A stretch of 64,000 nucleotides of DNA from a virus. The position numbers and the translations under genes are program-made. Where the stretch lies: positions 30,101 to 94,100 of IMG/VR virus record IMGVR_UViG_3300032242_001916. One strand, given 5' to 3'. Position 1 is the first letter of the stretch. The number at the start of each line of letters is the position of its first letter. Positions 1 to 64,000 of the stretch are shown here, one piece after another. The notes under the pieces were generated by a model. The model was not told the origin of the DNA, did not search any database, and saw only the letters and a program-made list of their open reading frames with translations.

Positions 1-319
1 ACGCGAAGTCTACACATTCCTGAGCGGTAGCGTCATCTTCCAACTGATTGAACGCCCAAGCAGACCACATAAGAAGGGTGGCGCTACGAGCGACTGACTT
101 CTTACCCATAACGGCAAGGCGGTCAGACAGTCTTCCAGTAACCTGAGTAATCCACTGTTCACCCTGACCAGCAATAACGCTAGCAATACGAGGTACAGCA
201 ACGACAATACCAAGACCGAGGACCTCAATAATGAGTTCCGCAGTTACTAGGTCTGCGTTAGTAGCGGTAGGGTTCACAACAGGTGCTGCTCCCTCTGTCT
301 TTAAAGATGTGTTAGCCAC
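1..319 (-). CDS. Hypothetical protein, 3'-truncated by the window edge (MANTSLKTEGAAPVVNPT...), not in the ORF track
   Basis: GTG at 319 preceded by AAAGGAG (333-327); 106 open codons to the window edge. Confidence 0.75.
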   Translation of the reverse strand, partial: MANTSLKTEGAAPVVNPTATNADLVTAELIIEVLGLGIVVAVPRIASVIAGQGEQWITQVTGRLSDRLAVMGKKSVARSATLLMWSAWAFNQLEDDATAQECVDFA

Positions 320-364
320 GGCTAAACTCCTTTGTGACAACTACGCGCACAGTGTGTGAGCGTA

Positions 365-399
365 TGGTGATACGGACTGGACTTGAACCAGCCCGTACC
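365..399 (-). ncRNA. tRNA-like minihelix (acceptor stem + T-arm + ACCA)
   Basis: Minus strand reads GGTACGG GCTGG TTCAAGT CCAGT CCGTATC ACCA: 7+5 bp continuous helix, 7-nt TTC loop, ACCA end. Confidence 0.6.
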
Positions 400-428
400 G
401 AGAGAGAGGTTATTGTGTGTTCTGGTGT

Positions 429-458
429 AATGTAGAGACGGAACAGTTGTTCGGTCAT
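429..458 (-). promoter_or_regulatory. Putative SigA-like promoter for the leftward transcript
   Basis: ATGACC-N18-TACATT on the minus strand upstream of the minihelix. Confidence 0.35.
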
Positions 459-741
459 ACCCCCTGCCCAGTTATTTTTGGACAGCAAAAAGGGCAGACT
501 ATTCCTAGCCTACCCAGAACAAGTTTTTCAACTTCGTAGTTGATAATAATTATTTATTACCCCCCCACCGTTAAATAACAATTTTTTATCATATTGGCCA
601 GGTGAGACAAGTTACCAGGACCTTTTGGGCTGTACAGTGGCCCAATCTATGATCATAGAATGCACGGAGCACATTTTGCGGGTAGCTCAAATTTTTCAGG
701 GTTTAGGCGTTTTTAGGCAGTGGCTACTTTAAGATAGGTGT

Positions 742-984
742 ATGAATCCTGAAAACCCACAGTTTCGGAAACCAACTGAAGCAGAAACCATCGCAAAGAT
801 GTATTTGGATGTAAATGGTGGGAATTGCCCTGAAGGACATGATCCACATGACTTATCTAAGCAACCTGAGGGCGGTTGTAATAAGTGTGTTGGTATGAAC
901 CAACTTCACCATCTTGCGGGTAACCATAGCGATTCTGTGTATTTAGATACATGTCCAGAGTGCAGAAAAGAGTTGTACAAGTAA
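742..984 (+). CDS. Small Cys/His protein, MNPENPQF family
   Basis: CNKC and HxxGxH..CPEC; TAAGAT 6 nt before the ATG suggests a leaderless mRNA. Confidence 0.75.
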   Translation: MNPENPQFRKPTEAETIAKMYLDVNGGNCPEGHDPHDLSKQPEGGCNKCVGMNQLHHLAGNHSDSVYLDTCPECRKELYK

Positions 985-1199
985 TGTCAAAGATACTAGA
1001 TAAAGGCAATGGCGGGTTTCGGCCATTCAAGCGTTCAGATAAAGAAGCCGTAGAAGGCAGCATGGCGGATGGCTCTCATCCTTCATGTAAGAACTGCTCC
1101 CCATGCCCGGATTGCAAGGGGCAGTCCAACTACAGGACAGATCCGTGTGAGACGTGTAACAGCACTCATTTCATACCTAATAGAGACTTCTACGGATAA
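984..1199 (+). CDS. Small CxxC protein (MSKILDKG...)
   Basis: TAATG coupling to the upstream gene; CKNC, CPDC, CETC. Confidence 0.65.
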   Translation: MSKILDKGNGGFRPFKRSDKEAVEGSMADGSHPSCKNCSPCPDCKGQSNYRTDPCETCNSTHFIPNRDFYG

Positions 1200-1256
1200 T
1201 CCCTGGTGTGACTCTACAATACCCAGCCGCGATGGCGTTAAGGTTGTAAAAAAGAT

Positions 1257-1643
1257 ATGAACCCTGAAAATCCTCAATTTGATGAAGTGTCTGCTCGCAG
1301 AGTAAAAAAAGAGCATGACAACGGTGAGCATGAGTTTCATGGCCCCGCATTCCTAAATGCCCCCAAAGAGCATCAGGACGCTATGATGGCTAAAATTAAC
1401 AGCTGCCCACACTGCAAGGCAGAGAATGAGGAAAACGCCTCAGAGGGCTCTACAGAGGCTCCTATGGCCACTGTGACTAAATTACCCACTCCATCCTTTG
1501 GTAAACAACTATTTAACACTGTTAAAGGGTTAAACCTTGCAGTTATGCACGGCATAGGTGATCACGAGTACAAAGATGGTAAAAACAGAGAAGCAGGGTT
1601 TAATAAAGATTGTCCCGTTTGTAACGGAACATTTTGGGAATAG
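1257..1643 (+). CDS. Cys/His protein, MNPENPQF family
   Basis: Same first 8 aa as 742; two HxxGxH..CPxC units. Confidence 0.75.
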   Translation: MNPENPQFDEVSARRVKKEHDNGEHEFHGPAFLNAPKEHQDAMMAKINSCPHCKAENEENASEGSTEAPMATVTKLPTPSFGKQLFNTVKGLNLAVMHGIGDHEYKDGKNREAGFNKDCPVCNGTFWE

Positions 1644-1708
1644 TTTAAACAGTCCGTTGACTAGTTTTTAGTAATAATAAAGTAAGTCCAATTAGATAAG
1701 GAAAAGTA

Positions 1709-2017
1709 ATGGCGGCACAAAACCCATTCAGTTTTGATGAAGATGATGATTTTAACAGCTTCACTCCTAGCAGTTCTCCGGAAGATAGAGGCGAGCATAA
1801 AGGTCGTAAAGTTCGCGCACGTGTAGCAGACTTTGTTGGGGGTGGCAGCGCCTACTCAGGTGACAAGCCAGCTAAAGAACCAAAGCCAGCTAAAGCGCCT
1901 CTGCGTGACCGTATTGCAGGTAAGATTGCGTCTAAGCCCAAAGATTCAGGCGAGGCTGCTAAACCGCCTCATGATCATGACTTTGACTGCGCTAACAACC
2001 CCTTCTGCGATAAGTAA
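1709..2017 (+). CDS. Hypothetical low-complexity protein
   Basis: AAGGA SD; ORF. Confidence 0.7.
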   Translation: MAAQNPFSFDEDDDFNSFTPSSSPEDRGEHKGRKVRARVADFVGGGSAYSGDKPAKEPKPAKAPLRDRIAGKIASKPKDSGEAAKPPHDHDFDCANNPFCDK

Positions 2018-2028
2018 GGATTTAAATA

Positions 2029-2400
2029 ATGGCTAACATGAGAACAAAAGCAAGAGTTATAAAGAGCAAGGTAAAAAAGGCTGTAAAAGGTTTAGAGCCT
2101 ATTAATACACTTAGTACAGATGATTCAGGCAATACTAAATCTTCATGGACTCTTCGTAAGAATATTCCAAATGATGACCAACCAGGTACAGGTCCAGGTA
2201 AAAGAGGCGTAACTAACTGGGAAACTCATATGAATGAAAAGCAATATGACCCTAATAGTTCGTTTGGCGGTAAGCAACCCAAATCAGAGGGTCGCCGTGT
2301 TGCCCCCGAGAGCAATCTTTCAAGGCACGATGCTAATATGGCTAACGCAGCTCGAAGTCGTAGTGACCATTTTAATGTTGGTCAGTCAGAAGGTAAGTAA
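2029..2400 (+). CDS. Hypothetical protein
   Basis: AAGGA SD; ORF in operon. Confidence 0.7.
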   Translation: MANMRTKARVIKSKVKKAVKGLEPINTLSTDDSGNTKSSWTLRKNIPNDDQPGTGPGKRGVTNWETHMNEKQYDPNSSFGGKQPKSEGRRVAPESNLSRHDANMANAARSRSDHFNVGQSEGK

Positions 2401-2402
2401 CC

Positions 2403-3200
2403 ATGGCAAAAAAAGCAAATAAATTTGTACCTAAGTATGTACCGTACGAATTGCAGCTAGAAAAGCATCCTGAAAAAGTAGATAGCTCTGGACTTACAAA
2501 TAAAAATATAGCTCCTCGCCTTTCTGGAGAAGCTAGAGACTTTGACCCTACACAGGGCTCTAATGATGTAAACAACGCAGTAGATGAAAAAGGTAACGCT
2601 GTTCCTGATATCCTTAAAAAAGGTCTTGCTCGTGGTTTAGAGGTTAGGGCTAGTAAAAAAGCTGCTGCCGCGGCAGCAGCTGAAAAAGAAGGTGTTCCAG
2701 TTACTGAAGAAGAAGGAAAAATAGCTGCAGAAGCTTTTGCTCCTAAAGATAGCCCCAAAGTAATTGACAAGATGGTAACAAGGCGTAAAAGTGAAAAGCC
2801 TCGTCCATTTGTTGGTTCTAAAGACAAAGAAGACTTTGTCACTCGTTCAAGAGACCTAAACCCAGACGCTTCTGAGGGAGGTCGCGTAGTTAATACTGCG
2901 TACGAACAGGGAGATATTGACGCTAGCGCTGCTACTACAGCTTTTGTAGACTACCCGGATACATTTGAAGAACTTCGCCGCTCAGCAACTAACCCAGGCG
3001 CTGGTCGTACTATTGGAGATATTCAAGAAGATTATAAAACACATGGAGATACCTTTGAAACTTCAGGTGCTGACGTAGCCAAAGCGCGTCATATGAATCC
3101 TCGCGCTGGTAATCCAACTGATGTTCCAAACCGTGCAAATGCTAGCAATCGCACAATTAGCATTGCTACTCCAAACAACCCTACAGAATCGACAATGTAA
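2403..3200 (+). CDS. Hypothetical charged, probably disordered protein
   Basis: 265-aa ORF tightly packed in operon. Confidence 0.75.
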   Translation: MAKKANKFVPKYVPYELQLEKHPEKVDSSGLTNKNIAPRLSGEARDFDPTQGSNDVNNAVDEKGNAVPDILKKGLARGLEVRASKKAAAAAAAEKEGVPVTEEEGKIAAEAFAPKDSPKVIDKMVTRRKSEKPRPFVGSKDKEDFVTRSRDLNPDASEGGRVVNTAYEQGDIDASAATTAFVDYPDTFEELRRSATNPGAGRTIGDIQEDYKTHGDTFETSGADVAKARHMNPRAGNPTDVPNRANASNRTISIATPNNPTESTM

Positions 3201-3478
3201 TGGAACTTAATAGAGTAACTGCATTAACCACTATCATAATCGGTATATGTATTTTTGCTGCAGCTGCTTGGGGTATACACCTAATAAGAAGCGAAGAAAA
3301 AAAAGAAAAAGAAGAATTAGCACGTATTGCAGCAAAACCGCCTGTTAAGACGGCAGTAGCTAAAAAAGCAGTGCCAGTAGCTAAAAAAGCAGTTAAGAAA
3401 GCTCCAGTTAAGAAATCAGCGGTTAAAGTTGCTGAAAAGAAAGCTGCTGCTAAGCGTAGTCCTAAAAAAGAAAAATAA
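3200..3478 (+). CDS. Membrane-anchored protein with a histone-H1-like AKK tail
   Basis: N-terminal hydrophobic helix, then AKKA/VKKA repeats. Confidence 0.7.
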   Translation: MELNRVTALTTIIIGICIFAAAAWGIHLIRSEEKKEKEELARIAAKPPVKTAVAKKAVPVAKKAVKKAPVKKSAVKVAEKKAAAKRSPKKEK

Positions 3479-3485
3479 ATAAATT

Positions 3486-3650
3486 ATGAATTTCTTAAAA
3501 CAAATGGGTCTTAAGAATACAATTAATGATTTAAAACCTAACGACTGGCATTCAGACGATAGAACCTCTTTACTAACTGCAAACCCTGAGCACGATAGTA
3601 TGAGCCGTTCAAGCCATTTTACAGATGGCATGAATAAATCTCGTAGCTAA
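3486..3650 (+). CDS. Small hypothetical protein (54 aa, MNFLKQMG...), not in the ORF track
   Basis: Translated by hand; fills the gap in the operon. Confidence 0.55.
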   Translation: MNFLKQMGLKNTINDLKPNDWHSDDRTSLLTANPEHDSMSRSSHFTDGMNKSRS

Positions 3651-3746
3651 AGTATACTTATAGAATTCCCTGGGCTTAGTCATTAGGGATCCGAGCAAGC
3701 GCGAAGACGTTGCCCAAAGCGCCCTCCCAAACTTTATAGGAAGATC

Positions 3747-4208
3747 ATGCCAAAGCCAGGGGATTATGGGTGCGTAAGCACTAATGGGCGTATAGGCAGG
3801 ATAATTCGCCTATTTTTAAGAAGTAAAGTTAACCACGTCTTTATTTACATAGGTGGGGGCAAAATCATAGAAGCTAGGCCTTCTGGCGCAGCTGTATCCG
3901 ATATTCACTACTCAAGCATAACTTGGAGTACTGAAAAACTTACCCAACGCCAAAGAACTAAGATATCTGTTTCTGCAGCCCTTCTTGTAGGCACTCCGTA
4001 CGGCTTTTTAGATATTTTCTTTTTGTGGTTAAAAACTTTGGGAGTTACCCTACCTTATGTATCCAACTGGGTACTAAGAGATGATAGGATGATTTGTTCC
4101 CAACTAGTGGCACACTGCTATGCAAAAGCAGGTATAACACTAGTTGACAAGCCAGAGAATGAAGTAACCCCTAAGGATCTATACGAAAGGGCAAGAGATG
4201 CCATTTAA
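3747..4208 (+). CDS. Permuted papain-like NlpC/P60 hydrolase (YaeF/YiiX-like)
   Basis: GD, NHVFIY, IIEA, GTPYG, ICSQLV: His before Cys. Confidence 0.8.
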   Translation: MPKPGDYGCVSTNGRIGRIIRLFLRSKVNHVFIYIGGGKIIEARPSGAAVSDIHYSSITWSTEKLTQRQRTKISVSAALLVGTPYGFLDIFFLWLKTLGVTLPYVSNWVLRDDRMICSQLVAHCYAKAGITLVDKPENEVTPKDLYERARDAI

Positions 4209-4329
4209 GTCACAAGCACAGCGTAAGTGGATGTATGCCCATGATCCTAAGATGGCAAGGCAGTGGCAAGAACATACACCAAAAGATGCAAAATTACCGG
4301 AAAAGGTAAAGAAAACAAAGAAAAAATGA
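4198..4329 (+). CDS. Small basic protein (MPFKSQAQRKWMYA...), not in the ORF track
   Basis: 43-aa ORF overlapping the upstream stop; common phage micro-protein N-terminus. Confidence 0.6.
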   Translation: MPFKSQAQRKWMYAHDPKMARQWQEHTPKDAKLPEKVKKTKKK

Positions 4330-4419
4330 GCATATTAATAATGTGGGCACTTTTGTGCCTTTGGGCTTTTATGTCCTATCGCGGCAAATAATAGCCAAAT
4401 TTGTGTTACCCTAGAGGTA

Positions 4420-4905
4420 ATGCAATTCAAGATCAAAGCATTGGTCCCCGCTGCTGCGCTTCTTGCAGGTTTAATACTTGCACCGCTACCAGCAGCCCAG
4501 GCCCAATCTGAGAACGCGATACAAGCAGGGATACCCGCCAAAAATAGTAGATGCATTAATCATGCGTCTCGTTCTTCCGCAAGAGTGCCATTTGCATCTC
4601 CCGCTTTTAACAAGCGGTATGCATCTTGCCGAATGCAGGAGAAATATAAATGGGGATCAAAAGAGTACGGTTGTTTAGTAACCATGTGGAGCCGCGAAAG
4701 CGGTTGGCGTGTGGATGCTCACAATCGCTCTTCAGGTGCCCATGGTATACCCCAATCCCTTCCCGGGAACAAAATGGCAAGTGCCGGACCTAACTGGTAT
4801 ACAAACCCGTTTACGCAAGTAGACTGGGGATTAAAGTATATTAAGAGTCGGTATGGCACTCCATGTAACGCCTGGGGATTTTGGCAAAGTCACCATTGGT
4901 ACTAA
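4420..4905 (+). CDS. Secreted lytic transglycosylase (SLT-like, actinobacterial type)
   Basis: Signal peptide; WSRESGW, SGAHGIPQSLPG, WGLKYIKSRYG. Confidence 0.85.
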   Translation: MQFKIKALVPAAALLAGLILAPLPAAQAQSENAIQAGIPAKNSRCINHASRSSARVPFASPAFNKRYASCRMQEKYKWGSKEYGCLVTMWSRESGWRVDAHNRSSGAHGIPQSLPGNKMASAGPNWYTNPFTQVDWGLKYIKSRYGTPCNAWGFWQSHHWY

Positions 4906-4911
4906 TATAAA

Positions 4912-4945
4912 GCACAGGGTCTGGACAACTCTCCAGACCCTGTGT
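4912..4945 (+). terminator. 14-bp hairpin after the SLT gene, overlapping a putative promoter TGGACA-N18-TACTAT (4922-4951)
   Basis: GCACAGGGTCTGGA/TCCAGACCCTGTGT. Confidence 0.6.
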
Positions 4946-4991
4946 TACTATCTAGTGTTGTTACGTAACAACCAATACAATAAGGAATAAC

Positions 4992-5405
4992 ATGAAAAAG
5001 ATTATTATAGTTGCTGCAGCTGCTATTTTACTAGGGATTGGTCTAGCATCTTGTGGCTCTTCCAACACAAACAATGATGCGACAAGTGTTTCTACTCCAG
5101 CACCTATTGATACCTATGTACCGCCTACACCTAAAGAGCAATTTTTATCTGATATTAATTCACTCAACGATCCAATAATTGCTCAGACCGCAGACTCTGA
5201 ACTTTGGTCTCTTGCAACTAGCACTTGTGATGCTTTAAACCAGGGCAATTCGGTAACTGATTTGATTACATATTTAGCTAACAGTGGGGCTATGACTAAC
5301 GATAACGCAACTTCAATTGGGGAAATAATTGGAGCTGCGGTTAAAGACGTATGCCCATCCCATATGCAGGAAGTTCAAGACTACATTAATGCAAACGCTA
5401 GTTAG
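4992..5405 (+). CDS. Lipoprotein, DUF732-like
   Basis: Lipobox LASC; QFL..., CDAL.QG, AAV..VCP pattern. Confidence 0.7.
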   Translation: MKKIIIVAAAAILLGIGLASCGSSNTNNDATSVSTPAPIDTYVPPTPKEQFLSDINSLNDPIIAQTADSELWSLATSTCDALNQGNSVTDLITYLANSGAMTNDNATSIGEIIGAAVKDVCPSHMQEVQDYINANAS

Positions 5406-5413
5406 GTAAGAAT

Positions 5414-5485
5414 TCCCCCTTAGCTCAACGGCAGAGCACAGAGCTGTTAACTCTGGGGTTGGTGGTTCGAATCCATCAGGGGGAG
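5414..5485 (+). tRNA. tRNA-Asn(GTT), CCA not encoded
   Basis: TCCCCCT/AGGGGGA acceptor, TAGCTCAA D-arm, CAGAG-CTGTTAA-CTCTG anticodon arm, GGTTCGAATCC T-arm. Confidence 0.93.
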
Positions 5486-5557
5486 CGATAAACGTTTTAT
5501 AGATACAAATGTTTATTAATAAGAGAGAATAAAAACACAAACTCATAGGAGAAAAAA

Positions 5558-5968
5558 ATGGCATTGCCAATTAAAAATGGACACATTGGAACACCTTACG
5601 GTAAACCAGGTGCTATATGGATGGCAGGACACCACCAAGGCGTAGACTTCCCTACCCCTGTTGGAACACCTGTACTCGCGGCAGCAGATGGAACTGTTAT
5701 TGGCGTTGGACAGTGTTGGGGACCTAACTTTGGTAACCATCAGGTCATTGTTAAGCATGTAGTTGAAAAGCGTGCTTTTTACACAATTTACGCACATTGT
5801 TCGTCTGACTTTGTAAAAGTCGGAGACGAAGTAAAGAAGGGCCAAAAGATTGCTCTATCTGGTGCTGAAGGTCACGTAACTGGGCCGCACCTACACTTTG
5901 AAGCCCACACCGTATCTCATTGGGATACTAAGACCGATGTAAACCCACAACCATTGCTCGACGCATAA
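5558..5968 (+). CDS. M23 family peptidase (endolysin candidate)
   Basis: HQGVD, YAH, TGPHLHFE. Confidence 0.9.
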   Translation: MALPIKNGHIGTPYGKPGAIWMAGHHQGVDFPTPVGTPVLAAADGTVIGVGQCWGPNFGNHQVIVKHVVEKRAFYTIYAHCSSDFVKVGDEVKKGQKIALSGAEGHVTGPHLHFEAHTVSHWDTKTDVNPQPLLDA

Positions 5969-6007
5969 CTTAATAAACTTCACCCTGCGAGGGCAGGAGA
6001 GATAGCG

Positions 6008-6154
6008 ATGATCGTTATTAAAGAAGTGGTCACCAAAGAGCGCTGTGACTCCTGCCCCGCACGTGGTACTTTTAGAATTACCCTAAAAACAGGGAAACTA
6101 TACTTTTGTACGCATCACTTTAACGAACACAAAGATGCCTTAAATAAACTATAA
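6008..6154 (+). CDS. Small Zn-finger protein (RCDSC...LYFCTHH), not in the ORF track
   Basis: AGGAG SD; 48 aa; CxxC...CxxH actinobacterial-type pattern. Confidence 0.7.
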   Translation: MIVIKEVVTKERCDSCPARGTFRITLKTGKLYFCTHHFNEHKDALNKL

Positions 6155-6195
6155 TTAAACCAGATTTATTATCTCATCCATAGGAAGATAGCTAT

Positions 6196-7002
6196 ATGTT
6201 AATGAACAATAACCAAAATGGGTCATTTAAACCGGGCGGATACTACGGAAGAAAAATGCGTAGAAACGCAGGCCGCGGTAGTTATGACTACACAGGTAAC
6301 TGGAATCCTTTTAAAGCTGCTAGTAAAGCGCTTGGTATGTTTAATACCGCAGATATGCAATTAAGAAATAATCTTCGAGTAGGGCTTATGAAGGGCATGG
6401 TTTCTGCTGAAGCAGCAAAAATGAAAACTGCGGCACAAGGCGAAGCCAGCGTAGATTTCTGGGAAAACTTAAATAAAGCACACTCAGGTATACAAGAAAA
6501 CGATCCAAGAATGGGCCCTATCACATCTGCTACACCGGGTGGAAAAGTTACCACATCTGGTCAGGCAAACATTATTGCAGCAGAAGAAAAGAATAAAAGA
6601 CTTAAAGACAAAGCTAAAGATCGTGCTGATGAGCCAAAGCCTGGTACTTCACAATCTGGCACTGGTACTCCGCCACCTGACACTAGTAAAAGAAAAGATT
6701 CTACAGTGGCTCAGGATCTTGGTACTACCGATGAAGACGGCGTTTATTCTGTAACCGTAAAAACTCCCGCACCACAAGCCGGTGGTGGAACTCCAAGACC
6801 TGTAAGAAACTTTCCTACTTTTACTCCTACAGAAGCTGAAGCTCCTAAAACTGATACCGAAGGTAAAGTAGGTAAAGCTGGCGGGGATGCACCACTAGGA
6901 CCAATGGTACCTATGGGACCGATAGATCCGTTGCACGAAGAAGACGACAAAGTAGTTAATAAAAAAAATAAAGCAGCTGCTCGTCCAGATGACGAAGCCT
7001 AG
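6196..7002 (+). CDS. Hypothetical Pro/Thr/Gly-rich protein
   Basis: 268-aa ORF; -10-like GAAGAT 6 nt upstream (possibly leaderless). Confidence 0.75.
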   Translation: MLMNNNQNGSFKPGGYYGRKMRRNAGRGSYDYTGNWNPFKAASKALGMFNTADMQLRNNLRVGLMKGMVSAEAAKMKTAAQGEASVDFWENLNKAHSGIQENDPRMGPITSATPGGKVTTSGQANIIAAEEKNKRLKDKAKDRADEPKPGTSQSGTGTPPPDTSKRKDSTVAQDLGTTDEDGVYSVTVKTPAPQAGGGTPRPVRNFPTFTPTEAEAPKTDTEGKVGKAGGDAPLGPMVPMGPIDPLHEEDDKVVNKKNKAAARPDDEA

Positions 7003-7026
7003 TATTAATAAACGATAAGGTAAAAC

Positions 7027-8475
7027 ATGTCAAACGTTGAAGATAATTTTAGTGATGTAAGTGCGGCTCCGTCCGCTCCAGCACCTAAAGCTCCAGCACG
7101 TAGTGCTGTAATGAAGGCCGCAGATGCGATGGAACCTTACATGGACGCAACAGCGGCAAATATTTCTGAAATTGACCGAAAACAAGATGAGGCTTTAGCT
7201 GAAAATAATAGAAGAATGCGAGATCTTAAGCTCCACGAGGGTGCTTATACCGCTGCGGATATTCCGTCTCCTCGCGGTGGTCGTGCAGGATTCCCAGCTT
7301 CTACTCCAATAAGTGGTGGAGAAATGTCCCGCCGTCTTGAAAGAGAGTCTAAAGGTGACACTGAAGCCTGGAAAGGTGGGGCTTCCCGTGTTGATGAGCA
7401 TTTAGATGAGCCCGAGCGTAGAGCTCTAGAAGCTCGCAATAAAGACTTGGCCGAAACCCACAGAAAAGGTGTAAACCTTCGGGTTGGTAAAGCAAGAATG
7501 AATGCAGTACGAGATTCATTTTTACGCCATGAAGCAGATCATGCAAAGGCAAATGCTAGCGGAGGAACAAATATTGCAGCTTGTGGAAATAGCGACTGTG
7601 CAGATAGACGCGCTCAACTAAAGGGTGTTGGAGCAGAGTATACATTGCCTAACTTTATGGAGCATCATGGTGGTGAAGGAACTCTTATTGGTGAAGCTGC
7701 ACAAAATGCGGAAGATGCTGAGCGTGCTCATCCAAGAAACGAAGAGCCTGCCCCAATTAGCCCAGAGCATTGGCACAATGACCGAAACTGCCAGTACTGG
7801 ACTCGACTATACCAACTTGCAGATATGACTTCTGATGATAAAGTAACTGTTTCTCCCCACGAAGTTAAATCTTTTATTTCTCAAGCTTCTGGAAGAACTA
7901 CAAGAGTTGGAGCTAGCAAGGGCGGTGTCGGAGGACGCGTTGTTGGAGTTAAAAAAGAGTCTCTTGCAGCAGATCAACCATGGTTCTGGAATGCAGGCCA
8001 TACTTCTACCGTAGAGGCGTCTAAAGGTCCTTGGGGACTAATGAGACAGGCACTTAATAAAATTCGCCTACATGATAAAGAGCATGCAGACGTAGATGCA
8101 TCAACTCTTAAGTACAGAACTCCTGAAGCTAAAGCTGCAAGAAAAGCGGAAATTACAGGCGCAAGAGACCATGCAATTAAGATTGCAGATCAAGTTAAGT
8201 CTGCTATTCAAGCACATGCACTTGCGCTTCGTGCATCAAAGAAAAGTGGCGCAGCAGATAGCGCTGCGGCAGTTTCGGCAACTGGGGCAGTACTCCGCGA
8301 ATCTATAGGTAAGGGTGAAACTCGTGCTAAGGGAAGCGCTTCTGGCACAATAGCAGATGATTTAGCCGCTAATGGTGATCAGACTGCTAAGGATTCTGGA
8401 ACAATTACTGATGCTGGAAGACTTGTACCAAAAGCTCGAGTAGGCCTTAAAAAAGATAGCCCAACCGCGGAATAA
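7027..8475 (+). CDS. Hypothetical Ala-rich protein
   Basis: 482-aa ORF with AAGG SD. Confidence 0.8.
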   Translation: MSNVEDNFSDVSAAPSAPAPKAPARSAVMKAADAMEPYMDATAANISEIDRKQDEALAENNRRMRDLKLHEGAYTAADIPSPRGGRAGFPASTPISGGEMSRRLERESKGDTEAWKGGASRVDEHLDEPERRALEARNKDLAETHRKGVNLRVGKARMNAVRDSFLRHEADHAKANASGGTNIAACGNSDCADRRAQLKGVGAEYTLPNFMEHHGGEGTLIGEAAQNAEDAERAHPRNEEPAPISPEHWHNDRNCQYWTRLYQLADMTSDDKVTVSPHEVKSFISQASGRTTRVGASKGGVGGRVVGVKKESLAADQPWFWNAGHTSTVEASKGPWGLMRQALNKIRLHDKEHADVDASTLKYRTPEAKAARKAEITGARDHAIKIADQVKSAIQAHALALRASKKSGAADSAAAVSATGAVLRESIGKGETRAKGSASGTIADDLAANGDQTAKDSGTITDAGRLVPKARVGLKKDSPTAE

Positions 8476-8478
8476 ATT

Positions 8479-8685
8479 ATGAGTAGAAGTTTTAAAGACT
8501 TCCAAAACGCTAAAACTGACCGTTATCCTAAGAGAAAAAAGAATCTTAGGCACAACGGCAGAGAAGCCTATAATTTCTTTTCTGAGATTGATGAAGAAGA
8601 CTACACGCCTAAAAGTGAAGAAAACTCTAGTATTTTTACCTATCGTAGCGTAGGTAGAGGTGTTCAAGGAGAATCAAGTAACTAA
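8479..8685 (+). CDS. Small hypothetical protein
   Basis: ORF in operon. Confidence 0.6.
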   Translation: MSRSFKDFQNAKTDRYPKRKKNLRHNGREAYNFFSEIDEEDYTPKSEENSSIFTYRSVGRGVQGESSN

Positions 8686-8978
8686 TGCCTAGAAGTAAAG
8701 CCCAATTTAAGCGGGGGAGCTCTATACTTCCTAAACTTACACAACCAGTAGCATTTAAGAATAAGTTCCCTACGCACTGCGATACCTGTGGAACTAAGCA
8801 GGGTATTGGTCAAGTAATGATGTCCGCAGATCCTGGGGACAAAAAATGGACTGCAGAATGCGATCAGTGTGCTACTATAAAAGAAGCTGCTCAAGAGCAG
8901 TCTGATAAAGAATGGAATAGCGTACCAGCTATGCGCATTCCAGAAGATTATGATGGAGATTATCATGGCCGCCGGTAA
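8685..8978 (+). CDS. Zn-ribbon protein
   Basis: CDTC...CDQC; TAATG coupling. Confidence 0.65.
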   Translation: MPRSKAQFKRGSSILPKLTQPVAFKNKFPTHCDTCGTKQGIGQVMMSADPGDKKWTAECDQCATIKEAAQEQSDKEWNSVPAMRIPEDYDGDYHGRR

Positions 8979-9279
8979 GAATGAAGATCATAAAGGCGCT
9001 AAGTCTTATACTTTAGGCCCATATAAAGGCAGTGATGCTAATGGTGGGCGTGCTATCTATGTTAAGAAATATAAAGGCAAAGATGGCAAATGGCATACAA
9101 CTTCTGAAAATAAAGCTCGTAAAGACTATGAAGATAAGAACGGCAAAGTCGGTAAGGGTAAAGAAGTTGACCATAAGGATAATAATAAGAAAAATGACTC
9201 GAAGAGCAATCTTCGTGTAATATCAAAGAGTGATAACGTCGCTAAAGAAAACAAGCGCCGTGCTACTAAGAAAAAGTAA
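8965..9279 (+). CDS. HNH endonuclease-like protein
   Basis: EVDHKDNNKKND..NLRVIS..DN; start placed at MAAGK after GGAG. Confidence 0.75.
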   Translation: MAAGKNEDHKGAKSYTLGPYKGSDANGGRAIYVKKYKGKDGKWHTTSENKARKDYEDKNGKVGKGKEVDHKDNNKKNDSKSNLRVISKSDNVAKENKRRATKKK

Positions 9280-9289
9280 AGGAATATAA

Positions 9290-9493
9290 ATGCATAAAAT
9301 TCTAACCTGGTTAGCAACTAACCCGCTTGCTACCGCAGTAAAAATTGGTGCTGGTGCAGCACTAAGTTGGGTTCTAGAAAATATTGGGTCTTTCAATTTT
9401 GCCCCAGCTACCTCAGCGGTAGTTATTGCAGCTACAACAGTGGCTATTAATGCTCTTAATCCAGCTGATAAGCGCTATGGTGTAGGGAAGTAA
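9290..9493 (+). CDS. Holin-like small membrane protein
   Basis: Two hydrophobic segments, C-terminal LNPADKRYG. Confidence 0.6.
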   Translation: MHKILTWLATNPLATAVKIGAGAALSWVLENIGSFNFAPATSAVVIAATTVAINALNPADKRYGVGK

Positions 9494-9497
9494 TATA

Positions 9498-9809
9498 ATG
9501 GGTGAATCTGCAGCATGGCAGCGTAAAGAGGGTAAAAACCCTAAAGGTGGTCTAAACGCCAAAGGTCGTGCTTCAGCAAAAGCTGAAGGTCATAATCTTA
9601 AAGCACCAGTAAAATCTGGAGATAATCCACGTCGTGCGTCTTTCTTAGCACGTATGGGTGGAATGCCAGGACCAGAATACGATAAAGATGGTAAGCCAAC
9701 CCGCTTGTTACTTTCATTGCAGGCTTGGGGCGCTTCAAGCAAAGCTGACGCTAAAAAGAAAGCAGCAGCTATTTCTAAGCGCAATGAGTCAAAAAAGAAG
9801 ACAAAATAA
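9498..9809 (+). CDS. Basic phage protein (DUF6321-like)
   Basis: AWQRKEGKNPKGGLNAKGRAS, RRASFLARM. Confidence 0.65.
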   Translation: MGESAAWQRKEGKNPKGGLNAKGRASAKAEGHNLKAPVKSGDNPRRASFLARMGGMPGPEYDKDGKPTRLLLSLQAWGASSKADAKKKAAAISKRNESKKKTK

Positions 9810-10009
9810 TGGCTGAAAAGAAAAAGCCAGCAAAGGCTAAATCTAAAGTTAATGAAGCTGGTAATTACACCAAGCCGGCATTACGTGCGTCTTTGTTTAA
9901 AAAAATTAAGGCTGGCACAAAAGGCGGAGATGCAGGCCAATGGTCAGCACGTAAAGCACAGCTTCTTGCATCTGAATACAAGAAAGCTGGCGGAGGATAC
10001 AAAGACTAA
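9809..10009 (+). CDS. Basic protein, N-terminal half of a DUF5872-like domain
   Basis: NYTKP.LR, GQWSARKAQLLA.EY..AGGGY. Confidence 0.65.
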   Translation: MAEKKKPAKAKSKVNEAGNYTKPALRASLFKKIKAGTKGGDAGQWSARKAQLLASEYKKAGGGYKD

Positions 10010-10251
10010 TGGCTAAGGCAAAACCTCAAAAGTCTCTAGATAAATGGACTAAAGAAAAATGGCGTACTTCAGATGGTAGCCCGTCTGAGGGTAAAAAACG
10101 CTATTTACCAGATAAAGCTTGGGACTCGCTTAGCGCTAAAGAAAAAGCTGCTACTAACAAAGCTAAAGCTGCTGGGGATAAAAAAGGTAAGCAATACGTA
10201 GATCAGCCTAAAAAGATTGCTAAGAAGACCGCAAAGTACAGGAGTAAGTAA
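10009..10251 (+). CDS. Basic protein, C-terminal half of a DUF5872-like domain
   Basis: QKSL.KWT.EKW, RYLP.KAW..LS. Confidence 0.65.
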   Translation: MAKAKPQKSLDKWTKEKWRTSDGSPSEGKKRYLPDKAWDSLSAKEKAATNKAKAAGDKKGKQYVDQPKKIAKKTAKYRSK

Positions 10252-10685
10252 TGAGTAAATTACCTGAAGAGTTAAAAGAACTTTTGGCTGATGTTACTGT
10301 CTTTTACTTCCGTACCCACGGTTATCATTGGAATGTTGAGGGCGAAGATTTTGCCGCTTACCATGAATTATTTGAAAATATCTACGAAGATGTGTATAGT
10401 AGTATAGATCCAATTGCGGAAAATATTCGTAAGTTAGACGAGTACGCTCCGTTCAAATTAGATACACTAATAAAGTTGGCCTCGCTAGAAGATAGCAAGG
10501 TTCCGACCAAACCGGTGGCAATGGCAAAAGATTTGCTTAGTGCCAACGGTGAGGTAATCGAAAAACTAAAATCGGTTTTTCATACCGCTAATGATGCTGA
10601 CGAGCAAGGAATTGCTAACTTCATCGCGGAGAGAATTGACATGCATCAGAAATGGGCATGGCAACTCAAGGCTAGCACAAAATAA
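10251..10685 (+). CDS. dps: Dps / ferritin-like protein
   Basis: HWNVEG, HELFE..Y, D.IAE.IR, K..WQL ferroxidase signature. Confidence 0.9.
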   Translation: MSKLPEELKELLADVTVFYFRTHGYHWNVEGEDFAAYHELFENIYEDVYSSIDPIAENIRKLDEYAPFKLDTLIKLASLEDSKVPTKPVAMAKDLLSANGEVIEKLKSVFHTANDADEQGIANFIAERIDMHQKWAWQLKASTK

Positions 10686-10712
10686 CCCTCTAGAGAAAAA
10701 GGTAATGATCAA

Positions 10713-11720
10713 ATGTCATTAAATCTTGACGCCGGTGCATTCGTTGTATCCGGAAATATTGCAAGTCCTTCTGCAGGTACAACTGTACTTATCCAGAATA
10801 CGCCTTGTGAACTAGATGTTGCAGGTTTCCAGTTGTACGCAGGTACCGTTGGCACAACCCCATCATCATTCAACATTAAGGTAACTCCTCCAACTGTAGC
10901 TCCAGTCTACGCACGTACCTACAATTACAACTACGCAACTGCTAAGAATGTAGCAGTTTCAAACATTGCAACTGATGGTACAACCCTAACCTTCACAACT
11001 GCTGCAGCACACAGCTTGAACACCGGCGATGTAATTTCCGTAACTGGTTCAACTCTTCCTGCTTGGAACCTGAAGGATGCTGTTGTTGCATCTGCAACTC
11101 CTGGTACAACCACTTTCACAGTTAAGTACCCAGAAGCTACCGCAACTTCAATCCACGCAACTGGTGTTCTATCAGTACCTTACGCTAACATGTCAAACAA
11201 TGGTTCAGGTGTTGGTACTTTCCAGACTTCTACCAATCATGGCTTGAAGACTGGCGATAAGGTAACTATCACTGGTATTTCAACCGCTACTGGCTACAAC
11301 ATCACAAACCAGGCTGTAACTGTAACTGGTGGAAACACCTTCACAGCTGCTGTATCAGGAACCCTAACCGGTGGTTCAGGTACCGGTGCAGTAGTCGTGA
11401 CCGTTGTGGCAAGCTCAATTAGCCCAATTGTTGTTACAAAGGGTAAGGTTGTAGACGCTGTTCAGCTAGTAACCGACGTTACCGATTACAATGTATCTCC
11501 TGATTTTACTCAGGGTACTGCGTACTACGGATACGTTTCTGACCAGGTTCTTCCGATCAACGCTAAGGGTGTAACCTTTGGTGCTGCTACCGCTCTTGGT
11601 AACGCAGATGCTCGTATTGCTGGCAAGATTCCTACAGGTTCAAAGATTGAACTTGAGATTCTTGTTGCAGGTAGTTCACTTGCTAACCTTGCTTACGGTG
11701 TAGAGTTCAAGAAGAAGTAA
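10713..11720 (+). CDS. Probable virion protein with two tandem TTxxxHGLxTGD beta modules
   Basis: TFTTAAAHSLNTGDVISVTG and TFQTSTNHGLKTGDKVTITG; Thr/Gly/Val-rich. Confidence 0.65.
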   Translation: MSLNLDAGAFVVSGNIASPSAGTTVLIQNTPCELDVAGFQLYAGTVGTTPSSFNIKVTPPTVAPVYARTYNYNYATAKNVAVSNIATDGTTLTFTTAAAHSLNTGDVISVTGSTLPAWNLKDAVVASATPGTTTFTVKYPEATATSIHATGVLSVPYANMSNNGSGVGTFQTSTNHGLKTGDKVTITGISTATGYNITNQAVTVTGGNTFTAAVSGTLTGGSGTGAVVVTVVASSISPIVVTKGKVVDAVQLVTDVTDYNVSPDFTQGTAYYGYVSDQVLPINAKGVTFGAATALGNADARIAGKIPTGSKIELEILVAGSSLANLAYGVEFKKK

Positions 11721-11736
11721 TCTAAATTAACCCACA

Positions 11737-11780
11737 GGAACCCTACCTAGGCTGCTATAATCGGCTTAGGTAGGGTTTCC
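11737..11780 (+). promoter_or_regulatory. Long inverted repeat with TATAAT in its loop (terminator and/or promoter)
   Basis: GGAACCCTACCTAGGCTG-CTATAAT-CGGCTTAGGTAGGGTTTCC. Confidence 0.55.
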
Positions 11781-11806
11781 TACTTATAAACAAAAAGGTA
11801 GAAATT

Positions 11807-12115
11807 ATGAAATGCAATAATTGTGATGCACAGGCTACTTACTTCTTTGCATCTTTTGGTGCAGCTACTCAGTACTTTTGTGAACCATGTGTTCCTTGGT
11901 CTTTGCAGGATCGTTTGAGTGCCGGAGAGCTTTCAAAAATTGAGGATATTACAGCTCCTTTTGAGCCTGCTCCATTAGAAGAGCCTGTTGTTGAAGAGGC
12001 CCCAGTTGAGCCTGCCCCAACACAAACAAAGTCAAAGAAGACAAAAACCGCAGTAGTAGAAGACGTATTACCTGATACGGCGGATACGGTCGATTCAAAT
12101 GTCCCGAATAACTAG
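11807..12115 (+). CDS. Zn-binding protein with an acidic tail
   Basis: CNNC...CEPC. Confidence 0.7.
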   Translation: MKCNNCDAQATYFFASFGAATQYFCEPCVPWSLQDRLSAGELSKIEDITAPFEPAPLEEPVVEEAPVEPAPTQTKSKKTKTAVVEDVLPDTADTVDSNVPNN

Positions 12116-12389
12116 GATTCAAACAAAACAAGGACACCCGGTACCTAGAACGGCATTGCCTCCTAGAGGACCATTTCCATCAGAACTATACACTTCTCAA
12201 CCTGTAGTTGAAACTTACGTGGGTATTAGTGGAAATGGTAGCCCAGAGGTGCCTGCAGAGGGCACGGCGCAAAATAACTTTACCCCGTACAAATGGTACC
12301 GGTGCAAGTTATGCTCCGACTTAGTACGTCAAGATGCTCTTGCAGATCATATCTGTGCAGAAGAGGAAGATGAAATAGATGAATTCTGA
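12099..12389 (+). CDS. Hypothetical protein with a C-terminal Zn finger
   Basis: CKLC...HIC. Confidence 0.7.
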   Translation: MSRITRIQTKQGHPVPRTALPPRGPFPSELYTSQPVVETYVGISGNGSPEVPAEGTAQNNFTPYKWYRCKLCSDLVRQDALADHICAEEEDEIDEF

Positions 12390-12564
12390 AATTGAAGAAG
12401 TACCAGAGCATTTGCACTTTACTGCTGATAATCATGTACATGAAAAAATGTGGACAGCTCAAATGACTGGCACTCATTTTTTGAAGCATGAGTACGTAGA
12501 GACTGACGATTACTTAGCAGAAGATCTAGAACGCATAGATTTTACGCTTACTGACACTTTTTAA
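12379..12564 (+). CDS. Small acidic protein
   Basis: ORF in operon. Confidence 0.6.
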   Translation: MNSEIEEVPEHLHFTADNHVHEKMWTAQMTGTHFLKHEYVETDDYLAEDLERIDFTLTDTF

Positions 12565-12573
12565 GGATAGGTT

Positions 12574-13401
12574 ATGGCTGCTGACGACAATATGGATGAT
12601 ATCTATACTCATATAGGCACACCAGACAGAGAAGCTTACGACCAAGTATTTCCTCGTAATACTACGATGAAAAATCTTAATAGGCCTCAAAACTTACCCC
12701 GTGGATACGGTATGACGTCGCATCTTGCTAGTCAGGTAGGGACTTATGGATTCCAGCTTCCTCCTGTTGGCAGTCGTGCTCAAATGCTGCAAAACGTAGA
12801 TTTTATTGAACATGTAGCACACCACGATTTTTACTACGATGACTCAAAAGGCAATACCACCGGTACAAGTTTTGAAAATCAATCACAAAGAGCTATTGAG
12901 CCTTATATAGGTGAAAAATACATTTACGGTGATACTGGCGAGGAAGTAAACCTTGCACCAGTATACTTTGGTCCTTCAAACATGAATACCGAAATTCCCA
13001 CAAGAACCAAGAACCCTATGCGCCCCCGTACAGTGGCCGCGGCTTTTGATCCTAAAAGACACATAATTACCATCATATTTAGAGATGGAACTATGTATAA
13101 TTATTATGAGTGCGATCGAGTTGACTGGAATGGCTTTGTTAGAGAGTCAACTAAGGGAGACTACATTGCTAGAGTATTGGATGCTAAGCCAAGAGGCATT
13201 GCTGACTCCTCCTCGGTAGACCCTCAGATTAGATTAGCAGCGGTAACTGCAGCAAGACTGCAGCAGTTTGATCGTTCACGCAAGGGCGGCAACTTTAAAC
13301 CAGCAGCTCCTAAACGGCCCTACACGCCTCGTGGAACGGCTAAGACAAATAACTTGTATACTAGTGGTAGAAAAGGCGGCTACCAAGGAAAGACTTTTTA
13401 A
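12574..13401 (+). CDS. KTSC-domain protein
   Basis: AAAFD....ITIIFRDGTMYNYY......W.GF....TKG.YI. Confidence 0.7.
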   Translation: MAADDNMDDIYTHIGTPDREAYDQVFPRNTTMKNLNRPQNLPRGYGMTSHLASQVGTYGFQLPPVGSRAQMLQNVDFIEHVAHHDFYYDDSKGNTTGTSFENQSQRAIEPYIGEKYIYGDTGEEVNLAPVYFGPSNMNTEIPTRTKNPMRPRTVAAAFDPKRHIITIIFRDGTMYNYYECDRVDWNGFVRESTKGDYIARVLDAKPRGIADSSSVDPQIRLAAVTAARLQQFDRSRKGGNFKPAAPKRPYTPRGTAKTNNLYTSGRKGGYQGKTF

Positions 13402-13404
13402 AAT

Positions 13405-13719
13405 ATGGCAACAGAACCTAAAGAATTTAAAAATATATATTGGCACCCTTTAAAATATGCGGTAAAGCCAAAAGAACTGTTTGAACGAGCAGAAACTCAA
13501 GAAATTGATCCACCTTTTAGAGGTGGCAAGGGATGGGCAATAAGACTCCCTTTTACTCGTCAAGCTCTTGTAATAGGCAAATGGACGGCGTCCTACTCTG
13601 AAAGCGAAGCATTAACTTACGCTATTAGAGGGAGATATGTCTCAGAAGATGAGTTAGACTGGGATATAGTTCGTTATGGAACCAGTGAGGCGGAAAATGA
13701 TACGGCGCAACAAGTCTGA
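13405..13719 (+). CDS. Hypothetical protein
   Basis: ORF in operon. Confidence 0.7.
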   Translation: MATEPKEFKNIYWHPLKYAVKPKELFERAETQEIDPPFRGGKGWAIRLPFTRQALVIGKWTASYSESEALTYAIRGRYVSEDELDWDIVRYGTSEAENDTAQQV

Positions 13720-13939
13720 AAAAGAACAGACAAAACTAGAGAAGCGCATAGCTTCTATGGATACAGACCAACTTACTCGTTGGCTTGATCAAGCCCTATT
13801 TACTATTGGACGTAACGTATCTGATTGGGCATCTAGTCGTGAACCTGCGTATATTAATGAAGCACACTCAGGAGCTGAAGTACTACACCTAGCTGTAGCT
13901 GAGCTTAAGCGCCGTGCAGATGCAACAAGGAACTTATAA
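13697..13939 (+). CDS. Small helical protein directly upstream of the terminase
   Basis: Start placed at MIRRN after GAGG. Confidence 0.65.
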   Translation: MIRRNKSEKEQTKLEKRIASMDTDQLTRWLDQALFTIGRNVSDWASSREPAYINEAHSGAEVLHLAVAELKRRADATRNL

Positions 13940-13940
13940 C

Positions 13941-15530
13941 ATGGCAAGTGAAGAAGAAGAATTATTTGAAGAATTATTCTTTGAAGACCCTGCAGCTTAT
14001 ATTGAAATTTCTGAAGGAGAAGAAGAGCAGGAAGATGGGCTCGATGAGCTCTCTAGAGAATTTGTAAGACAGCTTATTGATAAAATCATGGAGTTTATGA
14101 CTGTCCTTGTTGGACACGAACTCCATCCTTATCAGAAGCCACTAGCTAGAAGAATTATTGAATCCATTATTATTAATGATGGTGAAGAAATTACCGCTCT
14201 TGCGGCACGTCAGTCTGGTAAATCAGAGACGATTGCTAATACGGTAGCCACATTAATGGTTATTCTTCCACGACTAGCTAAGATATACCCTGAGCTTCTT
14301 GGAAAATTTGGAGATGGATTGTGGGTTGGAATGTTTGCCCCAATTCAGTCCCAGGCTGAAACTTTGTTCTCAAGAGTAGTCAGCCGCCTCACTAGTGAGA
14401 CGGCACTTGAGATCCTCAACGACGCGGAGATAGACGACGCGCTTGGCAAAAATGCGGGTGTAGTCAAAAACATCAAGCTAAAGAACTCTGGTTCTATAGC
14501 CATGATGATGACGGCAAACCCTAGAGCAAAGATCGAATCGAAATCCTTTCACCTTATGATTATTGACGAATGTCAGGAAGCAGATGATTTTGTTGTTGCC
14601 AAATCTATTAGCCCAATGGGTGCTTACTATAACGCTACAATGGTTAAAACGGGAACCCCAACCACATCAAAAAATAACTTCTACCGAGCCATACAGCTAA
14701 ACAAGAGGCGCCAAACAGGGCGCAACTCTAAACAAAACCACTACCAGTGGGACTGGCGAGATGTTGCTAAAGTAAACCCAAACTACGATAAGTTCATTAA
14801 AAAAGAAATGTTACGTATTGGTGAGGACTCTGATGAGTTCCAAATGTCTTATTTTTGCAAATGGTTGCTAGAACGAGGCATGTTTGTTACATCCAATGTT
14901 ATGGATGATTTAGGGGATACCTCACAGGAATTAGTCAAGAGCTGGCATCAATCCCCGGTAATTGTAGGTATTGACCCTGCCCGTAAAATGGACTCTACGA
15001 TTGTTACTGTAGTCTGGGTAGACTGGGATAGGCCAGATGAGTTTAATTATTATGATCATAGAGTACTTAACTGGTTAGAGATTCAAGGTGATGACTGGGA
15101 AGAGCAGTACTACCAGATTGTTAACTTTTTAAGTGCTTATGATGTTTTGGCTATTGGTATTGATGCTAACGGTGTTGGAGATGCTGTAGCACAGCGACTT
15201 AAAGTACTTATGCCTAGAGCACAGGTAGTTCCTCTAACTAGTAGCCCAACTGAACAATCTAAGCGATTTAAGCATTTACAAGCTCTTATTCAGCGCAGGA
15301 TGATTGCTTGGCCCGCCCACGCTAAAACTCGTCGTTTACGTATTTGGAAACGTTTCTACCAACAAATGGTTGATGCTGAAGTACAATATAAAGGACCAAA
15401 CTTTTTGGTCGCAGCTCCAGATGAAGCACATGCACATGATGACTTTGTGGATTCTTTAGCTATTGCCTGCTCTATGACCCAAGAACTAGTTATGCCAAGC
15501 GTAGAAGTTAGTTCAAATCCTTTTTTCTAA
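13941..15530 (+). CDS. terL: Terminase large subunit
   Basis: ARQSGKS Walker A, IIDE Walker B, GTP motif, VGIDPA and HDD..DSLA nuclease motifs; start at MASEEE. Confidence 0.93.
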   Translation: MASEEEELFEELFFEDPAAYIEISEGEEEQEDGLDELSREFVRQLIDKIMEFMTVLVGHELHPYQKPLARRIIESIIINDGEEITALAARQSGKSETIANTVATLMVILPRLAKIYPELLGKFGDGLWVGMFAPIQSQAETLFSRVVSRLTSETALEILNDAEIDDALGKNAGVVKNIKLKNSGSIAMMMTANPRAKIESKSFHLMIIDECQEADDFVVAKSISPMGAYYNATMVKTGTPTTSKNNFYRAIQLNKRRQTGRNSKQNHYQWDWRDVAKVNPNYDKFIKKEMLRIGEDSDEFQMSYFCKWLLERGMFVTSNVMDDLGDTSQELVKSWHQSPVIVGIDPARKMDSTIVTVVWVDWDRPDEFNYYDHRVLNWLEIQGDDWEEQYYQIVNFLSAYDVLAIGIDANGVGDAVAQRLKVLMPRAQVVPLTSSPTEQSKRFKHLQALIQRRMIAWPAHAKTRRLRIWKRFYQQMVDAEVQYKGPNFLVAAPDEAHAHDDFVDSLAIACSMTQELVMPSVEVSSNPFF

Positions 15531-15613
15531 TTCTTTAAGTTTAGGGCGACATTTAACCAAATTCGTAGGAAACTCAATATGAGGATCCTCAACTTCCTTT
15601 AGGAGAAAAAATT

Positions 15614-16018
15614 ATGGCAAGCACCCTTGGTCCGGCACCTCAGTTCCCTGAGCGTACTCCGGTTTCCTACGAGCGTAAGTTCAGCCCTGCAGCAGCAGGT
15701 CAGCGTGGCCCACTTCGTTTTGAAGAAGGCATCGCAACTGACACTGACGTCCCTCGTGAATTCGAAAATGGCGCGTCACAAGGCTACATTACGCCTCCAG
15801 GCCGTCCAAACCATAACCAGAATGTATTCGAGAAGCCGGCTGATGAGACCATGGCAGAAAGAGCACACGTTGGCTCAGCTGCTTGGGTTGAAGCACCAAC
15901 CTTCTTGGGCAACTTCTCAGAAGGCGCTTTCAGCAATGCTGCAGAGCAGAGCTTTGAAGAAGACATTCGTTCAGGCGGTCACTACACCCGCGTGAACCCA
16001 GCTACGGTTATAGACTAA
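15614..16018 (+). CDS. Head-region protein
   Basis: AGGAG SD; lies between terminase and portal. Confidence 0.75.
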   Translation: MASTLGPAPQFPERTPVSYERKFSPAAAGQRGPLRFEEGIATDTDVPREFENGASQGYITPPGRPNHNQNVFEKPADETMAERAHVGSAAWVEAPTFLGNFSEGAFSNAAEQSFEEDIRSGGHYTRVNPATVID

Positions 16019-16027
16019 TATGTAAAT

Positions 16028-16074
16028 AGTAACTCCCCTGCTCCATACCCCTTCTCTGGAGCAGGGTAGTTACT
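16028..16074 (+). terminator. Hairpin with a pyrimidine-rich loop
   Basis: AGTAACTcCCCTGCTCCA-TACCCCTTCTC-TGGAGCAGGGtAGTTACT. Confidence 0.6.
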
Positions 16075-16088
16075 CTACTAGAGTAAAC

Positions 16089-16346
16089 ATGTATCCTGCT
16101 AACCCAATGCTGTATAACTCAATCTCACGTATTCAACGTGCGATGCATCACGCAACTCGTGGAAATAACTTTGCTGCGGCAAAGGGAATCCAACAGCAGT
16201 ATGCTAGTGAGGGTGGGCAATTTGTTGAGTCAAAGAACGATGTTGACCCACGATTTAGAGATACAATAAAAGAAGAAGAAGACGCTAAAAAGCGTAAAGA
16301 AAAAGAAAAGAAGAAGCCAGGCAAATCTGGCGTAGTCTTATTATAG
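16089..16346 (+). CDS. Hypothetical protein
   Basis: 85-aa ORF. Confidence 0.6.
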   Translation: MYPANPMLYNSISRIQRAMHHATRGNNFAAAKGIQQQYASEGGQFVESKNDVDPRFRDTIKEEEDAKKRKEKEKKKPGKSGVVLL

Positions 16347-16384
16347 AGGGCAATTATGATCATTAATATGGAAGGACGTGAAGC

Positions 16385-18079
16385 ATGAGCATTGACTTTT
16401 CGCCACCGTCCTATAGAGCGGCGTCGTCCGACTTAACTATTTCCATTTCCCCATTAGGTCTTGTAGAACTTGCTGACGAAGAGTTTGAAGTTCATGGTCC
16501 AAGACTTAACCGTTATTCTTTAAACTGGGCTATGTACCTAGGCCACCACTGGAGCTACCGACGTGAGATCGGTGAAGCCCAGATGGTTTACAACTACTTC
16601 AGAGCTTTTACTGATTACATCATCAACTTCAGCTTTAGCCGCGGTGTTTCATTCCGTAGCCCTAAAGAGACTGAAGCTATTGTTCCGGACATTCTTAAAA
16701 GAGTCTGGGAAGTAGATAACGACAAACACGCTGTTCTTTGGGAAATTGGTCAGCAGGGTGGCGTGTCAGGCGACTGTTTTATCAAGGTAGCTTACGAAGA
16801 GCCTTGGGAAGATAGCGCTGGTGGTTATCACCCAGGTCGTGTAAGAATTCTTCCACTTAACTCTTCTTTTTGTTTTCCAGAATTTCACCCGCATGATCGT
16901 AACCGATTGATGCGATTTAAACTTAAGTACCGTTTCTGGGGTACTTCCGTTGAGGGCACTCGTCAGGTATACACCTACACTGAAATCCTCACTGATGACA
17001 TGATTGAGGAGTATATTAATGACGAACTTATTGACTCGCGCCCGAATCCGCTTGGCGTTATTCCTATGGTCCATATCCCAAATGTTCTAGTTTCTGGATC
17101 ACCTTGGGGCCTATCTGACTGCCACGACATTATTGTTCTTAACCGTAACTATAATGAAGTAGCTACCGATGTTGCTGACATCATTAATTACCACGCTGCT
17201 CCTGTTACCGTTATTACTGGGGCTAAAGCATCTAACCTTGAAAAGGGCCCTAAAAAGGTCTGGGGTGGACTTCCTAAGGATGCACAGGTCTTTAACCTAG
17301 ATGGCGGCGGTTCTGGTCTACAAGGCGCTATAGAGTACTTAAAGGTCGTTAAAACGGCTATGCACGAAATGACGGGTGTTCCTGAAACTGCTTTGGGTCA
17401 GGTACAAGCTATTTCTAATACTTCTGGTGTTGCCCTTTCTATTCAGTACCAGCCTTTGATGAACCGTTACCAGCAGAAGATTGTGCAGTACGGTAGAGGC
17501 GTTGAAATGGTTAACAGCCTTGTCCTTCGCACTATTGCTTTTAAAGAACCAGAGATGTTCGTATGGAATCCTAACTTCAATGGTCCTATTAAGCCTGAGC
17601 AGTACCCACAGTTAGACCCGGCGGATCCTTTAACTTACCAAACTTTTATACACTTCCCACCACCACTTCCACTAGATAAGCTAATTGTTCTTAGCGAAAT
17701 GCAGCAGAAGATGGCTATGGGCTTGGAGAGCCGTGAAGGCGCTCTTCGTGCGCTTGGTGAAGAATTCCCGAATGAAAAGCTTGAAGAAATTAGAACAGAG
17801 CTTATTGAAGACGCTAAGTCTGATGGTGCTCTAAATCTTCTTAAGAGTCAAATTAACTCTGCAATCATGTCACTTACTGGTCTTTTGCCAGAAGGTGGTG
17901 GAGAAATGGCTCCAGGTCCTGATGGTCAACCACAGGCTCCTTCATCCGTTACTCCTGTTGATCCTAACGCATTCCAGTTCGATCAGATGAATGCAGTTAA
18001 GTTGCAGACAGATCTAGTTACAAAGGCGTATGGAACTAAAATTCCTCAGCGTAGAGGGCCCGACGACGACAGTAATTAG
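16385..18079 (+). CDS. Portal protein (SPP1 gp6-like)
   Basis: Position; HIPN...WGLSD, SNTSGVAL motifs. Confidence 0.88.
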   Translation: MSIDFSPPSYRAASSDLTISISPLGLVELADEEFEVHGPRLNRYSLNWAMYLGHHWSYRREIGEAQMVYNYFRAFTDYIINFSFSRGVSFRSPKETEAIVPDILKRVWEVDNDKHAVLWEIGQQGGVSGDCFIKVAYEEPWEDSAGGYHPGRVRILPLNSSFCFPEFHPHDRNRLMRFKLKYRFWGTSVEGTRQVYTYTEILTDDMIEEYINDELIDSRPNPLGVIPMVHIPNVLVSGSPWGLSDCHDIIVLNRNYNEVATDVADIINYHAAPVTVITGAKASNLEKGPKKVWGGLPKDAQVFNLDGGGSGLQGAIEYLKVVKTAMHEMTGVPETALGQVQAISNTSGVALSIQYQPLMNRYQQKIVQYGRGVEMVNSLVLRTIAFKEPEMFVWNPNFNGPIKPEQYPQLDPADPLTYQTFIHFPPPLPLDKLIVLSEMQQKMAMGLESREGALRALGEEFPNEKLEEIRTELIEDAKSDGALNLLKSQINSAIMSLTGLLPEGGGEMAPGPDGQPQAPSSVTPVDPNAFQFDQMNAVKLQTDLVTKAYGTKIPQRRGPDDDSN

Positions 18080-18202
18080 TTAAACTAGGTTTAGCATGAC
18101 ATTGAATAAAACATATGTTGTGCTATATACATAATCAAACCGCAGGTCAATCGTGTTATTAATTTGGAAAACGACCTAATTCACACAAAGGAACAAATAA
18201 AT

Positions 18203-18961
18203 ATGTCTACATCCGACGTTGAAGTTGCAGATCAGTTTACTGAAGCAACTCAAGAAAATGTTGATCATTCTTTAGTACCGGTCTCAGAAGAGCCCGTGTC
18301 TAAGGCGTACTCAGAAGACGATCTTCGTAAAGTACGTGAGCAAGAAAAATCTAAGCTTTATCCTCAGATCGAATCACTGAAGGAAGAGTTAAACCTTCTA
18401 AAGCAGGACCGTGAGTCTCGTCTTGAAGAAGAGGCACGCTTAAGGGCAGAAGCTGAAGCTGAGGCCAAGCGTCGTGCAGAAGAAGAAATGGATGTTCGCG
18501 AACTACTTACAGCCAAAGAAGCCGAATGGCAGACCCGGTTAGAAGCAGAAAAGCAGGAACGTGAAAAAGCGTTTGCATTGCTAGAGCGTGAGCGCCATTT
18601 TAGTGAGATTCAAACTTACCGTAATGCTCGTCTTGAAGAAGAGCGGGAAAACATTATTCCTGAACTAGTTGACCTTATCTCAGGTAATACCGCCGAAGAA
18701 ATTGAGCAGAGTATTGCGGGACTAAAGGATCGTTCATCGCGTATCCTTGAATCAGCCCAGCAGGCAATGTCGTCTGCTAGGCGTGAAATGACTGGGAGCC
18801 GTGTCACGGTTCCCGCGTCTGGACCCCTGGACACCAATTCGGAGCAGCAAACGTTCACGGCAGAGCAAATCGCCGCCATGTCAGTGAGTGAGTACGCCAA
18901 ATACCGTGGGAAGCTCTTAGGTCAAGCAGCTTCTGATCGCGGCAAGGGTCTATTCAGCTAG
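18203..18961 (+). CDS. Capsid scaffolding protein
   Basis: Glu/Arg coiled coil directly before the capsid gene; C-terminal MSVSEYAKYR; start at MSTSD after AAGGA. Confidence 0.8.
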   Translation: MSTSDVEVADQFTEATQENVDHSLVPVSEEPVSKAYSEDDLRKVREQEKSKLYPQIESLKEELNLLKQDRESRLEEEARLRAEAEAEAKRRAEEEMDVRELLTAKEAEWQTRLEAEKQEREKAFALLERERHFSEIQTYRNARLEEERENIIPELVDLISGNTAEEIEQSIAGLKDRSSRILESAQQAMSSARREMTGSRVTVPASGPLDTNSEQQTFTAEQIAAMSVSEYAKYRGKLLGQAASDRGKGLFS

Positions 18962-19007
18962 AAATAGCTTCTATCCACACCTAATATCTCTTTAAGGAGT
19001 AAATTAC

Positions 19008-20102
19008 ATGGCAGCGTCCATTACAGGAACTGGCAATCTCGCCGCTTCCCCAACAGCGTATTCTGGTGCTAACAGCCAGCTAACGCAATCAATTCAGACC
19101 ATCTGGTCAAAAGAAATCCTATTCCAGTCAATGCCTATTCTACGCTTTGAGCAGTTCGCTGTTAAGAAGACTGAACTTGGTGTTGCTCCTGGTCTTCAGA
19201 TCAACTTCATGCGTTACAACAACCTCGGCAGTGCATCAGCGCTTGTTGAAGGTGTTCGCATGTCAACCAACGCGCTTACCGCACAGCAGTTCTCAATCAC
19301 TGTTGCTGAGCACGGTTACGCAATTGCTGTTTCAGAACTTCTTCTGAACGCATCTTTCGACGATGTTATGGCTTCGGCTTCTCGCCTTCTTGGCCGTAAC
19401 ATGGCTCTGTACCTTGATGGTCAGGCTCGCGATACCCTTATGGCAGCTTCTTCTGTAATCTACGGTGAAGATGTTCTTAAGACTCCAGCCGGTGCATCAC
19501 GTACGGATAACAACATCAACAACTGGTACCAGGCTGGCTACGTTGCAACGCAGCGTTCAGAACTTGCTGGCACCAACTACTTGACTCCTCACACGATCAA
19601 GGACGCTGTTGAGACCCTTGCAACCAAGAACATTCCTAGACTAGGTGAAACCTACGTTGCATTCGTTCATCCACACCAGAGCCGTCGTCTACGCGACAAT
19701 CCTGAATTCATCGAAGTAACGAAGTATGCTGCTCCAGGTAACTTCATGCTTGGTGAAATCGGCCGTCTATACGACACTGTGTTCATTGAGACCACCCAGG
19801 TACAGAAGGTACCTAATGGTGCTGGTTCAGGTTACTCTGCTGATTCATCAGTCAACAACGTTGTTTACCCAACTGGTGGAGGTTACACCACCCCAGTAAC
19901 AAAGCAGGGTAATGGCTCTGCAGACCGCTACTCAGCGATCTTCATTGGTGACAACGCTTTCGGTCACGCTATCTCATTGCCAGTTGAACTGCGCGATGGT
20001 GGTATCCTAGACTTTGGTCGTGAGCATGCACTTGCATGGTACTCAATCTACGGCTTGGGTCTAATCACCGATCAGTCTGTAGTTATCGCAGAAACCAACT
20101 AA
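19008..20102 (+). CDS. Major capsid protein (HK97 fold)
   Basis: Position; AAGGAG SD; YVAFVHP, GEIGRL..TVFIET, DFGRE..LAWY..YG. Confidence 0.9.
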   Translation: MAASITGTGNLAASPTAYSGANSQLTQSIQTIWSKEILFQSMPILRFEQFAVKKTELGVAPGLQINFMRYNNLGSASALVEGVRMSTNALTAQQFSITVAEHGYAIAVSELLLNASFDDVMASASRLLGRNMALYLDGQARDTLMAASSVIYGEDVLKTPAGASRTDNNINNWYQAGYVATQRSELAGTNYLTPHTIKDAVETLATKNIPRLGETYVAFVHPHQSRRLRDNPEFIEVTKYAAPGNFMLGEIGRLYDTVFIETTQVQKVPNGAGSGYSADSSVNNVVYPTGGGYTTPVTKQGNGSADRYSAIFIGDNAFGHAISLPVELRDGGILDFGREHALAWYSIYGLGLITDQSVVIAETN

Positions 20103-20111
20103 TCAAGTCCC

Positions 20112-20139
20112 TTGAGGGGGGCCTTCGGGCCCCTCTCAA
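20112..20139 (+). terminator. 12-bp hairpin with a cUUCGg tetraloop after the capsid gene
   Basis: TTGAGGGGGGCC-TTCG-GGCCCCTCTCAA; no U-tract. Confidence 0.65.
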
Positions 20140-20183
20140 ATCTCTACAACAAATATCGAGCTATTCATTAGGAGAATACAATT

Positions 20184-20555
20184 ATGGCCACAAAGGCTAA
20201 GCCGACCGATGTTACTGGTCGCCAGCGCGAAGCGCTGATCAAAGAACAGGCCGCAGAACAGACTCGTCGTTCAGATGAAATGACAATGGCTTCTGCAGCT
20301 GAAGCAGCCCGCTTAGAAACAGAGATCCTAGATCTTTCGGAAAAAGCAGACAATCCAACCGTAATCGATGAGGTTGAAGACCTCGGTGTAGGTCTTGCAG
20401 ATGACACGACAGTTATTCGTGTTGCTGATGACCTAGACATGGTTACAATCGGCTCTGGAAACCACTACAGTTTTAAAGCCGGACAGAAGTACAAGGTTCC
20501 AACAAACGTAGCCCGTCATTTGACAGAAAAAGGTTACGTTTACGACCGCCTCTAG
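20184..20555 (+). CDS. Head-associated protein
   Basis: AGGAG SD; follows the capsid gene. Confidence 0.75.
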   Translation: MATKAKPTDVTGRQREALIKEQAAEQTRRSDEMTMASAAEAARLETEILDLSEKADNPTVIDEVEDLGVGLADDTTVIRVADDLDMVTIGSGNHYSFKAGQKYKVPTNVARHLTEKGYVYDRL

Positions 20556-20574
20556 ATCTGGCTTTTGTTAGACT

Positions 20575-20615
20575 GCTCGCGCCTATGACCGCCCTCCCAT
20601 AGGCGCGAGCTTTTT
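20575..20615 (+). terminator. Intrinsic terminator
   Basis: 13-bp perfect stem GCTCGCGCCTATG/CATAGGCGCGAGC followed by TTTTT. Confidence 0.8.
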
Positions 20616-20678
20616 ATATAGAAATTTTTTCTTGTTAAGTGGATAATGGATTTAACAACTACCTTTAAGGATAAGTAA

Positions 20679-22103
20679 GTGGCAAATATTACCTCCTTGT
20701 CTAACAGCCTAAGAACAGAGTTAGGCGATCTAGGTAAAGTTTTCTTACAAACTTTTGTATCTGACGGTGTTACCACAAGATACCAGCTTGATTACTACAC
20801 TATTGCCGGAGCTACCTTAATTGTTAAGGCCGGAAACACAGATATCTCCAGTACAGTTACTGTTGAGGAACATACAGGGCTTTTAATTCTAGCCACAGCC
20901 CCCGCTGCCAACACAAACATTGTAGTATCTGGCACTTTTTACCGTTACTTTACAGACGCTGAAATTCAAAACTACGTAAATATGGCGTTTATGCAGCATG
21001 CAAACACCGAAACTAATGCCTACGGATCTAAAATTGCTATGTCTAACCTTCCAGCGGTCGAGGAATACCCCGTAGTGCTCCTAGCATCCACGCTGGCGCT
21101 TTATACACTCGCTACTGATGCCTCGTATGACATTGACATCCACACGCCTGACGGTGTCTCTATACCCCGTTCTGAGCGTTACAGACAGCTCATGGACATG
21201 GTACAGGCCCGTAAAGAGCAGTATCGCGAGTTGTGTAACATGCTCAACATTGGTCTGCACCGTATTGAGGTTGCTACCCTTCGCCGTAACTCTAACCGTA
21301 CAAACCGCTATGTACCTGTATACAAGCCTCAAGAACTTGATGACAGCAGCACTCCAAAGCGTCTACACGTGCCTTTAGCTAGTTACATGGATCAATCTAC
21401 AGATACTGTGCCTACTTACGATATTAACCTATACCGCGGAGATTCATTTGAAGTTGATTTGGACTTCCCATTCAGTTTGGCAGATTACGCTTTCTTGTCT
21501 CAGATTCGAGCATACTCAGGTGCCTCGCTGGTTCTTGCTACGTTTAACGTAACTATTACGGACATTGTTAATGGCACTGCGGTTCTATCTCTAACTTCAG
21601 ATCAAACTTCGCAGCTTCCTAGCCGTGCTCTTTGGGATGTTCAGATTATCAAGAAATCTACTAGAAGCCTTAATACCAATGCAGCTTTAGCGGTAAAGCC
21701 GGGCTATAAAGGCACAGTTGCTAAAACCGGGTACGTAACTTACACAACGGCATCAGCCCATGGATTTGTAACTGGTGAAACAGTAACTATTTCAAACGTA
21801 GCCGTGCTAGACAGTTCAGGCGCAAAGAGCCTAAAAAATGCCTACAATGGCGATTTTGTTATTACAGTCTTTGATACAACAAGTTTTTACGTTACTAACA
21901 CTTACACAGCTACCCCAGCAGATACTGATGGCTACAACATTACAGACCCAGATACAGGTATTGTTTTATCCACAGTAAGTGCTGCTACTGCAACTTACAC
22001 GGATCCAACCTACACAAAGACTTATTTACATGGCGCTGTAATTGTTCAGGATCAGATTTCAAATTACAACAACGATCCATATGCTCCAGGATGGCAGGGA
22101 TGA
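20679..22103 (+). CDS. Head-tail adaptor-like protein with a C-terminal Ig-like domain carrying an inserted module
   Basis: Position; YFTDAEI; YRGDSF..WDVQ..KTYL domain split by an insert. Confidence 0.6.
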   Translation: MANITSLSNSLRTELGDLGKVFLQTFVSDGVTTRYQLDYYTIAGATLIVKAGNTDISSTVTVEEHTGLLILATAPAANTNIVVSGTFYRYFTDAEIQNYVNMAFMQHANTETNAYGSKIAMSNLPAVEEYPVVLLASTLALYTLATDASYDIDIHTPDGVSIPRSERYRQLMDMVQARKEQYRELCNMLNIGLHRIEVATLRRNSNRTNRYVPVYKPQELDDSSTPKRLHVPLASYMDQSTDTVPTYDINLYRGDSFEVDLDFPFSLADYAFLSQIRAYSGASLVLATFNVTITDIVNGTAVLSLTSDQTSQLPSRALWDVQIIKKSTRSLNTNAALAVKPGYKGTVAKTGYVTYTTASAHGFVTGETVTISNVAVLDSSGAKSLKNAYNGDFVITVFDTTSFYVTNTYTATPADTDGYNITDPDTGIVLSTVSAATATYTDPTYTKTYLHGAVIVQDQISNYNNDPYAPGWQG

Positions 22104-22423
22104 CAGACATAATTCAAATTAACCCCGGTAATCCTGAAGTAGTTGTTGTTGGTTCAGGCCAAGGTGGGGCTGTAGGTCCAGCCGGTCCAACTGGTCCAGC
22201 TGGTAAGGATGGTAAAGATGGCGTTTCTGGAGGTTTCTTTACTTATACACAGAGCGCTCCTGCAACAGTTTGGACAATTAATCATAATCTTGGGTATAGA
22301 CCTCAAGTTACCGTAGTTGACTCAGCAAACAATGTGGTAGAAGGAGACCGCGTCTATACAGACGCTAACAACCTAGTTTTAACCTTTTCTGCTCCTTTTT
22401 CTGGTGTAGCGTATTTATCTTAA
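22100..22423 (+). CDS. Short collagen-like fibre/whisker protein
   Basis: GPAGPTGPAGKDGKDG; WTINHNLG domain; ATGA coupling. Confidence 0.7.
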   Translation: MTDIIQINPGNPEVVVVGSGQGGAVGPAGPTGPAGKDGKDGVSGGFFTYTQSAPATVWTINHNLGYRPQVTVVDSANNVVEGDRVYTDANNLVLTFSAPFSGVAYLS

Positions 22424-22435
22424 GGAGATATAATA

Positions 22436-23797
22436 ATGTCGCGTAAATTTTTAACTAATCTTGATTTGAATGCAAATCAGCTATTAAATGCTGTTATTCA
22501 AAACGTTAGTTCGGACCCTACTACTGGCACGTACCCAGTTGGTCAGATAATCTATAACACTACTAGCAATGTTCTTAAATATAATACTAGCTCTACACTT
22601 AATGCCCCTAGTTGGCAGACAATTAGTAATGGCGCTGGGTCTTTTACTCTCGGGAATACTTCTATTGCTTTAGGCTCAACTGTTACGTCAGTTAATAACT
22701 TAAGCATTACAGGTACCGGCTCATGGACTGCTACCAATATTGCTGTAGCCAACGGCGGTACCGGTACTTCTACTGGCTCAATTACTGGCACTGGCGCTCT
22801 TACTTTTACCGCAGGATCAGGTAACCTTAACATTAACCTTGTTCCTACGGGAACCGGCTCTGTAGATGTTGCAAGTAAAAAGATTACAAACCTTGCTGAT
22901 CCGGGCGCTGCTCAGGATGCCGCTACTAAAGCCTATGTTGATACTGTTGCTACTGGCATGAATGCTCATGATGCTGTGGCTTATGCCACTACTGGCGCCC
23001 TTGGTACAACCGGCAACCTTGTTGGCGGAACTATTACAACTACTCAAACTACTCCGTTTCTTACTTTAACTATTGCTACTTCTTCTAACTGGACCTCAAT
23101 TACTATTGACGGACAATCACTAACTGTTGGTGACCGAGTACTTATTAAAGATCAAGCAACTGCTACACAGAACGGCCTCTACACGGTAACTTCCGTAGGT
23201 GCGGTTGGAAATACAACTTCATTTGTATTTACTCGATCTGCAGACGCGGATCAGATTCCGGAACTTGGTGCAGGCGATTTTTGCTTTGTTCTTGCTGGAA
23301 CAACTAACGGCAAGTTTACCTACATTCAGACAGCAACAGTTGTAACTCTTGGAACTAGCCCAATTAACTATACGGTGCTATCTAACGGTAACCTGACTTC
23401 TCTTGTTAGCCCATCTCAAGGCGGAACTGGTTCAAACTTAACTGCTACAACAGGTACTTTCCTTGTAGGTAACGGAACGGTATTTACTAATCGTGCTTTA
23501 GCATTTACTGATCTTGTTACTACTTCAAGCGGAACTATTTCTTTGTCCACCGGACTAAGTAATGCAACTATTGTAGTTGCTCAAAGAATTACAGCAAAAA
23601 TTACGGGCGATGGTACTACTAAGACGTTTACAGTTACTCACACACTAAACACAGCTACTTCGTTTGCTACTGCTCAAGTGTTTGATTCTACAGGTCTTCA
23701 AGTAGAATGCGACGTAACTCATACATCCACAAGCACAAAATTTGATTTTGTTACAGCCCCAAGTTCAGGCACTATTTATTACGTTACAATTGTTTAA
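22436..23797 (+). CDS. Fibre protein
   Basis: KITNLADP..AQDAATKAYVD, GDRVLIKDQ..QNGLY, VANGGTG. Confidence 0.75.
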   Translation: MSRKFLTNLDLNANQLLNAVIQNVSSDPTTGTYPVGQIIYNTTSNVLKYNTSSTLNAPSWQTISNGAGSFTLGNTSIALGSTVTSVNNLSITGTGSWTATNIAVANGGTGTSTGSITGTGALTFTAGSGNLNINLVPTGTGSVDVASKKITNLADPGAAQDAATKAYVDTVATGMNAHDAVAYATTGALGTTGNLVGGTITTTQTTPFLTLTIATSSNWTSITIDGQSLTVGDRVLIKDQATATQNGLYTVTSVGAVGNTTSFVFTRSADADQIPELGAGDFCFVLAGTTNGKFTYIQTATVVTLGTSPINYTVLSNGNLTSLVSPSQGGTGSNLTATTGTFLVGNGTVFTNRALAFTDLVTTSSGTISLSTGLSNATIVVAQRITAKITGDGTTKTFTVTHTLNTATSFATAQVFDSTGLQVECDVTHTSTSTKFDFVTAPSSGTIYYVTIV

Positions 23798-23810
23798 TAA
23801 GGAATATTAA

Positions 23811-25037
23811 ATGTCAAGAGTATTTAACACAGACGTAAATTATAATGGAAACCTTGCAATTAACTCAGGTTCAACGTCTGTTGTACCATTAATAATAAAA
23901 CCAACGGGTACTATTACTTATAGTAGCTTATCTGTATCTCACTCTGGCGGTACTCCAGGAACAGATATTATTAGTGGTTTTAGTAGTGTATCTGGTCTAT
24001 ACGTAGGTCAATATTTTACTAGTACTACCCCATTTGTACAAGGCGGAATATATACTGTTGGCTATGGAGCAGGGTCACAAATTAAATCAATTGATAGTAC
24101 TAATCTTGCTATTTCTGTTGCTGGTTCAGGTCCGTTTACTCCGACAGGTTCATATAGTGGAGGTACTCTTGTATTTTCAGGTACTCCTCAAAACTTACAA
24201 GAATGGCGGGAATCAAACAGCACAGCAGTCGCATCAGTTAGCAATACTGGGGTACTTACTGCATCAAGTTTTGTAGGAAATGGTGCATCACTAACAAGCT
24301 TGAATGGCGCAAACATATCGTCAATACCTACATCAGCATTATCTTCTGTAACTGGTACTGGCACAGTTGTTGTTACTGATGTAAACCCAACACTTACGGG
24401 CATAACATTAGTCAGCCCTATATCTGTTACATCAAACGTAGGTTTTACGGCTTTTAGTGCTGCTAGCAGTTTAACTATTCATAACTCAACTTTTACTGGT
24501 ACTGCTAGCTATTCAAGCGGTACAACTACTGGCACTGCTGTTAAGACGGTTAACTTAGGCACTGGTGCTATTTCAGGTACTGGCACAGCTGGTACTTCAC
24601 CCAACATGACTATTAACATTGGCACTGGTAACAACACTTCGACAACAGGCGGAACTGCTGTCAACATTATGACTGGTACAATTTCTGGTGGTGCAACAGG
24701 TGCGGTTACAATTGGTAGCACGTCTGCTGGCACAACGGTAACTGTTGTTAACCCTACAAATGCGCCAAGCGTTCAGTCTGGAACAACTTATTCACTACCA
24801 GCAACTGCGCCAACACCGCATTTGGTTCTAACTAGCTCATCACAAGTCACTTTGACGTTGCCAACATCCGTTGCAGGTAAAGAAATTCGCATTTTGAACC
24901 AAGGCGCTGGCGGTGTTATTTCTGCCTCATCAAACGTTTACCCAAAAACTTCTAGAACACTGGGAACTGCAATCATTACCGGTGCTGGTTCAGCATTACT
25001 TGTTGGCGATGGAACTAACTGGCAGGTAATGAGTTAA
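23811..25037 (+). CDS. Fibre protein
   Basis: Thr/Gly/Ser-rich; NLQEW, FVGNGASLTSL, TLTLP..DGTNW. Confidence 0.7.
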   Translation: MSRVFNTDVNYNGNLAINSGSTSVVPLIIKPTGTITYSSLSVSHSGGTPGTDIISGFSSVSGLYVGQYFTSTTPFVQGGIYTVGYGAGSQIKSIDSTNLAISVAGSGPFTPTGSYSGGTLVFSGTPQNLQEWRESNSTAVASVSNTGVLTASSFVGNGASLTSLNGANISSIPTSALSSVTGTGTVVVTDVNPTLTGITLVSPISVTSNVGFTAFSAASSLTIHNSTFTGTASYSSGTTTGTAVKTVNLGTGAISGTGTAGTSPNMTINIGTGNNTSTTGGTAVNIMTGTISGGATGAVTIGSTSAGTTVTVVNPTNAPSVQSGTTYSLPATAPTPHLVLTSSSQVTLTLPTSVAGKEIRILNQGAGGVISASSNVYPKTSRTLGTAIITGAGSALLVGDGTNWQVMS

Positions 25038-25150
25038 TGAACCCAAATTGTAGATCAGGCTGCAAAACCCAGGATCATGAGTCCTACGGGGATTGCTTAC
25101 AAGACGCAGCTATTAGCATAGATAGAACAAGTCTCCAGGTTAAAGGCTGA
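25037..25150 (+). CDS. Micro-protein MNPNCRSGCKTQDHESYGDCL..., not in the ORF track
   Basis: TAATG coupling; 37 aa with C..C..H..C. Confidence 0.6.
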   Translation: MNPNCRSGCKTQDHESYGDCLQDAAISIDRTSLQVKG

Positions 25151-25200
25151 CCCAAAAACTAAAAACCCTTACTATTTAAGAGAGAAGAAAGGCCCATTTA

Positions 25201-25602
25201 ATGGCTACATATTACAAGATTCTAGGTCAAGCAAAGAGCACTACTGCCCTTGCGTCAAAGCTGTACTACGCTGATCCCGCTGCTTCTACAGGGGTTCCAG
25301 CTGCTACTTCTGTACAGGCTATTGTTTCTACAATTACTGTTTGTAACATAACTTCAAGCACTCAAACTTACAACATTAATATTTACAAATCCGACTCAAT
25401 TGTTGCAGCTCCAGACACTTTTACATCTGTAGCCCCAGATAATGCAATTATTTACAATGGGTTTATCAATGCTAATGAGACTATTACTTTAACTTTAGGT
25501 ATAACTCTTGATACTTATGATAGAATTTCAGTTAATGCTTCTGGTGCCGCCTCTGGTCAATACGTTAATTTCTTTGCATTTGGTTCGGAGATTCGTCAAT
25601 GA
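25201..25602 (+). CDS. Virion/fibre-associated protein
   Basis: MATYYKILGQ...VSTITVCN...FGSEI. Confidence 0.7.
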   Translation: MATYYKILGQAKSTTALASKLYYADPAASTGVPAATSVQAIVSTITVCNITSSTQTYNINIYKSDSIVAAPDTFTSVAPDNAIIYNGFINANETITLTLGITLDTYDRISVNASGAASGQYVNFFAFGSEIRQ

Positions 25603-26594
25603 CCGTAAGAGCAAATGGTGAAAGTACTAAAGGCGTAGGAATTTGGCACTCATATAGCCCGATAGTTAGTGGGGGCTACATCTCAGGCGGTAATCCGTTA
25701 TACACTTACTCTGGGGTTACCGCAAGAATTAATTTGGATGATAATAATGGCACTAAAGGAATTACAGCAACTTATTTGTACCAGGCAAGTAGTGTCACTA
25801 TTACTACAGGAATGGGCGTACAAATTACAGGAATGTCAAATAATCAGTTTACTGGAACGTATTTGGTTGGAGACACTGGGACTGCATACTCAAATTACAG
25901 GTTTTTTACAGTAAACCTTCAAACAACGGCTATAGATATTAAGCCTGGTACAGTAACTTCAGGTGCATTAAAAACCATTGTTTTACCCGCCTATCAACCT
26001 CTTTTAAGCTCTTTGGGTGTTGGCACTCTAATATCTGGAACAGGCGTAACTTCCGGAACAAAGATTACTGATGTTTCTTTGGATCGTTCAACCATAACTG
26101 TTGATACTAATATCACTGCAGGCGTAGATGTGCCCTTTACGTTTTATCCTCCTGAACCCACGGGAGGAACTGTTAGTGCGTATAACTCTGGCCTTTGGGA
26201 TATAGGAAATGGCAATTGTGTAGGCAAGTATTCTATTATTGGAGACACTGTAAACTTTAGTGGATCTTTAAAAATAGGAAGTACAACGGTTGTAGGGGAT
26301 AACTATCTAACTATTAGTTTACCTGTTCCATCTGCACAAGGAGACATTAATTCACGGTATCCAACTTTAGGTTCTGGTCGTACAGATCTTAGTAATTTTA
26401 AGGGTAATTCCTTTCCTTACTCTTCGCCAATGATATGTGCACAAATGAGCTCTACTACGTTTGAACCACAAATTTTGTATGTTTCATCAACTGGATCCAA
26501 TTACCCAATTGCCCGTGCAGGTTTGTATAGCGGAAATTACACCAGAACCACAAACGATCTTATTCTTTTCAGCGGTACATACGAAGCTCTTTAG
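25599..26594 (+). CDS. Fibre / receptor-binding-like protein
   Basis: Beta-rich; GKYSIIG..V, ISLPVP, FSGTYE C-terminus. Confidence 0.65.
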   Translation: MTVRANGESTKGVGIWHSYSPIVSGGYISGGNPLYTYSGVTARINLDDNNGTKGITATYLYQASSVTITTGMGVQITGMSNNQFTGTYLVGDTGTAYSNYRFFTVNLQTTAIDIKPGTVTSGALKTIVLPAYQPLLSSLGVGTLISGTGVTSGTKITDVSLDRSTITVDTNITAGVDVPFTFYPPEPTGGTVSAYNSGLWDIGNGNCVGKYSIIGDTVNFSGSLKIGSTTVVGDNYLTISLPVPSAQGDINSRYPTLGSGRTDLSNFKGNSFPYSSPMICAQMSSTTFEPQILYVSSTGSNYPIARAGLYSGNYTRTTNDLILFSGTYEAL

Positions 26595-26617
26595 TATTTA
26601 ACGGTTGGGAGACCACA

Positions 26618-27127
26618 GTGATTCCTAATGAACCAGGCGGTAGATTTGGTATTACCTACGAAAGAAAGGCCATTCTTTCCGGCATTACTGCCGATTTACG
26701 TCGTCCGACGGGCCAATATGTAAATTGGTGGCGTTGGGACTCTGTTCATACGTCTGTTGATAATGTTTACGATGTAGGTTCTATAACTAGCGGTAGAACT
26801 TGGAAAACTCCTATTGTAATTCCTTGCGTTAATGCAGTTATTTACCAGGGCGTTACACTTCAAGATGAACGCGGTTTTTACAACACTGACGTTTTAAGAA
26901 TGACCATAAATATGGAGGATGTTGAAAGACTTCTGCCTACAATGCCTGACTCTCCCGATAGTTTTCTACGGGATCGGATTGTTTACAGAAATGAAGTGTT
27001 TAGACCAACCCACTTCTACCCACGTGGTTTAATTACGGATAAATACACATTGTTTACGTTGGACGCTTCTCAGATTAACCCTGAAGAAATGGTCAATGAC
27101 AGGCAATTTACAGCATATTCAAACTAA
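26618..27127 (+). CDS. Neck / head-closure protein
   Basis: Position; DRIVYRNEVF. Confidence 0.55.
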   Translation: MIPNEPGGRFGITYERKAILSGITADLRRPTGQYVNWWRWDSVHTSVDNVYDVGSITSGRTWKTPIVIPCVNAVIYQGVTLQDERGFYNTDVLRMTINMEDVERLLPTMPDSPDSFLRDRIVYRNEVFRPTHFYPRGLITDKYTLFTLDASQINPEEMVNDRQFTAYSN

Positions 27128-27137
27128 GAGAGCTATT

Positions 27138-27338
27138 ATGAACCCTAAATCTGCCCAAATTGACGGAGAAAAGCACGTAGCTTACAAGGCTAAAGATGGA
27201 GATATCCACGTCAATCATCCAGGTAAAAAATCTGGAAAATACAAGGATATAAACCTAACTAAAGAAACTCGTGGTAAAGTAAAGAATACCCAACAGGGTA
27301 TAAAAGCTGCCAAAAATTGGCATAAAAAGAACGGATAA
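27138..27338 (+). CDS. Small basic protein
   Basis: Start placed at MNPKS. Confidence 0.6.
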   Translation: MNPKSAQIDGEKHVAYKAKDGDIHVNHPGKKSGKYKDINLTKETRGKVKNTQQGIKAAKNWHKKNG

Positions 27339-27341
27339 AAT

Positions 27342-27557
27342 ATGTGTGCAACATGTGGCTGTGGACAGCCTAAAAATAAGCATGGAGAAAAAACAGTAGC
27401 AACAGCTAACAAAAAATTTGCTAAAAAAGAAGGTGAAAAAACAATGTGTAAAAAGTGCAAAAAAGCTAAGTGTGTGTGCAAGAACGCAAAATGCACTAAT
27501 TGCGGTAAAACTAACTGCTCTTGCAAGACTAAAAAAGCCCCTGCAAAAAAGAAATAG
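27342..27557 (+). CDS. Cys/Lys-rich metallothionein-like protein
   Basis: 11 Cys in 71 aa; N-terminal MCATCGCG. Confidence 0.65.
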   Translation: MCATCGCGQPKNKHGEKTVATANKKFAKKEGEKTMCKKCKKAKCVCKNAKCTNCGKTNCSCKTKKAPAKKK

Positions 27558-27656
27558 TTAATCAAGATATTTGTAGTCTTTAGCAGTATATTCATAGAGA
27601 CGCCGGATTTATCCGGAAACTGCTGAAGTACTGCCCTCAAGAAGAGGAAATTTGCG

Positions 27657-27812
27657 ATGATATACACAGGTAAGCGCCTTGCAGAGATGCAATCAAACGC
27701 TGATCGTAGAGAGTTTGTAAAAGGATTAACAGACTCTGACAAAGTTCATTTAAGCGCCTTAGCAGCCGGGTTTATATCCACAAGGTTACTGCTAAAGGCG
27801 TTTAAAAAATGA
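27657..27812 (+). CDS. Small hypothetical protein (MIYTGKRL..., 51 aa), not in the ORF track
   Basis: GAGG SD; ATGA coupling to the next gene. Confidence 0.55.
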   Translation: MIYTGKRLAEMQSNADRREFVKGLTDSDKVHLSALAAGFISTRLLLKAFKK

Positions 27813-28141
27813 ATGATTCATCCAGTTTTGTAGCAGTATCAAGTGTAGCCGGTAAACTTTCGGCTAGAAAATTAACAGCTAAACTTCGTAAAAGCGCATA
27901 TAAAAATGGTTGGCCTACCGGTATATCCCGCCAACTAAAAGTAACTTACACGGGTAATGGTAATTTTACTGTAGATTTTCCTGAAAGCGTTCTTGAAGAT
28001 ATCTTAGATCTTGAGTACGGCACTCAAAATACTCCCCCAAACCCGGTTATTCGTAATTCTATGAATAATCTCAATGATCATAGTCACATTGCGGAGCTTG
28101 ATATGGCTCTAGGTGCTTTTTTAAACGGGGTGATTAAGTAA
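27809..28141 (+). CDS. Neck / tail completion protein
   Basis: LEYGT motif (HK97 gp10-like); position. Confidence 0.6.
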   Translation: MNDSSSFVAVSSVAGKLSARKLTAKLRKSAYKNGWPTGISRQLKVTYTGNGNFTVDFPESVLEDILDLEYGTQNTPPNPVIRNSMNNLNDHSHIAELDMALGAFLNGVIK

Positions 28142-28737
28142 TGCCGTTTCTATTAAATGAAGATAAAGCTTTAAAAACCTTACTACAAGGCGTTACTGTA
28201 AGCGATGCCAAAAGCTCTGCACGCCCTGTTGGCGTATGGTTTGGTCAACCTGATGTTGAAATCCGCGACCAGTCTTACCCATACGTAACTATAGACTTAA
28301 TTGATATTTCTGAAGATCCTACTCGAGCTCATCGAAGTGTAGTAACCCTTCCTTATACCCCTGAAGGCTCAAATTCTTCTGTTAAATACCAAACAGAATT
28401 CCCTATACCTGTTAGTATTGACTATCAGGTAACTTCGTATGCAAGGCAACCTATTCATGATCGTCAGATCATTTCTAGCATGCTATATACGAAACTTCCG
28501 TTTAGATTCGGAACCTTAGAAATTCCAGAAGACAACACTTTACGAAGAGTTGAACTTCTTGGATATGCAAAAAGAGACAGAACCGAACAAGGTAAACGCC
28601 TATTCGTTAATATGTTTACTATACGCGTTAGTGCAGAAATTCTTACTTCTGCACTAGTTGCTTTAGATAAAAATGTTTCTGCTGTCAATATCGGAACAAC
28701 TACCTTCTACAATACTAATGTCACACCACCCAGCTAA
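28141..28737 (+). CDS. Tail terminator / completion protein
   Basis: YPYVTI, PIPVSIDYQV; immediately before the sheath gene. Confidence 0.65.
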   Translation: MPFLLNEDKALKTLLQGVTVSDAKSSARPVGVWFGQPDVEIRDQSYPYVTIDLIDISEDPTRAHRSVVTLPYTPEGSNSSVKYQTEFPIPVSIDYQVTSYARQPIHDRQIISSMLYTKLPFRFGTLEIPEDNTLRRVELLGYAKRDRTEQGKRLFVNMFTIRVSAEILTSALVALDKNVSAVNIGTTTFYNTNVTPPS

Positions 28738-28786
28738 TACACGGACCCACTAGATTATAAAAACCTAACTATTAAGGAGTTAAAAG

Positions 28787-30910
28787 ATGGCTGCATTCGG
28801 TCGTCCCGGCGTATATGTACAGGAAACTGCTGTACCTCAAAATATCGCCATTCAAGACAGATCAGACGCTATTGCGGGCTTTATTGGTGCTCTTCCTAAG
28901 GGCCCAACAGTTCCAACGTTTGTAAATTCATGGTCTAACTTTGTCAAGCTTTATGGCAATCTAGACTACTCATTCCCAACAAGTGTTGCGGTTTACCAAT
29001 TTTTTACAAATGGTGGCCGCGATGCATACATTGACCGAGCTGTAAATTCAACCTCTGCTGCGGCAAGTATTCCTTTAACAAGCTCTGACGCTGCAACAGC
29101 TTTGACAGTTACTGCAAAGAGCGTAGGTTCTTGGGGTAATCAAATTTCGGTTGAAGCAATTGCTTATGGAAACCCAGTTAATAACCGTTTTTCCATTGTA
29201 GTATATGGTCAGCCATACACTACCGGTGCCGGCTTACGCTCAAACGTTTTGGAGCAATTCAATGATCTTAGTGCAACAAGCACCGATAGTCGCTATGCTG
29301 TAACATTAATTAATAACACCTCAGCATATATTACTGTAGCTGCTTCGGGTACAGGTCTTCCGGCTCCTGACGCTATTGTGCATAGTTTAGCTGGCGGTAC
29401 TGACGTAGCTATTGCAACTACCGACATTGTTTCTGCATTAACTGGGTTTGATAATATCAACACACCTTTGTTGCTTAACGCCCCTGATCTTGCTTACGTA
29501 GGCTCTACTTCAGTGCAGGGTAACTTTACACGTTCAAACGTAATTTCTGCAGTTGGTAGCATCCTTAAATACGCAGAATACCGCGGTGATGCATTTGCTA
29601 TAGTTGATACTCCAAATCTAGCTTCGGCATTTGATGCAATTAACTTTGCTACAGACGCTTCTTACTCAGCAGCTACTGCTGGAGCATCCACAATTAGTTC
29701 AAATATTTCTTCGGTTACCCCAGGTACTCAAGGATCTACCACAGCTGCTGGATACGTAACTTACACAACTACCTCGGCACATAGCTTTGTCCCGACTCAA
29801 CCAGTAACTATTACAAATGTAACTCGTGAACCTGCTCTAAATGCTAGTGCTACACTAGCCGTATTACCATCTACTCCTTCTACAGGACAGGTAAAATACG
29901 TTACTGCTGCTTCACATGGCTTTAAAACTGGTGATTTAGTAACAATCAGTGGTATTACAGGAACTGTTGGAACTACGTACAACTTTAGCACTGCTAAAGC
30001 AGTTACAGTTATTGATTCAACTTCGTTCTATGTAACCAGCGCTGTAACCGGCAGCCTAGCGTCAAACGCAGATACTTCAGCTGCTAAAGCAGTTAGCACT
30101 GGTTACAGTGGTACTTACACCATCTATTCAACTCCTACAAACTCACAGTTTGTAATTGCTAATGCTGAAACTGGTACCGCTACACTAACAGGTGCCTCTG
30201 CATCAGTTCCTACAAGCACCGGCTCTACTCCATGGACTGGTGTTTCTGCAACAGGTGCTAATGCAGCCATGTATTACCCGTGGTTGGTTGTTCCTGATAC
30301 ACGAGGTACTCCTGGCAATACAATTACTATACCTACTGGTGGAGCTATTATAGGTAAATTCCAGGCAACAGATGCTTCTCGTGGAGTATTTAAGACTCCG
30401 GCAGGTTACCAGACCAGTATTGCTGGTGCTGTTAGCCTTGGTGCATCACTATCTAATAGTGATCTTGATGCTCTTAATTCTTCAACAGTGCCTGTAAATG
30501 CGCTTCGTACATATCCAGGAGCAGGAATTGTTGTAATGGGTGGACGCACAATGTCTACTTTGGCAGCAAACCGCTACATTAACACACGACGTTCGTTAAT
30601 TTACTTAAAGAAGGAACTAAGACTGCGTACTTCATATGCAATCTTTGAGAACAATGATGCCTACTTATGGAATTCAATTACTAATGCATTGAACTCATTC
30701 TTAGGAAATTATTGGGCACAAGGAGGACTTCGTGGAAATTCTCCATTTAAAGCCTTCTACGTAAAGTGCGATTCAACTACTACTACAGATACTGACGTAG
30801 TAAACGGTCGTGTAAACGTACAAGTAGGTGTGGCTCTGGAATACCCTGCAGAGTTCATCGTCATCAACATTGGTCAGTTCACCGGCGGCACGTCTGTGAC
30901 TCAGGGTTAA
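28787..30910 (+). CDS. Contractile tail sheath protein
   Basis: RPGVYVQE, FFTNGG, AMYYPW, RGVFKTPAG, RYINTRR, PAEFIVI. Confidence 0.95.
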   Translation: MAAFGRPGVYVQETAVPQNIAIQDRSDAIAGFIGALPKGPTVPTFVNSWSNFVKLYGNLDYSFPTSVAVYQFFTNGGRDAYIDRAVNSTSAAASIPLTSSDAATALTVTAKSVGSWGNQISVEAIAYGNPVNNRFSIVVYGQPYTTGAGLRSNVLEQFNDLSATSTDSRYAVTLINNTSAYITVAASGTGLPAPDAIVHSLAGGTDVAIATTDIVSALTGFDNINTPLLLNAPDLAYVGSTSVQGNFTRSNVISAVGSILKYAEYRGDAFAIVDTPNLASAFDAINFATDASYSAATAGASTISSNISSVTPGTQGSTTAAGYVTYTTTSAHSFVPTQPVTITNVTREPALNASATLAVLPSTPSTGQVKYVTAASHGFKTGDLVTISGITGTVGTTYNFSTAKAVTVIDSTSFYVTSAVTGSLASNADTSAAKAVSTGYSGTYTIYSTPTNSQFVIANAETGTATLTGASASVPTSTGSTPWTGVSATGANAAMYYPWLVVPDTRGTPGNTITIPTGGAIIGKFQATDASRGVFKTPAGYQTSIAGAVSLGASLSNSDLDALNSSTVPVNALRTYPGAGIVVMGGRTMSTLAANRYINTRRSLIYLKKELRLRTSYAIFENNDAYLWNSITNALNSFLGNYWAQGGLRGNSPFKAFYVKCDSTTTTDTDVVNGRVNVQVGVALEYPAEFIVINIGQFTGGTSVTQG

Positions 30911-30928
30911 TTAAGGAGAATATAAAAA

Positions 30929-31552
30929 ATGGCTGATTCAGTACTTATTAACCCTAAGAGCCAACTGATTACGGATCCAATTCGTAATTTTAGGTTCTTG
31001 GTTCAATTCTCGCCGTATAACACTACAGGCGCAGGAAAAGTTACGCATTCCCCACAACTTGGATTCATGAACGTTTCCGGTTTTGGTATGACAACAGAGC
31101 CAATCCAGTACCGTGAAGGTGGTTATAACACCACTGTTCACCAGTTGCCAGGTCAAACAAGCTTTGAACCTATCAACTTTTCAAGAGGTCAAACTCTTGG
31201 TGGTAGCCAAAATCGTGACTGGATGAGACAATTATTTGCAATTACACAGGGAACTTCAAACCAACCCGTTGGTGACGATTTCCGGTGCACAATTGACGTT
31301 TCAGTTCTAAGCCATCCAAACCCTGGCACTACAAGTAGCCAAACTGGTGGATCCGTAGCTAATGCTCTAGATCTTCACACTTCAATGAGATTCCGCATTT
31401 ACAATGCGTGGATTGCTAACCTTTCATATGGAGACCTGTCCGCATCTGCGGCTACAGGCCTTATGATTGAAGGTATGACCATTGTTCATGAAGGTTTTGA
31501 CGTAATCTTTGCTAATGATTTCTCAGCAACTGCGGGTCAATTTAGCTACTAA
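30929..31552 (+). CDS. Tail tube protein (T4 gp19-like)
   Basis: DPIRNFRF, YREGG, NAW, EGMTIVHEG. Confidence 0.9.
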   Translation: MADSVLINPKSQLITDPIRNFRFLVQFSPYNTTGAGKVTHSPQLGFMNVSGFGMTTEPIQYREGGYNTTVHQLPGQTSFEPINFSRGQTLGGSQNRDWMRQLFAITQGTSNQPVGDDFRCTIDVSVLSHPNPGTTSSQTGGSVANALDLHTSMRFRIYNAWIANLSYGDLSASAATGLMIEGMTIVHEGFDVIFANDFSATAGQFSY

Positions 31553-31574
31553 AAACTAATATAAGGAAAATAAA

Positions 31575-32414
31575 ATGACAAACGAAACGATTAGTGCAGC
31601 AGAAAACCCTGCACTTGCCACACAGCTAGTACAAGCCGCCCTATCAATGTCTATGGCTGATGAGGGGGATCAGGTTGTTGAGCAAAAAGTTGCTGTTACA
31701 ACTGCCCCCTCTTCGCCAGGACATGTAGAGCTACTGGGAGGAATCTACAACTCTTTTACTGGAGAAGTAATCCGCACAGCAGAAATCCGTGAGCTAACGG
31801 GTGTTGATGAAGAGGCCTTGTCACGTATTAATGATTATGGTCGTACTCTTCTTGCCATATTAAGCCGTGGTACTGTCAAGATTGGTGAAGAAAAAGCAAC
31901 TCAGGAAGTTCTTGATAAGTTGCTCGCGGGAGATCGAGAATACTTAATTTTCCAGATTAGACTTGCTACTTTTGGCCCTGATCTTGAGCTTTCTGGTCCA
32001 TGCCCAAGCTGCCAAGTTGTTCAGACTTTCAATATAAATCTTTCTGAAGATGTAAAAATTGATAGTTTAGATGATCCTAGTGAGCGCAGTATTACTGTTG
32101 ATTGCAAAGTAGGCAAAGTAACTGTAGAGCTTCCTACAGGAGCAGTACAGCGCAAGTTAATCACTTCAACAGATAAAACAGCTGCAGAACTAGATAGCCT
32201 TTTGTTAAAAGATTGTGTGATCTTTATTAATGACAACCCAATTTTAGATCCAAGTTTAATTAAGAATTTAAGTATGGCCGATCGTCGTAAAATTCTTAAA
32301 GAATTAGGCGAAAAGAACCCAGGCCCAGACTTAAGCAGTATCAAGAAATCTTGTTCTGCTTGCGGGTCGGAGGTCCCGACACCGCTTACATTAGCGGATC
32401 TATTTCGGGTTTGA
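31575..32414 (+). CDS. Tail/baseplate assembly chaperone (T4 gp26-like)
   Basis: RELTG.DEE, GDRE, CPSC and CSAC; lies between tube and tape measure. Confidence 0.75.
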   Translation: MTNETISAAENPALATQLVQAALSMSMADEGDQVVEQKVAVTTAPSSPGHVELLGGIYNSFTGEVIRTAEIRELTGVDEEALSRINDYGRTLLAILSRGTVKIGEEKATQEVLDKLLAGDREYLIFQIRLATFGPDLELSGPCPSCQVVQTFNINLSEDVKIDSLDDPSERSITVDCKVGKVTVELPTGAVQRKLITSTDKTAAELDSLLLKDCVIFINDNPILDPSLIKNLSMADRRKILKELGEKNPGPDLSSIKKSCSACGSEVPTPLTLADLFRV

Positions 32415-32577
32415 TAATAAAGAAATTTATAAATACTTATTGGATTCATATGAACTTATAAGTAGGGCCTTTGTAGGCTGGTCTCTTAAAGAGATTAGAG
32501 AGCTTAGCCACAGGGAACGTGAAAACTGGTTGCAAAGGGCAACCTTAAAACTAGGACTAGGAGACATAAATGGCTGA
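32404..32577 (+). CDS. +1-frame extension of the chaperone (FGFDNKEIYKYLLDSYELISRAFVGWSLKEIRELSHRERENWL...)
   Basis: Open +1 frame filling the gap to the tape measure gene; GWS..EI..L..RER..W motif; no ATG or GTG. Confidence 0.65.
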   Translation, partial: FGFDNKEIYKYLLDSYELISRAFVGWSLKEIRELSHRERENWLQRATLKLGLGDING

Positions 32578-35500
32578 TCCAACAGCAGGCCTTACTCCTC
32601 CTATGTCAGGATCTACAGGTTCGATTTCTCCCGTTAGTTCCGGAACTGCCGGTTCTAGCGGGAGTAAATCCCTGTATGTTAGAACCCTTGAACAGGGCTA
32701 CAACGTTATTGCAAAAACGTCTGCTATGTACGATCGTATTTTACGAACTACTAAAGAGATAAATAAAGAAAACGGTAAGCGCGGCGGAGTTGGTGGCGGC
32801 AGCACCAATATGTTTGCTAATTCAGGTGTTAATCAGCAAGCTGATGCAATGATGAATAAGCTCAACGAAATGATCCCAGCTTCTGGTATGAGTGCCGGAG
32901 GAAGAGCGGCTGTTGGGGCTGGTCAAACCGCTTTAGCCGCAGCTGGATTTATGTATTCTACACTTCCCAATGTACAAGATGCCGTATCTCAAAGAATTTC
33001 TGCACAAAGTGTTGCATCTTTGACAGGGCAAAGTGCACAAAGCGTAATAAATAGTAGTAATGCCCTTATAAAAGGTGGTATGACAGGTAACTACTCAGCG
33101 CAGTTGGCGGCACACTCTCTTGCAAGTGTAGGTGTTTATGGCACGGGTTACACTAATATTATGAGTCAAGTAGGCGGTCTTAGCGCTTTAACTGGTATGC
33201 AAAATGAGCAGGTAGCTGGAGCATACGGTGGCATTAACAGTATGAACTTTATGAGACTTGGAGTTCGTGCTCGTGATCGCCAGGGTAATATACGAGGCCC
33301 TAGTGATATCTCTAATGAACTTTACCAAAGATTAGTAGGTAAAAGAAAACTTACAATACAACAAGCAGGCAACACAATTCTTGCCCCACACTCTAGTGGT
33401 CAAATGGCAATTCAAGCAGCTGCGGGTGGAGATCAAGCATTAGCTGCAAGCTTGACAGAACAACTGTATTTTCAGGCACGCAATGGTGGAAAAAAGTTAC
33501 CACTAGGGGACCCTGAAAAAATTATGGGCAAAAAAGTTCTTAATCTTTCTGCAGACGACCCATTGCGTAAAATGTTTACTTACAATAAGCGTCAGTCTGA
33601 ATACTTACAGGCTGTGGGTGGGTCGGAAGTAGGCGGCTACGGTACTGCTTTAGATGCCAGCGGTAAGGTTGCTGAAGGAATGGCCGGACTAGCTAAAGTA
33701 ATGCCCGACGTTGTTGGTGGTATGGCTAGACTTGCAGGTCTTTTACAAACTCTTCCTGGAGCCGGTAATACAGGACTAGGATTAGCAAGTTTAGCTAGCG
33801 GAGTGGGCGGCTCTGGAACTAATATGCTTCAAATGGGTATGGAAGCCCGTGCAATAACCATGCTTGGGCGAGGAGGTGGCGGTACTCCTGGGGCAGTTGG
33901 CGGAAGAGGTATGGCAGGGTCTACTGGTGCACGCGTTCTTGGTCGGGGTCTTGGAGGACTAGCAGCTATACAAGCTACAAATATGGCAGTCCCATTTTTA
34001 CGTCAGCAAGGGCAAAAACACCTTCATATTAAGCCAGGTAGTGCTGTAGATAAAACGGGTACAATTCTTGGTACCGCAGGTGGATATGCTGCTGGTGGGG
34101 CAATGATTGGATCTGTAATACCCGGAATTGGAACAGCAGCTGGAGCAGTAGTTGGAGGTCTAGCTGGATTAGCCGTTGGTTTTATGAATTCTAATAACTC
34201 ACCTGTTGGTGGAGATGGAATTACAGGCCCGCTTAGTTGGGCGCAAACGTTATTAAAACAGATGTCTATTACCCCTAAAAATTCTGGAATTGACAATGCT
34301 ATAGCTAACTGGGAAGCACATGAAGGCGGCCATTGGGGAAATTCTGCAAGATATAACCCACTAAATACTTCTCAAAGAATGCTTCCATCCGACACAAACA
34401 TGAACTCAGATGGAGTTAAAGTGTACTCCAGTTGGTCTGAGGGACTTCAAGCCACTGTTAAAACTCTTCATTCTAAAGGGCATCATTATGAAAGAATTAT
34501 TGATGCAATGAGTAGTGGTAAACCTGATGACCTTTACCAAGCGGTTGTAGATTCAAAGTGGGGAACTACATCTCTTATGGGCCACGTAAAAAGTAAGGGG
34601 TCTCACAAAAAAACTGGAAAACCTCACGTAAATAATGGCGTGTACAACCCTCCAGCTAATGGTCCAAAAACCGCACACTTTGGTCAAAAACCACGGGTAA
34701 AAGGAAAGTATTGGACACAGTACGGGTATCATACTGGTCAAGATTACGGAGTTCCAGTAGGAACTTCTGTTAAAGCTTATAAAGCAGGAAAAGTTATACA
34801 TGCAGGCGATGGTGGCAGTAGAGCAGACCTTGGATCAGCTTGGGGTAAGGCAATCCTTGTAGATCATGGTACTCATAGAAGCCTTTATGCCCACCTGTCT
34901 CATGTTGGAGTAAGAGCAGGAGACAAAGTAAGGCCTGGTCAGCAAATTGCTTTGTCAGGTAATACTGGGTCTGCTTCGCAAGGTCCACACTTACACTTTG
35001 AAATTAGAAAAGGTGGAAAGCCTGTAGACCCAATTCCTTATCTTGGAGGCGGTAGTAGTGGTAGTTTAACTCCTCCATCTTCAACTCCAAATCCAACTCC
35101 AGGATCCTCTCCAGCCCCATCAACAGGGACTACTTCTACAAACAACTTTACTACTTGGGGAACAGGCGTTGCCCCAGGAACTCATGGAGGAACTCATGGA
35201 GGAACTCATGGAGGAACTCACAAAGCATCTGTACCTCCGTCTTCAGCTGGGCCTGCAGCTGGAGTTGTAAACACACCTAGTAGTTCAGTAGTAGTTACTA
35301 ATACAAAGCCTAGAATGCTTACTACTAGCGCAGGTCTGACTAATGCGGCTGCAGCAGCAACTCAGCTTTCTGTAAGTAATCTTGGGGTTTCATCTGGGTA
35401 TGGATCTGTAAATACTGCTTTAGGTGGAAGCTCTATTTTTAGCGCTAACTACGAGCAAGCGGATTATAGTGGATTTGGTGGAGATGCTAATCCACCTAGT

Positions 35501-35695
35501 GTTGGAAGTTTTGATCCAGTAGGAACCTCTTTACGGACAAGAAGTAGTGGTGGCAGTCATGGGGATCACGGCATAACAATTAACATGAATATTAGCATTG
35601 CTAATGCAGATACAGCTAATGCGGTTAATATGGCTAAAGAAATTAAGACAATTCTTGAACGTGAATTAAGAGATAGCAAGATTAGGAATTATTAA
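32570..35695 (+). CDS. Tape measure protein with lysozyme-like and M23 peptidase domains
   Basis: Gly/Ala-rich helical body; WEAHEGG..YNPLNT; HTGQD, YAHLS, GPHLHFE. Confidence 0.85.
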   Translation: MADPTAGLTPPMSGSTGSISPVSSGTAGSSGSKSLYVRTLEQGYNVIAKTSAMYDRILRTTKEINKENGKRGGVGGGSTNMFANSGVNQQADAMMNKLNEMIPASGMSAGGRAAVGAGQTALAAAGFMYSTLPNVQDAVSQRISAQSVASLTGQSAQSVINSSNALIKGGMTGNYSAQLAAHSLASVGVYGTGYTNIMSQVGGLSALTGMQNEQVAGAYGGINSMNFMRLGVRARDRQGNIRGPSDISNELYQRLVGKRKLTIQQAGNTILAPHSSGQMAIQAAAGGDQALAASLTEQLYFQARNGGKKLPLGDPEKIMGKKVLNLSADDPLRKMFTYNKRQSEYLQAVGGSEVGGYGTALDASGKVAEGMAGLAKVMPDVVGGMARLAGLLQTLPGAGNTGLGLASLASGVGGSGTNMLQMGMEARAITMLGRGGGGTPGAVGGRGMAGSTGARVLGRGLGGLAAIQATNMAVPFLRQQGQKHLHIKPGSAVDKTGTILGTAGGYAAGGAMIGSVIPGIGTAAGAVVGGLAGLAVGFMNSNNSPVGGDGITGPLSWAQTLLKQMSITPKNSGIDNAIANWEAHEGGHWGNSARYNPLNTSQRMLPSDTNMNSDGVKVYSSWSEGLQATVKTLHSKGHHYERIIDAMSSGKPDDLYQAVVDSKWGTTSLMGHVKSKGSHKKTGKPHVNNGVYNPPANGPKTAHFGQKPRVKGKYWTQYGYHTGQDYGVPVGTSVKAYKAGKVIHAGDGGSRADLGSAWGKAILVDHGTHRSLYAHLSHVGVRAGDKVRPGQQIALSGNTGSASQGPHLHFEIRKGGKPVDPIPYLGGGSSGSLTPPSSTPNPTPGSSPAPSTGTTSTNNFTTWGTGVAPGTHGGTHGGTHGGTHKASVPPSSAGPAAGVVNTPSSSVVVTNTKPRMLTTSAGLTNAAAAATQLSVSNLGVSSGYGSVNTALGGSSIFSANYEQADYSGFGGDANPPSVGSFDPVGTSLRTRSSGGSHGDHGITINMNISIANADTANAVNMAKEIKTILERELRDSKIRNY
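35176..35220 (+). repeat. 12-bp tandem repeat AGGAACTCATGG x3.75 (encodes GTHG repeats)
   Basis: Exact direct repeats. Confidence 0.9.
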
Positions 35696-35697
35696 AA

Positions 35698-37248
35698 ATG
35701 TTAAAAGATATCGCAACGTTAGAACCTAAAGGAAATATAGAAGGCGGTCTTAATGAGGATGTTGCCACGCCATTACAAGGTTCTATAATTCCTGATAATT
35801 TATCTCATGGTTGGTACAGCGTAAAAATTGGAACTAAATGGTTTGCATTTCAAGTACTGCTTAAATCTCCGGAAACTTCAAGAGACCTTGTATTTGATGA
35901 TTTTGCTTTTAAAGCTCCTAATGTTCCTTGGGGTAATTCAATTAATGACCCTAAACTGTCTTCTACGTACAGCGCTAAAAGCCTAGTAGCTTTATTTCAA
36001 AAACTTGTTGCCCCTGAAAAAATACCTGTCAATATCACAGTTATAAGTAAATCTTACAAACCTGGGGATACAAAAGCAGGCGGTACGTTTGTTTCACTTC
36101 CTTTGACTACTATTAAACCAGATGGAACAGCTTTAAAACCAACAGATGGTTCAGGTAACCCTCTAGGTCCTAGCATTATAGAAGGTACGGATGCGCATCC
36201 ATTAACTCATAGCTATAAAATTGCCTACGACAAAGAACGAGGAGGTAGTGGTGGGCGTTGGGTTTACGATAAATTTGGTGGTTTTGGAGGAGCAGATATA
36301 AATAAAGGTAAACCTATACTTCTCCAAGATGACCCAAGTAGTTTTGGTCTGTGGAACCCGCCTCCTCACAAAGTAATGTCGGGATCTGTACCAACTCAGT
36401 TATATGATTTAACCTCAGGAACTCCGGACGTAGTTCTTAACCCTACAGTTGGAGTTAAATTAATCGAGGACTTACGATCAGGTAATAAAGCCTATACAAA
36501 AGGATTTATATATTCAGATTTAGACCAGGCACATGATTCTGATGGTAATCCAAAAGTTAGAGGTAACCTATGGGGTTTTAGATTTTTATACAACCCTTCA
36601 TCATTGTCAATTGCTAACGCTGTAAACCCAGCTATTGACTTTGGTAATACTGCTGATGTAGGCAACATGCTTATTGGTAGTGAAACCATGTCCTTTAGCA
36701 TATATTTAAATAGAATGATGGATGTTCATGTTTTAAAAAACATATCGGTAGGTAGTGCTGGACCGGGTAAAGCAAATTTAGCAGATCAGAACACTTTTGC
36801 GCATCAATACGGCGGCCGTACACTTACCGCTATTGATGCTGAGCAATTAAGATACCGTGGAACTGAGTATGATTTAGAATTCTTGTATAGAGTTATTAAC
36901 GGAGATCCTGAAAAAGGCCCTGCAATGCGGTATGCAACTTCAGATACCGGATTTTTAGTGGGCTCAGCAGTATGGGTACGTTTTAATGATAATGTAAGAT
37001 ATAAAGGAATTATTAATAATATTAGTGTTGTGCATGCAATGTTTAGTTTAGATATGGTACCGATTGTTTCAGAAGTATCTATTTCATTAATGAGAATTCC
37101 TACGCCTTACTATGGAACTGATGCTCAAATTTCAAAGAAACTTAATAAGAAGTACAAAACTACGCCAAATCAAAAAGGTAGCCGGGGACAACAAATACTT
37201 CCATATGTCCAGTATCTAAGAGGTACTGTACCTTCTACTACTAAATAA
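35698..37248 (+). CDS. Baseplate / tube-initiator-like protein
   Basis: FRFLYNPSSL and HAMFS.DMVP in the C-terminal half; follows the tape measure gene. Confidence 0.6.
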   Translation: MLKDIATLEPKGNIEGGLNEDVATPLQGSIIPDNLSHGWYSVKIGTKWFAFQVLLKSPETSRDLVFDDFAFKAPNVPWGNSINDPKLSSTYSAKSLVALFQKLVAPEKIPVNITVISKSYKPGDTKAGGTFVSLPLTTIKPDGTALKPTDGSGNPLGPSIIEGTDAHPLTHSYKIAYDKERGGSGGRWVYDKFGGFGGADINKGKPILLQDDPSSFGLWNPPPHKVMSGSVPTQLYDLTSGTPDVVLNPTVGVKLIEDLRSGNKAYTKGFIYSDLDQAHDSDGNPKVRGNLWGFRFLYNPSSLSIANAVNPAIDFGNTADVGNMLIGSETMSFSIYLNRMMDVHVLKNISVGSAGPGKANLADQNTFAHQYGGRTLTAIDAEQLRYRGTEYDLEFLYRVINGDPEKGPAMRYATSDTGFLVGSAVWVRFNDNVRYKGIINNISVVHAMFSLDMVPIVSEVSISLMRIPTPYYGTDAQISKKLNKKYKTTPNQKGSRGQQILPYVQYLRGTVPSTTK

Positions 37249-37257
37249 GGAATTTAA

Positions 37258-37530
37258 ATGATTTCTAAATTTTCAAGATATATTAATGGTGATTTTGGAC
37301 AAGTTATAGGCAAAACCGGTGTATTTAATACACATGTATACAGAAACTTTTCAGTAGACCCAAGAATAGAGTACATTTGGTATACTTTTAAAGCTGGCGA
37401 TAGAGTTGATACTCTAGCCAGTCAGTATCTTGGAGACTCTCGTGCATGGTATCGTATTATGGATATAAACCCTGAGGTATTAGATCCATTTTCTCTTAAG
37501 CCTGGGGACTATATAAGGATTCCTCAATGA
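37258..37530 (+). CDS. LysM-like baseplate protein (gpX/gp53-like)
   Basis: GDRVDTLA..YLGD...WYRI.DINP...L.PG..IRIP. Confidence 0.8.
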   Translation: MISKFSRYINGDFGQVIGKTGVFNTHVYRNFSVDPRIEYIWYTFKAGDRVDTLASQYLGDSRAWYRIMDINPEVLDPFSLKPGDYIRIPQ

Positions 37531-38342
37531 CAGGTCTTTTACAAAAAGATATTTTTTATACGGCTAGTTTTCCAAAAACTCCTGATTTACTTATGCTATT
37601 AATTAGCGCGGAGTTGCAACAGTCCGAGGGAGCCCATGATTATTTAATTCTTAATTATAAAGGAGCTATTGATAATCATATTACTGGATTTTTAGAAGTA
37701 GAAGACCCTGTAGTTTTTACATGGGGTGATGGGCAAAACCACCGCGAATTTATTGGTTTTATACATACTATTGAAAAAATTACTACTCCCGCAAATGTGT
37801 ACACTAAAATTAAATGTATAAACAACTCTGCAATTTTTAAAAGATCAAATAAAAAAATATATAATAATTTAACTTCAAACCAAATTGTTGAAGAAATTTG
37901 TGCTGAGCACGATTTTTCAACAAAGACTAGTTACCATCCATATACCCATGGAAATTTAGTACAATCTGGTAATAGTGATTGGCAGTTTTTAAATCAATTA
38001 TCTAAATACACGGGGTACGCTTTACGAGCATCTAACATGGAATTAATATTTAAAGATAAAGATCAAATAATAAATGAAAATTTTATGAGTATGCCTGTAT
38101 TTACTCATTTTTCAAAAAGCTCTAGTGGGTTAGTTTCAAATCAAACACTAATTTCATTTACTGCTCTAGATTCTGCAATTACCCCAGAATTTGAAAATAC
38201 GGGAGATCCGGGCGTTACTGTGTATGGAGATTCTGGCGAGCAATACATATTTGATTCAAATCAGTCTTTAGATAATGGTGCTTCTAATTTTAAATCTGCT
38301 AATACCCCTCCTAATTGGAATACATCCTACGAGGTTAACTAA
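37527..38342 (+). CDS. Baseplate hub (gpD/gp27-like), N-terminal part
   Basis: FIGFI, IVEEI, QSG.SDWQFL..L. Confidence 0.7.
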   Translation: MTGLLQKDIFYTASFPKTPDLLMLLISAELQQSEGAHDYLILNYKGAIDNHITGFLEVEDPVVFTWGDGQNHREFIGFIHTIEKITTPANVYTKIKCINNSAIFKRSNKKIYNNLTSNQIVEEICAEHDFSTKTSYHPYTHGNLVQSGNSDWQFLNQLSKYTGYALRASNMELIFKDKDQIINENFMSMPVFTHFSKSSSGLVSNQTLISFTALDSAITPEFENTGDPGVTVYGDSGEQYIFDSNQSLDNGASNFKSANTPPNWNTSYEVN

Positions 38343-38932
38343 TGTCATATATTAATAATTTACATATATCTCATGAGGTTGTTGAAGGCGCAGAAAGAGC
38401 TAAGACACTTAGCAAAGCATTTAGCAGCGATAATAGGTATGCTTACAAAGCAGATGCAATTTTAATTGGGTATGCTCCATTAGAGCCTTTTATGCCAGTG
38501 TATTTAGAAGGGCTTCAAGATGGAATGTCGGGGGTATGGGTGGCAATAACGGTAAATCACGTGTTTAATGTGGGCATTCCTTATAGCCTGCAGGTACATT
38601 TAGGTACAAATAAAACCTTACTGTCTTTGGCTAAACCAGCTAATGCTGTACATGTTACCGTTGTAAATCAAACTGTTCAGCCTGAAATTACTCCTGAATC
38701 AGAAACTTTAATGCATTTTTCTCAAAAAAAGACCGGTGGTTATTATTACGAATACTCCGACCTTTTACCAATACCTATAGAAAATAATCATTTTAAAGGA
38801 TCTACGTATGACCCTGTTGCAGATTATTTAACTCAATCTTCTACAGAGCCTTTTACTACACCTTCTATTTATAATCTTTATACTCCTAGTGTAAACTTAG
38901 TTAAAGAAGCTAAATGGAGTAGGAAAAGTTAA
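38342..38932 (+). CDS. Baseplate hub, C-terminal part
   Basis: G...L.P..PVYLEG....SGVW....VNH. Confidence 0.6.
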   Translation: MSYINNLHISHEVVEGAERAKTLSKAFSSDNRYAYKADAILIGYAPLEPFMPVYLEGLQDGMSGVWVAITVNHVFNVGIPYSLQVHLGTNKTLLSLAKPANAVHVTVVNQTVQPEITPESETLMHFSQKKTGGYYYEYSDLLPIPIENNHFKGSTYDPVADYLTQSSTEPFTTPSIYNLYTPSVNLVKEAKWSRKS

Positions 38933-39678
38933 TGGGATATAGCGAGTACTCATCTTATGGAATTGACCCAATAGGTAAAACAAGATTTTATGGGGTATAC
39001 AGCGGTATTGTTACCAATAAAACAGACCCTGAAAATAAAAAACGTTTATCTGTGATAGTTCCTCAGATTACTGGCGGGGATCAGTTAGTTCTTGTAAAAC
39101 CCTCGGCTCCATCAGATACCTTATCTAGCATTCATTTGCCTGCTATTGGAGCTAATGTATGGATAATCTTTGAATCGGGAGACCCTAATTATCCAGTATG
39201 GATGAGCTCTAATTCTACAACTCCAAGTTATTATGGATCTTTTTATGACACAACAACTCAAACATTATCTGCGGCTAATACGCCTACAGTTATTACGTTA
39301 AACACAACTGCGGAAAATAATGAAATTACGATAGATTCAACATATAAGTCAAGAATTAAGTTTAATTATGCTGGAACATATAATGTTCAGTTTTCTGCAC
39401 AGGTTTCAAATAATGGCACTTCTACGTCTAATTTTTGGTTACGCAAAAACGGCGTAGATGTTACATGGTCAAACGGAGAAGTAACTACTTCTAATCAAAA
39501 TCATCATGTTCTTCCTTCGTGGAACTATGTATTAACGCTAGCCGCTAATGATTACCTTGAGTTTGTATGGATGAGCAATGATCATGCTAACACTTTAGAG
39601 GCTCAAGAGGCTACTCCTTCTCCCGCATCTCCCGGAGTTGCATCGATGATTGTTACTGCCCAACTAATAAAAAGTTAG
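38932..39678 (+). CDS. Spike protein: gp5/gpV OB-fold plus a C1q-like C-terminal domain
   Basis: YSGIV....DP...RL.V.VP, LP.IG..VWI.FESGDPNYPVW. Confidence 0.8.
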   Translation: MGYSEYSSYGIDPIGKTRFYGVYSGIVTNKTDPENKKRLSVIVPQITGGDQLVLVKPSAPSDTLSSIHLPAIGANVWIIFESGDPNYPVWMSSNSTTPSYYGSFYDTTTQTLSAANTPTVITLNTTAENNEITIDSTYKSRIKFNYAGTYNVQFSAQVSNNGTSTSNFWLRKNGVDVTWSNGEVTTSNQNHHVLPSWNYVLTLAANDYLEFVWMSNDHANTLEAQEATPSPASPGVASMIVTAQLIKS

Positions 39679-39762
39679 TTAATTATGCTACATAACCTAG
39701 AATTTACCCTAATTTATAAGGAAGTATAATGATAAGATGTATATACAGATTGGAGATAAGTC

Positions 39763-40155
39763 ATGAAAGCAGTTGTTTTTCCCTTTCAGCTAGATAGCTT
39801 TGGGCGGATAGTATCTACTAAAGATTCTAATAAAATCTATATGGATAGGCTATTAACTGTTTTATCTACTATGGTTTACGATCGTCCAATAAAAAATAAT
39901 TATGGAACTAACCTTGCTCGCGCTATGTACGAAACTTATAATAGATCTGAAGTAGCTATACGAGAGGCTATAGAAAGAGCTATTGGTATTTTTCTTCCAG
40001 AAATTGAACTAGAAAGCTTTTCTATCACAGAGCCTAATGATCAAGGCATTTCAAATGTAGACTTATCAGTTATCTTACCGGATAGTACTATACAATCTAT
40101 TAGTATTAATACCGGTTACTTCTCCTCTAACGGTATATTATTAGGAAATGTATAA
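39763..40155 (+). CDS. Baseplate wedge gp25/gpW-like protein
   Basis: FPF, LST...DRP....YGT, AI..FLPE. Confidence 0.8.
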   Translation: MKAVVFPFQLDSFGRIVSTKDSNKIYMDRLLTVLSTMVYDRPIKNNYGTNLARAMYETYNRSEVAIREAIERAIGIFLPEIELESFSITEPNDQGISNVDLSVILPDSTIQSISINTGYFSSNGILLGNV

Positions 40156-41948
40156 TGAAACCTCCCACACAAATAGACTATACTTCACGTGATTATGATG
40201 CTTTAAGAAATGATTTAATACGCATAATTCAGGCAAGAATTCCGGAATGGAATGGCTTAGATGATTCTGATTTTTCTACAGCCATTGTAGATGCTTTTGC
40301 ATACCTTGGCGATATTATGTCCTACTACATTGATAGAGTGGCTAACGAATCACAGCTGCAAACAACTACAAAAAAAGATAACTTAATAAATTATGCAGAT
40401 CTTTTTGGATATAAACCTTCAGGTCCTACCCCATCTATAGCTAATATACTTTTTTCAAATAATACTTCTAATGCTGTAACCCTGCCTGCAGGAACACAGG
40501 CATATATTTCAATCATTTTAAATGATGGCACAAGTACTAAAGCTTATTTTGAAACACTTTCTTCTATAACAGTAGCTGCTAACGGCACAGCTATTGCTAC
40601 CGCTAGAGAAGGTAAAACTTCAAATACAGATGCTGCAAATAGTACTGGTATAGATCCAACTACTAAACAAGTTCTGCCAAAAGTAATTGGAACTTCAAAT
40701 GGATACGCTTACCAAGAGTTTACTATTTCAAATGAAACTAATGTCGTAGATTATTCTATAGATGTATACTCTGGACAAAGCAGCTCATTTAATAAATGGA
40801 CCTACTTTGATAATTTAATGGATGCTACCCCATTTACTACTGCTTACAGTACAAAAATGAATGGTGATGGAACTACAGCTATTATCTTTGGCGATGGTAT
40901 TAATGGTACTGTTCCAACTGCTGGAGATGATATTAGCGTTATTTACAAAGTTAGTGTAGGAGTAGCTGGAAACATTTCAAGCACTTCCTCTACAAACTAC
41001 CCAAATTTAGTAGTATCTTTTATTCCTGGAATTGGAAAAATTGCTACGGGAATTGCAGCAAAATTTGATACTACTGCTACTGGGGGCACTGACGGGGAAA
41101 GTTTTTCAACTTTACGGTCAAACATTGTAAGTGCAGTAAGTGCAAGAAACCGAGCAGTAACTCTTGCAGATCATAAAGCTTTAGCATCTATTGTTCCGGG
41201 TGTAGGTCGAGTCTCTGTAATTTCCGACGTACCAACTTCTGTAACTATGTACATGCAGCCTTACTACGACGGAACTTTAACTCCAGGGGTAACCTTGCAG
41301 ACTGCAAATGCATCTATTAGTGCCATTTCCGGAACTTCGGGAACTGTAACTGTAACCACTAGTACAGCTCATGGGTTTGTATCAGGAACTACAATAACTA
41401 TTACTGGGTGTGGCGCATACAATGGGACTTTCCCAAATATTATAGTTACCGATTCTACTCATTTTACTTACAGTAGCTCAATTACAGCTAGCGTTACTCC
41501 TTCAGCTGCTATTGCAGCAAATACCCTTTCAGTATCAAATAGTGCGTGGACTTATATAAAAAGAGATCTTTATAGATTCTTAATTAAGAGAATGTTAGTA
41601 AGTTCATCTCTAACTATTAACCCTCCTAACTATGCTTTATTAAATCTAGCTATGACGGTAACTATCAACAACTCATACAAAACCTCAGACGTAAAAGCTA
41701 AAATTGCTAACGTTTTGCTAAATACCGATAATGGAGTATTTTCATATGGGGGATTTGGGTTTGGGGATACAGTTGCACAATCCATTATTCAATCAGCAGT
41801 CATGTCAGTTCCTGGCGTTAACTATGTAAATATTACTATTTTAGCTAGAACAGGTTCTACAGGGGCTTCAGATGTATATTTAGATTTAAACGAAATACCA
41901 GTGCTTTATCCAGCTAACTTAACTTTAAATATGGTAGGCGGAATCTAA
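40155..41948 (+). CDS. Baseplate J-like wedge protein
   Basis: IDYTSRDY, FGDGING.VP, GGTDGES, RAVTL.D, VPGV. Confidence 0.9.
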   Translation: MKPPTQIDYTSRDYDALRNDLIRIIQARIPEWNGLDDSDFSTAIVDAFAYLGDIMSYYIDRVANESQLQTTTKKDNLINYADLFGYKPSGPTPSIANILFSNNTSNAVTLPAGTQAYISIILNDGTSTKAYFETLSSITVAANGTAIATAREGKTSNTDAANSTGIDPTTKQVLPKVIGTSNGYAYQEFTISNETNVVDYSIDVYSGQSSSFNKWTYFDNLMDATPFTTAYSTKMNGDGTTAIIFGDGINGTVPTAGDDISVIYKVSVGVAGNISSTSSTNYPNLVVSFIPGIGKIATGIAAKFDTTATGGTDGESFSTLRSNIVSAVSARNRAVTLADHKALASIVPGVGRVSVISDVPTSVTMYMQPYYDGTLTPGVTLQTANASISAISGTSGTVTVTTSTAHGFVSGTTITITGCGAYNGTFPNIIVTDSTHFTYSSSITASVTPSAAIAANTLSVSNSAWTYIKRDLYRFLIKRMLVSSSLTINPPNYALLNLAMTVTINNSYKTSDVKAKIANVLLNTDNGVFSYGGFGFGDTVAQSIIQSAVMSVPGVNYVNITILARTGSTGASDVYLDLNEIPVLYPANLTLNMVGGI

Positions 41949-42032
41949 TAGCCTTAGGTTTAAAAAGATTTATTGCAAAACATAAGACAATATAGTAGGG
42001 GGGAATTAACTAAAATCTTTTGGAGATAAAAG

Positions 42033-42857
42033 ATGGCAAATTTTCCATCCTCAGTATATCCGTTAAATACTAGAACGGATTTAATAGATACCGTTGTTGC
42101 TAACGACGTTAACACCCTTCAAGCTGAAATAAATGCTCTTGAAACTACTTTAGGCGTTGGAGGTTCTGGAAGTTCTTTACTTTACTCAAATTGGTCGTCT
42201 GGAACATTTACTCAAAGTGGCACAGTTTGGGCTAGCTTAAATGCGAGAATTGGTAATATAGAGCTTGGGCTAACCTCAACTATAAATACTCTCACCACTC
42301 TTCAAACTACCTTAGTTGGCTCTGGTAATTCAGTTTCTACCCTACTTTCGTCAACCTGGACTGGCACTTTTTCTCAAGGAAGTAGCTGGACAAGTTTACA
42401 GGCCCGCTTAATTAACATGGAACGCGGTGTTGCAACAAATGCTAGCGATCTTACCGCATATAAAACTCTAATTGGTAATGGACCATTTCAGCTATTAGAC
42501 GCAGATCTAACAGCAATTGCAGCTTTAAATGGAACGGTTGGTAACTTACGAACAAATGGTTCTGGTACTTGGTCGGTTGATTCTACTTCATACTTAAGTG
42601 TTTCTGCTGCTGCGGCAACCTATCAACCAAAAGATAATGATTTAACTGCTATTGGGGCTTTAACCGGAACATACGGATTTTTGAAAAAAACTGCAACTGA
42701 TACGTGGACTTTGGATACTGCTTCGTATCAACCATTAGATGCAGATCTAACGGCAATTGCTGGTCTTTCGGGAACACAGGGACAATTAACAACTGATGGC
42801 GCTGGCACTTGGTATGTAGAAGCTAGTATTAGTCCTCTTTTACTGGTAGGAATGTAA
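42033..42857 (+). CDS. Fibre protein with internal repeats
   Basis: 3x (Y/F)QxxDxDLTAI; 2x LLxSxW..GTF.Q..W.SL.AR. Confidence 0.7.
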   Translation: MANFPSSVYPLNTRTDLIDTVVANDVNTLQAEINALETTLGVGGSGSSLLYSNWSSGTFTQSGTVWASLNARIGNIELGLTSTINTLTTLQTTLVGSGNSVSTLLSSTWTGTFSQGSSWTSLQARLINMERGVATNASDLTAYKTLIGNGPFQLLDADLTAIAALNGTVGNLRTNGSGTWSVDSTSYLSVSAAAATYQPKDNDLTAIGALTGTYGFLKKTATDTWTLDTASYQPLDADLTAIAGLSGTQGQLTTDGAGTWYVEASISPLLLVGM

Positions 42858-42858
42858 A

Positions 42859-43179
42859 ATGGCTACTTGGAATTGGCTGTATATAGCCGCATTTTTTCAA
42901 ATTTTAGCTTTTATTATTGCTTTTACTCTCGCTGTGCACAACTTTTTTAAAAAGACTAATATTTCAGAAGCATTAGAAAGTGCAAGTATGGACAGGGTAG
43001 AAGAACGGTTAGAAAGAATTGAAAAGCAGTTTGGCCCAAATGGTGGCGGGTTGCGACAGGCAGTGAACGAACTAACGGTTAAACTTGGTAGAATAGAAGA
43101 GCGGCAAATAGACATTAGCGGAAAAGTTGCCCAGCTTGATGGTAAATTTGAACAACACATAGTTGAAAATAATAATTAA
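42859..43179 (+). CDS. Membrane protein with a coiled coil (holin-like)
   Basis: One TM segment; PNGGGLRQAV. Confidence 0.6.
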   Translation: MATWNWLYIAAFFQILAFIIAFTLAVHNFFKKTNISEALESASMDRVEERLERIEKQFGPNGGGLRQAVNELTVKLGRIEERQIDISGKVAQLDGKFEQHIVENNN

Positions 43180-43200
43180 TATTTAGGATCGGTGTAAAAA

Positions 43201-46200
43201 ATGGCCTTATATGGTAAGTACCGCTATGGTCTACCTCTTTATGGCGCTTTTGATAGTAGCGCAGTTAACAACATCTCCTACAATGCGTCGTTAACCGCAA
43301 TACAGAATGATTATGGAATCATTGAATTAATGTGGGGAACTGTAACTATTGATAGTACAGATACCGCAATTACTGACTGGAAAATTATCAGAACTGTGGG
43401 CGGTGCCCCTGACTACCCAAATACATTTACACCAGTAGTTGTATATGGAACTACTTCAGTAACCTCTAATGGAGGTAGTTCATATTCTTTAAGATACACT
43501 GATTATCAAAGTAATATTATAACTTCAAACACTTATACTTTTTTTGAAAATTACTTTCCTTCTGGAACGCAAGTAACTTATTCTCTTTGGGTATTCAATG
43601 GATTGCGTTGGATATTTGCAGGCCTTGCTGATCAAATTATTACGGGCGTAACTGAAACTACCGATAAAGTTTTGCGAATGCTACCTGCAGCTTGGACAAA
43701 CTCAGTTGGTGGCACTGGCGATATAACCGGCTATCCAAGCAGATATGATGATTCAACAAATACAGTTTTTAAAATTAACTCTGTTACTCCTAATTCTCCA
43801 AGTCGGGGGTACGTAACCTACACCACAACAACTTCAATGCCCATAAAATACTATGGACAGTATGCTTTGATTTCTGGAATAAGCATAGACGGATATAACG
43901 GTAACTATAATATAATTTTTAAAGACTCTAATACATTTTTTGCTGTAAATAATACGACTAATATTTCAGGTTTAGATCTTAGCGGTGCAACCGTAAGCGT
44001 TGCAGAAGAGACTTCTCTTTGGAAGTTTCTTAGTGGGTTTACTTTCTATTACGATAGATTGCGTACCGAAGTAAGTCTTATTGACACTATTAGTGACTAT
44101 AGACATACCCCATACAATATGCTTCCACTAGCAATCCAAACTCAAGGTTTTAATTACCGACAAGATTTAGGAACAAGTTACCTACGATCTATGCATAGAG
44201 TTGGCCATAGAATTAACTCTTTAAAAGGTACTGAAATTGGTCTAAAAATGTATGTGGGGTCTTTATTAAGCTCTTATTCAAGAAGATACCAATCTACAAA
44301 TTTATTTCTAAACTATAACGATTCTTCTTTTGAAGAATCTATAGGTAACTGGGATATAAATGACGGTAATACTTTTAGCGCAAAAAAATATGCAAACGCA
44401 GTTACTGACTTAGGTGTTGGTTATTCTACGTTATCTTCTCCTCTAAGGGATGGCCTTACTTTAGGAAAGATCATAAAGACAGCAGGCTATGGACTAATTA
44501 CTTCTGCCGGAACTTCTGACATTGTTTTAACTTCTTATAAAATTCCTGAATACACAATTTCTACTGTAACCCCCAACTCTCCATCAACGGGGTATGTAAC
44601 TTATGCCACGTCAACACCGACTAAATACAGAGATGATAATAGTGTGTATATCTCTGGCGTATCTCCGTCAGGGTATTCAGGTAGTTTTAACGTAACAATG
44701 TTGGACTCAAGCAGTTTTTATGTAAGAAACACTACTACTGCAACTCCAACTCTTTCTAGCGCAAAAATTAGGTCGTCTGTTTCAATACCTACAATTACAA
44801 GGACTATCCCAATAACAGGTGGAAGATCCTACATATTAACAGGCTACATACAAAAACTAACTGGAAACACTGGAGCTGCTAACGTAGCCGCTCAGATTAA
44901 TTGGTATGATAATCAGGGATACCCTATAAACACAAATACTGCCTATTCTACCGCAGTAACTATTGGTACGTCTTGGACTCTATTTACTTCTTCTTCAAGT
45001 TCTCCAAACTATATAGCACCGTCCAATGCCGCGTATGCTTCAGTAAATATTAAAATTACCAGCCCGGCAAATACGGATAAGTTTATTATTGACATGCTTA
45101 GCTTTACAGAAATGTCTGAAAGTACTCTCAACAGCATTGAATATATACCAATTGAAACAATGTTTGAAGAAGCAAATTCAACTGTTTTAGAAATAGATGG
45201 ATTTAGAACAAACCTTATTACTAACCCCGGTTTTAGTGAAGGTGTAGGTAGCTGGAGTACTCTTAATGGTTCGCTAATACAAGATTTTACTACTAGTACC
45301 TATGGAAATAGCTGCGCTAAATTTACTCCTACAAGCTCTGGAGCAGCTGTATCTTCAAACTGGATAGAAGTAACTCCTGGAGAATATTACACTTTCAGTG
45401 TTTATGTAAAATCTTCTTTAGCAAATAAAAGTGCAAAAATTGCTATTGAATTTAGTATTCCATCTGATACAGATCTTGATTCAGCTATTACAACCAGTGC
45501 AAATGGACCTTATTACAACCCAACAATAAATAAGACGTACTCTTCTTTAACTCCAATAAGTAATACCCAATTTACTAGGGTTAGTGTTAAAGCCAAAGCA
45601 CCAGGTTTTTCACCTATTATCGGTGTTCCAAAAGCAATAGTATCTATAGAACCTGATGGATATACTGCAGGTCAAAGTTGGTTTATAGATAGCGTTTTAT
45701 TTGAAAAGAACGCGCTATTATTGCCTTACTTCCAAGGAGACGGCGGACCTACCCCTACAGGAACTAATCTTTATACAGCTATTCATACTCCTGCTAATGA
45801 TTGTATTTGGGAAGTTAGGCCACGTGCTAACTTTGTTTATAATCCGTCTTTTGAAAATGGAATCACTAGTTTTTACACACCTAGTTTTACAGGAACAAGC
45901 GGCTCAGCAACACTAACCTCAATAACTACTGAAACTGTAGGGGGTTTAACTTTTGCTCCTAAACCTAGTACAGGCACAAGTTACTTTGGAAAAATTGCTA
46001 CAAATTCAACTACTACATCTTCAACAATACTAACTTCATTTAGGTATCCATACATGACTACGTCTAGTGGTATTCCTAATAGCCCTGCAGGTGGAGAATC
46101 TTTTGCTGCATCAGCTTATGTAACTTCAGCAGTAGCTGGAACGTACACCATTACATTTACAGATGTAACTAGTGGCATAACTTACTCAAATTCATTTACG

Positions 46201-48456
46201 GTAAGTACCCCAAGTATAGATTGGTACAGAATTCATGTTATTGGGTATGTAGGAAAACCTATTACAAGTAACCCTAGAGGTTTTATCAGTATCAAGTTTA
46301 CCCCAACTTCATCTCCGGCCGCAGTAGCTTGGTATGTAGATGCAGTACAAGGTGAATATGGTTCAGCTCCAACTTCATTTATTATTCCTGGAGATGCTAA
46401 TACAACCACAATTACTAATCTTTCAGAAACACTGCTTGGTGCAGGACTACTTACTAGCAATATTTCCTCTGTTGCACTTAATTCTCCAACTACAGACTAC
46501 GTAACTTACACAACAGCAACTCCACATAATATTTCTCCTGGAGATACTGTAACTGTTAGTGGAGTAACTGTTCCTGCAGTTCAGACTATTAGCGCAATTA
46601 TTAAAAACTCTACGCCGACAGTTTCTACAGACTTTGCTAATGGCCTTAACTCAATAACTACTTCGACGTTTAATACAACTGCTTTAACTGCGGCATCTAC
46701 AAATGCATCTTTATCTATAAACTCCTATACTCCTACAAGCACTGGATTTTATGCTATGGCAGACCAAACTTTAGGGTCTTTCCCAGCTACAACTACCTCT
46801 GTACAAGTATTCTCAAATGCATCAAGTGCAGGGGAAGCAGTTATTACTGCTAATACATCTGCAAATGCAAGTACTGCAAGTCCTTTCTTAAGTGTAGTTG
46901 CGGGTCGAGTTTACTACGCAGAAGTTAGAGGTATAGCACCCACATCTGGTAGATCAGTAACTTTAAATATAAAGTGGCTAGATGCTTCAGGATCTGTACT
47001 CAGCACTACTTCAGGAACAGCAGTTACTACTTCAGCTCTTATTACAAAATCTGCAACTAGTTCCTCGGGGAATAGCATTGTTGTAACAAGTTCGACATCT
47101 TTAGTAGCAGGTACTTCAACTAACCCGGGATCAATGATTCAAGGACCTAGTTCCAATTATCTTCCAGGCGGTAACGCAATTACTGCTATTTCAGGTGGTG
47201 GATCTTCCTATACCTTAACTATGCAATATCCAGTAACTACAAACTCAAGTACAACACAAAACATTGCTTTTGTTAATCCTATTAAAGTTACGGCACAAGG
47301 TACAGCTCCTACAGGCGCCGTAAATGCATACTTATCTATAAGTTTAAATGCGGCAGGTAACAATAACTTACACATTAATTACCCTAAATTTTTAGATCTT
47401 ACAACCACAAATATTACAGTAGGTAGTACAGCTAATTACAGTGTTGGCCAGTCAGTTGTTCTATCTGGTATAACAACCCCAACAGGATACAATTTAACCT
47501 CTACAATTACAGGCATCAATTCTGGAACTAACACCTTTACTATTGATAACAATAATGCAGCGGGATCTGTAACTGGAACTCCTAGAGTTACTATCCCAAA
47601 TAACTTTCTTGGAACTTTTGTTGCTTCAGTTCAAAATATAAGCCCGTACAAATTTGCAGTACCAGTTTCTGTTAACTATACAACCCCAACTGTAACTGGT
47701 GGAACAGTTTCTATTACTAATACCACTTCTGGTAAAAATACCTATAGCACTTCCGCTCAAATGTCGGGGTTGGGTAGAAGTCATTATTGGCCATCGGGGT
47801 ATGGCGGTAAGTTATCTAGGTTGTTTAAAACAATAGGTGATTACTTGCCAATGAACTCAAGTTACAAATTCCAAATTGGTGAGCAAAAACGACCTAATTT
47901 AGAAATAACACCTTCTATAATTTCTGCTAGTTCATTTGAAAATAATTTAACTAATTGGAAGCCAACTACATCTAATAGCGTTCTTTCTAGAACCTTAGCA
48001 AAAGGGTCTTTGTATTCAGAATATGCAGCGCTTAGTGGAAGTTGGGCTACCGTAACTAATACGGCTAGTAGTGAAGCAACTTTTGGTTTATATCAAACAA
48101 ATATTGCTTGCACTCCATTAACTCAATACGACCTAACAGCTGCGGTAAAATTCCCGGCAACGTCTGATCTAGGCACAGTTACTATGACAATAAATTGGTA
48201 CGATTCATTTGGAAATGATGCGTTTCAATACAATAGTGATGGATCTAAAGTTAGTTCATCAAATACCTTTACTATTACAAGTTCTGCAAAGACAACTATT
48301 AACCAGTGGTATCTCATAAGAAACACCGCGGATTTGATTATTATCTCTCCTCCAACATCTTACTCTTGTCGAGTGACTATTACAAATACTCCAAGTACTA
48401 CTAGAACAGGCACTAACACATTCCTAGTTGACAGCGTTACTTTAAAAGAAGTATAG
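43201..48456 (+). CDS. Large baseplate wedge / receptor-binding protein with CBM-like domains
   Basis: gpI-like KGTE.GL; repeated N.SFE....W and ..D.V..E domains; inserted beta modules. Confidence 0.75.
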   Translation: MALYGKYRYGLPLYGAFDSSAVNNISYNASLTAIQNDYGIIELMWGTVTIDSTDTAITDWKIIRTVGGAPDYPNTFTPVVVYGTTSVTSNGGSSYSLRYTDYQSNIITSNTYTFFENYFPSGTQVTYSLWVFNGLRWIFAGLADQIITGVTETTDKVLRMLPAAWTNSVGGTGDITGYPSRYDDSTNTVFKINSVTPNSPSRGYVTYTTTTSMPIKYYGQYALISGISIDGYNGNYNIIFKDSNTFFAVNNTTNISGLDLSGATVSVAEETSLWKFLSGFTFYYDRLRTEVSLIDTISDYRHTPYNMLPLAIQTQGFNYRQDLGTSYLRSMHRVGHRINSLKGTEIGLKMYVGSLLSSYSRRYQSTNLFLNYNDSSFEESIGNWDINDGNTFSAKKYANAVTDLGVGYSTLSSPLRDGLTLGKIIKTAGYGLITSAGTSDIVLTSYKIPEYTISTVTPNSPSTGYVTYATSTPTKYRDDNSVYISGVSPSGYSGSFNVTMLDSSSFYVRNTTTATPTLSSAKIRSSVSIPTITRTIPITGGRSYILTGYIQKLTGNTGAANVAAQINWYDNQGYPINTNTAYSTAVTIGTSWTLFTSSSSSPNYIAPSNAAYASVNIKITSPANTDKFIIDMLSFTEMSESTLNSIEYIPIETMFEEANSTVLEIDGFRTNLITNPGFSEGVGSWSTLNGSLIQDFTTSTYGNSCAKFTPTSSGAAVSSNWIEVTPGEYYTFSVYVKSSLANKSAKIAIEFSIPSDTDLDSAITTSANGPYYNPTINKTYSSLTPISNTQFTRVSVKAKAPGFSPIIGVPKAIVSIEPDGYTAGQSWFIDSVLFEKNALLLPYFQGDGGPTPTGTNLYTAIHTPANDCIWEVRPRANFVYNPSFENGITSFYTPSFTGTSGSATLTSITTETVGGLTFAPKPSTGTSYFGKIATNSTTTSSTILTSFRYPYMTTSSGIPNSPAGGESFAASAYVTSAVAGTYTITFTDVTSGITYSNSFTVSTPSIDWYRIHVIGYVGKPITSNPRGFISIKFTPTSSPAAVAWYVDAVQGEYGSAPTSFIIPGDANTTTITNLSETLLGAGLLTSNISSVALNSPTTDYVTYTTATPHNISPGDTVTVSGVTVPAVQTISAIIKNSTPTVSTDFANGLNSITTSTFNTTALTAASTNASLSINSYTPTSTGFYAMADQTLGSFPATTTSVQVFSNASSAGEAVITANTSANASTASPFLSVVAGRVYYAEVRGIAPTSGRSVTLNIKWLDASGSVLSTTSGTAVTTSALITKSATSSSGNSIVVTSSTSLVAGTSTNPGSMIQGPSSNYLPGGNAITAISGGGSSYTLTMQYPVTTNSSTTQNIAFVNPIKVTAQGTAPTGAVNAYLSISLNAAGNNNLHINYPKFLDLTTTNITVGSTANYSVGQSVVLSGITTPTGYNLTSTITGINSGTNTFTIDNNNAAGSVTGTPRVTIPNNFLGTFVASVQNISPYKFAVPVSVNYTTPTVTGGTVSITNTTSGKNTYSTSAQMSGLGRSHYWPSGYGGKLSRLFKTIGDYLPMNSSYKFQIGEQKRPNLEITPSIISASSFENNLTNWKPTTSNSVLSRTLAKGSLYSEYAALSGSWATVTNTASSEATFGLYQTNIACTPLTQYDLTAAVKFPATSDLGTVTMTINWYDSFGNDAFQYNSDGSKVSSSNTFTITSSAKTTINQWYLIRNTADLIIISPPTSYSCRVTITNTPSTTRTGTNTFLVDSVTLKEV

Positions 48457-48457
48457 T
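48428..48457 (+). promoter_or_regulatory. Near-consensus SigA promoter at the head of the replication module; probably leaderless
   Basis: TTGACA-N18-TATAGT, ATG 7 nt downstream, no SD. Confidence 0.7.
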
Positions 48458-48464
48458 CAGTTCT

Positions 48465-48743
48465 ATGACAGAACTAGTAATAGTAGCTTTAGCTACGGCC
48501 TGCGTATTAACCGCAGTAGAAGAATTAATAATTACCTTAGGTAAATGGCGCGGCCTTTTGGCTTTAATAATGGGGTCTTTAGGATCGTATTTTACATTGC
48601 AGCACGGTTGGGGTTTAATAATATTTACCGCTTTAGCATCATCATTTACAGGCATGACCGCATCTTTGCTAGTTGCCGATTTGATTGAAAGCAGGAATCC
48701 TCGTACTCTTAGGGGATTGCCAAGGCGAATACCGCCACTATAA
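48465..48743 (+). CDS. Small membrane protein
   Basis: Three hydrophobic segments. Confidence 0.7.
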   Translation: MTELVIVALATACVLTAVEELIITLGKWRGLLALIMGSLGSYFTLQHGWGLIIFTALASSFTGMTASLLVADLIESRNPRTLRGLPRRIPPL

Positions 48744-48760
48744 AAATCTAGGGGGGCTAG

Positions 48761-49675
48761 ATGATTGATCCAATGCCGATGACTGATCCTCAGTTATCGC
48801 TGCGTGCTCGCGGTATATGGGGCATATTTATGAATGCTGGTCGGGCAATGACCGCTGCCGAAATATACCCATTAGTACCTGAGGGCCGAGATGCTGTTCG
48901 TAAAGCCCTGCGTGAATTGATTGCCTCAGGTTACATTTCTGAGGTTAGTTTTCGTAATCAAAATGGCCAGTGGGCATACCAGTTAGAGGTTACCCAGGCC
49001 TGGATTACCGGGGACGGATTTTCAGGCACCCTTTTATACGGTACAGCTAGTATAGCTAATAGCTCTAATCCATTAGTAGAACTTACTAACGTAAGTTCTC
49101 CTAATGTTTCGGGCGGGACGCCCGAGAAAGACTTACAGGAGGAATACGTAGAGATGAGTTGGCCAGGATTTGACGACGAGCCAGAAGTAAAACGCAAGAA
49201 GGCTCCAGAACCAGAATCAGGTGCGGTTGGTAACCTAGACCTAACCGATCGGAAAGAACGGCTAAAAGCCAAATACAAGAAGACTAGCTTTGAAGCAGTT
49301 CCCGCCAGTATGCGTCGGAACGAGCGTCCAGAGGACGAGTGGACTACAGAAGACTTGGTTGCTGAGTTCTACGAGTTAACCCGCAAGGTTGCTAGCGGTG
49401 TACCCAGCCAAGTCAATGGCAAAAGCCTAGCCTCTTGGATTAACCAGAAGGTTGGAGAGGGAATAGCCCGTAAATCAGTTCTAAAGGCCCTTAGAGCGTT
49501 TTTTAACGACCCTAGGCTAACCCGTGACCCGGGAGTAGGCTCGCCTCTCTGGAGGCGGTTTATAGCCTTCTATCCGACTGTCCACGGAATTTACTCGAAA
49601 GAGGCTGAGGTAGAGTATGCTGATGTTGACTTCTTAGCCCATCAAGCTAAAATGGCAAGGTTATTGGAGGATTAA
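48761..49675 (+). CDS. HTH replication initiator-like protein
   Basis: LSLRARG, EGRDAVRKALRELIASGYI; precedes the DnaC-like gene. Confidence 0.7.
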   Translation: MIDPMPMTDPQLSLRARGIWGIFMNAGRAMTAAEIYPLVPEGRDAVRKALRELIASGYISEVSFRNQNGQWAYQLEVTQAWITGDGFSGTLLYGTASIANSSNPLVELTNVSSPNVSGGTPEKDLQEEYVEMSWPGFDDEPEVKRKKAPEPESGAVGNLDLTDRKERLKAKYKKTSFEAVPASMRRNERPEDEWTTEDLVAEFYELTRKVASGVPSQVNGKSLASWINQKVGEGIARKSVLKALRAFFNDPRLTRDPGVGSPLWRRFIAFYPTVHGIYSKEAEVEYADVDFLAHQAKMARLLED

Positions 49676-50355
49676 TGTTTGAACTATCAGATCTAAGGCC
49701 ATCAGTTCGTAGCCAGATCAATGCAGCAAATTTACCCGAACGGTTTATTGGAATAACGCTTGATGACCTAAACGATTACGCCGATTCACCGATCGAGTTA
49801 ATTGAAAACTGGATAGACTTAGTGCTATCGGGAAAAGTTATAAAAGCTCGTGGGTCAACTCGTTGTGGACTTGGTTTACTACTTGTAGGCAAGCCAGGAC
49901 ACGGAAAAACCACACTTGCTAGTGTTGTTCTACAAGAAGTAGTACGCCGGTCCAAGCCCGAAGTTTGGGGAGAAACCGACGGTTTGTCTAAAAAACCTAT
50001 ACTATTTGTAGACTATCCAAAACTGTTGCGTATTCAGCAACGGTCTTGGAAGGATGAAGATGGACCAGAAGCCATCCTTATGGAGCAGGTTTATGGAGAT
50101 TCCAAATTGGACAACATCCAATTACTAGTATTAGATGATTTAGGTAAGGAGCATCGCACAGCCTCAGGCTGGGCCGAGAATACATTTGACGCAGTCTTAC
50201 GCTCTCGCTACAATGCTGGATTACCAACTATTGTTACAACAAATGTACCATTAAAGAATTGGGGAGAAGTTTATGGAGAAGCAATGGAAAGCTTTGCTCA
50301 TGAAGCCTTCTTACCAATTAATATCGTCTCAACAGAGGGAGATCGCAGGAAATGA
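49675..50355 (+). CDS. DnaC/IstB-like helicase loader
   Basis: GKPGHGKT, LLVLDDLG.E, PTIVTTN. Confidence 0.85.
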   Translation: MFELSDLRPSVRSQINAANLPERFIGITLDDLNDYADSPIELIENWIDLVLSGKVIKARGSTRCGLGLLLVGKPGHGKTTLASVVLQEVVRRSKPEVWGETDGLSKKPILFVDYPKLLRIQQRSWKDEDGPEAILMEQVYGDSKLDNIQLLVLDDLGKEHRTASGWAENTFDAVLRSRYNAGLPTIVTTNVPLKNWGEVYGEAMESFAHEAFLPINIVSTEGDRRK

Positions 50356-50657
50356 AGGATAGCACAATGGCTAAGGCAGACTGGCGTACAGTCCAGTTCT
50401 TTTTGTCAGCTCGTGGAGTGTTTGAGGTAGAGATCGATTTAGAAAGCGACGAAGTTCGTTGTAATTGCCCCGGCTACGAGGCGCGAGGTGCTTGTAAGCA
50501 TTCTCGGTTTGTAGTATCTAAGGCTAAAGAAAATGATGGGGTTTACCCATTAAAGGTATCATCCCGTGCATCAGATGATGAAGCAAAAACCGCAAATAAC
50601 TCTACAGAGCTGTTTCGAGAGTTTGTAGTTAAGTATGGGAAAATAGAGGTCATCTAA
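50352..50657 (+). CDS. SWIM zinc-finger protein
   Basis: CNCP......ACKH. Confidence 0.75.
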   Translation: MKDSTMAKADWRTVQFFLSARGVFEVEIDLESDEVRCNCPGYEARGACKHSRFVVSKAKENDGVYPLKVSSRASDDEAKTANNSTELFREFVVKYGKIEVI

Positions 50658-50660
50658 AAG

Positions 50661-51068
50661 ATGCAAGGAGGGGATCTAAGCAATGAAAAGCCTAAGCGGG
50701 TAGTAGTTACTGTTGATTGCCTGCTTGATAGGAAGCCAGTTATAAAAAAGTTCTTGGGCTTAATTCCGCATGCCTCTGAGGAGATTGAATACAATCGAGG
50801 AATGCTATCTAGGTTTTGGAATTATGCTTCAAGCAGCGGATACAGCCTAGAACTTGTTGGGTTTGGATATAGCCCCAGTGAAATGCAAGAGATGTTTGAT
50901 GATCTTGACAATCTGGGTACTAATCCTTTTAACTATGTAAAAGCATATAGAGTCGTTGCTGACTTAGTGGCAGAAATGCCATATCGCAATGAACTTGTAT
51001 GTGTGATAGACATACCTAGCCGTGCAATGCGCTATGGTAGTTGGTATTACGATCTTGGGAGGGTTTAA
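50661..51068 (+). CDS. Hypothetical protein of the replication module
   Basis: ORF in operon. Confidence 0.7.
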   Translation: MQGGDLSNEKPKRVVVTVDCLLDRKPVIKKFLGLIPHASEEIEYNRGMLSRFWNYASSSGYSLELVGFGYSPSEMQEMFDDLDNLGTNPFNYVKAYRVVADLVAEMPYRNELVCVIDIPSRAMRYGSWYYDLGRV

Positions 51069-52291
51069 TGGCTGCTGATAACGAAGAGCGGTTAATCAGT
51101 CGCGCTGTTAGGACTAGGGATATTTCCGCAATCCTAGAGTATGGCTTAGAAGATAGCTGGTTCTATGTAGATGAGAATCGTGCTGTCTGGAAGTTCATTC
51201 TTAACCACTGGAAAAAGTACAGCGAAGTTCCTACGGCAATTACTGTTAAGGATAACTTTCCTACTTACCGGTTGCTGCAGGTTGATGACTCAATAGAGTA
51301 TTTGCTTGACCAGTTAGTTGAGTATCGCAGGCGTCAAAAAGCAATTGAGATTGTTCAAGATGCTGCAGAAGCTATCTCAGCTGGAGATCATCAAGCTGCT
51401 ATTGATTCCATGTCTAGCGGTATTGCAAAGATCTCTGATGATGGCGTTGGCTCATCAAACGATATTGATCTTACTAAAGCCCCCATGTCTCGTTACGATG
51501 AATACCTAGCGGTAAAGACCCGTCCTAACGGTTTGATTGGCATGGCTACTGGTTTTTCTTTGATCGATCAGGCAACCGCTGGTTTACAGCCTGGACAACT
51601 TGTGGTCATTATTGCTCCACCAAAGACTGGTAAATCTGTTGTTGCTTTGCAAACTGCAGTTAACTTGCATGAAGACGGTTTTGTGCCAATGTTCCAGTCT
51701 TTTGAGATGAGCAACCATGAGCAGCAAACTCGTCACGATGCTATGCGGGCTAAGATCTCACATGCTCGCTTGACCCGAGGTGCACTCAAGGTAGACGAAG
51801 AAGCCCGATATCAAAAAGCTTTAACTCGTATGGAACAAATGCACAACTTCTATTTGACCGACAGCGTCACAGCCCGAACTGTGTCAGGCCTTGCTGCTAA
51901 GGTAGAGAAACTACAGCCGGACATTGTATTTATTGACGGTGTTTATCTTATGACCGATGAGATAAGTGGGGAACGCAATAATGCGCTAGCCCTTACTAAT
52001 ATCACTCGTTCACTAAAACAGTTTGCACAGAAGATAAAGAAACCAGTTGTAGTAACAACTCAGGTTCTTGAGTGGAAGATGAAGAACAAGCGGGTTTCTG
52101 CGGGAGCCATTGGTTACTCATCATCATTCTTTCAGGATGCCGACGTGATCTTGGCGCTAGAGCGTCAGGATGAAATGGATGATTCATCTCGTATCTTCCG
52201 TATTGAAGCCAGCCGTAACTGCGGTAAGGTCGAAATGGAATTAATGTGGGATTGGGAAAATGGTAAATTTGAGGAGTATCCAAATCCATGA
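51068..52291 (+). CDS. dnaB: DnaB-like replicative helicase
   Basis: TGF..ID....GL.PGQL, APPKTGKS, SFEM, IDG.YLM, QDAD; start at MAADN (TAATG). Confidence 0.9.
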   Translation: MAADNEERLISRAVRTRDISAILEYGLEDSWFYVDENRAVWKFILNHWKKYSEVPTAITVKDNFPTYRLLQVDDSIEYLLDQLVEYRRRQKAIEIVQDAAEAISAGDHQAAIDSMSSGIAKISDDGVGSSNDIDLTKAPMSRYDEYLAVKTRPNGLIGMATGFSLIDQATAGLQPGQLVVIIAPPKTGKSVVALQTAVNLHEDGFVPMFQSFEMSNHEQQTRHDAMRAKISHARLTRGALKVDEEARYQKALTRMEQMHNFYLTDSVTARTVSGLAAKVEKLQPDIVFIDGVYLMTDEISGERNNALALTNITRSLKQFAQKIKKPVVVTTQVLEWKMKNKRVSAGAIGYSSSFFQDADVILALERQDEMDDSSRIFRIEASRNCGKVEMELMWDWENGKFEEYPNP

Positions 52292-52524
52292 TATTTGATG
52301 GAACACAGTTATGCGCAAAAGTTGACCCGGAAGTATTCTTTCCAGAGTCATCTGATCGCGCTAGTGTTGAAGCAGCTAAAGCAATTTGTAATAAATGTCA
52401 TTTTATTGAGCCTTGTTTAAAATCGGTTATCTGGGAACCTAGTGTTGAAGGTATTTGGGGAGGAACTACTCCTCGCCAACGTGAAACTATGCGTAGTCGT
52501 TTAAGGAGGATGCAAAATGTTTAA
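52288..52524 (+). CDS. whiB: WhiB-family transcription factor
   Basis: C...DPEVFFP, AKAIC..C....C, GIWGG. Confidence 0.9.
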   Translation: MIFDGTQLCAKVDPEVFFPESSDRASVEAAKAICNKCHFIEPCLKSVIWEPSVEGIWGGTTPRQRETMRSRLRRMQNV

Positions 52525-52705
52525 ATTTACTAGGGGTCATTGCTTAGATGATTGGCAGCGTAAACTTTGGGATGCTGCACAAGAAGAACTCAAAGAACGT
52601 GTGCTTGAGTTGCATTACGAATACCCAGACACAGGTGACTGTGCAGGGTGTGACCACATTTATCCATGCCCAACTATCAAAGCGTTAGACGGTGAGCAGG
52701 AATGA
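52517..52705 (+). CDS. Small LH..CxxC..YPCxT protein
   Basis: ELH...CAGC..YPCPT. Confidence 0.7.
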   Translation: MFKFTRGHCLDDWQRKLWDAAQEELKERVLELHYEYPDTGDCAGCDHIYPCPTIKALDGEQE

Positions 52706-53682
52706 TTCTTACAGATGAAAAGATAAAAGCAGTCTTAGCCAATCTTGATATTGAAATCGAGAATGAGCGCGGGGATGAAATACTGGCACTATGCCCAGGT
52801 CACGAACTGCGTACAGGTAAGATTGATCAGAATCCATCTTGGTCTATTAACACTGAGACTGGTGTGCACCATTGTTTTTCCTGCGGGTATAAAGGCAATC
52901 TTTTAACTCTTGTAGCAGAACAAAAAGAGTTCTACACTGATTGGAATCGACTAGACCTTGAAGGTGCTAAGTCCTGGTTACGCCAGCACTCAACTATTGA
53001 TCTTCCTATGCTTATAAAGCAGATGGAACAAGTAAAAGATTCCTACATCGTTATACCAAAGCCAGTTCCAATGAGTGAGGCTCGGTTAGCTTTGTACTCA
53101 AAGCACATTCCTGAAGATGCTCTTGACTCTCGTCTTCTTACTGAAGAGGCCTGCATGTACTATGGCATTCTTTGGGATACGGATAACAGCCGTTGGATTC
53201 TTCCAATACGTAGCTGGGGAGATAATTCCTTGATGGGATGGCAAGAAAAAGGATACCGGGAGCGGTATTTTAAGAACCGTCCTACAGGTATATCTAAGAG
53301 TAAAACCTTATTTAATAATTATGTACATAACTACGAGGATTGCATGATTATAGTAGAAAGCCCCTTAGATGCCGCACGCCTGCATTCTGCGGGAATAGAA
53401 GGTGGGGCTGCAACTTTTGGTACAAGCGTTAGCCCAGAGCAACTTCAGCTTATGCGCAAAACGGATAACTTAATATTTGCTTTTGACAATGATGACCCAG
53501 GTCGTACTGCAGCTCTACGTATGTTAGACTTAAGTCGTAAAACAGGGTTTGAGTGCAAGTTTTTTAACTACAGTGGTGTAGACCATAAAGATATTGGTGA
53601 AATGACCACTATTGCTATACGCAAGGGTATAGAAACTGCAAAGCATTGCGTACTAGGTAAGTCCGCAATTTTAGGAGTGTAA
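52702..53682 (+). CDS. DNA primase (Zn finger + TOPRIM)
   Basis: CPGH..HCFSC, VESPLD, AFDND.PG, KDIGE. Confidence 0.88.
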   Translation: MILTDEKIKAVLANLDIEIENERGDEILALCPGHELRTGKIDQNPSWSINTETGVHHCFSCGYKGNLLTLVAEQKEFYTDWNRLDLEGAKSWLRQHSTIDLPMLIKQMEQVKDSYIVIPKPVPMSEARLALYSKHIPEDALDSRLLTEEACMYYGILWDTDNSRWILPIRSWGDNSLMGWQEKGYRERYFKNRPTGISKSKTLFNNYVHNYEDCMIIVESPLDAARLHSAGIEGGAATFGTSVSPEQLQLMRKTDNLIFAFDNDDPGRTAALRMLDLSRKTGFECKFFNYSGVDHKDIGEMTTIAIRKGIETAKHCVLGKSAILGV

Positions 53683-54068
53683 TGTTTAAGATGAAAAATT
53701 TATGGGACTTTCACCCTAACGTTCGTAGTGGCAAAGACGGTTTAACATTAGGTGAACGCGCTGCAGATACTATTCGCAATGGGATGGGTTCTTGGCCATT
53801 TGTTTTTGCAGCAATTGCATTTTTAGCAATGTGGATACTTTCTAATGGTGCCGCAGGGTTTGACCCATTTCCGTTTATTTTACTTAACTTGATGCTGTCT
53901 TCTTTAGCTGCTTTGCAAGGCGCTATACTTTTAATTGCTGCTAAGCGTTCCGACCAAGTATCGAGTGAATTAGCACAGCATGATTTTCAAATCGATAAAG
54001 ACGCACTTCAATTACTTAAGGAGATGCGTCCTTTACTAGAACAGTTGTTAGAAGAAAAGAATAAGTAA
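53682..54068 (+). CDS. DUF1003-like membrane protein
   Basis: GERAAD...MGSW.F, FDPFPFILLNL, AALQ. Confidence 0.75.
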   Translation: MFKMKNLWDFHPNVRSGKDGLTLGERAADTIRNGMGSWPFVFAAIAFLAMWILSNGAAGFDPFPFILLNLMLSSLAALQGAILLIAAKRSDQVSSELAQHDFQIDKDALQLLKEMRPLLEQLLEEKNK

Positions 54069-55642
54069 TGTCATTTAAGGGTAGCCTACTTCCCTACCAG
54101 GAAGAAGCAGTAGAGATGATGTGCAGCCGGGGTAAAGTCCTGGTTGCATATGACCTTGGCCTAGGTAAAACAGTTCTTACTATTGCAGCAATTGAATCAA
54201 TGCGCGACTCTGGCAAGATCAAAGGTCCCGGTCTTATTATTTGTCTGTCAAGTCTTAAGTACCAGTGGCAGAGTCAAATAGAAAAGTTTACTGAAGGCAC
54301 TGCAAAAACTATTGTTATTGAGGGAACTCCCAAGCAACGACTTGATCAGTACAAAGCTATAGCTAGTAAAAAGATAGACGTAGACTATGTCATATTTAAT
54401 TATGAACAGGTGGTTAACGACAAGGATTATGTTAACCAACTTCCAATGAACTTTATTGTCTGCGATGAGGCCACAGCTCTTAAAAGTTTTAAATCCAAGC
54501 GTTCTAAGATCATAAAAAAACTAAAGTCACCAATTAAGTTTGCTCTGACCGGTACTCCGGTTGAAAACGGAAAAGCCGAAGAACTGTTTAGCATTATGCA
54601 GTTTGTAGATGACAAAGTGTTGGGGTCATATCCAAGCTTTGAAGCCAAATATATTGTGCGTAATAGCATGGGATGGATAGAAAAATACAAAAACATAGAC
54701 ATGCTGTCTACTCAACTAAAGACTGCGTCAGTTCGTAAGCGTCAAAAAGATAAAGACGTAGCCCCATACCTACCGGAGACTATTATGGCTTCTCCAATAT
54801 TAGTTCCTTTTGACTCAGCAAGTAAGGCACTTTACTCCAGCATTGTTGATGAACTCTTGGTTGATTTAGAAGATGCTGCAAGGTACATGAGTATGGGCAT
54901 AAATCTTTTTGGCGACTACAGGCCAGACAATGGACCAATTGACGAAGTTCGTGGGGTTATCATGTCAAAGTTAACTGCATTACGTCTGCTTTGTGATCAC
55001 CCACTGTTATTACGTGCTAGCGGTAAAGCTTACAGTTCTTCTACCTTTGGTGAAGAAGGTTCTCGATATGCTGCAGAGCTATTAGAACAGGGTCGACTTG
55101 ACAGGGCAGTAAAATCTCCTAAGCTTGATGTTCTTAAGGAAACTGTTAAAAACTTTCTTGAGGAAGACAAAAACAATAAGCTTGTTATATTCAGTGGCTT
55201 TGTAGCCATGGTAGGTATAATTGCTGCAGATTTGAATGCTTTTGGTGTACAAAAGTATACCGGTAAGATGAATGCAAAGGAAAAGGAAATTGCTAAAATC
55301 GATTTTCAAACTAACCCTAATACCCGTATCCTCGTTAGTTCTGACGCTGGTGGGTATGGGGTGGATCTTCCTCAGGCTAATTTACTGGTCAATTATGACT
55401 TGCCTTGGAATGCAGGACTCGCTCTTCAAAGGAACGGGCGAATCCAGCGGGCATCTAGCACCTGGGAAAAAGTTGTAGTTCAAGACCTAATGATGCTAGG
55501 ATCCATAGAAGAACGTCAACATGCCATGCTACAGCAGAAAATGTCTGTCGCAAGTGCTATAGTTGATGGTGAGGGAATAACTGAAAAGGGTGGACTAGAC
55601 CTAAACTTGGGAACTCTACGTGGATTTTTGCAATCCATTTAG
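54068..55642 (+). CDS. SNF2-family helicase
   Basis: LGLGKT, CDEA, LTGTP.EN, LVIFS, QRNGRIQR. Confidence 0.9.
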   Translation: MSFKGSLLPYQEEAVEMMCSRGKVLVAYDLGLGKTVLTIAAIESMRDSGKIKGPGLIICLSSLKYQWQSQIEKFTEGTAKTIVIEGTPKQRLDQYKAIASKKIDVDYVIFNYEQVVNDKDYVNQLPMNFIVCDEATALKSFKSKRSKIIKKLKSPIKFALTGTPVENGKAEELFSIMQFVDDKVLGSYPSFEAKYIVRNSMGWIEKYKNIDMLSTQLKTASVRKRQKDKDVAPYLPETIMASPILVPFDSASKALYSSIVDELLVDLEDAARYMSMGINLFGDYRPDNGPIDEVRGVIMSKLTALRLLCDHPLLLRASGKAYSSSTFGEEGSRYAAELLEQGRLDRAVKSPKLDVLKETVKNFLEEDKNNKLVIFSGFVAMVGIIAADLNAFGVQKYTGKMNAKEKEIAKIDFQTNPNTRILVSSDAGGYGVDLPQANLLVNYDLPWNAGLALQRNGRIQRASSTWEKVVVQDLMMLGSIEERQHAMLQQKMSVASAIVDGEGITEKGGLDLNLGTLRGFLQSI

Positions 55643-55684
55643 ATTAGTGTATAGTTCATAGAGGGCCACGACAGAGGAGATAAA

Positions 55685-55825
55685 GTGTCTTCAAATCACA
55701 CGCCTACACGCACTATCCGGGTTTCAGATGAACTCTGGAATGCAGCAAAAGAAAAAGCTGCAGAACTTGGTGTAACGGTTACTGATATAGTAATTAACGC
55801 ACTTGAAGAATTTATAGAAGAATAG
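55685..55825 (+). CDS. Ribbon-helix-helix DNA-binding protein, not in the ORF track
   Basis: GTG after GAGGAG; TPTRTIRVSDELWNAAKEKA....TVTDIVINAL. Confidence 0.75.
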   Translation: MSSNHTPTRTIRVSDELWNAAKEKAAELGVTVTDIVINALEEFIEE

Positions 55826-55843
55826 GAACTACTAGGAGGACAA

Positions 55844-56299
55844 ATGCCAGAAGTAATAGGCAAACAAAACTTACCTACTATCGATGATTTCGAAGAAGGT
55901 GCCGGAGAAGTTACTGCTCTTTTTCGGGAATTTGTGTATTTAAAAAAGAACATAGATGATCTATCAAAGCGTCAAGATGTAATCAAAAAAAAGCTTTCTG
56001 AATTTGTAGACGCTTATGGCGATGAAGACGACAAAGGCCACAAGTGGTACGATATGGCTGAAGTTGATGGCTATGCAGGTATGCAGCGTCAACGCCGTGT
56101 ATCACAAAAAGTTGATCACAACATGTGTCTTAACCTTTTAACTGACAAGGGTCTTGAAGGACGTTGCTTTGAGATGAAGCCAGTTCTAAACCAAGAAGAG
56201 GTTATGAAGTGTCTATACGAGGGTTTGCTATCTGAAGACGATTTAGATATTATGTTCCCTAAGACAGTAACTACAGCCTTTCTCGTAACAAAAGCGTAG
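55844..56299 (+). CDS. Hypothetical protein with a coiled coil
   Basis: AGGAGG SD; ORF. Confidence 0.75.
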   Translation: MPEVIGKQNLPTIDDFEEGAGEVTALFREFVYLKKNIDDLSKRQDVIKKKLSEFVDAYGDEDDKGHKWYDMAEVDGYAGMQRQRRVSQKVDHNMCLNLLTDKGLEGRCFEMKPVLNQEEVMKCLYEGLLSEDDLDIMFPKTVTTAFLVTKA

Positions 56300-56301
56300 C
56301 C

Positions 56302-56397
56302 ATGAACGAGCACCATATTTGTGGTAAATGTAGTGCTGAATTTGACGAACTACTAGACCTTATAGCACACTTGAAAGAAGATACCTGTGGATGGTGA
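56302..56397 (+). CDS. Micro Zn-finger protein (31 aa), not in the ORF track
   Basis: CGKC..EF....L..H. Confidence 0.5.
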   Translation: MNEHHICGKCSAEFDELLDLIAHLKEDTCGW

Positions 56398-56863
56398 TAA
56401 GATTGACGAGATCTTTGGAACTCTCGATGAATATTACCCTGGCTCGAAGCGTAAGCGTCGTGCTGTAAACCCAGAGGTCGAAGAAAAGAAAAAACGTGCC
56501 GCTGAGAAAACTTCGTGGGATTATAAACCACAGGTTAAAACCTTAGCAAACGGAAAGACCATAGAACTATTCAGTGCGGGAATGTTTTCAGAAGCCTTAG
56601 GTAGGCCTCTAGTAACAGTCCGGCTCTGGGAACGTTTAGGATATATTCCGAGAGCACCGTATAGATTGCGCTCTGCACTCGTTGCTGGCAAGAAAAAGCC
56701 AGGATGGCGCATGTACAGTCGTGATATGATAGAAAGCGCAATAGAAAGTTTTCAGTCCAGGGGGCTCTTAGAATCCCCTAGGATTGAATGGGATCGTCAT
56801 AGAGACCTCTCAATAGAAATATTTGAGAACTGGAAGACAATCCATAGCCAAGAAACCGAATAA
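56387..56863 (+). CDS. MerR-like HTH protein
   Basis: ALGR..VTVRLWE..G.IP, R.YS. Confidence 0.7.
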   Translation: MDGDKIDEIFGTLDEYYPGSKRKRRAVNPEVEEKKKRAAEKTSWDYKPQVKTLANGKTIELFSAGMFSEALGRPLVTVRLWERLGYIPRAPYRLRSALVAGKKKPGWRMYSRDMIESAIESFQSRGLLESPRIEWDRHRDLSIEIFENWKTIHSQETE

Positions 56864-56899
56864 CCAATCCGCCTTATGGCCTAAAAGAAAGTAATACCC

Positions 56900-57580
56900 A
56901 TGGTAAACCGCAATACAAATGTAGATTCATACCTCGATGATGAAGAGTTGGTAGTAAATGCCGAAGCTTTGTTTGAAACCGAGAATGAAGATGAAGTAGC
57001 AGAACGCTCTTCAGTAATTCAGGTTGGCTGGGCTGCAGCAAAGAAAGTGCAAGCCAAAGTCAGTAAGTCATACGCATCTGATTTTAAGTTTGATGAAGAT
57101 GTACAACTCATTAAGTTCCTTTCCCCAGAACCAATGAGTTTCTCACAGCACTGGGTACAGCGCACAGGCAAGAAGTCTTTCATCTGCCTAGGCACCTCTG
57201 ACTGCCCATTGTGTCGTGCAGGTAACAAGGCTGAGAGCAAGTTTGCTTTTAGTGTTGTAACCTTGTCCGACGAAACCCAGCAGGTACAGATGATGACTGT
57301 TGGTTTGCGTCTTTGTGGTCAGCTTGAAAAGCTAAATGGTGACCCTAAGACTGGTCCTCTTGATCGCCTATTCTGGGCAGTCAGCAAGTCCGGTCAGGGT
57401 ACTAAAACTAGCTACTCAATCATGCCAGTTAAAGAACGCGATCTCCCAGAAGATTGGGATTTAGATCTTGATGAAGTAACGCAGATTCTCTCCGAATTGA
57501 AGCCTCTTGGTCCTGACGCTTTGCGTATGCCTACCAAGGCAGAGCTCTCGGAAATCGCACGCGAACTTCCTGAAGACTAA
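56900..57580 (+). CDS. Single-stranded DNA-binding protein (gp32-like)
   Basis: IKFL, QHW, C....CPLC, G.GTKTSY; upstream of the polymerase. Confidence 0.7.
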   Translation: MVNRNTNVDSYLDDEELVVNAEALFETENEDEVAERSSVIQVGWAAAKKVQAKVSKSYASDFKFDEDVQLIKFLSPEPMSFSQHWVQRTGKKSFICLGTSDCPLCRAGNKAESKFAFSVVTLSDETQQVQMMTVGLRLCGQLEKLNGDPKTGPLDRLFWAVSKSGQGTKTSYSIMPVKERDLPEDWDLDLDEVTQILSELKPLGPDALRMPTKAELSEIARELPED

Positions 57581-57587
57581 TCCCTCT

Positions 57588-57640
57588 GATAGGGAGCTAG
57601 GTCTACTCCCCTCCTTGGCCTAGCTCCCTATCTCTTTTCT
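57588..57640 (+). terminator. Intrinsic terminator
   Basis: 16-bp stem GATAGGGAGCTAGGTC/GGCCTAGCTCCCTATC followed by TCTTTTCT. Confidence 0.75.
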
Positions 57641-57650
57641 GGAGATAACT

Positions 57651-59630
57651 ATGAACATTATTTTTACTTCCGACCAACTTCAAGAAGTGGTCGATGCCTA
57701 CTCTAAAGTAGATGAATTTGTATTTGACGTAGAAACGTCAGGCCCACACCGTGGAGATCCACGTCAGAATGCTGTCGTATGGATTGCACTAGCCACAGAG
57801 GGCCGTGTAGATGTAATTCCTATGGGGCACCCAAATGGTGACTACATTCGAACAGACTACCCATTGCTGCCATCCGCTAAGATCCGTCAGGCTAAGGGTC
57901 TTAATGTACGTCCTCAGGACTACAGCAAGGATGAAAAGAAAGCGACCAAAGTATTTACTGAGGCGCCTGAGCAACTAACTCCCGGGGAAGTCTTTAAGGC
58001 TCTGAAGCCGCTCTTTAGGAGTAATCAGACCAAGGTTGGGCATAACGTCAAGTTCGACTTGCAGAGTATATCCAAGTACATCGGTGGCCTACCTAGCCCA
58101 GAGTATGGTTGCACACTTATTGCATCTTTTATCTTAGATAATCAGAATCGCCTTAACGGTCTTGGTCTTGACGACTGCTTGAAGCGTGAGTTTGGCTACC
58201 AGATGGTCAAAGGCGTGGGTAAAGAAATTGAAGCCCATAGTTTTGACGACGTTGCTACCTACGCTGGACTAGACGCCGAATGGACTTGGAAGCTTTGGAA
58301 GAAGCTTTCTGCTCGTCTAGTAACCGACAAACTTTCAAAGCTTTTTGCTTTAGAGATGGATGTGCTTGAAGTCATTTGCAACATGGAACTACGTGGTGCG
58401 GATATTGATATGTCGGCCCTATCTACTCTTAAAGTAGCTCTTGAAAAGCAGCTAGAAGACTGCAAAGCAGACATCTATCTTGCTGCTGGTAAAGCCTTTA
58501 ACATCAATAGTGTTAAGGAAAAGCAGGTGCTCCTGTACACGCCTAAGAAACTAGGCGGTCGAGGACTTAAGCCAAAGGTTCCGACACCTAATGGTAAGAA
58601 GAAACTTGACGCAGGAGAAGAAACCTCCGTAGTTGATTTTTCAGTTGCTGAGCCAGCATTGCAAGCTTACGCTGGTAAAGATGATTTAGTTGATGGATTA
58701 ATCCGGTACTCGGACTTAAACAAGTTGCTTACTACCTACGTAATCCCATACTTGGGCGGGGACATTACCCGTACTTTGTTAGGTAAGAGCAAAATTGTGG
58801 CTAAGAAGAGTATCTTGCTTGATGGCAGGGTTCACACTGACTTTGTTCAGTACGGTACTGAGACGGGTCGTTTCTCTAGCCGTAACCCAAATTTACAAAA
58901 TGTCCCGGCCCCACATACCTCAAACGGTAAAGCTATTCGTAACCTGTTTATTGCTCCAGAGGGTCATAAGCTGATTGTAGCCGACTACAGTCAGATTGAG
59001 CCTAGGGTTATTGCATCCTTTTCTCAGGACCGAATCATGTGCAACTCGTACAAAGACGGCGGGGATATATACACCACAGTAGGTGATACTATGGGAGTAG
59101 ACCGCAAAGCGGGAAAGGTATTGGTTCTAGCAATGGCGTACGGCGTTGGCCCAGATAAGATCGCTGATCAAATTGGCTGTTCTTTGACGGAAGCTAAAAA
59201 TCTTCTTAATGGGTTTGCTGCAAAGTTCCCATCAATATCTCGTTACAAGCGTTCTGTGGTCTCTGAGAGTAGGAATCGTACTCCAATGCCCTACGCAACA
59301 ACCTTGTTGAAGCGTCGCCGTTATCTTCCTGACCTACGTTCTTCAGAAATTTGGAAGCGTTCTCGTGCAGAGCGTCAAGCTTTCAACACCGTAATACAGG
59401 GATCTGCTGCTGACCTTATTAAGGTTGCTATGGTTCGTGCTTATGAAATGATTCCAAAAGAGTCAAACCTAATTCTTACTGTGCACGATGAATTAGTAAC
59501 TGTTGCTCCAAACCATTTAGCAGAAGAAACTGCTGAGGCAATTCGGGCAGCAATGGAAGGCATCAACGTATTAAGTATTCCGTTAGTATCGGATCTAACA
59601 ATTGTAGAAAGGTGGGGAGACGCAAAGTGA
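57651..59630 (+). CDS. polA: Family A DNA polymerase with 3'-5' exonuclease
   Basis: DVET, HNVKFD, YA..DA; TGRFSS.NPNLQN, DYSQIE, QGSAAD, VHDE. Confidence 0.95.
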   Translation: MNIIFTSDQLQEVVDAYSKVDEFVFDVETSGPHRGDPRQNAVVWIALATEGRVDVIPMGHPNGDYIRTDYPLLPSAKIRQAKGLNVRPQDYSKDEKKATKVFTEAPEQLTPGEVFKALKPLFRSNQTKVGHNVKFDLQSISKYIGGLPSPEYGCTLIASFILDNQNRLNGLGLDDCLKREFGYQMVKGVGKEIEAHSFDDVATYAGLDAEWTWKLWKKLSARLVTDKLSKLFALEMDVLEVICNMELRGADIDMSALSTLKVALEKQLEDCKADIYLAAGKAFNINSVKEKQVLLYTPKKLGGRGLKPKVPTPNGKKKLDAGEETSVVDFSVAEPALQAYAGKDDLVDGLIRYSDLNKLLTTYVIPYLGGDITRTLLGKSKIVAKKSILLDGRVHTDFVQYGTETGRFSSRNPNLQNVPAPHTSNGKAIRNLFIAPEGHKLIVADYSQIEPRVIASFSQDRIMCNSYKDGGDIYTTVGDTMGVDRKAGKVLVLAMAYGVGPDKIADQIGCSLTEAKNLLNGFAAKFPSISRYKRSVVSESRNRTPMPYATTLLKRRRYLPDLRSSEIWKRSRAERQAFNTVIQGSAADLIKVAMVRAYEMIPKESNLILTVHDELVTVAPNHLAEETAEAIRAAMEGINVLSIPLVSDLTIVERWGDAK

Positions 59631-60058
59631 GCATCTTCAAACGCAATAAAAAGAAACAGCGGGGGCTAAAAGTTATGACCCTTTCCCCAAGCGTATTAAT
59701 TCGCAAAGTCATCTATGATTCAGGATGTAAGAATCCAGAAGCAATAGCAGAGCAGCTAGGGCTTAATCGAGTATCAGATGATGTTATGGAAATGGAAGTT
59801 CAAGCAAGTGATGAGCGTATTGCTCGAATTATGAACATAATTCCAATCATTGAAGCTCATGCTACTATTTCCGCACAGGTAAGTGCCGCAGCTTATGCAG
59901 TAGGTACGCAAGAAGATGATGATGACGAAGTTGACCCAGCAATGCTAGATGCATTAGTATTGCTATTCAAGGCTGTTTCAGTATCTTCAGCAATATCATG
60001 TACGGCAGCTTTAATGGATCTTAATTTAATTTCAGGAGAGTATGAAAATGTCCAATAA
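59627..60058 (+). CDS. Hypothetical protein
   Basis: GTGA coupling to the polA stop. Confidence 0.65.
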   Translation: MSIFKRNKKKQRGLKVMTLSPSVLIRKVIYDSGCKNPEAIAEQLGLNRVSDDVMEMEVQASDERIARIMNIIPIIEAHATISAQVSAAAYAVGTQEDDDDEVDPAMLDALVLLFKAVSVSSAISCTAALMDLNLISGEYENVQ

Positions 60059-60440
60059 TTGGTGGGCAGATAAGCTAAGCGGACAGCCTGCTCCCGCACC
60101 TCGTACATCTGCGCCTGTAGGACCAATTCCTAATGTACGTTATGTACCGGAAGGTAACGTAACTGCGACGCCGGTTAGTTACGATCCAAATCAGGATCAG
60201 CTTGTAACTAAGGCTCAGAGTGCTCGTTTAGATGACAAGTGCCCAGGTTGTTACTCCGGTAACTATTTTGCACCTACTGGTACTCAAATGAAGCGTTGCT
60301 ATGATTGTGGCTACCCTATTCTTCAAGCCGGTAGTGGTGCAGGTATGCCATCAGGTGGGGGACAAGCTGCAACACCTGCTCGTCAGGTATCTACCGCAAA
60401 CAACTTTAACCCAACAACTATCGTAGACAGGATTGGATAA
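60048..60440 (+). CDS. Zn-ribbon protein
   Basis: CPGC.SGNY...RCYDCGYP. Confidence 0.7.
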   Translation: MSNNWWADKLSGQPAPAPRTSAPVGPIPNVRYVPEGNVTATPVSYDPNQDQLVTKAQSARLDDKCPGCYSGNYFAPTGTQMKRCYDCGYPILQAGSGAGMPSGGGQAATPARQVSTANNFNPTTIVDRIG

Positions 60441-61492
60441 TGGCACTTACCGCTGAAGTATTAAAAGTAGCAGCACAGCTAAACAAAAAACATGGGGATG
60501 GAACTGTAATTATGGCTAATGAAGCCATACTTCCAAAGCGCATAACTAGCGGATCTCTAACTCTAGACGTTGTACTAGGCGGTGGCTGGCCTGTAAACCA
60601 GTGGACTGAAATCATTGGGGAGGCATCACACGGTAAGACTGCAATTGCATTAAAAACCGTAGCTGCCAATCAAGCAAAGGATCCAAATTTCACTACAGTA
60701 TGGGTTGCTGCAGAGCCTTTTGACGTTGAGTACGCACAAATGTGCGGGGTAGATACTAACCGAGTAATCTTAGTAGAGACCAACGTTATGGAAGAAGCAT
60801 ACGAAGCTGTCATCCAGTTCTGTGAGACCAAGGGCGTAGACCTAATAATTCTTGATTCACTACCAGCTTTAGTTCCAACAACTGAAGAAGAAAAGTCTAT
60901 GGATGAATCTACTGTTGGTCGAGGCGCATTGCTTACCAACAAGTTCTTCCGCAAAGTACTTCGTGCTACTAAGCGTTCGCTCACAGAAGAAGAACGTGGC
61001 ATTACCTGTATTATGATTAATCAGTTCCGTATGAAGATTGGCGTAATGCACGGAGATCCTCGTACTACTCCCGGTGGACTTGGCAAAGATTACGCTATGG
61101 CTATTCGATGCGAGGTTAAGCGTGGAGACTGGCTAGAGGTTGGTACAGGAGAGAGCAAGCGTCGTTCTGGTCAAACTATCAAAGTACGTACTATCAAAAA
61201 CAAGACCTTCCCACCTCAGCAGACCGCGTATGTAGACTTTTGGTTTGCTGAAGGCGGTCCTATTGACCGTGGAGACTACGATGCTGGTAAAGAGATTGTT
61301 GCTTTGTCAATCCTTAATGGTATAGTAGAACGTAAAGGTGCTTGGTTCTTCTACGGTGAGCGCAAGTGGCAAGGTGCACAAAGCCTTGTCGATTCAATCC
61401 GTGAAGAACTTGACTTAAAAGAAGAACTAAGTAAAGCTGTGATGGATACGCTAAAAGGCGTACCACCGCTTTCATTTTCAGAGGATGACTAA
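60440..61492 (+). CDS. recA: RecA-like recombinase
   Basis: SGSL.LD..LGGG.P, GEASHGKT, ILDSL.AL, INQ.R.KIG, TPGG, KNK. Confidence 0.93.
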   Translation: MALTAEVLKVAAQLNKKHGDGTVIMANEAILPKRITSGSLTLDVVLGGGWPVNQWTEIIGEASHGKTAIALKTVAANQAKDPNFTTVWVAAEPFDVEYAQMCGVDTNRVILVETNVMEEAYEAVIQFCETKGVDLIILDSLPALVPTTEEEKSMDESTVGRGALLTNKFFRKVLRATKRSLTEEERGITCIMINQFRMKIGVMHGDPRTTPGGLGKDYAMAIRCEVKRGDWLEVGTGESKRRSGQTIKVRTIKNKTFPPQQTAYVDFWFAEGGPIDRGDYDAGKEIVALSILNGIVERKGAWFFYGERKWQGAQSLVDSIREELDLKEELSKAVMDTLKGVPPLSFSEDD

Positions 61493-61701
61493 TGTTTTAC
61501 GATCTAGCTACAAAAGCCGCTAAGTACGACGTGCTTGAACAAATTGTAACCTTACTTCGTGGTTTGCATTCTCCTACTCAAGATGGTAAGAGTTGCATTG
61601 AATGTAGCCGGATTGCATGCTCAGTCACTTCTACTGGAATGGGTAGTATTCAATACCCTTGCGTAACTGCTATGACACTTGGAGCTTTTGATGAAGAGTG
61701 A
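61492..61701 (+). CDS. Small LH..CxxC..YPCxT protein
   Basis: GLH...CIEC...YPCVT. Confidence 0.7.
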   Translation: MFYDLATKAAKYDVLEQIVTLLRGLHSPTQDGKSCIECSRIACSVTSTGMGSIQYPCVTAMTLGAFDEE

Positions 61702-62062
61702 AGGACAGATACAGTCACAGAAGCATGAAAAGCGTTTAGAAAAGAAACTGGGTGGCAAACGCACTGCTGCATCAGGAGCCTTTTGGTCATTGAAAGGCGA
61801 TGTACGAACTGACGATCTATTGATAGAGCACAAATGGACGGGCAAGAAGCAGTTCACTATCAAGTCAGATGTATTAGAGAAGATAATAACAGAGGCCATT
61901 ATGGATGGGCGTATGCCAATCTTAGGTGTGCACCTAAATGGGAAAGACTACGTGTTACTAACTGAGGACGACTTTATTGAACTCCGAGAGTATAGGAAAG
62001 AACACGTATGCGATACGACGACGACCCCGAATGGACTTGGCGATACGACGCTAAGTGCGTAG
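61691..62062 (+). CDS. Holliday junction resolvase-like PD-(D/E)xK nuclease
   Basis: HE, SGA, GDV, LIEHK. Confidence 0.75.
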   Translation: MKSEGQIQSQKHEKRLEKKLGGKRTAASGAFWSLKGDVRTDDLLIEHKWTGKKQFTIKSDVLEKIITEAIMDGRMPILGVHLNGKDYVLLTEDDFIELREYRKEHVCDTTTTPNGLGDTTLSA

Positions 62063-62313
62063 GGGAAGATACTGAGATCTTCTTCCCACCTAGGGATAAA
62101 GACCTCTACGGACCTATAGCAGAAAAAGCAAAAGCTATCTGTCTTGGCAAGGATGGAAGACCTCCCTGCCCGGTCAGAAAAGAGTGCTTGATCGACGCGA
62201 TAGAACGTGACGAACTCCATGGAATATGGGGCGGCTTGTCACATCGTGAAAGAAATGCTATGGTTCGTAAATATACAAACGCTGGAAAAACTTTGGAAGA
62301 ATGGTTGGAATAA
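62008..62313 (+). CDS. whiB: WhiB-family transcription factor (second, atypical)
   Basis: W...AKC, IFFP, AKAIC-x8-CPV..EC, GIWGG. Confidence 0.88.
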   Translation: MRYDDDPEWTWRYDAKCVGEDTEIFFPPRDKDLYGPIAEKAKAICLGKDGRPPCPVRKECLIDAIERDELHGIWGGLSHRERNAMVRKYTNAGKTLEEWLE

Positions 62314-63207
62314 ATGTCACCTAAGCCGCAAAAGATCGAGAGCAAGAACTTAAAAGCATTCTTAGATGCTAATAAACGCAAGACACGTCTTACAGGACAA
62401 CTAGAGCGGTTCTTACTCGCTCAGGAGCCTGAGGATCGTCGCCAGGATGTACTGCATCCTAGTGATCTTGTTAAGTCAGAATGGTGTGCACTACATGCAT
62501 ACCACGCTCTTCGTGGAAACTATGTGGCAACGGCAGACAAGCCAACCCTACGCCTTCAGTCAATCTTTGACGAGGGCCATGCTATTCACCACAAGTGGCA
62601 AAGCTGGATTTACCGTATGGGTAATCTCTATGGTGTTTGGGAATGCAGCTACTGTAACGAAACCGTTATGGACACTTCCCCAAAGACTTGCACATTCTGT
62701 GGACATGAAAGCTTTCAGTATTTAGAAATTCCGTTAACTAGCGATGCCCATAAGATAGCAGGCAGTTCAGACGGTTGGATCAAAGGACTTGGTGAGGATT
62801 ACCTCATCGAGATTAAGTCAATTGGTGCGGGCACTCTTCGTTGGGAAGCCCCATCTATATTGGCGCAAGCGGGCGGAGACTTAGAGGTTGCCTGGAGGGC
62901 GATCAGGCAGCCTTTCCGCTCGCACTTGCTGCAAGGCCAGGTGTACCTACATCTATGTCACCTAATGGTAGAAGCCGGCCTTGCTGAATCAGCTCCAGAG
63001 TCTATTGTGTTTATCTATGAACTTAAATCAAACCAAGACTACAAAGAGTTTGAGGTCATGTATGACCCAGAGTACATTCTAGATATATTTGAAAATGCCG
63101 CCGATGTAGCATGGGCAGTTGACAACGACCGCCCACCTGCATGTAATATAGATCCAGTAAAGGGATGCAAGCGTTGCTCTACATTCCGGGAGGATACAAA
63201 TGTCTAA
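62314..63207 (+). CDS. Cas4/RecB-like exonuclease
   Basis: HPS..WC, G..IH, DG..IEIKS, Q..VY, C-terminal C..C..C. Confidence 0.8.
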   Translation: MSPKPQKIESKNLKAFLDANKRKTRLTGQLERFLLAQEPEDRRQDVLHPSDLVKSEWCALHAYHALRGNYVATADKPTLRLQSIFDEGHAIHHKWQSWIYRMGNLYGVWECSYCNETVMDTSPKTCTFCGHESFQYLEIPLTSDAHKIAGSSDGWIKGLGEDYLIEIKSIGAGTLRWEAPSILAQAGGDLEVAWRAIRQPFRSHLLQGQVYLHLCHLMVEAGLAESAPESIVFIYELKSNQDYKEFEVMYDPEYILDIFENAADVAWAVDNDRPPACNIDPVKGCKRCSTFREDTNV

Positions 63208-63442
63208 AGAACATATATGCCAACTTTGTTCAGCCAGCAAGAACCAACCAGAAGGCACTACACCCATTGAGTTAATTGATGGGATGTGTCGTTGGTGTAG
63301 CAATGCATGGAATTTAGGATACAACGCAGCGTTAGATGGCGAGCAGTTGGGAAAACCAATAGCGTATGTTTCACCCCTTGGCATTACTTTCTTAACTGAT
63401 GTTGAGTTAGGTGAAGAGTGTACAGAGTGTGAAGATGATTAA
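63200..63442 (+). CDS. Small CxxC protein
   Basis: CQLC, CRWC, CTEC. Confidence 0.6.
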   Translation: MSKEHICQLCSASKNQPEGTTPIELIDGMCRWCSNAWNLGYNAALDGEQLGKPIAYVSPLGITFLTDVELGEECTECEDD

Positions 63443-63722
63443 AGAATCAGATTGGAAACTTGACGAGTGCGACCCAAATTCTCACCTAGATGAAACTTTA
63501 ATCCGAGACTTTGTATTTGTTAGCAGGGACTTGATTCACGAAACTGATTGTGGAGATAAATGCACCTGTGAGGCTAAAGCTTTTACTAAACTGGCGGGGT
63601 TTCTATGGAAATGCTACAGCAACGGTGTTCTCCCAGAACACATTACAGACGCAGTGGTTAAATTAATGGACAAAAAACGTGTACAACTAAACACTATCTT
63701 GGAGGAAAAAATAAATGATTAA
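63435..63722 (+). CDS. Hypothetical protein
   Basis: Start placed at MIKES, overlapping the upstream stop. Confidence 0.6.
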   Translation: MIKESDWKLDECDPNSHLDETLIRDFVFVSRDLIHETDCGDKCTCEAKAFTKLAGFLWKCYSNGVLPEHITDAVVKLMDKKRVQLNTILEEKIND

Positions 63723-63888
63723 GAAACACCCATACCGTGCTGCAGTAAAGCACATTCGTGAACTACACCACGCAGAGAAGCTCGGGACACATGCCCCAAT
63801 TACATGTGCAGTATGCCACATTCCCTACCCATGCAAAACTATCCAGTTAATTAACGATGACTTGTATGAGGATGGCGATAATGTTTAA
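63715..63888 (+). CDS. Small LH..CxxC..YPCxT protein, not in the ORF track
   Basis: GGAGG SD; RELH...CAVC..YPCKT. Confidence 0.7.
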   Translation: MIKKHPYRAAVKHIRELHHAEKLGTHAPITCAVCHIPYPCKTIQLINDDLYEDGDNV

Positions 63889-63997
63889 AAAAATAATGTT
63901 TAAGTTTGTTCATAAATTTTGTAATTGGGCAATGAATGTAAAAGATGGCGAAGATGCCACATGGGTTGGCGTTTACCACATACAGGAATGGGAATAA
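63881..63997 (+). CDS. Micro-protein (38 aa), not in the ORF track
   Basis: GAGG SD; overlaps the upstream stop. Confidence 0.45.
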   Translation: MFKKIMFKFVHKFCNWAMNVKDGEDATWVGVYHIQEWE

Positions 63998-64000
63998 TGA

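Follow-up and report, generated by a model that had tools for sequence, protein, structure and literature searches.

Does a phage encode the acceptor half of a tRNA as a signal in one of its own messages, or is such a fragment something that a tRNA gene, an integration site or chance would leave in a genome? Minihelices, made of the acceptor stem and T arm of a tRNA, are the laboratory minimal tRNA model for RNase P, RNase Z, the CCA-adding enzyme, EF-Tu and several aminoacyl-tRNA synthetases. The question is raised by 35 nucleotides found in front of an early gene of an uncultured freshwater phage of 94 kb. The window, by which we mean the whole 64,000-nt stretch of DNA analysed, comprises bases 30101–94100 of a 94,100-bp record with a 123-bp terminal overlap and a G+C content of 42.6%.

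The phage and its host

The genome is complete, with direct terminal repeats and a value of 100% by CheckV. It encodes a T4-type terminase, an SPP1-type portal, a tail sheath and baseplate J, together with a family A DNA polymerase, DnaB, RecA, a class II ribonucleotide reductase and an AAA/VWA pair; this gene set identifies a contractile-tailed phage (myovirus). Relatives with a 75–91% identical terminase number hundreds in IMG/VR. The nearest cultured phages by terminase are Streptomyces phages of the BRock type (53%) and, from terminase similarity alone, the host is probably actinobacterial. No RNase P RNA, CCA-adding enzyme or RNA ligase was found in the complete genome, so that host enzymes would have to act on any tRNA-like RNA that the phage makes; a search for RtcB was also negative. 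A closely related sequence, L102, is used for comparison in what follows.

Anatomy of the minihelix

Positions 399–365 of the minus strand read GGTACGG-GCTGG-TTCAAGT-CCAGT-CCGTATC-ACCA, 35 nt in all, exactly the string given in the initial annotation of this locus (Table 1). All of the pairs form (12/12), two of them as wobbles (G2–U71 and G49–U65), with 0 nt between the two stems and with neither a D arm nor an anticodon arm. The anatomy first described, of 7 + 5 bp with two G–U pairs, a T-loop, a discriminator A and CCA, is thus fully confirmed. The loop matches TTCRANY, and with its flanks it matches GGTTCRANYCC; this T-arm motif, GGTTCAAGTCC, occupies positions 389–379 in the sense orientation, 45 nt 5′ of the start codon. 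By its features the element is an RNase P substrate of the minihelix type, having a 12-bp stack, a 7-nt T-loop, G1–C72, an unpaired N−1 and a 3′ RCCA, the base at −1 being a C that is unable to pair with A73. The wobble lies at 2:71 and pair 3:70 is U–A, so that the AlaRS-type G3:U70 pair is absent.

Table 1 Positions in the window of the minihelix and of the features around it
Feature	Position	Strand	Basis or remark
tRNA minihelix	365..399	−	Sequence and fold; identical in L102:980-1014
Acceptor 5′ strand	399-393	−	Read from sequence
T-stem 5′ side	392-388	−	Read from sequence
T-loop TTCAAGT	387-381	−	Read from sequence
T-stem 3′ side	380-376	−	Read from sequence
Acceptor 3′ strand	375-369	−	Read from sequence
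Discriminator A73	368	−	Read from sequence
Encoded CCA	367-365	−	Read from sequence
CU-rich predicted short 5′ leader	400..421	−	Placed from the position of the TACATT −10-like hexamer
Putative promoter (ATGACC, 18 nt, TACATT)	429..458	−	Read from sequence
Terminator-like hairpin and T-run	482..515 (hairpin 515-492)	−	Terminator scan; fold −15.2 kcal/mol, z −5.2
23-nt hairpin directly 3′ of the CCA	342..364	−	−9.3 kcal/mol
Shine-Dalgarno AAGGAG	332-327	−	Read from sequence
GTG start of downstream gene	319-317	−	Read from sequence
5′ part of the P0001 gene	1..319	−	Runs past the window start to genome position 29832

Fold, strand and chance

The 35-mer folds with −20.9 kcal/mol (z −6.7), and the fold accounts for 94% of the ensemble. 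The complementary strand reaches only −11.4 kcal/mol, the two wobbles turning into A–C mismatches there, and because the complement folds so much worse we assign the minihelix to RNA of the minus strand, which is the strand of the downstream gene. It is present in both the MFE and the centroid folds of the 171-nt leader.

Perfect hairpins of 12 bp with a 7-nt loop occur nine times in the genome, and one of the nine, the minihelix, combines TTCRANY with NCCA. The joint chance of these two motifs is 1/1024 × 1/64 per hairpin, or ~1.5e-5, which amounts to ~1e-4 genome-wide. By our own arithmetic a few such chance cases are expected over hundreds of thousands of windows, and for this reason the context of the minihelix matters. 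The same figures bear on the reading that it is a plain structural hairpin, a 5′ stabiliser or a protein-binding or pause site whose likeness to tRNA was inherited and is irrelevant. In its favour are the high stability of the helix, its place close to the 5′ end of a message and the eight other 12-bp hairpins in the genome, but a stabiliser needs no consensus T-loop, no exact set of 12 pairs and no ACCA tail, and the low joint chance per hairpin also stands against it; we consider it improbable.

The minihelix is a single copy in this genome, and no second one, at up to one mismatch, emerged from a structural scan of 1.4 Mb of DNA from related phages. The scan for further copies suggested with the initial annotation therefore yields none in either, and the covariation that it was hoped to bring is absent. 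A canonical tRNA gene was rejected: ARAGORN called only a tRNA-Asn in the window and no tRNA at 365–399, the Rfam tRNA model did not match there even with permissive thresholds, and the stems directly abut. The only Rfam match obtained at the minihelix with permissive thresholds was the mascRNA-menRNA family (RF01684), at 18.3 bits (E 0.19) against a gathering threshold of 42.5 bits; the middle 25 model positions are deleted in this sub-threshold match, and it was rejected as well. Rfam has no family for minihelices in phage leaders.

The leader and its transcription unit

G1 of the minihelix lies ~22 nt 3′ of a weak promoter-like pair of hexamers, in which the initial annotation had seen a putative promoter. 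The hexamers at 458–429 are legible, but a sigma-70 consensus scan does not call them, and the assignment is still a guess; the −35-like hexamer differs in L102, and a search for a repeated promoter motif in the leader found none. Of the predicted short 5′ leader, positions 400–418 are invariant between the window and L102. Further upstream, the terminator-like hairpin is predicted to shield the unit from upstream transcription, and it sits in a 36-nt run, 483–518, that is also invariant between the two sequences. On the other side of the minihelix only 4 single-stranded nucleotides separate it from the 23-nt hairpin, in which an A-to-G change in L102 retains a G–U pair and the outer 5 pairs are unchanged. 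The Shine-Dalgarno sequence and GTG start previously assigned to the gene at 319 are borne out. The gene encodes P0001, an orphan protein of 195 residues that has a single hydrophobic helix and belongs to no family in Pfam or PHROG; the gene ends at a clear terminator. With this terminator 3′ of the gene and the other upstream (515–492), the unit appears to be monocistronic.

The minihelix is non-coding. A 58-residue open reading frame that overlaps it contains a stop in L102 and the differences between the two sequences have no third-position bias; a coding reading was rejected on the broken frame. We also rejected an intrinsic terminator, as the helix is followed by ACCAUACGC and not by a U-run, and the terminator scan lists only 515–492 in the region.

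Several other features were observed around the leader. Between the divergent gene starts, on the minus strand of window positions 482–741, there are ~225 nt without a credible open reading frame, closed by the terminator 515–492, which may be a small RNA or an attenuator; the CTGCCC of the terminator is also able to pair with GGGCAG at 469–464. The divergent control region holds a perfect 14-bp palindrome, TCTATGATCATAGA, at window positions 646–659, with near copies at genome positions 45151–45162 and 10371–10384, and this could be an operator. A hairpin predicted at 303–335 (minus strand) pairs the Shine-Dalgarno region with codons 5–6, with the GTG start in the upper part of the hairpin; L102 allows a comparable pairing despite an ATG start and different first codons.

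Conservation in related phages

Homologues of P0001 are rare: only two were found among 5.8 billion proteins. The more distant one, P0003, is 61% identical and is encoded on a JGI contig of 2,738 bp; the contig of P0002 has 5,119 bp. The gene in L102 is 88% identical and its leader ~90% identical, and the 35 nt of the minihelix are unchanged. Over 422 non-coding bases the window and L102 differ at 42 (10%), from which ~3.8 changes would be expected in the minihelix where 0 are observed; the probability that 35 nt would go unchanged is 0.018. The minihelix lies within the longest invariant run, of 63 nt (356–418), and the second longest is that of the terminator; a run of 63 nt somewhere in the region has a p of ~0.05 by our estimate, so that it is marginally longer than expected by chance. 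The comparison of the two sequences thus lends modest support to a constraint on the minihelix. Whether loop and CCA are kept in homologous leaders was one of the checks proposed initially, and both are unchanged in L102; this one homologous leader is too close to the window and, being invariant over the minihelix, offers no covariation.

Nine near-complete or long relatives (G001–G010 except G005, for which the search covered the gene only) are without the gene, without the leader or without either, an absence that we attribute to a hypervariable early region. Relatives with a 75–90% identical terminase lack both the P0001 gene and the minihelix, and scans of IMG/VR for the gene or for its neighbour gave no match. 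One of the nine, G001 (the record of L015), contains at ~2637–2685 on the plus strand a candidate mimic of the top half of a tRNA, made of GTGCTAC, a 10-nt linker, ACAAG TTCGATT CTTGT and CTAGCAC A, which has one acceptor mismatch and lies 1.4 kb from the phage's own tRNA-Met.

Similarity to tRNA genes

The 3′ half of the minihelix resembles the 3′ halves of tRNA-Ile and tRNA-Met of the coliphage type (26/27 and 27/29 matches, respectively, with the ACCA included), and this resemblance makes an origin from a tRNA gene plausible. Another reading takes the minihelix for an attP core, which copies the 3′ end of a host tRNA for site-specific integration. A tRNA 3′ half with its CCA is what such a core would hold. 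Against this, the complete genome encodes no tyrosine or serine recombinase (PF00589, PF00239) and no resolvase, and the exact 22-mer of the 3′ half has no match in IMG/VR or in 185,579 species genomes. A degenerate pattern of the 3′ half (G52G53, T-loop, C61C62, NNN, CCGTATCA) occurs at 35 sites in these bacterial and archaeal genomes, about the chance expectation, and 0 of the 35 lie in a tRNA or tmRNA gene. Nor does an attP have any need for the complementary 5′ strand that adjoins the 3′ half here. A host tRNA 3′ end beside an integrase had been named at the outset as the finding that would argue for attachment; neither part of it was found, and within the genomes searched we reject the attP with near certainty. 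A primer for reverse transcriptase was rejected too, as the complete genome encodes no reverse transcriptase.

An inert relic is a more serious alternative. The minihelix would then be what remains of a tRNA gene whose middle (positions 8–48) was deleted, persisting because the two genomes are closely related. The likeness of its 3′ half to phage tRNA-Ile and tRNA-Met, ACCA included, speaks for this, as do its confinement to one lineage and the lack of covariation between two near-identical genomes. However, a deletion that leaves exactly 7 + 5 perfectly stacked pairs is unlikely without selection, the minihelix has changed less than its surroundings would predict, and it is oriented and placed as expected of a transcribed element. 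Neither the tRNAs of the relatives nor the 185,579 genomes yielded a donor tRNA. On balance, we regard a relic as doubtful.

A pattern of the minihelix with the same acceptor gave no match in IMG/VR. A contig of a Spirochaeta MAG (JAUVIY010000232.1; L114:3807-3836, plus strand) contains another natural minihelix of 12 bp. Its acceptor helix, GGTACGG/CCGTATC, is the same, its T-stem and loop are different (CCGGG TTCGACT CCCGG), and it has no CCA. It lies 5 nt 5′ of an AAGGAG between two membrane-protein genes and is kept in the MFE fold, and the Rfam mascRNA model (23.4 bits, sub-threshold) gives a cloverleaf-like alternative.

Predicted processing by RNase P

The reading that we prefer, tentatively and at somewhat less than even confidence, is that the minihelix is a t-element-like mimic, placed close to the 5′ end of a monocistronic early mRNA and cut at C400|G399 by host RNase P. 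After its transcription near the 5′ end of this message, the 12-bp helix of acceptor and T arm would fold, with its T-loop and an unpaired ACCA, and the cut by host RNase P would then take off ~20 nt of leader. Through the RCCA contact the encoded CCA would strengthen the binding of RNase P, and it would disfavour RNase Z. As CCA is an anti-determinant for RNase Z, and as only four unpaired bases follow before the next hairpin, the minihelix would more likely stay on the mRNA than be released from it, most likely as a fully paired 5′ end that would shield the message from nucleases needing a free 5′ end.

The orientation of the minihelix in the sense of the gene and its position 3′ of a strong terminator and 45 nt before the start codon favour this proposal, and a point against it is that in a monocistronic unit the cut would have no obvious role as punctuation. 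The hairpin directly after the CCA could also hinder the contact between RNase P and CCA. The initial annotation had suggested a substrate for host tRNA-processing enzymes, either cut in the early transcript or released as a mimic or decoy: the anatomy fits such a substrate, while cutting, release and decoy action are at the level of proposals. Its analogy with the use of RNase III by T7, in which a long early transcript is cut, is a poor fit to a unit that appears monocistronic.

What is known of the enzymes is compatible with cleavage. The RNA of E. coli RNase P cuts hairpins built from an acceptor stem, a T-stem and a T-loop, and it does so at the canonical site (PMC11143913); the cleavage of non-tRNA substrates by RNase P depends on a 3′ RCCA motif (PMC11143913; PMC12710915). 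The enzyme also processes phage M3 RNA, phage C4 RNA and some mRNAs (PMC11143913), and RNase Z, too, recognises chiefly the stack of acceptor and T stems (PMC3790967). In an actinobacterium, RNase P cuts a tRNA-like domain whose acceptor stem has 7 bp, and CCA is added to this domain in vivo (PMC4201824).

A neighbouring tRNA-like RNA and the possibility of release

A second tRNA-like RNA, also without an anticodon arm, is found 850 nt downstream of the minihelix on the same strand (L001:15592-15645, minus strand; genome positions 29591–29644, 457 nt before the window start). It is 54 nt long and lies between two terminators and not in an mRNA leader. The fold has an acceptor stem of 6 bp, a D-like arm containing GG and a T arm, and its tail is ACGA. 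L102 has C–G in place of G–C at the terminal pair and TTCGATT in place of TTCAATT in the T-loop; the compensatory change of the terminal pair indicates that the lineage keeps anticodon-less tRNA-like folds under selection. Neither this RNA nor any of the phage's three tRNAs has an encoded CCA, and CGA or CTA comes next instead; this makes the encoded CCA of the minihelix a special feature. In the non-coding stretch around the second RNA (L001:15400-15790, minus strand) the motif GTGTGGG/GTGGGG occurs at least 5 times.

The second RNA adds weight to the main functional rival of the mRNA-bound minihelix, namely that the minihelix is a product. RNase P would cut at the 5′ side and a second cut or trimming to A365 would give a 35-nt anticodon-less RNA acting in trans, which could be a decoy or competitor for readers of the acceptor end (tRNA-directed defence toxins, CCA-modifying enzymes, EF-Tu or synthetases) or a carrier. 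An encoded CCA that is confined to the minihelix and missing from the phage's tRNAs would suit this reading; the short, promoter-proximal position resembles that of a small RNA gene, and the second RNA, outside any leader and between terminators, suggests that tRNA-like RNAs are made as products. On the other hand, the 4 single-stranded nucleotides before the next hairpin offer a 3′ endonuclease no obvious place to cut, the acceptor stem carries neither an alanine-type G3:U70 nor any other identity set that we recognise, and no partner gene is evident. We think such a release unlikely. The narrower version, in which the 35-nt CCA-ended RNA and its 54-nt neighbour together would act in trans as decoys for acceptor-end factors (for example CCA-targeting abortive-infection toxins), or would be charged and used off the ribosome, is very unlikely in our view.

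Relation to known systems

Retention on the message after a cut by RNase P, the reading preferred here, can be compared with several known systems, and we found no description of such minihelices in phage leaders in the literature searched. If the proposal is true, this would be a natural, genome-encoded minihelix in a phage message, and phages would use the minimal tRNA recognition unit. The minihelix may be a small and very clean member of a wider, undescribed class. It would offer a clean 35-nt system in which to ask whether bacterial viruses use tRNA punctuation like that of mitochondria or a shaping of 5′ ends.

Two phage-encoded non-tRNA RNAs, M3 RNA of phi80 and the precursor of the C4 antisense RNA of P1/P7, are matured by host RNase P (PMC11143913). 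They are small regulatory or stable RNAs of coliphages and are unrelated in sequence to the phage minihelix. To our knowledge, neither is a 12-bp T-loop minihelix in front of an open reading frame.

The tRNA-like domains of YrlA/Y RNA and of tmRNA are also anticodon-less tRNA mimics that are recognised by tRNA enzymes, and YrlA of M. smegmatis is cut by RNase P and receives CCA (PMC4201824). YrlA/Y RNAs need the partner Ro60 and tmRNA needs an mRNA-like module. Both were rejected as identities for the phage minihelix, the former because the complete genome encodes no TROVE protein and Rfam gives no match, and the latter because ARAGORN finds no tmRNA in this phage. In a related 95.7-kb phage (G002, the record of L017) ARAGORN calls a tmRNA at 32563–32853, complement, with the tag ATQNAYALAA.

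The closest likeness in structure is to the synthetic acceptor/T-arm substrates of RNase P (McClain, Guerrier-Takada and Altman; reviewed in PMC11143913), which share the coaxial helix of 7 + 5 bp, the T-loop and the 3′ RCCA; the RNA subunit by itself cuts them at the canonical site (PMC11143913). These are laboratory constructs that end at the CCA, whereas the phage minihelix is encoded in a genome, in an mRNA leader and with a hairpin directly after it, and its cleavage is predicted.

In its setting, the minihelix resembles the t-elements of plant mitochondria, tRNA-like folds with GGTTCRANYCC in the leaders and trailers of mRNAs (Forner et al. 2007, PMC1920247). By directing cuts by RNase P and RNase Z they generate the ends of mRNAs, and simple acceptor-like stem-loops have also been proposed as signals (PMC1920247). 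The phage minihelix has likewise the T-arm motif within a tRNA-like fold, in the non-coding part of what would be an mRNA. The t-elements differ in being mostly degenerate cloverleaves of organelles with no encoded CCA, for some of which the ends have been mapped, while the phage minihelix is pure, has its CCA encoded and is known from its sequence alone. We propose that it would act like a t-element and that it looks like a synthetic RNase P minihelix.

What the first reader, a model, noticed from the sequence alone, without database searches (positions are those of the whole stretch)
20679..47718. One ~75-aa beta module inserted in frame into four unrelated core virion proteins
Seen: a module with consensus I.S.TP..P..GYVTYTT...H.F..G..V.ISG....YNG.F.......SF.V interrupts the adaptor Ig-like domain (21657-21998, between WDVQ and KTYL), the sheath (29693-30208, two copies), baseplate J (41301-41519) and the 1751-aa wedge protein (43762-44001, 44548-44778, 46453-47718). 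It also occurs in tandem in the protein at 10713. The 17-mer TACGTAACTTACACAAC is identical at 21732, 29753 and 46498, and has 2 mismatches at 43810. Established: Ig-like domains are known to decorate phage structural proteins. Inference: this module (it resembles the E1 FCCH-like beta domain) spread within this lineage and coats neck, sheath and baseplate with one adhesive or shielding unit. Shared synonymous sites suggest copying or gene conversion between genes.
Basis: partly seen in the sequence, partly recalled or inferred. Interest (0 to 1): 0.8.

Follow-up and report, generated by a model that had tools for sequence, protein, structure and literature searches.

The report
Beta-barrel module inserted into phage virion proteins
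A small, self-folding beta-barrel domain (the fold of the ubiquitin-E1 FCCH domain and the endosialidase barrel) has been inserted in frame, step by step, into loops of five virion proteins of an uncultured 94-kb contractile-tailed phage, once inside a copy of itself, which shows how phages repeatedly decorate their particles with one portable unit.

Summary
A module of about 60 aa occurs 10-11 times in five proteins of this complete 94.1-kb IMG/VR phage genome:
- the 335-aa protein at 10713 (two copies)
- the 474-aa 'adaptor' (one)
- the tail sheath (two, one nested inside the other)
- baseplate J (one)
- the 1751-aa baseplate-distal protein (three or four)

An AlphaFold model of the sheath insert matches the E1 FCCH domain twice: the outer barrel at Z 9.5 and the inner barrel at Z 8.2.

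Homologues give clean presence or absence at every site. About 30 sheaths, about 50 baseplate J proteins and about 25 'wedge' proteins lack the inserts.

The spread was stepwise. The adaptor and sheath inserts are shared with a clade of relatives. The syntenic sister G001 lacks the baseplate J and wedge inserts.

Independent gains also occur elsewhere:
- other sheath sites
- another adaptor loop
- the same baseplate J loop in L014

The module family is large: 3020 clusters, mostly tandem arrays in big phage proteins.

Gene conversion is not supported beyond one 17-nt patch.

A function in surface decoration or glycan binding is inferred from the endosialidase barrel and from FCCH-decorated tail tubes. 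It was not tested.

The scan's note e1-5966092 had already recorded the nested pair on this same window.

Verdict: a new variant of a known kind.

The parts
10956..11138 (+). Module copy a in the 335-aa protein at 10713 (aa 82-142)
   Evidence: HMM iE 1.5e-21, a seed sequence. It is the most divergent copy.
11193..11363 (+). Module copy b in the 335-aa protein (aa 161-217)
   Evidence: Pfam E1_FCCH 30.5 bits, above the 29.5 cut-off. HMM hit.
21657..21998 (+). Insert in the C-terminal beta domain of the 474-aa 'adaptor'. The module core is 21714-21911 (aa 346-411).
   Evidence: Relatives of about 360 aa have a contiguous domain. Relatives at 72-76% identity (L002, L067-L070) carry the module at the same site. 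Pfam E1_FCCH E 8e-4.
29660..30244 (+). Sheath insert (aa 292-486), absent from short sheaths
   Evidence: The L004 sheath aligns to aa 1-291 and 487-700 only. About 30 sheaths of 494-528 aa lack it.
29693..29830 (+). Sheath outer barrel, N-terminal half (aa 303-348)
   Evidence: HMM iE 1.9e-7. E1 FCCH aligns to model residues 4..179 and skips the inner domain, Z 9.5.
29873..30055 (+). Sheath inner barrel, a complete copy nested in the outer one (aa 363-423)
   Evidence: Pfam E1_FCCH 29.5 bits. Model residues 48..141 match UBA1 FCCH at Z 8.2 and 2v31 at Z 7.2.
30095..30211 (+). Sheath outer barrel, C-terminal half (aa 437-475, GYSGTYTI..SQFVIANAE)
   Evidence: It is the best C-half outside the inner copy in a splice scan: 36.7 against a background of 28.2 +/- 2.9. 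It is conserved in 13 sheaths. AF2 predicts strands there.
41289..41546 (+). Baseplate J insert. The module core is 41316-41489 (aa 388-445).
   Evidence: About 50 homologues have only a short linker between TPG and WT. Sister G001 has a 13-aa linker.
43774..43962 (+). Copy 1 in the 1751-aa protein (aa 192-254)
   Evidence: HMM 3e-23. Relatives of 1122-1164 aa have a gap at aa ~185-261.
44557..44742 (+). Copy 2 in the 1751-aa protein (aa 453-514)
   Evidence: HMM 4e-24. Relatives have a gap at aa ~457-525. It is sister to copy 1, 97/89.
46468..47703 (+). Third insert block of the 1751-aa protein (aa ~1090-1501). It holds copy 3 (46480-46635), a ~250-aa CBM-like stretch, copy 4 (47401-47562) and a tail.
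   Evidence: Relatives align to aa 526-1089 and 1502-1750 only. Copy 3 iE 9e-9 and copy 4 iE 4e-5. No C-half of a split copy 3 was detectable.
21732..21748 (+). 17-mer encoding YVTYT(T); identical copies lie at 29753-29769 and 46498-46514, and a copy with 2 mismatches at 43810-43826

Best explanation
The module is an autonomous six-stranded beta-barrel of about 60-90 aa. It has the fold of the E1 FCCH domain, which is related to the endosialidase barrel.

Because it folds on its own, it can be dropped in frame into a loop without breaking the host protein. It has even been inserted into a loop of another copy of itself.

Shown here:
- It was acquired stepwise in this phage lineage.
- An ancestor gained the nested pair in the sheath and one copy in the 'adaptor'.
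- G000's own branch later gained a copy in baseplate J and three insert blocks in the 1751-aa baseplate-distal protein. Two of those copies arose by duplication within the gene.
- Other phages gained the module independently at other loops, and once at the same baseplate J loop.

Inferred:
- The barrels project from the outside of the neck region, sheath and baseplate.
- There they act as accessory decoration. The most likely role is weak, multivalent binding of host-surface polysaccharide that helps adsorption.
- This would parallel the polysialic-acid site on the endosialidase barrel and the Ig-like domains of other phages.
For: Fold:
- The AF2 model of sheath aa 298-480 has pLDDT 80.8.
- VIA-align against 48,161 chains ranks E1 FCCH first to third:
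  - 4p22_B: Z 9.5, rmsd 2.1 A, 76 aa, model 4..179
  - 9mc4_A: Z 8.2, model 48..141
  - 2v31: Z 7.2
- Foldseek returns only Uba1 and Uba6 at the top.
- Pfam gives PF16190.
- The PDB profile search gives E1 at E 0.027 and the endoNF barrel at E 0.13.

Presence or absence:
- sheath
- baseplate J
- 1751-aa protein
- adaptor

Stepwise spread:
- G001 has 3 matches, all in the adaptor and sheath.
- Its baseplate J and wedge sites are empty.
- G000 and G001 baseplate J are sisters, 98/96.
- The 13 nested-insert sheaths need one change on the host tree.

Independent gains:
- P0035/P0036 and P0049 carry the module at other sheath sites.
- L076 and L080 carry it in another adaptor loop.
- L014 baseplate J sits among insert-less relatives.

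Breadth and function leads:
- 3020 representative clusters, with up to 19 copies per protein.
- Members hit E1_FCCH and End_beta_barrel.
- BFVD hits are cyanophage fibre and wedge proteins and 'endosialidase beta barrel' proteins.
- FCCH domains face outward on siphovirus tail tubes (PMC13576161).
- The K1F endosialidase barrel holds a polysialic-acid site that discriminates hosts (PMC12632334).
Against: - No experiment or multimer model places the barrels on the virion surface.
- No ligand-binding residues were identified.
- G000 copies do not reach Pfam's End_beta_barrel model at E <= 0.1, and the phi92 endosialidase barrel is only Z 5.7.
- The copy tree has 59 columns. AU tests do not reject a single origin of the two baseplate J copies (p 0.14) or of all adaptor copies (p 0.21).
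- Loss rather than gain cannot be excluded for G001.
- The host is unknown.
Confidence: 0.7

Rival explanations
1. The barrels are structural cement rather than adhesins. They would make extra contacts between sheath subunits, neck and baseplate proteins that stabilise the extended tail or protect it, with no ligand binding.
For: - The nested pair has been kept in all 13 sheaths of a clade that has diverged to about 50% identity. This suggests a fixed structural role.
- Extra sheath domains in solved phages are often lattice contacts. The sheath core here aligns to three-domain sheaths (KP1, P1, T4 gp18) over about 430 aa.
Against: - The same module sits in very different contexts: a fibre-like 1751-aa protein, tandem arrays in proteins of up to 6.5 kaa, and tail fibres of cyanophages. 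Such contexts do not form lattices.
- Close relatives assemble without it.
Confidence: 0.2
2. Copies within G000 are being homogenised by gene conversion or were copied very recently. This would explain the shared 17-mer.
For: - A 17-mer shared by three or more copies arose in 1 of 2000 codon-usage simulations.
- All five G000 copies with the YVTY motif use GTA for Val, whereas five orthologous adaptor copies in relatives use GTT or GTC and vary at the other synonymous sites.
- Sheath outer N-half against wedge copy 3: 11 of 14 identical residues use the same codon, against 5.5 expected.
Against: - Over all pairs, same-codon matches are 250 against 227.5 expected.
- Identity collapses immediately on both sides of the 17-mer.
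- Copies are only 22-55% identical in protein.
- A 17-mer shared by two copies is unremarkable, p 0.13.
- Adaptor and sheath copies track their host genes across genomes.
Confidence: 0.15
3. The inserts are an old, vertically inherited feature of these protein families, so nothing spread.
For: - Adaptor copies cluster by gene at 100/100.
- The sheath nested pair has one origin in a 13-member clade.
Against: - Most homologues of all four host proteins lack the inserts.
- The sister genome lacks two of the four.
- Other lineages carry the module at different sites.
Confidence: 0.05

Closest known systems
FCCH domain of ubiquitin-activating enzyme E1 (Pfam PF16190; PDB 2v31, 4p22)
   Same: - Same six-stranded beta-barrel fold: Z 9.5, 8.2 and 7.2, rmsd 2.1-2.3 A over 75-77 residues.
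- Shared sequence motif HGF.tGD.V.fs...ng...v.vl....F.
- From my own knowledge, the E1 FCCH is itself an insertion into another domain.
   Different: - No E1 adenylation, catalytic-cysteine or UFD domains here.
- The hosts are phage virion proteins.
- Most copies score below Pfam's cut-off.
FCCH-like domain fused to siphovirus tail tube proteins (PF08813; phages NBD2 and MED16; PMC13576161)
   Same: The same fold serves as an outward-facing accessory domain of a phage tail protein. Solved tail proteins FCWL1 9jlf_E (Z 6.7) and Mystique tube 9n71_B (Z 6.4) appear among the structural matches.
   Different: - There it is a terminal fusion to one protein, the tube.
- Here it is an internal insertion into five other proteins.
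- It includes a self-nested pair.
- The tube gene of this phage (30929-31552) has none.
Beta-barrel domain of phage endosialidases (Pfam PF12195; endoNF 1v0e, phi92 4hiz)
   Same: - It is a barrel inserted into another domain of a phage virion protein.
- Weak sequence match to endoNF aa 204-240.
- phi92 barrel: Z 5.7, 24% identity.
- Family members hit PF12195 below its cut-off.
- It has a documented polysialic-acid binding site (PMC12632334).
   Different: - G000 copies do not reach PF12195.
- No sialidase propeller is present.
- Binding residues were not compared.
Ig-like decoration domains on tailed-phage structural proteins (Fraser et al. 2006, cited from my own knowledge; T4 Hoc)
   Same: One small beta domain recurs on head, neck, tail and baseplate proteins. 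It is dispensable in relatives and is presumed to bind carbohydrates weakly.
   Different: - The fold is different: a barrel, not an Ig sandwich.
- Here the domains are mostly internal loop insertions rather than terminal additions or frameshift extensions.

Membership tests
Pfam PF16190 E1_FCCH | Score at or above the gathering cut-off (29.5 bits) | tested here: inconclusive
   - The sheath inner copy scores 29.5 bits and the protein-10713 copy b 30.5 bits, so both are at or over the cut-off.
- Adaptor 19.8 and the 1751-aa protein 18.1 bits; baseplate J has no Pfam hit.
- Six-frame search: 30.7, 28.1, 23.3, 14.5 and 12.9 bits.
- More distant family members score 34-59 bits.
Pfam PF16190 E1_FCCH | Six-stranded FCCH beta-barrel fold | tested here: met
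   - 4p22_B: Z 9.5, rmsd 2.1 A, 76 aa.
- 9mc4_A: Z 8.2.
- 2v31: Z 7.2.
- These stand above the generic barrels at Z 5-6.
- The Foldseek top 50 are all Uba1 or Uba6.
Pfam PF16190 E1_FCCH | Part of a ubiquitin-like activating enzyme (adenylation and catalytic cysteine domains) | tested here: not met
   The host proteins are a sheath (Z 38 to solved sheaths), baseplate J (PF04865) and other virion proteins. No E1 domains appear in Pfam.
Pfam PF12195 End_beta_barrel (endosialidase barrel) | Score at or above the gathering cut-off (35 bits) | tested here: not met
   No PF12195 hit at E <= 0.1 for any of the five G000 proteins. Wider family members reach only 22-28 bits.
Pfam PF12195 End_beta_barrel (endosialidase barrel) | Structural match to the endosialidase barrel | tested here: inconclusive
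   phi92 endosialidase 4hiz_A aa 256-339: Z 5.7, rmsd 2.9 A, 81 aa, 24% identity. endoNF profile hit at E 0.13.
Pfam PF12195 End_beta_barrel (endosialidase barrel) | Sialic-acid binding site residues | not tested
   No residue-level superposition was possible with these tools.
Phage accessory decoration domains (Ig-like class) | Ig-like beta-sandwich fold | tested here: not met
   The fold is an FCCH-type barrel. It may work like an Ig-like decoration domain but is not a member of that class.
Phage accessory decoration domains (Ig-like class) | Dispensable: close homologues of the host protein lack it | tested here: met
Phage accessory decoration domains (Ig-like class) | Exposed on the virion surface and binds carbohydrate | not testable with these tools
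   This needs a virion structure or a binding assay.

The most novel reading that the evidence does not exclude
The barrel behaves as a domain-level mobile cassette. Its most conserved coding patch (the YVTYTT 17-mer, kept identical in three G000 copies while orthologues drift) would serve as a short homology anchor for recombination. That recombination would copy the module in frame into new loops, including loops of existing copies. This would explain the recurrent independent insertions, the reuse of the same baseplate J loop, and the self-nesting.
Probability: 0.1. Interest if true: 0.8.

Novelty: new variant of a known kind. Interest (0 to 1): 0.55.

Why it matters
- It gives an unusually clean natural series of the same protein, with and without the insert, at seven or more sites. 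The series shows how phage particles acquire surface domains by loop insertion rather than by terminal fusion.
- It shows that one fold tolerates insertion into itself.
- It marks permissive loops in the sheath, baseplate J and a neck-proximal protein. Such loops could be used for display or engineering.
- It points to a large family (3020 clusters), hardly discussed in the papers searched, of FCCH/endosialidase-type barrels in aquatic phage fibres. Their ligands are unknown.
- If the barrels bind glycans, a phage coated with hundreds of them on its sheath would be an extreme case of multivalent, non-fibre adsorption.

Tried and rejected
- **Cultured-phage database.** No nucleotide match. Only distant sheath matches, with no record covering 80% of the query. 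No tblastn match for the isolated module.
- **PDB sequence searches.** The whole adaptor gave only chance-level hits and protein 10713 gave none. Their roles stay unassigned.
- **Protein Atlas.** It gave only weak leads: SU10 adaptor at 0.80 and CBM_4_9 at 0.88.
- **Split copy 3 in the 1751-aa protein.** No C-terminal half scores above background (rank 315 of 1457). HMMER aligns copy 3 contiguously to profile positions 1-50. I therefore dropped the reading of 46453-47718 as one split module.
- **AU tests on the 59-column copy tree.** They could not separate one origin from two for the baseplate J or adaptor copies.
- **The 351-aa G005 protein.** I had taken it for a homologue of protein 10713 and the ancestral carrier. 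It is not one by BLAST, so I dropped the 'donor' idea.
- **Chance or low-complexity resemblance.** Rejected on Pfam, cross-BLAST (55% over 74 aa between an adaptor and a sheath copy) and fold.
Full report
**Setting**

The window is bases 30101-94100 of a complete 94.1-kb IMG/VR virus record with direct terminal repeats. Its genes in order are:
- terminase, portal and major head protein
- sheath, tube and a tape measure with a peptidase domain
- baseplate hub and wedge genes, then baseplate J
- a 1751-aa protein

The AF2 model of the sheath (pLDDT 83.4) matches solved sheaths at Z 38. No cultured phage is close.

**Observation**

The 17-mer is exact at 21732, 29753 and 46498, and has two mismatches at 43810.

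An HMM built from seven copies finds the module only in the five named proteins. It also recovers copies that were not in the seed. The first 30 kb of the genome has none. Pfam reports E1_FCCH in four of the five proteins.

The copies are 22-55% identical to one another.

**Fold**

The model of sheath aa 298-480 has pLDDT 80.8. It was searched against 48,161 PDB chains.
- The top three matches are E1 FCCH domains.
- One covers model residues 4..179 with only 76 aligned residues (Z 9.5). This is the outer barrel, and the alignment skips the middle of the model.
- Two cover residues 48..141 (Z 8.2 and 7.2). This is the inner barrel.

This confirms one barrel nested inside another.

Further support for the nesting:
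- A splice scan finds the outer C-half at aa 439.
- All 13 long sheaths conserve the order N-half, full copy, C-half.

Lower structural matches are phage tail proteins and the phi92 endosialidase barrel. Foldseek lists only Uba1 and Uba6.

**Presence and absence in homologues**

- *Sheath.* Thirteen homologues of 707-801 aa carry the nested pair. About 30 homologues of 494-528 aa lack aa 292-486.
- *Baseplate J.* About 50 homologues have a short linker where G000 and L014/L015 have the module.
- *The 1751-aa protein.* Relatives of 1122-1164 aa align around three gaps. These gaps equal copies 1 and 2 and the block aa 1090-1501.
- *Adaptor.* Five relatives at 72-76% identity (L002, L067-L070) share the insert, and about 360-aa relatives lack it.

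**History of the inserts**

- With insert columns removed, the 13 long sheaths form one clade, which implies one gain. P0035/P0036 and P0049 carry the module at other sites, which implies separate gains.
- Adaptor copies cluster by gene at 100/100.
- G001 is a syntenic 72-kb relative. It has the module in the adaptor and sheath only, and its baseplate J and 1129-aa wedge homologue are empty at all the sites.
- G000 and G001 baseplate J are sisters (98/96). L014 lies among insert-less proteins, so the same loop was most parsimoniously hit twice.
- L076 and L080 carry the module in a different adaptor loop.
- G000 wedge copies 1 and 2 are sisters (97/89). The G000 baseplate J copy lies inside the lineage's own clade of copies.
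- AU tests on this short alignment are inconclusive.

**Gene conversion**

- Synonymous matching overall is near expectation: 250 observed against 227.5 expected.
- Identity ends at the borders of the 17-mer.
- Three copies sharing a 17-mer is nevertheless rare in simulation (p 0.0005), whereas two copies sharing one is not (p 0.13).
- Orthologous adaptor copies in relatives differ at these synonymous sites.

I read this as, at most, a short homogenised patch.

**Breadth of the family**

- The profile finds 3020 representative clusters, often as arrays of up to 19 copies.
- Members hit PF16190 and, below its cut-off, PF12195.
- BFVD matches are cyanophage fibre and wedge proteins and proteins annotated as endosialidase barrels.

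**Function (inferred)**

- FCCH domains face outward on siphovirus tail tubes (PMC13576161).
- The K1F endosialidase barrel binds polysialic acid and discriminates hosts (PMC12632334).
- Exposure on this virion and any ligand remain untested.

- The block 46453-47718 is not shown to be one split module.
- The labels 'adaptor', 'Ig-like' and 'wedge' are unverified.

Noticed in passing
P0010 and P0012 (sheath homologues), alignment A5 columns ~375-455: Two sheaths carry a further ~75-aa beta-rich insert inside the outer barrel, just before the inner copy. This would be a third level of insertion at the same spot.
   Followed up: no
P0013-P0018, L001 and L003 sheaths, alignment A5 columns ~585-680: This sub-clade has a third complete module in tandem after the nested pair, giving sheaths of 795-802 aa.
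   Followed up: partly
window 43201-48456, aa ~526-1085 and ~1150-1400: The 1751-aa protein looks like a string of CBM-like jelly-roll domains (Atlas lead CBM_4_9, score 0.88). It may be a receptor-binding fibre rather than a wedge protein.
   Followed up: partly
window 32570-35695, aa ~700-830: The tape-measure protein contains a metallo-endopeptidase (M23-like) domain, by many PHROG hits at E down to 3e-24.
   Followed up: no
L086 1355-2407 (-), = G005: The module-poor 99-kb relative encodes a 351-aa protein with two module-like barrels. It is not homologous to the protein at 10713.
   Followed up: partly
window 21729, 29750, 43807, 44590, 46495: All five G000 copies with the (G/D)YVTY motif use GTA for valine. 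Five orthologous adaptor copies in relatives use GTT or GTC.
   Followed up: partly
L071 11710-16326 and L072 13025-17641: A 1538-aa ORF downstream of module-less adaptors has a weak partial module hit (aa 602-647, iE 0.0024).
   Followed up: no
L084 10803-12632 (G001 baseplate J): G001 baseplate J lacks the module but is about 600 aa because of a different C-terminal extension of about 85 aa.
   Followed up: no
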